Shown: piece by piece, positions 1 through 27,721 of the stretch | Layout: each line of letters starts with the position of its first letter | Position numbering within the stretch: the stretch's first letter is position 1 | Source of the DNA: a virus | Lineage: Duplodnaviria > Caudoviricetes | DNA length: 27,721 nt | Direction: 5' to 3' (one strand) | Virus record (IMG/VR): IMGVR_UViG_3300008093_000049 | Span: 1 to 27,721 of that record | Notes under the pieces: model-generated | Told to the model about the DNA's origin: nothing | Seen by the model: the letters and a program-made list of their open reading frames with translations, nothing else | Database searches by the model: none | Made by a program: the position numbers and the translations under genes

Positions 1-69
1 AATTTTATCTTTTGAATGAACTACAATTTTAAATTGGCTATACATCGAGTTATATTGCAATATGCTCAT
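1..69 (-). CDS. 5' part of a hypothetical protein running off the left edge (MSILQYNSMYSQFKIVVHSKDKI...)
   Basis: ATG at 69-67 with AGGA (80-77) upstream, open to position 1, and a sigma70-like promoter upstream. Not in the ORF track. Confidence 0.6.
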   Translation of the reverse strand, partial: MSILQYNSMYSQFKIVVHSKDKI

Positions 70-80
70 TTAATATTCCT

Positions 81-140
81 TTTACTGTCTTACTATGCTA
101 ACTATAACATTTTACTGTCTTACTATGCTAACTATAACAT
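81..140. repeat. Perfect 30-bp tandem duplication
   Basis: TTTACTGTCTTACTATGCTAACTATAACAT at 81-110 and 111-140. Confidence 0.95.
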
Positions 141-158
141 ATTAATTTTAAATGTCAA
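131..158 (-). promoter_or_regulatory. sigma70-type promoter, leftward
   Basis: Minus strand TTGACA (158-153), 16-nt spacer ending in TGT, then TATAGT (136-131), i.e. an extended -10. Confidence 0.65.
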
Positions 159-173
159 TAATTTCTTGTTTTA

Positions 174-221
174 ATCAAGTAGTCTATCAAGTAGTCTATC
201 AAGTAGTCTATCAAGTAGTCT
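174..221. repeat. 4 x 12-bp tandem repeat ATCAAGTAGTCT (iteron-like)
   Basis: Copies start at 174, 186, 198 and 210. Confidence 0.95.
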
Positions 222-323
222 ATTTAGTATTTTGAAAATTGTAATAAAATTGTAATACTTTGCTACTCGCATACTAGTCGTGGCTTAAATACATTATTAA
301 AATCAACAAGATGTTATATTCTC

Positions 324-355
324 ATCAAGTAGTCTATCAAGTAGTCTATTAAGTA
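324..355. repeat. 2 more ATCAAGTAGTCT copies plus a degenerate third
   Basis: Copies at 324 and 336, then ATTAAGTA. Confidence 0.9.
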
Positions 356-380
356 TGCTCCTTGATGAACTCACTGGTTC

Positions 381-420
381 TGTGCTACTCGTGTGCTACT
401 CGTGTGCTACTCGTGTGCTA
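381..420. repeat. About 3.6 x 11-bp tandem repeat TGTGCTACTCG
   Basis: Copies at 381, 392 and 403, partial at 414. A related TGCTACTCG is at 261-269. Confidence 0.95.
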
Positions 421-585
421 ATCTTATACTGGTCGTGATTAAAATACAATAATAAAATCAATGATTTATTTTTGGCATTATAAGTTATTATAAATTATTA
501 AAAGAAAAGAAAGAAAGAAATAAAATTTATTATTCGTCTGCGACAACTATCAAGCTTTTTCTTTTCTTCCTTCTTTGGCTTCGCC

Positions 586-654
586 TTTAAGTAATTCCAG
601 TCAGGTAGTTTAAGTAATGCCAGTCAGGTAGTTTAAGTAATGCCAGTCAGGTCG
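586..654. repeat. 3 x 23-bp tandem repeat TTTAAGTAAT(T/G)CCAGTCAGGT(A/C)G
   Basis: Copies at 586, 609 and 632, with no spacers between them. Confidence 0.95.
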
Positions 655-905
655 TCATGCCAGTTAGTTTCTTTCCGTCTTTCTCTGCCAGTTTGTTGCC
701 CGTAGGGCGGAATAGGGTCAGAGAAAGTGCGGCCCGCAAAAACAACGCACCGAACCTACAAATTCCCTATTTTTTACTATTTTTTTATATTTAAAATCAA
801 ACAGTTATTTTTTGTAGTTTATTGCTCAGCTATATTATTATATTTTGCTAATTTTAACGCATTTTTTACCTGTTTTTTAAAAAATAATTCAACAAAATAT
901 TCTGT

Positions 906-934
906 TTGCTTTCTTTAATATAAAATGTTATATT
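906..934 (+). promoter_or_regulatory. sigma70-type promoter for the gp55-like gene
   Basis: TTGCTT (906-911), 17 nt ending in TGT, then TATATT (929-934). Confidence 0.55.
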
Positions 935-950
935 ATACACATAGGATAGG

Positions 951-1670
951 ATGCAGTTAATGACTAATATTAAACCACGTAAAAAAAATAAAAACAGTCA
1001 TGAATATTTAAATAATGGCGATATATTAAAGGAAATAGAAGCCAGTAAATTAACTTATTGCAGTTGGGTTGATACTCAATATACAGTTTATCAACTAACT
1101 GCAAATAATATTGATGAAGTAATTCGTGAGGGCGTAGTTTATCGCGTATATACAAACAGTCACATACCAGATGAAATTAATGCTAATAAAAATAAAAAGC
1201 GGCTTAGTAACAGGGATGCTTTTATCAAAGTTAATTTTAATCCATTTATTCACGTTATTAAAATAGATGATGAAATTACTACAGTATTAAAAAGCCATTG
1301 GGTGGGTGGTATGGAAAATGGCTATTTTAGTATTGAACATGGGCGCTTAACTAATAAATTGGGTATGCAGATAAAATTGCTTTGCGAACGTCTTGGCAGT
1401 AAAGGCAATTTTAATGGTTACACTTATATTGAAGACATGATCTGTGAAGCGATTGTTCAAACAGCCAGTGTGGCATTAAAGTTTAATGAAGCTAAAAGCC
1501 ATAATGCATTTGCTTATTTGACTACTATAGCTTATAATAGTTTTAGAGGCACTTTAAATACAGAAAAAAAGAACAGAGAAATAAATGAAGAACTGCTTAA
1601 TGAAATTGGTTTATATACAAATGCGCAAATGACCAGCTTTAAGCGTAATGCAGTTGGAAGTGGAGATTAA
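951..1670 (+). CDS. gp55: T4 gp55-like late-transcription sigma factor
   Basis: N-terminal YLNNGDILKEI, and C-terminal GNFNGYTYIEDMICEAI...KFNEAKSHNAFAYLTTIAYNSFRGTLNTEKK, match the gp55 pattern (NF.xY..xxDMI.D.I...FD..KS.NPFAYxTxIxxxxFxxRIxxEKK). The true start may be the ATG at 960, which has better spacing from AGGA. Confidence 0.85.
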   Translation: MQLMTNIKPRKKNKNSHEYLNNGDILKEIEASKLTYCSWVDTQYTVYQLTANNIDEVIREGVVYRVYTNSHIPDEINANKNKKRLSNRDAFIKVNFNPFIHVIKIDDEITTVLKSHWVGGMENGYFSIEHGRLTNKLGMQIKLLCERLGSKGNFNGYTYIEDMICEAIVQTASVALKFNEAKSHNAFAYLTTIAYNSFRGTLNTEKKNREINEELLNEIGLYTNAQMTSFKRNAVGSGD

Positions 1671-1672
1671 AC

Positions 1673-2035
1673 ATGCGGGAAGTTAATAAAGACGATAGAG
1701 TTACAGCGTTTGCGTTATGGAAAAAAATACATACGCTGTTTGAAAAAGAAAAAGAAATATTAAGTAAGAATTTTATTGAAATAATAGAAACCAGTGATTA
1801 CTATAGAAGTCTTCCTGTAAATATTTGTCCATATATTATATTAAACTCTGTAATTTGGCAAGATTATGCAATAACCGAAGAATTTGATGCAACAAATGGT
1901 CATTATTATTGTATTGATTCCTTAATTAATAACACTGATATATATATGGGTCAGCGTATAGGACAAATATATACTACCAAAATGCAAATAGTTGATAGAG
2001 CTCATTTTATGCGATTTACATTAGAGTTAGAATAA
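1673..2035 (+). CDS. Hypothetical protein, same operon as the sigma factor
   Basis: 120-aa ORF starting 2 nt after the sigma stop, with GGAG upstream. Confidence 0.75.
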   Translation: MREVNKDDRVTAFALWKKIHTLFEKEKEILSKNFIEIIETSDYYRSLPVNICPYIILNSVIWQDYAITEEFDATNGHYYCIDSLINNTDIYMGQRIGQIYTTKMQIVDRAHFMRFTLELE

Positions 2036-2082
2036 CGATAAATATATTTGTTATGTCTCATATAACAAATCCTTAAATTGTG

Positions 2083-2112
2083 AAAAAGCACCCCGCTCAT
2101 GGGTGCTTTTTT
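2083..2112. terminator. Bidirectional intrinsic terminator
   Basis: AAAAAGCACCC-CGCTCAT-GGGTGCTTTTTT, a perfect stem with a U tract on either strand. Confidence 0.9.
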
Positions 2113-2168
2113 ATTTGCATTTCTTGTAATTTAAGTTAATAATAAAAATAAATTAAGGAGAATAAAAC

Positions 2169-2588
2169 ATGCCATTTTTGGGTGTAACAAAAGAACAATA
2201 CAGCATTGAAGTAGAAAATGCACACTATATTGGTATGACTAGTAGAGAATTAATTAAAACTAATATTAACTTTATTTTAAACAATTTTAGTGATCCTCAA
2301 TGGTTAAAACAATACAAGTTGCCATACAGTGAAGAACGCAAGGGTGTTAAACCCTACGATTGGATTACAGAATATAATGGATTTTATTACTGCACAGTTC
2401 GCTTTGCTAAAATAAGATTAGAACTTGATTCAAATGCCAGTATTGCTGCTCGTGTAAATAATGTTCAAGAAGTAATTGACTTTTATAATTGGGCATTAAC
2501 TCAAGTAGATGCGGGTTATTTTGATAAAGGCATAGCAGATATACAATCACGACGTAAATCAACTAGAGGTAAAAAGCTGTCAGTTTAA
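2169..2588 (+). CDS. Hypothetical protein (resembles DUF6641-type proteobacterial/phage proteins)
   Basis: AAGGAG RBS at 2155-2160. The W..NG....VRFAKIRLEL...VDAGYFD pattern and basic C-terminal tail are a recalled resemblance, unverified. Confidence 0.6.
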   Translation: MPFLGVTKEQYSIEVENAHYIGMTSRELIKTNINFILNNFSDPQWLKQYKLPYSEERKGVKPYDWITEYNGFYYCTVRFAKIRLELDSNASIAARVNNVQEVIDFYNWALTQVDAGYFDKGIADIQSRRKSTRGKKLSV

Positions 2589-2608
2589 AAAATTCCTAAT
2601 AAAGATCA

Positions 2609-2863
2609 TTAAGTTTCTATAGGTTCAACCCAATTTGGATTTAATGTAAAGTTTGCTCCATCAAACATGTATTTTTGACTAATTACTTCATTAGGAACTT
2701 CAACATTTCTATACACTTTATATGTTGGCTTAAAACTTGCAATTACACCATTAATGTTATCTTTGTCAACAGCAGCCAAAGTTCCATTAATACTAACACT
2801 ACTTTGTGTATACAATATAAAAATTATTAGATTAGTTTCATCAGTAACTACATTCATTATCAT
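2609..2863 (-). CDS. Small phage protein, last gene of the late operon (possible fibre chaperone)
   Basis: ATGA overlap with the upstream gene. KYMFDGANFTLNPNW C-terminus resembles small fibre-associated proteins. Confidence 0.65.
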   Translation of the reverse strand: MIMNVVTDETNLIIFILYTQSSVSINGTLAAVDKDNINGVIASFKPTYKVYRNVEVPNEVISQKYMFDGANFTLNPNWVEPIET

Positions 2864-3966
2864 AATTTAATTACCCTTGCTACTAGATTGCTAGTTGGAC
2901 TTACAGTTATTTGTACCAAAGTTGTTTCATTTAATACTATTACTGCACTATAACTTGTATTTGCAGTTGATAAACTAGTATAATCCTTAAAAATATTAAT
3001 TACTTGTGGATCAACACTTAAAGTATTAATAATGGCACTTTTGATTAAATCATTAACTCTATAGCATAAAATTCCCCAATTACTGTTTATCTGTTGATAA
3101 CTAATATCGCTTGCAAAATTGTTTTCAACTATTACTTGTGTTCCTAATGTATCACTATCGGGAAAAACTGTTCTAATTATTGGATATCTATTAACGCTTT
3201 TGTAAACTGTAATAAATTTACCGTTATTAATTTTTTTAACGTGTAAAAATTCCTGTGATTGGTTTGGTCCGTTAGCACTTGCAAAAAGAAGTGCTCTAGT
3301 ATTTGGCCATGTTATTCTATTAATATAAGCTGCGTTATGATTATTAACAGTGTATAATTCAACACCTTTTTCTCCTGTTGCAGGATTAATTTCAATGTCG
3401 TAAAAAGTAGTATTAAGTGTATTACTAAAATTGGGCGTTAAATTTACTGAACTTCCACTAATGGTTGCTAGAAAATTTGTTCCTGTAACACCAACTAGAA
3501 ATTGATTTTCGTTTCCTGTTGTTTTAATTGTTGTTCCACGACTATTTCTCGCAGGAAAAAATTCAGGTGTTCCTAAAGTAAAATTGGTACCGTTATATAT
3601 TGCAGTTCTATAAACTCCATTGTCATAAGTTATTAAACAGTTATTAGGGTTAACACTATTACTTGCAATTTGACCTAAATTTTGGAAAAAAGTACTTAAA
3701 GTATTAATCTGTTGAGCAACTGCTGGACCCAATATTGTATTGCCACTAATTTTAAAATTTAATAGATAATTACCTGATGCATTATTACCCATAAAAGCAA
3801 TGGTATTTCCAATATTAACTATGCCGTTACGTTCGGCTATATTTACTGATGCACTGCTAATTATAGTCCACTCACCATTATTAGAACCATCATAATTAGC
3901 CCAACTAATACCGCTGGTTGCAATTATTTGTTCACCACCATCTTGTGCTAAAATTCCTAATATCAT
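2860..3966 (-). CDS. Putative virion structural/receptor-binding protein (beta-rich, possible propeller)
   Basis: 368 aa, rich in N/T/S/I, with a MILGILAQ start and an ATGA overlap with the upstream gene. Confidence 0.6.
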   Translation of the reverse strand: MILGILAQDGGEQIIATSGISWANYDGSNNGEWTIISSASVNIAERNGIVNIGNTIAFMGNNASGNYLLNFKISGNTILGPAVAQQINTLSTFFQNLGQIASNSVNPNNCLITYDNGVYRTAIYNGTNFTLGTPEFFPARNSRGTTIKTTGNENQFLVGVTGTNFLATISGSSVNLTPNFSNTLNTTFYDIEINPATGEKGVELYTVNNHNAAYINRITWPNTRALLFASANGPNQSQEFLHVKKINNGKFITVYKSVNRYPIIRTVFPDSDTLGTQVIVENNFASDISYQQINSNWGILCYRVNDLIKSAIINTLSVDPQVINIFKDYTSLSTANTSYSAVIVLNETTLVQITVSPTSNLVARVIKL

Positions 3967-4829
3967 CCTAATTTACCAATAGCATAAAATTGCGTTGGCG
4001 TTCTTGCAACAAATCCAACAGCTTCAAAAGGTTTATCAATAGTTGCAGTTGATGCACTTCCAGAATAACTTAATGTAATGCCTGCGCCAGGAACAATTGT
4101 TACTCCACTTATGGTTGTAATAATGTTAAATGTATCACCAACAGTCCATCCAGAATCCTGTATAGTTAATTCAACAGAACCGCTAACAAATATTACAGTA
4201 TTTCTTAATCCAGCACTGACTTCAATTGCACTATTAACATTAACTACTTCGGGTTTTTTATTATATTGTTCTTCTATTTTTACTTTACTTAAAATTTCTA
4301 CCCATTCTGTATTGCCATCATTGCTACTTGAAATCAATGCCATACCACTTATTGCGGGCGGAATCAGCGGAGGATAAAATACAGCATTGCCGTTAACGCT
4401 AAACTGAATACTGCCACCAAAAATTGGGTTATTACTTATTACATTAACACCGTATATGCCTAATTGGTTACTAGCGTTTAAATCACCCAGTTGTATTTGA
4501 GGGGGTGATGCATTAGCATCATAATATAATATTTGATCAGCAAATACTCCACCATAAAAATTAGCTGTATTAACAGCCCAAGTTATATCTAATGGAATTG
4601 ATTCATTTTCCCGTAATCCAGCATTGCCGCTAACTCTTACTTCATTACCGCTTACTACAACATCAACTGCGCCTGCACCTTTTATAGTTCTAAACTCTAA
4701 TGTGCTTCCGTTCTTACTTGAAAATACACTTGCACCATTACCAATATTAGATGCTCCTATAATATCTCCAGAACCACCACCACCACCGCCTTGATTAATA
4801 ATTAATCCATTTTCTAAAATTAAGCTCAT
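3963..4829 (-). CDS. Putative fibre protein
   Basis: Poly-Gly linker, an ASNIGNGASVFSSKNGSTLEFRTIK segment and a VGDTFNII...VTIVPGAGITL...FYAIGKL C-terminal domain typical of phage fibres. Confidence 0.65.
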   Translation of the reverse strand: MSLILENGLIINQGGGGGGSGDIIGASNIGNGASVFSSKNGSTLEFRTIKGAGAVDVVVSGNEVRVSGNAGLRENESIPLDITWAVNTANFYGGVFADQILYYDANASPPQIQLGDLNASNQLGIYGVNVISNNPIFGGSIQFSVNGNAVFYPPLIPPAISGMALISSSNDGNTEWVEILSKVKIEEQYNKKPEVVNVNSAIEVSAGLRNTVIFVSGSVELTIQDSGWTVGDTFNIITTISGVTIVPGAGITLSYSGSASTATIDKPFEAVGFVARTPTQFYAIGKLG

Positions 4830-5164
4830 TAACTTACTCCTACAAAGTTTGTTCCTGAGCTAAACACACCTGTAGCTGTTCCACTAAAAGCACTGTTTGA
4901 TCTAACAAAGTATTCTGCTGCGGGATTCATAACAAACGCATAACTTCCTGTAGCAGTAATTGTTCCTGCAAGACCCATATAAGTTGTGCTGTCTATTTTT
5001 TGACGTTCCATAATTTCAATTGTACCAGTAAAGCTGCTAGTTTCATCAACTAAAATAAAGAACACGTCTCTGGCTGCGTCCTTCTTTTTTAAATATGCTT
5101 CAATACCTGGAATTATGGGTGTTAATTGACTTGCACCTGTAAAATTAAATTCAATTTTCTTCAT
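4829..5164 (-). CDS. Small structural protein (possible fibre/spike base)
   Basis: 111 aa with an AAGGAG RBS and a TAATG overlap with the downstream fibre gene. Confidence 0.6.
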   Translation of the reverse strand: MKKIEFNFTGASQLTPIIPGIEAYLKKKDAARDVFFILVDETSSFTGTIEIMERQKIDSTTYMGLAGTITATGSYAFVMNPAAEYFVRSNSAFSGTATGVFSSGTNFVGVS

Positions 5165-5197
5165 TTTAGTCTCCTTTATGGATTTTTAACTATTAAG

Positions 5198-5205
5198 TAT
5201 TTAAG
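5198..5205 (-). promoter_or_regulatory. Possible variant late promoter CTTAAATA
   Basis: TAAATA core in the 5165-5232 gap, 34 nt upstream of the ATG. The context is AT-rich, so this is weak. Confidence 0.35.
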
Positions 5206-5232
5206 TATTTTTATTGCTGTATTAACGCAGTA

Positions 5233-6087
5233 TTAATCTATTCTTCTACAACGAATAAATGTTCCTGCTGGCAATGTGCCGCTAGCAAAAGCGCCAATAT
5301 TGATTGAAGTTAAGTTTTCAGCACTAACATTTGCATAATATAAACTGCTTCTTATCATTTGATTTCTATCTACAAATATGGTGCTTTCACCCATACCAAC
5401 TAATCCATTTGGCATAGTAATGTTAATAGTTGAAACTGAACCTCTTCCAGAAACAATTATATTACTGTTTACCCATATATCATTGGTAATAGATTGTATA
5501 TTTGAGGTTGCTGATGTTGTAAGACCTTGAATACCCACACGACCATATGAGTATGCGCTAACTGGAGCAAAAAAGTTTTCATTTATTCCAATTGCTGTTT
5601 GATAAGTGCCTGCAACAGGCGGAGTTATTATTTTAATTTCAACAGTATCAACTCCTGGCGGAACAGCAACACTTAAATTGGCTGGGCTTGTATAAGCAAC
5701 TGAAGTAGTTGTTTCATAAAATATACTTGTGAGAGGAGCTGTGTAAGTTCCGCTAATTAATATTTCATTCCAAACCGAACCTTCAAATTTTAAAAATGAA
5801 TTATTTTCTGAATTTAAAAATACTTGCCCTGTTTTAGCTTCAGCATACCTCCAAGCATCCCCAACTCTAAAAGCAATTTGAGTATCTCTTGTATTCCATT
5901 CACCTGTACCATTACTGCTAACTATCCAAGCAGTGCCATTAACTGCTGATACAGGGGGATTACTGCTAACACCTAATACATAACCTCCCGCAACAGCATC
6001 TAAAATGAATAATGCTTCATTAACTGTAGTAGCTTTTTGGGATTGTGTTTCTAAAACTTCTGTTATGTTAAAATTAAAAGTTGCCAT
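5233..6087 (-). CDS. DUF2793-domain tail fibre / receptor-binding protein
   Basis: N-terminal QSQKATTVNEALFILD...PP...GTAWIV...GEW...QIAFRVGDAWRY is the DUF2793 signature. It follows the megatron gene. Confidence 0.85.
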   Translation of the reverse strand: MATFNFNITEVLETQSQKATTVNEALFILDAVAGGYVLGVSSNPPVSAVNGTAWIVSSNGTGEWNTRDTQIAFRVGDAWRYAEAKTGQVFLNSENNSFLKFEGSVWNEILISGTYTAPLTSIFYETTTSVAYTSPANLSVAVPPGVDTVEIKIITPPVAGTYQTAIGINENFFAPVSAYSYGRVGIQGLTTSATSNIQSITNDIWVNSNIIVSGRGSVSTINITMPNGLVGMGESTIFVDRNQMIRSSLYYANVSAENLTSINIGAFASGTLPAGTFIRCRRID

Positions 6088-6096
6088 TTTTATTCC

Positions 6097-9000
6097 TTAT
6101 ATAGTTAATGTGCTTGTATAGCCTACGCCTACATCAACACTTAATTGCGCAATAGTTATTGTAACATTAGTTGAATAAACATCACTAATAGTTAATGTTG
6201 TAGTATTTAATACTGAAAATACGTTTGTAATTGTGTTATCTGTTACTTGAACTTCATATTGTTCTATTGCTTCTGAATTAGCTAGATCAATAAAGTTATC
6301 CCATCCTTCTCGTAAACGATCATTTCTAATCCAATTAATAACAATATTTCCGCCAAGACGGCTCGCATTTAAACTTGATGGACTGCGAGGTTTGCTTGAT
6401 GCTGCACTCCAAACGTGAAACTCTTGTGGCGAATTGGATATGTTAAGTCCTGCACCAACCGCACGATAATCAATGGGTGTATTTAGTGAGTTAGTTGTGT
6501 CACCAGGACGGAATATGCCCACACCGGTTGATGGAACGAATATAGCGTTTGAGAAAGCGGAGTGCGATCCACTAGTGAAGCTGTCTCGTGTTCCTCTTCT
6601 GTTTCTAAGTAATTTACTCAAACGCCATAACCCGTTACCTAATTCCTCCGCCTCAGAGTATTGGATTAATTCCCAATTTTGATCTTCTGTGCCTATTAAT
6701 ACAGCACCATCGCCAGCAAGCACTTGTTCTTCGGAATAGCTTGATAGAACAGTTGATTGGTTGTTTAGTTGAACAGTAACTGTATTGGCTAAATCCCAAT
6801 TGTTCCAAGGATAAGCAGGAAGCGCAACTGTTATTCTACCTAAAGTAGCTCGTTCATTGTGAGTAATAACCAAATCATATTCTGTGCCTGTGCGTCTAAA
6901 CACGTCCACACCTCTAAAATTGTTAGTGCTGTTAGCATTATCAGCAGCCGCATACCAACCCAATCCGCTATCAGCTACTCTCAATGACGGGCAATCCACA
7001 AATATCCAAGAGGGCGGATATGTAGGATCCGCATTTTTAACGGGTAGAATAATGCCAGATGAAGGCGTGTAGTTTTGTGCTGTTAGGGTATTATAGAACG
7101 CATCTTCAAAGCGTCTAGCTATAATGGTCATTAACACGCCGCCACTTCTTGTTTCTACAACTTCATACTTTTCACCTGACTGCGTATAATAATCATCTGT
7201 GTAAGTGATTTGGATTAAATCACCAGGTTCCAATCCCAAATATTCCACATCTGTTTGACCGTAGATTGGCACGTTGATGGTTATACCACGACGATTTTGG
7301 TTTTCTTCAAACAGGATACGGTCTGTAATGCTTTTGGCAGCAGGGCTTCTCATAACTATTGGACTATCAACAGCCACATTGTTTTCATTAGGCGCTGTAC
7401 GTCTATTGCTTCGTTGACTTGCTTGTTGATAATCAAAGTCAGGATCAATATAGTTGAGTGTTACGGAACTTGGGATACCTGTAATTTGGTTGACTGTTTC
7501 CTCAAATATGTCCGCATCACTGTTTTCGCTAGCACCAAAGTCATTTGGGTTGATAACTATTGGAGTTCTACCATACTTTCTTTTGAACTTTAGCTTGCCT
7601 TCGCTTTCAATATAATAAAAGCCAAATGCAGTTGCCAGAGGATCAATAGCTTCACGGGCTGTTGTGGGTTTTGCAATAATATAGCCTTCAAGACCACCAA
7701 AGTCGGGCAGAGCATCAAGCCCATCCAAATCAGTTGTGTCTATTTGTGACGGTTGTAGACCAACCTTGTTCAACAGAATGTCATCAACAATCTTTTTTAT
7801 GGTTGTCTGCCCCGGCTGCCTAATGCTTAATTTTAAGAAGTAGTCACTAGCAAAGCTGTTTCTTCTATAAAAGATGCCCCTTCTCCGCCAATCATAGCTG
7901 GTAAAACCGTTAGAAGCCGGAACCCAAAGGGCTGGATTATAATAGTCCAAATCTGTAATGTCAGTTGAACTTATTCTAATAGCTGAAAATTGTGATAAAT
8001 TGGGTGTTGTAATCCAAAAATTGCCTTGTGGATCATATACAGGTTCTGCTGCCATTTGGGTGGTAAAATTTGTTGTGCCCAGCGCATCATAATCTGCACC
8101 AAATTCCGCACTTAATTCATTACTACTTTTTGTCCCCAAAACTGTTGCGGCGTTTATGTCAATTAACACCCAAGTAGGTAAATTACCAAACCCCCCTAAT
8201 GCTTCGTGTCGCCCCATATGCATTAAAAGTGTCTTATTTCTACTATCCAACATTATAGCATTGTCATATTGGTTTCCCGCAAAGCTGAATGTAAACCAAT
8301 TGGATATTTCTGTTGCGCTTTGGCTGGCAAAACTATTATCTGCAACAGTTTCAGGTCCTACAGGTTCAAAAGGAAACTTGATTGATGCGCGCATTAATAT
8401 TGCGTTTTCATTTGTGCTGGCTAATCCAACTTTGTAATAATGCCAACTTAAATTGCCTTCATCAAATTCCGGGTCCATCACCCCAAGAGCGTCCTGAATG
8501 TAGATTGAAAATGGTTGTCCTGTAACCATTTCTGTGGGTGTCCACATTTTAACTAATTCAAACTTGCTGCTCGTAAGCAGGATTGCTTGAACTGAAAGCG
8601 CATTTAGTGAGAAACGCCCAACTCCGTTTGCTTCTTGATCCACGCGGTTACTTGCCCAAACAATACGCTTTCCCTGTATGGGGAATGGTGTAACTTGAAC
8701 GCAGGCGTCTCTTGTTTGTGAAAGACCAATATCTAATAAAACTCCGTTTGTTTGCTTGGCGTATCGTCCTGTTCCGCTTGCTCGATTTAGTGCAACCAAA
8801 TATCCACTGATAAAAGGTGACACGTCTAATCCAGTAAGCGTACCTGCAACATAAATGTATTCATCATCTACGTCAAAGTTATTATCCCAACTAAACGAAC
8901 CCGTTCCAATAGTTTGAGGGACCAAGGATATATTATTAACACGCTCACCAACAGGGCTTGGGAACACCCAAGCAGGACCAATACTAATCACGCTTCTAGT

Positions 9001-9819
9001 TGCGTGGCTGTATTCCGCTAAATGAAAGTTGCCGGACTTAGTCAAAATATAATAGTATCCTGTGCCATCTAGTTTGTTTCGTATTACTGTTCCATTTCCT
9101 GTAGTAGGGCGAGAATAACCCTCAGGAATTAAGTTGACTTGCGGAATAGTGTCAAAGTCATAAACTTGGTTGCTGGCTGCGTTTGAAACAGTAAATCGCA
9201 AATTGGGTAGGCTGTTCCCGAAAGAAGCTAAGTTCCATCCAGTCATTACAAGATAGCTAACACCTCTATAAGCAGGAACTTTGTCCACACCCCAAATACC
9301 CTGCGCACCACTATCAATGTTTTGTGTTTCTGTACCAGTATACCAACGCCAAGTGCCCAAGTTTGTGCCTGCTTGACCACTAATATCGGAATATTCCAAT
9401 TCGCCGTTTACCCAAATCTCTAATAATTCGGCAGGACCTTCACAGACTGCAATTACTAAATCAACTATCTTCTCGTAACTAACATTTGTTGTTGTAGCAC
9501 CGCCACCAAGTCCCTTACCGCTTTGACGTGTTTTGGTTGTTACTTTTCTGTTTTCTTGATTGAAGTGAATAATATTACCCGCAAGTTTTGCAGTGCCATA
9601 TAACTTTTTTATAACACTTCCCTGAGTGCTTTGAGTAAATGTTACATCTGGAGGAATACTGCCTTCATTACGGAATTGTTCTGGTCCCTGCAACAATTGC
9701 CCAGCAACACCACCCGCCAAACTACCTAATGCGAAACCCAAGCTGGCAGCGCCCAGAGGACCGCCAATTAGGAACCCCGCAACACCTCCAGCTAAACTGC
9801 CTGCTTGCTGTAAACTCAT
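6097..9819 (-). CDS. GTA-type megatron / tip attachment protein (Phage-tail_3 family)
   Basis: Motifs LYGTAKLAGNII, PAYRGVSYLV...LASFGNSLPNLRFTV, AREAIDPL...ESEGKLKF, ELIQYSEAE...LSKLLRNRRGT and C-terminal WIRNDR. Confidence 0.9.
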   Translation of the reverse strand: MSLQQAGSLAGGVAGFLIGGPLGAASLGFALGSLAGGVAGQLLQGPEQFRNEGSIPPDVTFTQSTQGSVIKKLYGTAKLAGNIIHFNQENRKVTTKTRQSGKGLGGGATTTNVSYEKIVDLVIAVCEGPAELLEIWVNGELEYSDISGQAGTNLGTWRWYTGTETQNIDSGAQGIWGVDKVPAYRGVSYLVMTGWNLASFGNSLPNLRFTVSNAASNQVYDFDTIPQVNLIPEGYSRPTTGNGTVIRNKLDGTGYYYILTKSGNFHLAEYSHATRSVISIGPAWVFPSPVGERVNNISLVPQTIGTGSFSWDNNFDVDDEYIYVAGTLTGLDVSPFISGYLVALNRASGTGRYAKQTNGVLLDIGLSQTRDACVQVTPFPIQGKRIVWASNRVDQEANGVGRFSLNALSVQAILLTSSKFELVKMWTPTEMVTGQPFSIYIQDALGVMDPEFDEGNLSWHYYKVGLASTNENAILMRASIKFPFEPVGPETVADNSFASQSATEISNWFTFSFAGNQYDNAIMLDSRNKTLLMHMGRHEALGGFGNLPTWVLIDINAATVLGTKSSNELSAEFGADYDALGTTNFTTQMAAEPVYDPQGNFWITTPNLSQFSAIRISSTDITDLDYYNPALWVPASNGFTSYDWRRRGIFYRRNSFASDYFLKLSIRQPGQTTIKKIVDDILLNKVGLQPSQIDTTDLDGLDALPDFGGLEGYIIAKPTTAREAIDPLATAFGFYYIESEGKLKFKRKYGRTPIVINPNDFGASENSDADIFEETVNQITGIPSSVTLNYIDPDFDYQQASQRSNRRTAPNENNVAVDSPIVMRSPAAKSITDRILFEENQNRRGITINVPIYGQTDVEYLGLEPGDLIQITYTDDYYTQSGEKYEVVETRSGGVLMTIIARRFEDAFYNTLTAQNYTPSSGIILPVKNADPTYPPSWIFVDCPSLRVADSGLGWYAAADNANSTNNFRGVDVFRRTGTEYDLVITHNERATLGRITVALPAYPWNNWDLANTVTVQLNNQSTVLSSYSEEQVLAGDGAVLIGTEDQNWELIQYSEAEELGNGLWRLSKLLRNRRGTRDSFTSGSHSAFSNAIFVPSTGVGIFRPGDTTNSLNTPIDYRAVGAGLNISNSPQEFHVWSAASSKPRSPSSLNASRLGGNIVINWIRNDRLREGWDNFIDLANSEAIEQYEVQVTDNTITNVFSVLNTTTLTISDVYSTNVTITIAQLSVDVGVGYTSTLTI

Positions 9820-10235
9820 TCTCGTATCCTAAAAAAACTCATTTTATGGCCTTCTTCTTTGCTGGGATAGTTTACTAAAACAACCCGCTTTGCTCTACTA
9901 TCTGCATGAATAATACGATTATTGTCATACATTACTGCTAGGTGGGTGGGGTTTGGCACGTCTTTGATTTTAAATAATAAAATATCGCCTTTTTCCGCAT
10001 TTTCTACTCGATCGCAGTAGTTCCTAATCTGCTTGAGCAGAAGGGTATTGGTTGCTATCTGACTGTAGCCTTCGCAGACTATTTTTTTAAGTGGCAGGGG
10101 ACATATACCGCCGTTCATCAATGCAAGAACCAATAATCCCACACAATCTACCCCGTATTGAGTGTGCCCACCCGCTCTATAGGGCGTGTTGATTAACTTA
10201 AAGCATTCGTCTGCTAATATAATTCGCTTACTCAA
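9816..10235 (-). CDS. NlpC/P60 tail-tip peptidase
   Basis: TPY..GG...GVDCVGL (catalytic Cys), GDILLF, HLAV, IIHA. Sits between hub and megatron. TTG start after GAGGGG. Confidence 0.92.
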   Translation of the reverse strand: MSKRIILADECFKLINTPYRAGGHTQYGVDCVGLLVLALMNGGICPLPLKKIVCEGYSQIATNTLLLKQIRNYCDRVENAEKGDILLFKIKDVPNPTHLAVMYDNNRIIHADSRAKRVVLVNYPSKEEGHKMSFFRIRE

Positions 10236-11514
10236 CTTCGCCCCTCGCTGTTATTGCATCATTACCCGGAATATCAGGAAAGCCCCTAAAGTTAATAATG
10301 TTGTCAAACTTATTTACTGCCTGTTCAATACTGCCATCATAACCCAATATAACTTCACAAAAATCATTTACTTGAATGGGCTGCGGTGTGCTTGCTAATA
10401 ATGTTACGGTATTGGCGGAGTTAGTCATAATTTCATTGCGGATAAACTTTGCTGAAGTTGTGCTGGGTAGATAATTGTTACCTGTATTCCAAATAACTTC
10501 GCCATAAGAATAGTTTCTGTTTGCGCCCATCCAATTATATGTTGCTTGTGTTTTAACTTTGAAACTCATACTGCTAAGAATCACGTTAGGGCTTCCTCCA
10601 CTAACACGAGTGAACACTGCTCTAAAATAAACGTTGCTGCTAACGGAACTAGAACTAGTTAATGCAATCCAAGTATTTGGTGCGGCGCTAGTAAATGTTC
10701 CACTAACGCCTGTATTACTTACTGAAAAAATAATACTACCACCGCTTATTGCAGTTGTTTCAGCACTTATTCTAAAATCGCCCACTACTGCACTTGTTGG
10801 TAGGTTAAAAATAATTTGTGGGCTATACCATCTACCGCTTGTGCTAGTTCCGGTTATTTGAAGATTATCTGTATCAGCACTTAAGTTTGCTAATGTTGCG
10901 CCAGTTAGAAAGTCTATTTCATCGTTGTAGGGCGTTACGCTTAATTGACTTAATCTGAAACGTGTTCTATTTTCTGTTACTTGGTTAACAATTGCTTTTG
11001 TTGTATATGCGCTTAAACTTAATCCATTAGGTGCATCACCCAAATTTACGGGATCATTGGGAGTGAACAAGCGGACAATGGGTTGGTCACTCAATATTTG
11101 AGTTAAACTTCTTAATTCTACTACTACACGACGTCTTTGACTTATAGATACATTACCAATTAACCCGCTTTGAAATATTAATTTATCAGCTGGATTAGCC
11201 CAATTAATTACAAATACTTCATATGCTGTTCTATCGTAATAGCCTGCAATAAGAGCATTTCTATTAAAACCTGTTGTTACATCATCACTTAATAATAAAC
11301 TAATGTCTAAATTACTGATAAATCCATTTTGACCAAAAGTAAACTCTGTGGGGTCTGCACCAGGAGCATAAGTTAACCCATTATAAGTTAAACTTTGATC
11401 ATGACTGCTAAATCCAAATTCATATCCAGCAGGAGTTGTAAACTTAAAGCATAAAGCCCAAGTTAATGTTTTTGAACTTAAATCACTTAATATTGATGCA
11501 CCAATTGTTTTAAT
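10228..11514 (-). CDS. Baseplate hub protein (DUF2163 / BR0599 family), probable ATT start
   Basis: Motifs GFSSHDQSL...Y.PG, AGYYD...VFVINW, ELRSLTQIL and C-terminal NFRGFPDIPGND. The ORF track starts at GTG 11541, but AGGAGG lies 6 nt before ATT at 11514. Confidence 0.88.
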   Translation of the reverse strand: MKTIGASILSDLSSKTLTWALCFKFTTPAGYEFGFSSHDQSLTYNGLTYAPGADPTEFTFGQNGFISNLDISLLLSDDVTTGFNRNALIAGYYDRTAYEVFVINWANPADKLIFQSGLIGNVSISQRRRVVVELRSLTQILSDQPIVRLFTPNDPVNLGDAPNGLSLSAYTTKAIVNQVTENRTRFRLSQLSVTPYNDEIDFLTGATLANLSADTDNLQITGTSTSGRWYSPQIIFNLPTSAVVGDFRISAETTAISGGSIIFSVSNTGVSGTFTSAAPNTWIALTSSSSVSSNVYFRAVFTRVSGGSPNVILSSMSFKVKTQATYNWMGANRNYSYGEVIWNTGNNYLPSTTSAKFIRNEIMTNSANTVTLLASTPQPIQVNDFCEVILGYDGSIEQAVNKFDNIINFRGFPDIPGNDAITARGEVE

Positions 11515-12181
11515 AACGCACCTCCTGTATAGTAAAACCACTCCAAGTTTGTGTTGAACTATTATTTTTAGTTACATCAAATGAATCTGTATCAAATCTA
11601 CAAGCAATATCATATTCATATTTGGCTTTTAATACACTTCCTGATAAAGGACTTGGGATATTAATAATACCAGTAGTTGTGCTAATAGTATAATCAACAC
11701 CTCTTGTTAATAATGTTGTATCAATATACAATTCAAAATCCTGTGAGGGGTGATTTAAATCATAGCTAATACCAGCTGGGGGTATTTGTCCATTAACTCT
11801 GGGTAATTTGATATCTTTGGCATAAGTTAAACTACCTGTTGTGTATTTTTTATTTAATTGGTAATTACCAACTCCAGTATAAGCAGATATATCAGCTGGT
11901 TCAGCATTTTTACTGTGATCCCATAAGTAATCGGTCCAATCTCTAAATCTAAATACATAAAATCTACCACGCATGTTCATATAAAAGTCTTTTACTTCTG
12001 CCATAGTGCCATCAGGCAAATTATCAATATTTGTTGTAAATTTACGCAATGCCCTTGAATAATAACTTAATCTTAATTCTTCGCCACTAGCAGTTCTAAC
12101 TATTTGTGTATTCCATTCATCAGCAGCATTGCTGAAATAACTTACGTATTCGGGAAATACTATGTTATTAACTATTTCCAT
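11510..12181 (-). CDS. Distal tail protein (DUF2460 / TIGR02217 family)
   Basis: FP..SY.....EWNTQIVRTASGEE.R, F....RGR...FRFRDWTDY and YEYDIACRFDTD. Confidence 0.92.
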   Translation of the reverse strand: MEIVNNIVFPEYVSYFSNAADEWNTQIVRTASGEELRLSYYSRALRKFTTNIDNLPDGTMAEVKDFYMNMRGRFYVFRFRDWTDYLWDHSKNAEPADISAYTGVGNYQLNKKYTTGSLTYAKDIKLPRVNGQIPPAGISYDLNHPSQDFELYIDTTLLTRGVDYTISTTTGIINIPSPLSGSVLKAKYEYDIACRFDTDSFDVTKNNSSTQTWSGFTIQEVRY

Positions 12182-15100
12182 TAACCACCATTCCTTTTGC
12201 CTCTTTGATTAGCTAGATACATGTCGCGTTCAATTTCACTTCTTGATTGTCTAAAACTATTTGGATTTGGGGTAGTTATATTAAACACGTTGGTTGTTTG
12301 TGCATTATTACCCCCTGAAACCTTAACACCCAAATCTCCAGATTTAGTTCTTGCAACAGGCAATACAGCTTCAGGTCCTGCTTCGCCTGTTAAACTAAAT
12401 TTATTACCACGCATTGGTGTAATAGTTGGTCCATTAATTATTCCGCCTTTAGCAAAAGGAACAACATTGCCGTTATTAAACACATTACCTTTAGCACTAA
12501 AAATAGTATCAAATATACCTTGCAACCCGCCACCAGCAGCACCAGCAGCACCGCCAGTTGCGCCACCTAATAAGCTGGAAAATACTTGATTAAGCGCAAT
12601 TTTAGTAAGTTGTTGAATAACTGAATCTACAAAGCCGCCAAATATGTTTAATGCACCTTTTAATGTGCCATCCCATTCAGTTGCAAATTTACTAAAAGTA
12701 TCAGCAGCACCATCACTAATAGTTGAATATAAATCAGTTGCAATTTGTGCAAAGTTTTGACTATTTTCTTGTGCATTTTGTATTGCTTGATCCCAACCAA
12801 ATTCAAAAGAACGTTGTGTTTGTTGTATTGTTCCTTCTAATTCTCTGGTTTTTTCTATTTCTTGGTTAAGTGAAGTAACACGATTGTTTAATATTTCAGT
12901 ATTAACACCACTAGCGTTCAATTCATTAATACGTTTTAATATTTGTTCACGTTCACGCTCAAGCGGCAATGTTGCTTCAACTATTGCACGTTCACGTTCA
13001 CTTAATCCTAAATTCTGTAGTCTTATGGCTGATTCTTCATTTTGTAATCTAGTTCTTTCAAGTAATCCTTCTAATGCAAAGCTTTGTGATTCTGCTTCTT
13101 TTAAATCACTTAATTCTCTGATTATTTGTGCTTCTTGGCTTAAAGTAGTTAACCCTAATTTTCTAAAATTATCTGATTGTTGTAATACTGCGGCAACTCT
13201 ACGTTGTTCATCAGCACTACCTCTTAATGCTTCTGCTTCTTGTTTTAAACCATTAATGTATGTGGTTAGTTCGCCTCGCGGATCATCTTTAGCACCTTTG
13301 CTTTTAGTAGTAGTAGTTTCAGGTGGTGTAAATGTTTCACTTAATGGATTATCTTTATTAATACTTGAAGTTGCTGCTGCGGCTTTTTCTGCTGCTAGTC
13401 TGTTAGCTTTAATTTGATCTGCAATAGCATTTATTGGCGCTAATGCTACTTCGCCAGCAGTTGCAACTCCGGCACTGATTGCTTCACTTATAGCAGTCCC
13501 AGCTTCAATAAATGGTGCTGAAGCTGCTTCAGCAACACCAACAACGCCATCTTTTGCAGCAGCAACAGTAGTGCTTAAAAAGTCAGCACTTTTTTGAACA
13601 AAGCCGCTAACAGCAGCATCACCTAATCCTAAAAATCTAAATAAATTGTCAGCAGCACCAACTAAATTATTAATTAATTCTAACGCTCCGTCTACGAAAC
13701 CCTTAATAATATCTTTTGCAATTTGAAATGCACCTGCTGTATTTTCACTAACAAACGTAGTAAATTTGTCATAAGCACCAGTTATTGAATCAATTGCATC
13801 TGTGGCTTCTTTACCTAAATAATTGCTTACGTCAGTAACAACAGTTAAAAATCCATTAAAAGCACTAATAACTGTGCTGGTTATTAGTTGTGCAATTGCT
13901 TTTAATATTTCAATTAAACTAAAGTTTTCACCTGTGACTCTGTTAATGGCAAATTGAAGTGCTCCAAGGGCTAATCCAACAGGACCCAATATTTTAAAGA
14001 AACGTAATAATGGACTTAAGTTTAATACAGCACCAAATCGTTGAAATGCACTTGATACTCCAACTGTTGCGGCTGCTGTTCCTCCTGCTCTTGCTTTTAA
14101 TAAATCTAAACCATCTTTTAAGTTAGTAACTTCTGTTAATGTTTGTTTTGATATAAAAAAGTTTTTAAATACTTTGCTGGGAAAATTACGTATTTGGCTT
14201 CTAATGTTTTTTAAACTAAATCCAAATGTATTTAAGATAGTTAAACTTTTAGCTGTAGCACCACCCACAGCAACTATAGCTGGCGTAACACCACTAACTG
14301 CACCAGCAAATTTTAATACAACACCAGTTAAAGCTAATAATGTAGAACTTAAAGCAACTAGTCCAACCACAGCAATAATTTCACCAAACTGTTTGATTGC
14401 AAAAGTAACTGCATTAATAGCACCACCCAATACTTCACCAATAATTCTAGCACTTTCTGTTCCACTTGATATAAATGCTGTTAAACTTTGAACTGCATTT
14501 GTAAATGCCGCACTAAATCCACCATCACCAATAGCAGTAAAGAAACGTGTAGTTGCATCTGTTAAGTTACTTAAACTTTGGGATATTCCGCCTAGTCCTG
14601 CTGTGGCAGCACCAGCAAATTGTCCTTCATTTAATACTTTTAATAATGCTGCGGTTATTTTAGCAGAGCCCTCTGCTGTTTTACCAAACTCACTAAATTC
14701 CAAACGACTTATTTTAAGTTCACGTTGTAATGCAACACTTAAACCCGGAATACGTTCAAATACTTGTTCAAGTTCTTCTAGTCCAAGACCACCACTAGTA
14801 CTTCTTCCTAATAGTCTAATGATTGCTTCAAATGCGCCAACTTTATCAGTTGCAACAGTAGCACCATTTTCAATTGTTTTAAGTAGTTCAGCAATTTGGG
14901 TAAAACTTTTTCCGCCAGTAAAACCACTTCCCTGTAATTGAGTTACAGCAGCAACTAAAGTAGTTAATTCTTGTCCGCTGGTTTCTGCCAATGTTTCCAG
15001 TTCTTTAAATACAAATGCACCTTTTTCAATATCTTGAAATGTGGCATTAAGTGTTCTTCTTAAATCTTCTGCTCTTGCATTTATTTGAACCAACCCTCGA

Positions 15101-15489
15101 GCCGCAGTTGTACCAATAACAGTTCCAACAACTGCTCCTAAAGCACTAGCAGCACCAGCTAAAAATCCTCTTGATCTTTGCGCAGCTTTGCCAATACCAT
15201 CAACTGATCTGGCTGCTGATTGTGAATTTCTAGTAATATTTGTAATGGCTGCACTTCCGCTAGAACCTAATTTTGATATATTATTTGCGGCTGCACTGCT
15301 TCTATTTGATAATTTATCAATACTTTTGGCTGCTGAGTTAGCACTAGTTCCAAGTGAACTAGTTCCTTTACTATTTAAATTTTCTCTAATAGAACGGCCT
15401 GTTCTTGCAGCCCGTCTAGCTAGATTATCTAAATCACGTTCACCTTGCGTAATATCAATACGTGGTTCAACAAGTGCTAACTCAACCAT
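12181..15489 (-). CDS. Tape measure protein
   Basis: 1102 aa, Ala/Gly-rich and helical, with a GLGLEELEQVFERIPG tape-measure domain and C-terminal AKGNVF...PFAKGGII..PT...GEAGPEAVLP. Confidence 0.95.
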   Translation of the reverse strand: MVELALVEPRIDITQGERDLDNLARRAARTGRSIRENLNSKGTSSLGTSANSAAKSIDKLSNRSSAAANNISKLGSSGSAAITNITRNSQSAARSVDGIGKAAQRSRGFLAGAASALGAVVGTVIGTTAARGLVQINARAEDLRRTLNATFQDIEKGAFVFKELETLAETSGQELTTLVAAVTQLQGSGFTGGKSFTQIAELLKTIENGATVATDKVGAFEAIIRLLGRSTSGGLGLEELEQVFERIPGLSVALQRELKISRLEFSEFGKTAEGSAKITAALLKVLNEGQFAGAATAGLGGISQSLSNLTDATTRFFTAIGDGGFSAAFTNAVQSLTAFISSGTESARIIGEVLGGAINAVTFAIKQFGEIIAVVGLVALSSTLLALTGVVLKFAGAVSGVTPAIVAVGGATAKSLTILNTFGFSLKNIRSQIRNFPSKVFKNFFISKQTLTEVTNLKDGLDLLKARAGGTAAATVGVSSAFQRFGAVLNLSPLLRFFKILGPVGLALGALQFAINRVTGENFSLIEILKAIAQLITSTVISAFNGFLTVVTDVSNYLGKEATDAIDSITGAYDKFTTFVSENTAGAFQIAKDIIKGFVDGALELINNLVGAADNLFRFLGLGDAAVSGFVQKSADFLSTTVAAAKDGVVGVAEAASAPFIEAGTAISEAISAGVATAGEVALAPINAIADQIKANRLAAEKAAAATSSINKDNPLSETFTPPETTTTKSKGAKDDPRGELTTYINGLKQEAEALRGSADEQRRVAAVLQQSDNFRKLGLTTLSQEAQIIRELSDLKEAESQSFALEGLLERTRLQNEESAIRLQNLGLSERERAIVEATLPLEREREQILKRINELNASGVNTEILNNRVTSLNQEIEKTRELEGTIQQTQRSFEFGWDQAIQNAQENSQNFAQIATDLYSTISDGAADTFSKFATEWDGTLKGALNIFGGFVDSVIQQLTKIALNQVFSSLLGGATGGAAGAAGGGLQGIFDTIFSAKGNVFNNGNVVPFAKGGIINGPTITPMRGNKFSLTGEAGPEAVLPVARTKSGDLGVKVSGGNNAQTTNVFNITTPNPNSFRQSRSEIERDMYLANQRGKRNGG

Positions 15490-15781
15490 TTTTCATTTTC
15501 CTAACTTGATGTTCAACATATACTTCATCAAGTTGACTTATAGCGCGCATAAAAGGAATAGGTTCAATATCCCAATTACATATGTTATGGTAATTTAACA
15601 CATCTGTAGTATTTAAACGTTCAATACCCATACCAACTGCCCTAAATGAACTTAAATCTAAAAAGCTCTGTAATAAAAATTTACTTAAACCTTCAAGGGG
15701 CGGTAACTCCTCTAACATTCCAGCTTCAATCAATGCACGATCTAAAGCCCTGCCAGACAAGTCCGCCCTTAAATGTTTTTT
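15482..15781 (-). CDS. Tail assembly chaperone T segment (translated as a G-T fusion by -1 frameshift)
   Basis: The -1 frame from the slippery A AAA AAC (15781-15775) reads KKHLRAD into the 15760 ORF. FLDLSSFRAVGMG...ISQLDEVY is typical of this family. Confidence 0.8.
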   Translation of the reverse strand, partial: KKHLRADLSGRALDRALIEAGMLEELPPLEGLSKFLLQSFLDLSSFRAVGMGIERLNTTDVLNYHNICNWDIEPIPFMRAISQLDEVYVEHQVRKMKNG

Positions 15782-16203
15782 GCTTCATCTACTGCTTCCT
15801 CTAAATTTTTAACAAAGAAGTTTTCAATGTCACCAACTGCATCAAATATTTGTTTAGATATAGTAGGAAACTTTTTACTGCAAAACTTTTCAGCAAGTTC
15901 TTTATTAAAAGGAATGGGTTTTCCATCTTTAGTTAAACCTTCCCAATCAAGCAATATATTATTTGCAATAAAGTTTGGTAACATGGCTGTTAAACCTTCT
16001 TCTATCCAATCTTCATTTGAAACTTTTCTGCCTATTTTTTTGTTTTTAGAGAAATAGTTTTTACGTTCTTTATCAATTTTTGATTGATATTCGTTTTTAG
16101 CAACGTTAGCAATTTTAATTTTAAAATCACCACCTGGTGTTTCAATTGTAACCCAAGTGCCATCACTCAGCTCATCGCTTACTTCATAATTAAATATTTC
16201 CAT
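15769..16203 (-). CDS. Tail assembly chaperone G
   Basis: GTWV...ILLDWEGL..DGKPIPFNKELA, located between tube and tape measure, with a GGAG RBS. Confidence 0.88.
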   Translation of the reverse strand: MEIFNYEVSDELSDGTWVTIETPGGDFKIKIANVAKNEYQSKIDKERKNYFSKNKKIGRKVSNEDWIEEGLTAMLPNFIANNILLDWEGLTKDGKPIPFNKELAEKFCSKKFPTISKQIFDAVGDIENFFVKNLEEAVDEAKNI

Positions 16204-16214
16204 TTCTTAACTCC

Positions 16215-17393
16215 TTATGCTAGGTAATGTAGCGACACACTTTTACCAGTTAATGGACTAACGTTAGCTTGGAAAGTTGCAGCAACAGTAACAACTTCAT
16301 CTCTAGCTGGAATAGCATTTGGATGAGCTGTAATAGTTGCATACGGTATTTCTAAACTAAAGTAATTTCCTGCTATGTCTTGTAAAATTGAACCGATCTG
16401 TATTTTGGTACCTAGTCTATAAGCTTCAAGTAATGTTCTATTTTTTAATGCAAAAGTAACTGTTCCTGTAACACCCACACTGCCTTCACTAATATCAGCA
16501 GCAAATTCACTTCCCAATGCTCTAAAAGGAGTAAGGTTATTGTTGACAGTAATTTCAACGTTTGTAACAAGTAAGTTTGATTGTGGAACGTTATCAACAC
16601 TTAACCAAAACTTTTTAAAGTTATCGGTTGGATTTAGTTCTACAGTGTTGCTTGCAGGCACAGTTGCAGTCTTTGGATCAGCTGATAAACTTCTTAAAGT
16701 TGTACCTGCCATAGTAAATGTTTGTTGCGGAATTTCGCCAACACTTAATTTAAGGGTATATTCGCCAACAGTTAAGTTATTTCCAACAACATAAGTTGAG
16801 ATGCCTTCATAACCTTGAACAAATGTAAATGCTTTTGGATAAACATCATTGGTTATTCTTGAAAACTTGTTAATAGTTAATGTATCAGCATTAGCACTAA
16901 CAATTGGTGTAGCTGGATCTAAATAAATTGCAGTAGCAGAACTTTCAGGAGTTAATGCAACTGCATAAACACCATTTAGTTGACTTTCAACTGCGCTGGT
17001 AATAGTAAAACGTGTTCCGGGAGACATAACAGGAAAACTTAAACCAACTAGCATGTTTGAACCAACAGCAGCACTAGCGGTTACAAATTCTGCTGATATA
17101 GGAGTAGCAACACCAAATAGTGCGCCTTCTAATAAATCTGTTAATTCGCCAACTTGTAAATATGTAGAAAAGCCAGCATTTGTATCTTTAGCAACTGCAA
17201 TTGGTGCAGTTGTTTGACGATCTGATCTAATAACTTCGCTGTCTGCTAATTCAACTTCAATATTAATACCATCGCTGGGTAATATATTAATAAGTTGCAT
17301 TGCCGAAACATCTTCAACAAATGGATTTTGGCAAAGTGCTTCTGATTTGTATGCAAGGGAAGTTCTTCCACCTGTAGTAGTTAAACAAGCCAT
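16215..17393 (-). CDS. Major tail (tube) protein, Phage_tube_2-like
   Basis: TGGRTSLAYKSE start, SEVIRSDRQ and EITVNNNL...LGS. Position fits, and no sheath gene is present. Confidence 0.85.
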   Translation of the reverse strand: MACLTTTGGRTSLAYKSEALCQNPFVEDVSAMQLINILPSDGINIEVELADSEVIRSDRQTTAPIAVAKDTNAGFSTYLQVGELTDLLEGALFGVATPISAEFVTASAAVGSNMLVGLSFPVMSPGTRFTITSAVESQLNGVYAVALTPESSATAIYLDPATPIVSANADTLTINKFSRITNDVYPKAFTFVQGYEGISTYVVGNNLTVGEYTLKLSVGEIPQQTFTMAGTTLRSLSADPKTATVPASNTVELNPTDNFKKFWLSVDNVPQSNLLVTNVEITVNNNLTPFRALGSEFAADISEGSVGVTGTVTFALKNRTLLEAYRLGTKIQIGSILQDIAGNYFSLEIPYATITAHPNAIPARDEVVTVAATFQANVSPLTGKSVSLHYLA

Positions 17394-17430
17394 GTTTGGT
17401 CTCCTGAATAAATGAATAAATGTAGCTTAA

Positions 17431-17444
17431 ACATATTTATACGC
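17431..17444 (-). promoter_or_regulatory. T4-type late promoter GCG-TATAAATA-TGT
   Basis: Exact TATAAATA at 17441-17434 in the gap upstream of the tube gene. The same 14-mer occurs at 24133-24146. Confidence 0.85.
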
Positions 17445-17466
17445 TTACTCATTAAATATAGTAATA

Positions 17467-17907
17467 CTATATTATGGCTTCACGTCTACTCCAACGATAA
17501 TTTTGTTCTACAATGTAAATGTGCTTGCCCATATCATCTTCACCCACATATACTTCATTGGTGGGATTAACTAATTGTAAACAATTTAAACTGTCAATTT
17601 CAATACTGCCTGTGGATATAATTTGACTTGTAATGCTGTCAACTATGCTGCTAACATGATTTGTTCCGCTGCCTTTATGTGCAACTATTTTAACTTCTAA
17701 TCTAACTGCTTGAAATCTAAATGCACCATTTGTTTGCCATCCAACTGCAAATGGAGTTGTTAATCCAAAATCAACTCTATATACTAGGTATGTTTTACCT
17801 TCATCAGGTATTTTACCTCTATTTTCACCAACTCTATAAGTTCCTGGTGCAGTTAAGGGATTTTCAATAATGGATTCTAATGCGTTTTTTACTGCAACTC
17901 TACTCAT
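17467..17907 (-). CDS. Putative tail terminator
   Basis: 146 aa directly upstream of the tube gene, with a YRVDFG...EVKIVAHKGSG pattern. Confidence 0.65.
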   Translation of the reverse strand: MSRVAVKNALESIIENPLTAPGTYRVGENRGKIPDEGKTYLVYRVDFGLTTPFAVGWQTNGAFRFQAVRLEVKIVAHKGSGTNHVSSIVDSITSQIISTGSIEIDSLNCLQLVNPTNEVYVGEDDMGKHIYIVEQNYRWSRREAII

Positions 17908-18182
17908 CTTCTTCCTGCCACTAATTGAACAGCGCGCTCAAACCATCTAGCACCCTGTTTGGTTGCACTACCAAAATAAACAAATGGTGCATATGGGGCA
18001 TCATTTTTAAGTATAAAACCTTTTTCATCTTCAATTAATTGATTTCTAGATACTAAAAATCCACTTTTAATTGGAGTTAATTTGTTGGCTTCTGTTAACA
18101 CTTCTTCAGCAAATTTTTTAGTAGCATTTCTATTTATTTCTTTTAAATGCTCTGCTAATTGATTAACTTTAATTTTAGCCAT
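17904..18182 (-). CDS. HK97 gp10-like neck / tail completion protein
   Basis: TPIKSGFL...NDAPYAPFVYFGS..QGARWF. The start is better placed at ATG 18182 (TAATG overlap). Confidence 0.8.
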   Translation of the reverse strand: MAKIKVNQLAEHLKEINRNATKKFAEEVLTEANKLTPIKSGFLVSRNQLIEDEKGFILKNDAPYAPFVYFGSATKQGARWFERAVQLVAGRR

Positions 18183-18544
18183 TACAATCTTCCGCAATAT
18201 ATGGTGTATTCGGCATCAGCAGTAATATCAACGCCTTTTACTTCCCATCTAATATTATTGTGTATTAAATGACTGTTTGTATCTACATTTACCCCTGCTG
18301 AATTAACATAAAAGATAAAGTCTACATCTTTAAATTGAGGTTCGTTTCTATCTTTCTGCTTAACGCTGGCTTTTAATCCTTTAACTACTTGAGGCGCGCT
18401 AACTGCTAATACAGGATCAGCTAAAGCACTTGTTTCAATAACACCTGGAGTAAAAATGCTGATAGTATATTCAACACTAGGAAAAACACCCGCAATGCCA
18501 GAATGAATAACATTTTTAACTAGATCATTAACATCAATACTCAT
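18182..18544 (-). CDS. Putative head-closure protein
   Basis: 120 aa, beta-rich, positioned after the adaptor with an ATGA overlap. Confidence 0.6.
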   Translation of the reverse strand: MSIDVNDLVKNVIHSGIAGVFPSVEYTISIFTPGVIETSALADPVLAVSAPQVVKGLKASVKQKDRNEPQFKDVDFIFYVNSAGVNVDTNSHLIHNNIRWEVKGVDITADAEYTIYCGRL

Positions 18545-19107
18545 CTAACACCCTGATATATTTTAAAGCTAGAACCACTAGTATTAAGACTACTAGTTAA
18601 ACTGCCATATTTCTTTAAGTATTCATTAACACGATTACTAATTTGATACATGTCACCAAACACTTCATTTGTGTCTCTAAAAGTAACACTTAACTCACCC
18701 ACTTGTGTTGATTTAACAGCAGTAAATGGTTGTGCAGTTTCTCTATTAACACTATTAAGTTCAATACTTGTAATAGCAGCCGCAATCTGCACTGCAAGAG
18801 GTATTTCGTTGTTTGGTAAAAGTGTATTACTGTTATTGCATGTAGCATAAATGCCTTCTATTGGCACATTATCACGAGCCCAGTCTAACCCTTGAATTGC
18901 AACTGTTTTACTTCCAAGCCAAGTATAAGCATTGTCAATAACGGCTGCGCTTCTAATTAATAAGCTTTGTTGAACATCGGCACTTAAAGCAACCCATGTA
19001 TCACCTTCGCTTTTACTTGCATATGTATAAATTAAGTCACTAGCCGAGCTAACTGAAATATAGCTATTAGCACTACTGCTGGATATATCTGTGTTAAATG
19101 CAATCAT
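18541..19107 (-). CDS. Head-tail adaptor (DnaT-like-annotated phage family)
   Basis: ANSYISV...W..L...LLIRSA..ID...WLGSK....QGLDWAR...IPLAVQIA, plus QVGELSVTF. Confidence 0.8.
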   Translation of the reverse strand: MIAFNTDISSSSANSYISVSSASDLIYTYASKSEGDTWVALSADVQQSLLIRSAAVIDNAYTWLGSKTVAIQGLDWARDNVPIEGIYATCNNSNTLLPNNEIPLAVQIAAAITSIELNSVNRETAQPFTAVKSTQVGELSVTFRDTNEVFGDMYQISNRVNEYLKKYGSLTSSLNTSGSSFKIYQGVR

Positions 19108-19120
19108 AGTTAACTCCTAA

Positions 19121-19150
19121 AATAATAAAAGAGGAGTTTCCCCCTCTTTT
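19121..19150 (-). terminator. Intrinsic terminator after the major capsid gene
   Basis: Minus strand AAAAGAGGGG-GAAA-CTCCTCTTTT followed by ATTATTTT, with a GNRA loop. Confidence 0.8.
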
Positions 19151-19178
19151 ATTTATTACGCATATCAATAAATTAATA

Positions 19179-20156
19179 TTAGTTTTTATGAACGCAAATT
19201 ACGTATGGGTATTGACGTGCTAGAGGATAAGAATTTTGCCAATTGGTTGTAGTTGCAATTTCATCATTTGTTGGGCTGTTAGCAGCAGGAGTACCTACCC
19301 ACTTTGTTCCCTTTAAATGCATAAAGTAACGTCTACGTGTAATCAATCTGGATAGTGAGCTTTTACCTTCACGTTCTACTTCGGTCATAACCATACCATT
19401 AACGCCATCGGGATGAACATTAACAATAACTGATTCAGGAGCAAATGCAAAAGTTGCATAAGCATTAAAGTTAGCTGTAGCTGAAACAACCCAAGTTGGA
19501 GCAACTGCGTCGTCAACTAATAGTGTTAAGCCTCTCCAAACACCAAAAGGTGCACCTTCGCTGGCTCGTTCAAAAGTAATTTCGTTGTTAGCTTCCATAA
19601 CAGTGTATGTGTCACTGTGAACAACCAAATGTGTAAACTTCAAATATTGGTCGCCCATTATTTTACGTGTTTCTAACCAGTTGTCAACGTTGAAGCCACT
19701 ATTAACATTGCCAGTAACATCATTAACTAGGAAACTAAAAGCGGAGCTTCTAGCAACACCAGTTAATACTGATTTTAAGTCTGCTGAATAACGATCAACC
19801 CAATAAGTATCACGTATAAAGCTTTCAAGTTGTCCTACAGGATCAGCACCTGCGTTGTATTTTGCAATGTCAAAGTCAGCAAAGCTTTTAGCACGTTCAC
19901 GTATAATAGCAAATTCGCTTGAGCTTGTTATTGGGGTATCTGTTAGATCAGTACCACCCACCATTACTTCATCATCACTTGATGGTTCATTAAAATATCT
20001 AACAGTAACGGAGTTTCCACCTTCTGCTAGGTTTGCAAGTTGCATGTTAGCTACTACGGGTGAAGTAACAACACGACGTGCGTTTGGAGTAGGAAGAACA
20101 GTATATTCACTGAACTGTTCTGGTATAATTATATTAACTAGGTTTGTACCTGCCAT
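19179..20156 (-). CDS. Major capsid protein
   Basis: 325 aa after the scaffold, with IIPEQFSEY, RAKSF..D...GADP, VVHSDTY, GLTLLVDD and LITRRRYFMHLKG. Followed by a terminator. Confidence 0.9.
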   Translation of the reverse strand: MAGTNLVNIIIPEQFSEYTVLPTPNARRVVTSPVVANMQLANLAEGGNSVTVRYFNEPSSDDEVMVGGTDLTDTPITSSSEFAIIRERAKSFADFDIAKYNAGADPVGQLESFIRDTYWVDRYSADLKSVLTGVARSSAFSFLVNDVTGNVNSGFNVDNWLETRKIMGDQYLKFTHLVVHSDTYTVMEANNEITFERASEGAPFGVWRGLTLLVDDAVAPTWVVSATANFNAYATFAFAPESVIVNVHPDGVNGMVMTEVEREGKSSLSRLITRRRYFMHLKGTKWVGTPAANSPTNDEIATTTNWQNSYPLARQYPYVICVHKN

Positions 20157-20177
20157 TTTTCAATTCCTTTTAAAAGT

Positions 20178-20846
20178 TTATGTTTTTTTAGCTTGTGCTT
20201 TGAGTTTTTCAGCTAGTGCAGGATCTTTGCGAATTAGTTCATTCTGTTGGGTTCTATTGCCAGTAACAAACGGGTTATTCTCATTAACTACACTATTGTT
20301 ACTAAAGCTACCACCAGTAAGACCACTTCCAGTTGTTTTATTGCTTTTAAAAGCCACGCTGTAAGCAGCATTTTGTTTAAATTCTTCAACTAAATCGCTA
20401 ACTTCTGCTAATTCACCATTAGCTCTTTTAACAATATTACCCAAAGAATCCGTTACCACTACTTTTTGAACGCCTTCATGTTCTACAATTTTTACTCTGC
20501 TTTTTAAATGCGGTTCTAAAAGTTCAGTATAAGCATTATTTTTATTTAATGCTTCACGAATATGAGTTGTTTTAGTTAATTCCTCGTATTGGTTTCTATA
20601 TTGGTTTACAGTTGTGTCTTTTGCAGCACGTTCCTGTTCCAATAACCTACGGGTTTCTTCTAATTCAGCTCTTGTTTTTTCTACTTCACTTAAGGGCTCA
20701 CGCATTTTAGCTTTTGTATTAACCAAGTCCTTTTTAACGTTCTCGTTTTCGTCTGCTAATTTAAGCATTGCATTCAACTTTTCTAACCCACTAGTTAATT
20801 GATTAATTAACTCAGGGTCAAATCCCTTGTTATCTTCTTCACTCAT
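20178..20846 (-). CDS. Capsid scaffolding protein
   Basis: Coiled-coil N-terminal half and a GSGLTGG...NPF..GNRTQQNELIRKDPALAEKLKAQA C-terminus typical of scaffolds. Confidence 0.85.
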   Translation of the reverse strand: MSEEDNKGFDPELINQLTSGLEKLNAMLKLADENENVKKDLVNTKAKMREPLSEVEKTRAELEETRRLLEQERAAKDTTVNQYRNQYEELTKTTHIREALNKNNAYTELLEPHLKSRVKIVEHEGVQKVVVTDSLGNIVKRANGELAEVSDLVEEFKQNAAYSVAFKSNKTTGSGLTGGSFSNNSVVNENNPFVTGNRTQQNELIRKDPALAEKLKAQAKKT

Positions 20847-20907
20847 TTTGTTTCCTTCGTACCACTCTAGAAAATATAATAGTTTTGTACCACGCCACTA
20901 TTACTGT

Positions 20908-20915
20908 TATTTATA
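20908..20915 (-). promoter_or_regulatory. T4-type late promoter TATAAATA
   Basis: Exact match in the portal-scaffold gap, upstream of scaffold and capsid. Confidence 0.8.
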
Positions 20916-20920
20916 TAGTA

Positions 20921-22420
20921 TTATTGATTTACATCAATTGGTCTGTTATTTAACCCGCCTGGTAGTTCTCCGGATGTGTTTAATTCACTATCATCATCAA
21001 GTATATTACGTCTTTTACTTTCTTTTAAGTAAGTATCTCTGTCAATAATACCTTGCGCATACATATTTGTTACATATTGGAAGTTAGCAGTTTCTGGAAC
21101 AATACTATCTTCAGTGTTTAAATTAACACCTGTAGTAAATGCGGGTATACTTCTATCATATAAGCGCATTAATTCAAATCCTTGATTAATAGCACTTTCT
21201 AATATTCTAATATTAGCACCCGGCACAACACCGCTTTCAATTTTGTTTAATATAGCACTTGTAGCAGTTATTTGGCTGCTGTTCTTTTGATTGTAGTATT
21301 CGCCACTAATAATACTCATCTTTTCTTCAATATCTTTTATTTCATTCATACCAGCGTTAATACTAGCACCTGAATGTTCAACAAACTTTAAATCTCCAGA
21401 ATCTGGACCACCAATAATCATACCTGCTGTTATTGGAATTGTTTCATGTTCACTACCAGTATTCATTCCTTTAGCAAACATTATGGGAACTCTAGCATAA
21501 TGATTAATGTTTATTTGGTCACTATAACTTTGGTAATGACGTAAATTTAATTCTGCTAGGTTTAAATATAAGGGTTTAGATATCATAAAACCCAATTGAT
21601 TTAAGTTAAGAGTAACTATTGGAATAAAACCCAATCTGTTTGGCACAACATTAACTAGTTCAACAACTTCAGCACTTGATGCAGTTAATTTACTTCTATA
21701 AACTTGAATAACATCTTTGCTATATACAACGTATTCTTTGTATTTTTTAACTCCAAAAGCTCCTTCCTGTATGTCAACATATCTTACAAAACGTATTTGT
21801 GTTAACTCCATATTGCCATTGTTGAACTCATAATTCCAACCATACAAATTATTAGCAGGTATATGAACAAAGTAGGGTCTATTTAAATCGCCTTCCTGTA
21901 TGTCATCATAAAGTGTTCTATTTGGACTTAATTGCGGGTTTTCAACTAGATAAAAACTAATACCATTAATATTTGCATCTTTGTAAAAGTTAATAGCCCA
22001 ATTTTCCAAATTGGTTCCAGTCATATCAATATTTTGACAGTAGTCCTGTATTTTTGTTGGAACATCAAGACCCCATGTAACTCCATGTCTAAACGGAATT
22101 AAACTAATTTTATCAATAAAGTTACCATACACATTATATAAAACACTTCTACGTAATCTTAACTCATATAACTCATTACTTTCGCCCAAGTTCTTTGGAA
22201 GATAGAGAGTAGTATTTTCTTTTAAGTAATCATTACCTTTGTATAGTGCATTTGGAATATCTCTCCAATACTTCATAACTAAAAAGTCTTCATTTACAAA
22301 CTGTGGTTGATGCGGATCATTTGTTATTTCAACTTGATTTTGATTACTAGTAGCACGTTCGCGTTCATAATAGTTTCTAACAGCAAAGTTATCTTTGCGA
22401 CCCACCCAAACATCTGTCAT
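20921..22420 (-). CDS. Portal protein (DUF4055-type)
   Basis: YLPK..GES...Y..RL.RSVLYN, NIDMTG, RPYFVHI, IPIV and PLYLNLAELNLRHYQSYSD. Confidence 0.9.
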   Translation of the reverse strand: MTDVWVGRKDNFAVRNYYERERATSNQNQVEITNDPHQPQFVNEDFLVMKYWRDIPNALYKGNDYLKENTTLYLPKNLGESNELYELRLRRSVLYNVYGNFIDKISLIPFRHGVTWGLDVPTKIQDYCQNIDMTGTNLENWAINFYKDANINGISFYLVENPQLSPNRTLYDDIQEGDLNRPYFVHIPANNLYGWNYEFNNGNMELTQIRFVRYVDIQEGAFGVKKYKEYVVYSKDVIQVYRSKLTASSAEVVELVNVVPNRLGFIPIVTLNLNQLGFMISKPLYLNLAELNLRHYQSYSDQININHYARVPIMFAKGMNTGSEHETIPITAGMIIGGPDSGDLKFVEHSGASINAGMNEIKDIEEKMSIISGEYYNQKNSSQITATSAILNKIESGVVPGANIRILESAINQGFELMRLYDRSIPAFTTGVNLNTEDSIVPETANFQYVTNMYAQGIIDRDTYLKESKRRNILDDDSELNTSGELPGGLNNRPIDVNQ

Positions 22421-23682
22421 AATTTCAATTCTCCAAAGTTAAAGTTTTTATTAACCATTGGATACGCATAATGTGTTGCGTATCTTAATGCGTCACCAAT
22501 GTGATCATAACCTTTTGTTTTGTCAGGTCCGCCATTAGCTGAGTATTCGTGTTTTCTAAAAGTAGTAATTAATTCTTTACATTTACTATTTACATATAAT
22601 CTTCTAGTTTTATTAGCATTATATAATAACCCATTAACTTCGTTAATACTGTCCTCTACACGCGGATTATGTCGCATATCATGGAATCTAAATCCCTTGC
22701 TTTTAATAATATCAAAGTCAGTTGTTAAACTGCTGCTTTTTGTATTTCTACCCGATGCGTCTGGTACTATAACAGTCCTTTGTCGAACTTTTTCTGGTAA
22801 TATTTTTAATAAATGATCCATCATTTCAAAAGTATTTGAGTTATACAATACTACTTCATCAACAACGTGTAATTCGCGTTTAGTTATATCCTTCTTACAA
22901 ATAACAGCACACATTTTGGCCACGTTAAAGTCAAGTCCAATTATAGTTTCATCCCGGGAATCTAATTCAAAACTGTTGTCATAATTAATGTTGTCATCGC
23001 TAAATGCATAATATATTTGTGAAAAACTGCTGTTAAATTGCGCTTCGTATTCCTGAGCAAACTGTAAAAAGCCCATTTCGTCTCTAGCTTTTTGTATTTC
23101 TTCTTTACTTAAAATACCAGCATCTACACTACTGCAATGAAAGCTAGTCCAATCTGTGTATTGCGGATTATTACTCACCCCATTTTGATAAAAATCATAA
23201 AACATGTCATAGCCATTTGGTGTTGAATAAACGTCCAAGCTGGCATTTTTATCTGATAGTGCAGGTCTTAACATAGTCCAAACATAATCTTGATTTTCAA
23301 AAAACGCAAATTCATCTAATACAACGTGATCCAACCCCAACATACTACCTCTTAAGCTGTCTGGATTACTAGCACCTTTTAGTGTTATTTGACTGTTATT
23401 TTTAAGAACTATTTTAAGTTCACTTTCATATGTTCTTTTTATTAAGCTGGGATGATAAAACATTTTAAGACTAGTCCATAAAATGTTTTTAACTGCACCA
23501 TAAGTAGGTCCCACATACCAAATATTTTTATTAAAGGCGGGAGTGCCATCATCATTTACCCTAGCTTTTCTATCCATCCTGCACATAGCAGTTGTGCTTT
23601 TACCACTTCGTCTGCCTAAACAGCCAATAGTAAATCTGCTTTTGTTTTTAAATATTAAACTTTGATTGTAAGTTAACTGCAT
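22417..23682 (-). CDS. terL: Terminase large subunit
   Basis: Walker A GRRSGKS, Walker B HVVLDE, STPNG, and nuclease motifs GLDFN, PDASG and DHIGDALRY. Confidence 0.96.
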   Translation of the reverse strand: MQLTYNQSLIFKNKSRFTIGCLGRRSGKSTTAMCRMDRKARVNDDGTPAFNKNIWYVGPTYGAVKNILWTSLKMFYHPSLIKRTYESELKIVLKNNSQITLKGASNPDSLRGSMLGLDHVVLDEFAFFENQDYVWTMLRPALSDKNASLDVYSTPNGYDMFYDFYQNGVSNNPQYTDWTSFHCSSVDAGILSKEEIQKARDEMGFLQFAQEYEAQFNSSFSQIYYAFSDDNINYDNSFELDSRDETIIGLDFNVAKMCAVICKKDITKRELHVVDEVVLYNSNTFEMMDHLLKILPEKVRQRTVIVPDASGRNTKSSSLTTDFDIIKSKGFRFHDMRHNPRVEDSINEVNGLLYNANKTRRLYVNSKCKELITTFRKHEYSANGGPDKTKGYDHIGDALRYATHYAYPMVNKNFNFGELKL

Positions 23683-24035
23683 TAATCATCTTTAACATCT
23701 GGGTGAATTGACACTTGGGGTAATAGCGCAATAACATCATTGTCGGTATCCATATTACGTCTTGGTGGCAATAATCCATGTTGCATTCTGCCCAATACAT
23801 TATCAAGCAATGTCATCCAAGCACCTGCCGATTTATGATCGCCCATAGCTTTTGCATTTTGAAACATTTCATAACAATCTTTGGCGACTTGAGCTGTAGC
23901 AACAAACGGGTTTATTTCTTCGTTAATGCAAGCATCAACCCACGCTTTTTGTTCACTTAAGGTGCTGTAATTTAAAACACCTCTAACTCTACCAACACCA
24001 AATTTGGGTTTAGTATTGTATCTTGGTTTAGTCAT
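23682..24035 (-). CDS. Putative terminase small subunit
   Basis: 117 aa immediately upstream of TerL (TAATG overlap), with a GRVRGVLN basic motif. Confidence 0.6.
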   Translation of the reverse strand: MTKPRYNTKPKFGVGRVRGVLNYSTLSEQKAWVDACINEEINPFVATAQVAKDCYEMFQNAKAMGDHKSAGAWMTLLDNVLGRMQHGLLPPRRNMDTDNDVIALLPQVSIHPDVKDD

Positions 24036-24096
24036 TTGCGTTTTCCGCTGTATTTACTGCTGTTTCTTTCTTTGATGCGGGTGTTTTTGATTTCAT
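24028..24096 (-). CDS. 22-aa leader ORF MKSKTPASKKETAVNTAENAND
   Basis: First ATG with a plausible RBS (AAGG) after the late promoter. Its stop overlaps the TerS start (ATGACTAA). Confidence 0.4.
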   Translation of the reverse strand: MKSKTPASKKETAVNTAENAND

Positions 24097-24132
24097 ATAT
24101 CTGCCTTTTCCTTAATTTTTATGCCCTATCAC

Positions 24133-24146
24133 ACATATTTATACGC
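24133..24146 (-). promoter_or_regulatory. T4-type late promoter at the head of the morphogenesis operon
   Basis: GCG-TATAAATA-TGT with the box at 24143-24136, identical to 17431-17444. Confidence 0.85.
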
Positions 24147-24182
24147 AAATCAAAATAATTAGCGTTATAGTTAAAATAATGT

Positions 24183-24211
24183 TTGACTTATGCGTATAAC
24201 TGCGTTATTAT
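24183..24211 (+). promoter_or_regulatory. sigma70-type promoter
   Basis: TTGACT-17 nt-TATTAT, followed by AAGGAG and the ATG at 24242. Confidence 0.75.
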
Positions 24212-24241
24212 ATTTTTACTTAACAAACAAGGAGAACAAAT

Positions 24242-24610
24242 ATGTTAAAGAACTTAACCACCAGTCAAATAGAGGATATACATGATATACTTGATGACAT
24301 GAAAAACTTACCTCACCGTCAATTTAAGAAAAATCATTATGGTATGATTAAAATAATTGATAAAGCACGTCTTGATTTAAAGTGCTCAAATGGATTAGGT
24401 ACACATTCGCATGATGATTTAATTGACACATTTAATATGAACTTTGTAGTAATTCCCAAAATACTGCGCCGTGTTAGCACACCCGCTTATACCAAAGATA
24501 TTAAATTTGTAGAGCTAGTAGCGCATTATAACCAAAATGACGTAATGACTTATAATTTATGGAAATTAACTAGTTTTGCATTTTTCTATTGGAATGACAA
24601 GTATATTTGA
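24242..24610 (+). CDS. Hypothetical protein
   Basis: 122 aa with a strong RBS and promoter. Confidence 0.75.
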   Translation: MLKNLTTSQIEDIHDILDDMKNLPHRQFKKNHYGMIKIIDKARLDLKCSNGLGTHSHDDLIDTFNMNFVVIPKILRRVSTPAYTKDIKFVELVAHYNQNDVMTYNLWKLTSFAFFYWNDKYI

Positions 24611-24620
24611 GGAGAAACAA

Positions 24621-24986
24621 ATGGCATTTGAACGAGAATTAAAAGAAAAAGTTGATACAATATTAACCAATACACCTGCAAAATATGTATTTCCCGTAAT
24701 ACACAGAAATGGTGAATTAGAAACAGAACTAGCGGACAATTTAGGTTATATAATATTAAAAATTAATAATCATCATGTGGATACTACAGATGGTATGTGT
24801 GATTATACTGTTAGTGGGTCAATTCTTTTTAGAGATAACACACAACTAACACAAATAGCCAACTTTAACTTAATGTTTGAAATAGAATATAACAGTGATG
24901 ATGAGTTTATTACTATGATAAATCAAATGGATTTAACTTTAACAAAGTCGATTCAATCATTAAACGTATTATTAAAAATCACATAA
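24621..24986 (+). CDS. Hypothetical protein
   Basis: GAGGAG precedes the ATG at 24621, which I prefer over the track start at 24576. Confidence 0.75.
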   Translation: MAFERELKEKVDTILTNTPAKYVFPVIHRNGELETELADNLGYIILKINNHHVDTTDGMCDYTVSGSILFRDNTQLTQIANFNLMFEIEYNSDDEFITMINQMDLTLTKSIQSLNVLLKIT

Positions 24987-24995
24987 GGAGAAATA

Positions 24996-25181
24996 ATGAA
25001 CAGTGAAGTAGCACAAAGAATGAGAGAATTAGGAATTAGCTTAAAAGATATTGGCTTTGTATTTGGTGTATGTGATAGAACAGTCAGCAAATACACAACA
25101 TTACCTGTAAGCATACCAAAATACAAAAAGAAACGTAAACCAGGTGCAGGTGATATAAGCAGATTAATAAAGAGTGTTTAA
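24996..25181 (+). CDS. Small helix-turn-helix DNA-binding protein
   Basis: MRELGISLKDIGFVFGVCDRTVSKY HTH pattern, basic tail and AAGGAG RBS. Confidence 0.8.
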   Translation: MNSEVAQRMRELGISLKDIGFVFGVCDRTVSKYTTLPVSIPKYKKKRKPGAGDISRLIKSV

Positions 25182-25278
25182 GATTACAATATATGAATTC
25201 GTATTTTAAAAAGAATACCCATTAGCCTATTATAGGGCGTGTATCGTGAACATGTCCATTCTCCTTAAAGAAAAACAA

Positions 25279-25355
25279 ATTCCTGCAGAAGTGCCTGGCT
25301 AAATGGGTCCATTGGTTAAGACGGGGCGATGCAGGGAATCAGCGCGGGAACTGCG
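25279..25355 (+). ncRNA. Candidate structured RNA element (unclassified)
   Basis: GC-rich intergenic island with nested stems ATTCCTGCA/TGCAGGGAAT, TGCCT/GGGCG and AATG-GGTC-CATT, plus CGCGG-GAA-CTGCG. Confidence 0.4.
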
Positions 25356-25374
25356 AGAGTGCCACTTTTAATGC

Positions 25375-25402
25375 TTGACTTAACGCGCTAAGTGTGTATA
25401 AT
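25375..25402 (+). promoter_or_regulatory. sigma70-type promoter
   Basis: TTGACT-16 nt-TATAAT. Confidence 0.8.
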
Positions 25403-25451
25403 AAACATATAGCGCAACACAACGTTAGCGCATAGCAAAGAGGTACACAAC

Positions 25452-25583
25452 ATGGCACTGTATAAGACTGACAACAAACTTCCAGATGATGATTGGGAAA
25501 AGGAAATTGGGGAAGAACACAAAAACTTATATAACATCTACAAGCTAACTTATACGTTAAAAACCGTAAAAGAAACTGCGTAA
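25452..25583 (+). CDS. 43-aa hypothetical protein (MALYKTDNKLPDDDWEKE...)
   Basis: GAGG RBS, first ORF after the promoter. Below the ORF-track cutoff. Confidence 0.65.
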   Translation: MALYKTDNKLPDDDWEKEIGEEHKNLYNIYKLTYTLKTVKETA

Positions 25584-25621
25584 TAACAATATTAGAACAA
25601 CAATCAAATAAGGAAATTAAA

Positions 25622-26488
25622 ATGGCAGTTTATATTATAAATTATAAACCAGATGAGCCTGTAAAAAGGGCTAAAAGAAATAAGATTCATCAAGAACAAA
25701 TAAAATGGTATTTGGAACATACAGATTTACCAATTGAAATAGTTGCTATGAACTATATTCAATCTGATTATATTAATCACCCAAGAATAACATACTTCAC
25801 ACATAAAGAACGCGCACTAGCTAATGAAGTAAGAGCATTATATTTTAAAGAACGCTTTTACAAACAGGAAAGTCCTTGGGCAATATTTGCGGATGATGAT
25901 ACTTATCTCTATAGTGAAAGTTGGGAAAAACATTGCGATGGTGCAACATTTATAAGAGATATTTGTAAGGATCCCAATAAATTTAATGATACACCCATAA
26001 TATGGCCCGGTAAACCAAACGAACATCCATACTATCATAAAATAGAACCAGAATTATACAAAAACTACTTTGTGTTTGACAGAACTAAATTAGCCAAAAC
26101 AAGTTTTTGCTTTGTTAGAAAAAGAAGTGACATAGTATTTTGGGAAGGAAGCAAAGAACGTTATGCAGGTGAAGAACTACAATTTTGTTACGACAATTAT
26201 ATAGCAGGTATTCCTTCCTATACTTGTTACAATATTGGTAAGAAACACGATGACAGTAACAACAGGGGTTGGATTGAGCTAGTTGACAACGTGGAGACTG
26301 AAAAGAATGACTTGTTTGAATTTGAAGTTACAGATAGTGTTACAAGTAGAGGTTTAAATAATTCAAATAAAAATTTAGATCAAAAATACAAAAAATTGGA
26401 TTTTTATACTGATGGTAAAAAACATAATTTAGGTAAATTAGAACAATACATCCTTGCTCACCCAAAAAATATAAGGATTAAAAAATGA
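25622..26488 (+). CDS. Putative GT-A fold glycosyltransferase
   Basis: N-terminal strand AVYIINY, WAIFADDD (DxD motif) and GEELQF resembling the ED motif. Adjacent to an epimerase. Confidence 0.6.
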   Translation: MAVYIINYKPDEPVKRAKRNKIHQEQIKWYLEHTDLPIEIVAMNYIQSDYINHPRITYFTHKERALANEVRALYFKERFYKQESPWAIFADDDTYLYSESWEKHCDGATFIRDICKDPNKFNDTPIIWPGKPNEHPYYHKIEPELYKNYFVFDRTKLAKTSFCFVRKRSDIVFWEGSKERYAGEELQFCYDNYIAGIPSYTCYNIGKKHDDSNNRGWIELVDNVETEKNDLFEFEVTDSVTSRGLNNSNKNLDQKYKKLDFYTDGKKHNLGKLEQYILAHPKNIRIKK

Positions 26489-26604
26489 ATAATATAACAA
26501 TAAACTATAAAATATTAGTTGAGGAAAATAATAAAAAAAGAACTGTTAAAAAGTTTAAAACTGGATTTAGGGATTATGTTTTTATTCATAAGGACAAAGT
26601 ATGA
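26485..26604 (+). CDS. 39-aa basic hypothetical protein (MNNITINYKILVEENNKKRTVKKFKTGFRDYVFIHKDKV)
   Basis: ATGA overlaps at both ends and an AAGGA RBS. It fills the gap exactly. Confidence 0.6.
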   Translation: MNNITINYKILVEENNKKRTVKKFKTGFRDYVFIHKDKV

Positions 26605-27344
26605 TTACTCTAACAGGATCAGAAGGATTTATTGGTAGTGCAATTAAAACTGTATTACCTATATCTAAATCAATTGATTTAAAATTAGGATTAGATTATG
26701 GATCTATTTCCCTTAGTAAGGGAGTTTTAATTCATTGTGGTGCAACTGCTAATGTAGTTGATGCGGAAAACAACAAAGAACAAGCATATGAAAACAATGT
26801 GAAAAAAACTATAAAACTATTAGAAAATAACAATTGGGATAGGCTCATATTTTTTAGCAGTGCGGCAGCTAATAATGCAAGTGGCAGTTATTATGGTTAT
26901 ACCAAATTAACTATTGAAGAATACATTAAAAGCAATATACAGAATTATACAATAGTTAGACCCTATAATGTTGTAGGATATTATCCTGGTATTGAACAAA
27001 TAAGCCCAAATAATTTAATTCCATCAATAAAGCGTAATATTATTAATCGAACAAAAATGCAAGTATATGGTAAAGGTGTGATACGAGATTATATTGATGT
27101 TATGGATGTTGCTAAAACTGTTCAATATATTATAAAAAATGATATAAAAGGCTGTTATGATTTATGTAGCGGTTTAGGAAGAACAACAGAAAGTGTGTTG
27201 CAAGACTTGTGTATTGATTATGAAGTAATGGATACTAGAATTGGAGATGCTAATAAATTGATAGGTCGTAAATATTTTGAAACAACAGTTGATTGGAATA
27301 CTACGATAAAATGTTTAAAGGCTTATTTGAATGATTATGAATAA
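26601..27344 (+). CDS. NAD-dependent nucleotide-sugar epimerase/dehydratase (extended SDR, GalE-like)
   Basis: TGSEGFIG, FFSSAA, YGYTK (YxxxK), RPYNVVG and RDYIDVMDVA. Confidence 0.9.
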   Translation: MITLTGSEGFIGSAIKTVLPISKSIDLKLGLDYGSISLSKGVLIHCGATANVVDAENNKEQAYENNVKKTIKLLENNNWDRLIFFSSAAANNASGSYYGYTKLTIEEYIKSNIQNYTIVRPYNVVGYYPGIEQISPNNLIPSIKRNIINRTKMQVYGKGVIRDYIDVMDVAKTVQYIIKNDIKGCYDLCSGLGRTTESVLQDLCIDYEVMDTRIGDANKLIGRKYFETTVDWNTTIKCLKAYLNDYE

Positions 27345-27348
27345 TTAT

Positions 27349-27721
27349 GGATATGATATGAACATGATATGAATATGATATGAATCATGAATATGAATAT
27401 GATATGAATATGAACATGATTTGAATCATGAATATGATATGAATATGAATATGATATGAATATGATATGAATATGAATATGATATGAATATGATATGAAT
27501 ATGATATGAATATGGACATTATTTGAATCATGAATATGGACATGATTTGAATATGGACATGATTTGAACCATGAATATGATATGATTTGAATCATGAATA
27601 TGATATGAATATGGATATGATTTGAACATGATATGAATATGATTTGAATATGATATGAATATGGACATGATTTGAATATGATTTGAATATGATTTGAATA
27701 TGATTTGAATATGAACATGAT
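27349..27721. repeat. Irregular tandem array of 5-7-nt words, runs to the window end
   Basis: Parses without gaps into GAATAT, GATAT, GATTT, GAACAT, GGACAT, GGATAT, GAATCAT, GAACCAT and one TATTT. Confidence 0.97.

Follow-up and report, generated by a model that had tools for sequence, protein, structure and literature searches.

Known gp55-type systems and the phage under study

The gp55 late-transcription system has been called unique to T4-related phages in a standard review (PMC2988020), and in T4 its sigma factor reads an 8-base box, TATAAATA (-13 to -6), which works without a -35 element. A gp55-like sigma factor was also reported for the jumbo phage CBB, which is described as having neither gp33 nor gp45 and as having the word ATAAATA in front of structural genes, at 35 sites (PMC5259590); CBB belongs with Rak2 and 121Q to the jumbo myoviruses, with genomes of the 350-kb class. 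A different group of phages, the siphoviruses with RcGTA-type tails (phiJL001, phiCbK, RDJL, R5C, Rhodobacter and Brevundimonas phages), is marked by a set of tail-tip genes which the phage considered here shares. This uncultured groundwater phage, whose genes indicate a long non-contractile tail, carries a sigma gene of the gp55 family next to that virion module. The gp55-type switch is already known, while its siphovirus setting is new, no other case having been found in the searches made.

The whole stretch of DNA analysed (the window) is 27.7 kb long and AT-rich (29-42% G+C). Independent contigs matched positions 80-11667 and 10924-27514 at 99.7-99.97% identity, which rules out the chimeric assembly named in the preliminary description of this DNA as a condition that would undo its reading. 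The genome is incomplete, as CheckV estimated 38%, implying roughly 70 kb; further contigs lengthen the right side by about 4 kb and the left side by about 3.3 kb (about 3.26 kb, evident from a DNA contig). The genome measures at least about 34.7 kb, and the largest contig carrying the sigma protein has 34,785 bp. Repeat arrays lie at 80-652 and 27331-27721 of the window. In total about 31.7 kb of sequence was read, comprising the window and an early-region extension on the right (3,977 nt), and since the genome is incomplete, its unseen part may encode a gp33, a clamp or some other regulator. Searches with the portal protein gave identical contigs only, with no close relatives of the phage, and portal relatives at 52-59% identity were absent from IMG/VR; an Rfam scan returned no family, and a tRNA scan no tRNAs.

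Virion operon

The virion genes form one block, delimited with Pfam and PHROG scans:

2609..24035, minus strand: virion operon

The operon opens with a small ORF, followed by the genes of the large terminase, portal, scaffold, major capsid protein, head-tail connectors, tail tube and tail chaperones. Its second half continues with the tape measure (1102 aa), a DUF2460 protein, the hub (phiJL001 gp84 N / BR0599), an NlpC/P60 protein, a Phage-tail_3 protein with Rcc01698_C (1240 aa) and a DUF2793 fibre, and it ends with four ORFs without assigned function. The tail-tip set downstream of the tape measure (DUF2460, hub, NlpC/P60, Phage-tail_3 with Rcc01698_C) scored above the Pfam cut-offs throughout, and a search with the hub protein matched the RcGTA-tail siphoviruses. 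The virion module contains no sheath gene, and its earlier characterization as non-contractile with an RcGTA-type tail tip was thus upheld.

The gp55-family sigma factor

The sigma gene lies outside the virion operon, on the opposite strand, in a short transcription unit:

906..934, plus strand: candidate weak promoter of the sigma gene, TTGCTT (906-911), 17 nt, TATATT (929-934), as judged from the sequence
951..1670, plus strand: gene of the gp55-family late sigma factor, 239 aa (other gene callers start at Met4, giving 236 aa)
1673..2035, plus strand: ORF of 120 aa directly 3' of the sigma gene, with the same terminator
2037..2044, plus strand: the word GATAAATA, just past the stop of ORF 1673-2035 and 5' of the terminator
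2080..2114, plus strand: intrinsic terminator (14-pair stem and T run) closing the sigma transcription unit

ORF 951-1670 encodes a late sigma factor of the gp55 family. Its product matched phrog_12791 (E 7.2e-51) and phrog_234 (E 1e-24) among the PHROGs, and it matched T4 gp55 (PDB 7d7c_F) both as a single sequence in phmmer (E 1.8e-6) and as a profile (E 6.8e-10), with an hhalign probability of 95.4%. The AlphaFold model (pLDDT 75, pTM 0.67) was the only confident one of five, the other four reaching pLDDT 42-51, and an earlier model built from a 23-row alignment (pLDDT 44) was discarded. The best PDB match of the retained model in Foldseek was again 7d7c_F (probability 1.00; 79 columns aligned at an rmsd of 1.4 A; E 2e-3), and next came region 2 of sigma-E, RpoS, SigA and sigma-28. 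Sequence profiles and fold thus agree on a core resembling sigma region 2 and homologous to that of T4, as the earlier assignment of this ORF had proposed. The description "T4-type" held for the family and needs correction in detail, as the nearest subfamily is that of the jumbo phages Rak2 and CBB, and the clamp-binding tail of the T4 protein is missing.

Seven residues of T4 gp55 were reported to matter by mutation, namely N13, L54, R57, F86, H95, Y97 and T99 (PMC7892883). According to our alignments, five of the seven residues of the pockets for the -12, -9 and -8 bases are identical to those of T4 (N22, L148, F178, Y189 and T191), while R57 is replaced by K151 and H95 by F187; the latter change, affecting a part of the -9 pocket in T4, is common to the whole jumbo subfamily. 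The N-terminal segment 1 (Y10-V-N-N in T4) is kept as Y19-L-N21-N22, and no residue at matching spacing corresponds to T4 W23, the second of the conserved aromatic residues. Relative to T4 gp55, the protein carries about 80 additional residues between the N-terminal helix and the core. Its chain stops 31 residues past the sigma-2 core with ...SFKRNAVGSGD, and neither an equivalent of T4 residues about 117-185 nor anything like the hydrophobic/acidic clamp-binding epitope at the T4 C-terminus (SLDFLYEAND) was recognized in the alignment.

The best cultured matches were the sigma factors of the Rak2/121Q/CBB group (85% of the query aligned at 32-33% identity), which belong to the same PHROG 12791 and likewise lack the clamp-binding tail. 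The protein studied here differs from them in having no counterpart of the insertion of about 44 residues typical of the jumbo clade, and in a quick tree it branched outside this clade together with one sister of 77% identity, a placement which is tentative because the branches are long. The sister sits on a contig of 1.3 kb, and the short-form sigmas P0097 and P0099 led to the jumbo clade only or to nothing.

Predicted late-promoter boxes

The predicted late promoters and the terminator associated with one of them are as follows:

24136..24143, minus strand: predicted late promoter box A, TATAAATA (GCGTATAAATATGT), heading the operon
20908..20915, minus strand: predicted late promoter box C, TATAAATA, upstream of the scaffold and major capsid genes, with transcription expected to start at ~20902
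19150..19157, minus strand: probable variant box D, AATAAATA (GCGTAATAAATA), upstream of the head-completion genes
19127..19148, minus strand: intrinsic terminator 3' of the major capsid gene
17434..17441, minus strand: predicted late promoter box B, TATAAATA (GCGTATAAATATGT), upstream of the tail tube gene

Exact copies of TATAAATA number three in the window (24143-24136, 20915-20908 and 17441-17434), all of them on the minus strand in intergenic gaps, i.e., on the sense strand of the minus-strand operon, and the preliminary description had counted, placed and oriented them correctly. The sense-strand operon gaps (544 nt) hold these three copies versus 0.20 expected (P = 0.0008, from 5000 dinucleotide shuffles of the gaps themselves). 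The window total shows no excess (shuffle mean 6.1, with at least three copies in 98 of 100 shuffles), so that the departure from chance consists in the placement of the word, and these statistics are those of small numbers, comprising three exact sites and one variant. Inside operon genes NATAAATA is depleted on both strands (sense, 1 versus 7.3 expected; antisense, 0 versus 5.7; P ~0.003 each, 300 shuffles), the lone genic copy being at 18138-18131; the proposed count by strand and by genic or intergenic site thus came out in favour of the boxes. The 7-mer ATAAATA occurs six times in the window, five of them intergenic, and is absent from both the 3,977-nt early extension and positions 24242-27389; the 14-kb locus L092 has five copies against 11.4 expected. 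Such purging of the word from genes and early regions fits a signal to which a resident factor would respond wherever it occurred.

Each of the four boxes is followed by a start codon at a distance of 34-56 nt. Boxes A and B share the 14 identical bases of GCGTATAAATATGT, and boxes A, B and D have -35 matches of at most 3/6 and no TG. For box A (best -35 match 2/6) the predicted start at ~24130 precedes an upstream ORF of 22 codons by 34 nt and ORF 24035-23682 by 95 nt, and for box B (best match 3/6) the one at ~17428 precedes the ATG by 35 nt. Box C has a -35-like element, TTGATG, 16 nt upstream, and since this matches at 4/6 positions, the host sigma might read box C as well.

Box D begins with A at -13, which was reported as the commonest natural variant in T4 (9 of 50 sites; PMC2988020), and as a variant AATAAATA would be common to both systems. 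Its position (19157-19150) agrees with the earlier description and its status as a variant box is plausible; the box overlaps the capsid terminator, the 5' arm of which contains the predicted start (~19144). The other variant proposed there, CTTAAATA at 5205-5198, exists at that position and was rejected as a box, for it differs from the consensus word at two positions, and TNTAAATA, with a single mismatch, is already present 24 times in the window (nine times on the minus strand, five of these inside genes).

Host-type promoters and the sigma transcription unit

Two further promoters in the window resemble those of a bacterial host:

24183..24211, plus strand: host-type early promoter, divergent from box A (TTGACT, 17 nt, TATTAT)
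25375..25402, plus strand: host-type early promoter (TTGACT, 16 nt, TATAAT; 11/12)

An 82%-identical copy of the second promoter lies in the early-region extension, and the longer contig contains six copies of a TTGACA...TATAAT unit. Total counts in the sigma-70 scan of this AT-rich DNA showed no excess over shuffles (58 versus 56 and 55 versus 67), and only gap sites with 10-11 of 12 matches were used. The candidate promoter of the sigma gene, at 8 of 12 consensus positions, stayed under the scan threshold; with TG at 926-927 it is of the extended -10 type. The sigma70-type promoter initially proposed before this gene is a weak candidate.

ORF 1673-2035 had no family, PDB or Atlas match and no similarity to gp33, and ORF 2169-2588, considered as another gp33-like partner, gave no family, PDB or Atlas signal. 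Both candidates were set aside, as no homologue of either adjoined gp55 in any fetched locus. The plus-strand GATAAATA at 2037-2044 has no obvious role.

Contigs from RNA libraries

Contigs from three metatranscriptome runs cover 19193-20887 and 15214-17398. In two runs they end at 19193, beside the capsid terminator, and a contig near box B ends at 17398; no RNA contig bridges box C or box B, while one DNA contig spans both. The same three runs gave 0, 0 and 1 contigs on positions 1-8200, which argues against plain DNA carry-over. RNA-library contigs were absent from 1-7700 and 21100-24424 and are uninformative for the expression of sigma, terminase and portal genes. Logan contigs carry no RNA start, strand or level, and the contig ends near the boxes are only a weak hint of late starts there.

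Proposed late switch and its alternatives

Considering the family of the protein, the boxes in sense-strand gaps and the strong host-type early promoters, we think it probable that the sigma factor encoded by ORF 951-1670 binds the host core polymerase and starts transcription at the TATAAATA boxes, and likely also at AATAAATA, the link between protein and boxes being predicted. The succession host sigma70, gp55, virion genes suggested in the preliminary description is supported computationally. In such a cascade, host sigma-70 polymerase would read the early promoters of the TTGACT/TATAAT type and the six TTGACA...TATAAT copies, and the sigma gene would be read from its weaker extended -10 promoter. 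The phage sigma would then redirect the core polymerase to the boxes lacking a -35 element, of which A, C, D and B would serve the packaging/portal, scaffold/capsid, head-completion and tail blocks, respectively. The capsid terminator may cause the transcript of scaffold and capsid to outnumber all other late mRNAs, and from box D, which overlaps this terminator, transcription would resume and reach the head-completion genes. Since TATAAATA sits only before packaging, capsid and tail-tube genes, the sigma factor likely switches on particle building.

That the placement of the boxes is a coincidence in AT-rich gaps appears extremely improbable. The base composition of the window and a word total below expectation would allow it, but shuffled gaps reach three or more copies in 0.08% of trials, all three sites lie on the sense strand, two of them share 14 bases, and the depletion in coding sequences is significant on both strands. 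Slightly less remote, and still very unlikely in our estimate, is another reader of the boxes, which would then be host promoters of the -10-only type, TATAAA(T), or sites of another regulator, with the gp55 homologue controlling other genes or none in the window. TATAAA does resemble the host -10 hexamer, box C has its 4/6 -35-like element, and the assignment of the boxes to the protein is a prediction. Against this, the evident host-type promoters of the phage are near consensus with a clear -35, which boxes A, B and D lack; both strands of the genes and early regions are purged of the word; it is exactly the one reported to be read by the gp55 family in T4, with its core in CBB (PMC2988020, PMC5259590); and the pocket residues are largely kept. 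Counted against reading of the boxes by the phage sigma were the H95-to-F change in the -9 pocket, the genic NATAAATA at 18138-18131, the plus-strand GATAAATA and the -35-like element of box C.

A different question is what the sigma factor works with. Under a full T4-style mechanism, efficient late transcription would need a gp33-like co-activator and a sliding clamp, supplied by the unseen part of the genome or by the host. This is unlikely in our view, even though the genome is incomplete (contigs extend on both sides), T4 gp55 alone was reported to give basal transcription only (PMC2988020), and an ORF without assigned function, that of 120 aa, is co-transcribed with the sigma gene. This ORF resembles neither gp33 nor anything else, the sigma protein stops 31 residues past its core, with no match to SLDFLYEAND, and neither a gp33 nor a gp45 clamp family was matched by the ORFs scanned within the 31.7 kb (32 window ORFs against Pfam, 21 against PHROGs and eight extension ORFs against PHROGs). 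Moreover, the nearest cultured subfamily is reported as being without gp33 and gp45 (PMC5259590), and since the sigma factor lacks the clamp tail as well, the predicted switch likely works without a sliding clamp. A stronger version, which we put forward tentatively and consider somewhat doubtful, is that a short gp55-type protein alone, without clamp tail, gp33 or phage clamp, runs all late transcription of a siphovirus of medium size, with one promoter nested in the capsid terminator so that transcripts restart beyond it; this would be a minimal and portable version of the T4 switch, which would have moved to, or persisted in, phages outside the myoviruses.

Distribution

No gp55 gene was detected in 50 portal-related IMG/VR records or in 14 phages, cultured or complete, that share the tail hub; in the latter search the T4 control scored 2.5e-70 and 7.3e-8. 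Conversely, all 60 gp55-matching cultured records sampled from 1680 were genomes of 144-350 kb from myoviruses or jumbo phages. Of 79 records with gp55 relatives, the 30 with the longest contigs were searched for DUF2460, and none exceeded the cut-off, six sub-threshold matches being inside giant ORFs. Co-occurrence of gp55 with GTA-type tail genes was thus absent from the records examined, no report of gp55 with a siphovirus virion module was found in the literature searched, and the earlier suspicion that the combination had gone undescribed met no counter-example.

If the proposed switch is real, a gp55 regulon serving an unrelated siphovirus would mean that the sigma factor makes up a portable module together with its 8-base promoter, and the phage, with four promoters and one short protein, would be a small system for asking if a gp55-type sigma works without a sliding clamp. 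For annotators, the boxes would offer a readable late-promoter signal in this phage lineage. In 44 loci of uncultured relatives, counted with a crude gene model and with near-duplicate loci kept in, 23 of the 41 copies of TATAAATA lie in gaps at most 150 nt from a same-strand ORF, non-coding bases making up 16% of these loci.

Gene Content and the gp55-Like Sigma Protein

The sigma gene and the virion genes of the window occupy opposite strands:

951-1670, plus strand: sigma gene, forming with a 120-aa ORF one unit closed by a strong terminator (2080-2114)
2609-24035, minus strand: siphovirus morphogenesis operon
15769-16203 and 15482-15760, minus strand: two tail-assembly-chaperone ORFs ahead of the tape measure

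The operon begins with a small ORF, the large terminase (T4-type fold), a DUF4055 portal, the scaffold, the major capsid protein and connectors, in this order, and continues with a Phage_tube_2 tail tube, the two chaperone ORFs (the usual site of programmed frameshift) and a 1102-aa tape measure. Next is the RcGTA-type tip, composed of DUF2460, a hub (phiJL001-gp84-N and BR0599 domains), NlpC/P60 and a protein of 1240 aa that combines Phage-tail_3 with Rcc01698_C; the last genes of the operon are a DUF2793 fibre gene and four ORFs without assigned function. With the tape measure and the tip gene set present and no sheath gene in the window, the siphovirus-type module with an RcGTA-type tip, proposed in the preliminary description, was confirmed. 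Small early-type ORFs occur from 24242 rightwards. A 247-aa NAD-dependent epimerase/dehydratase-like protein (26601-27344, plus strand) aligns with the Pfam model at positions 67-227 only and thus apparently lacks the N-terminal part that binds the nucleotide.

A Pfam search of the sigma gene product returned no match. Its proposed gp55-like nature is supported by matches to phrog_12791, ‘sigma factor for late transcription’ (E 7.2e-51), and phrog_234 (E 1e-24), and to T4 gp55 of the cryo-EM open complex 7D7C, as a single sequence (E 1.8e-6) and as a profile of 23 sequences (E 6.8e-10; hhalign probability 95.4%). The first AlphaFold prediction had a pLDDT of 44; with a more diverse 38-row alignment one of five models was confident (pLDDT 75, pTM 0.67), and its top PDB match was T4 gp55 itself (7d7c_F; probability 1.00, rmsd 1.4 Å over 79 columns, E 2e-3), ahead of the region 2 domains of sigma-E (in complex with its -10 element), RpoS, SigA and sigma-28. 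Mutational work has assigned seven gp55 residues to the pockets that receive bases -12, -9 and -8 (PMC7892883); five of them are identical here, the others being replaced (R57 by K, H95 by F). Relative to T4 gp55, ~80 additional residues separate the N-terminal helix of the protein from its core, and the chain ends 31 residues past the core and hence has no counterpart of the T4 C-terminal third or of the clamp-binding tail SLDFLYEAND. Judging from this missing tail, in a genome incompletely seen, its action may be clamp-independent.

Among cultured phages the best matches were Rak2/121Q/CBB-like jumbo myoviruses (32-33% identity); 1680 cultured records matched at E ≤0.1, and all 60 sampled evenly down this ranking were genomes of 144-350 kb, T4 included. 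IMG/VR yielded 383 relatives; of the 80 loci kept, one was an identical contig and the others were 36-40% identical. CheckV estimated the 30 longest of the 79 non-identical loci as 5-46% complete and, since 167 kb corresponded to 46%, the checked contigs are fragments of ~360-kb genomes. The jumbo-phage fragments L081-L087 contain open frames of 4672-5295 residues with weak, sub-threshold DUF2460-like matches inside. In a collection of 5.8 billion proteins a single sister sequence (77% identity; contig of 1.3 kb) stood out, all others being ≤49% identical. In a quick tree this sister and the window protein branched outside the jumbo clade, a placement that is tentative given the long branches.

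Apparent Novelty of the Combination

A chimeric assembly as the source of this pairing of gp55 gene and tail module is ruled out by independent IMG/VR contigs covering 80-11667 and 10924-27514 at 99.7-99.97% identity, which provide an independent view of the junction between sigma gene and tail genes. The gp55 gene was found in none of 50 IMG/VR records with distant portal relatives (the longer contigs of 79 loci, 19 of them at least 90% complete; the window, as positive control, scored 8e-45), and in none of 14 cultured or complete phages with a matching tail hub, which were selected from 83 matching records so as to represent various genera and genome lengths of 41-353 kb (T4 control positive). 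No report of gp55 in a siphovirus or gene transfer agent was found in the literature, most items being judged by abstract. The combination, suspected from the outset to be undescribed, therefore appears so within these records. For the jumbo phage CBB, a gp55-like sigma is reported, with neither gp33 nor gp45 and with ATAAATA at 35 sites before structural genes (PMC5259590); the late switch of this sigma subfamily was accordingly already predicted in print. The mechanism is known and the setting is new.

Early Promoters and Late Boxes

The early promoters are found rightwards of the operon and in the 14-kb locus L092, which overlaps the right end of the window:

24183-24211: early promoter (TTGACT, 17 nt, TATTAT)
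25375-25402: early promoter (TTGACT, 16 nt, TATAAT)
L092:1-3977, read on the minus strand: early region continuing the window beyond 27389, in which a conserved promoter-plus-leader unit is present six times

Each unit of the extension has a promoter ending in GCTATAAT, a common 5' leader and a ribosome site before a small ORF (no PHROG match for these ORFs); TTGACA at canonical spacing is present in five of the six, and the extension holds one further variant promoter. Such near-consensus promoters point to a host sigma of the ordinary -35/-10 kind, the late boxes being of a different class. The promoter assigned earlier to the sigma gene was partly upheld: TTGCTT, 17 nt and TATATT with an extended -10 TG are present, but it is weaker than the early promoters, which would fit delayed expression of the sigma. 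The promoter and leader at ~25375 (25372-25454) are duplicated at L092:3369-3451 with 82% identity, where the contigs of DNA run X1 break. The L092 contig end carries another tandem repeat.

The late box TATAAATA occurs three times in the window, exclusively on the minus strand and in operon gaps (box A, 24143-24136; box C, 20915-20908; box B, 17441-17434), against 0.20 expected in the 544 nt of gaps (P 0.0008, gap sequence shuffled), and NATAAATA is rarer than expected inside operon genes on the two strands, with counts of 1 (7.3 expected) and 0 (5.7 expected). The early region contains no ATAAATA, and L092 has it at just the five known sites (11.4 expected). The box placement noted previously is thus real and non-random. 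Boxes A and B have GCGTATAAATATGT in common. Of the variants put forward, AATAAATA (box D, 19157-19150) is plausible, with A at -13, the commonest natural T4 late-box variant (9 of 50 sites; PMC2988020), while CTTAAATA (5205-5198), with two mismatches, lacks support. At boxes A, B and D no more than three of six -35 hexamer positions match at any spacing and TG is absent; box C has a -35-like TTGATG at 16 nt.

When the box is placed at -13 to -6, as in T4, late starts are predicted at 24130, 20902, 19144 and 17428, with the nearest downstream start codon 34-56 nt away. In the case of box A, this codon belongs to a 22-codon upstream ORF (24096-24028, minus strand) with its own ribosome site, whose overlap (ATGA) with the start of the first operon gene suggests translational coupling. 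The predicted box D start falls in the 5' arm of the post-capsid terminator (19148-19127), so transcripts from it would start downstream of most of the stop signal. The steps leading from the sigma protein to the boxes are inferred; with these corrections the first interpretation is supported.

Metatranscriptome Contigs

Three aquifer metatranscriptome runs, available as Logan contigs, gave 11, 8 and 6 RNA contigs on 7800-27721, concentrated on 19193-20887 (scaffold, capsid) and 15214-17398 (chaperones, tube), and 0, 0 and 1 on 1-8200, against full cover in a DNA run. In two runs cover ends at 19193, adjoining the capsid terminator. Upper ends at 20867, 20887 and 17398 lie 15-35 nt below predicted starts, and in the three runs no RNA contig crosses box C or box B, one DNA contig passing through both. 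Such contigs show neither starts, strand nor level, and the pattern is at most a weak hint of late starts.

Genome Extent

The viral record, 27,721 bp in its entirety (G+C 29-42%), has repeat arrays at both ends, where assemblies break:

80-652: iteron-like direct repeats of six families (units of 30, 12, 11, 22, 10 and 23 nt, 2-4 copies each)
27331-27721: 11-nt tandem array, ~33 copies of TATGAATATGA, 78% alike

The former could be an origin of replication or some other array of protein-binding sites. The latter is much shorter in L092, and the minus-strand ORF 27335-27721 wholly inside it is probably spurious. No tRNA genes were found. The genome exceeds the window: a 31.3-kb metagenome contig continues 3,977 nt past 27389, a DNA contig reaches ~3.26 kb beyond position 1, the largest contig carrying the sigma protein measures 34,785 bp, and CheckV rates the record 38% complete. 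The matching DNA came from aquifer and spring metagenomes.
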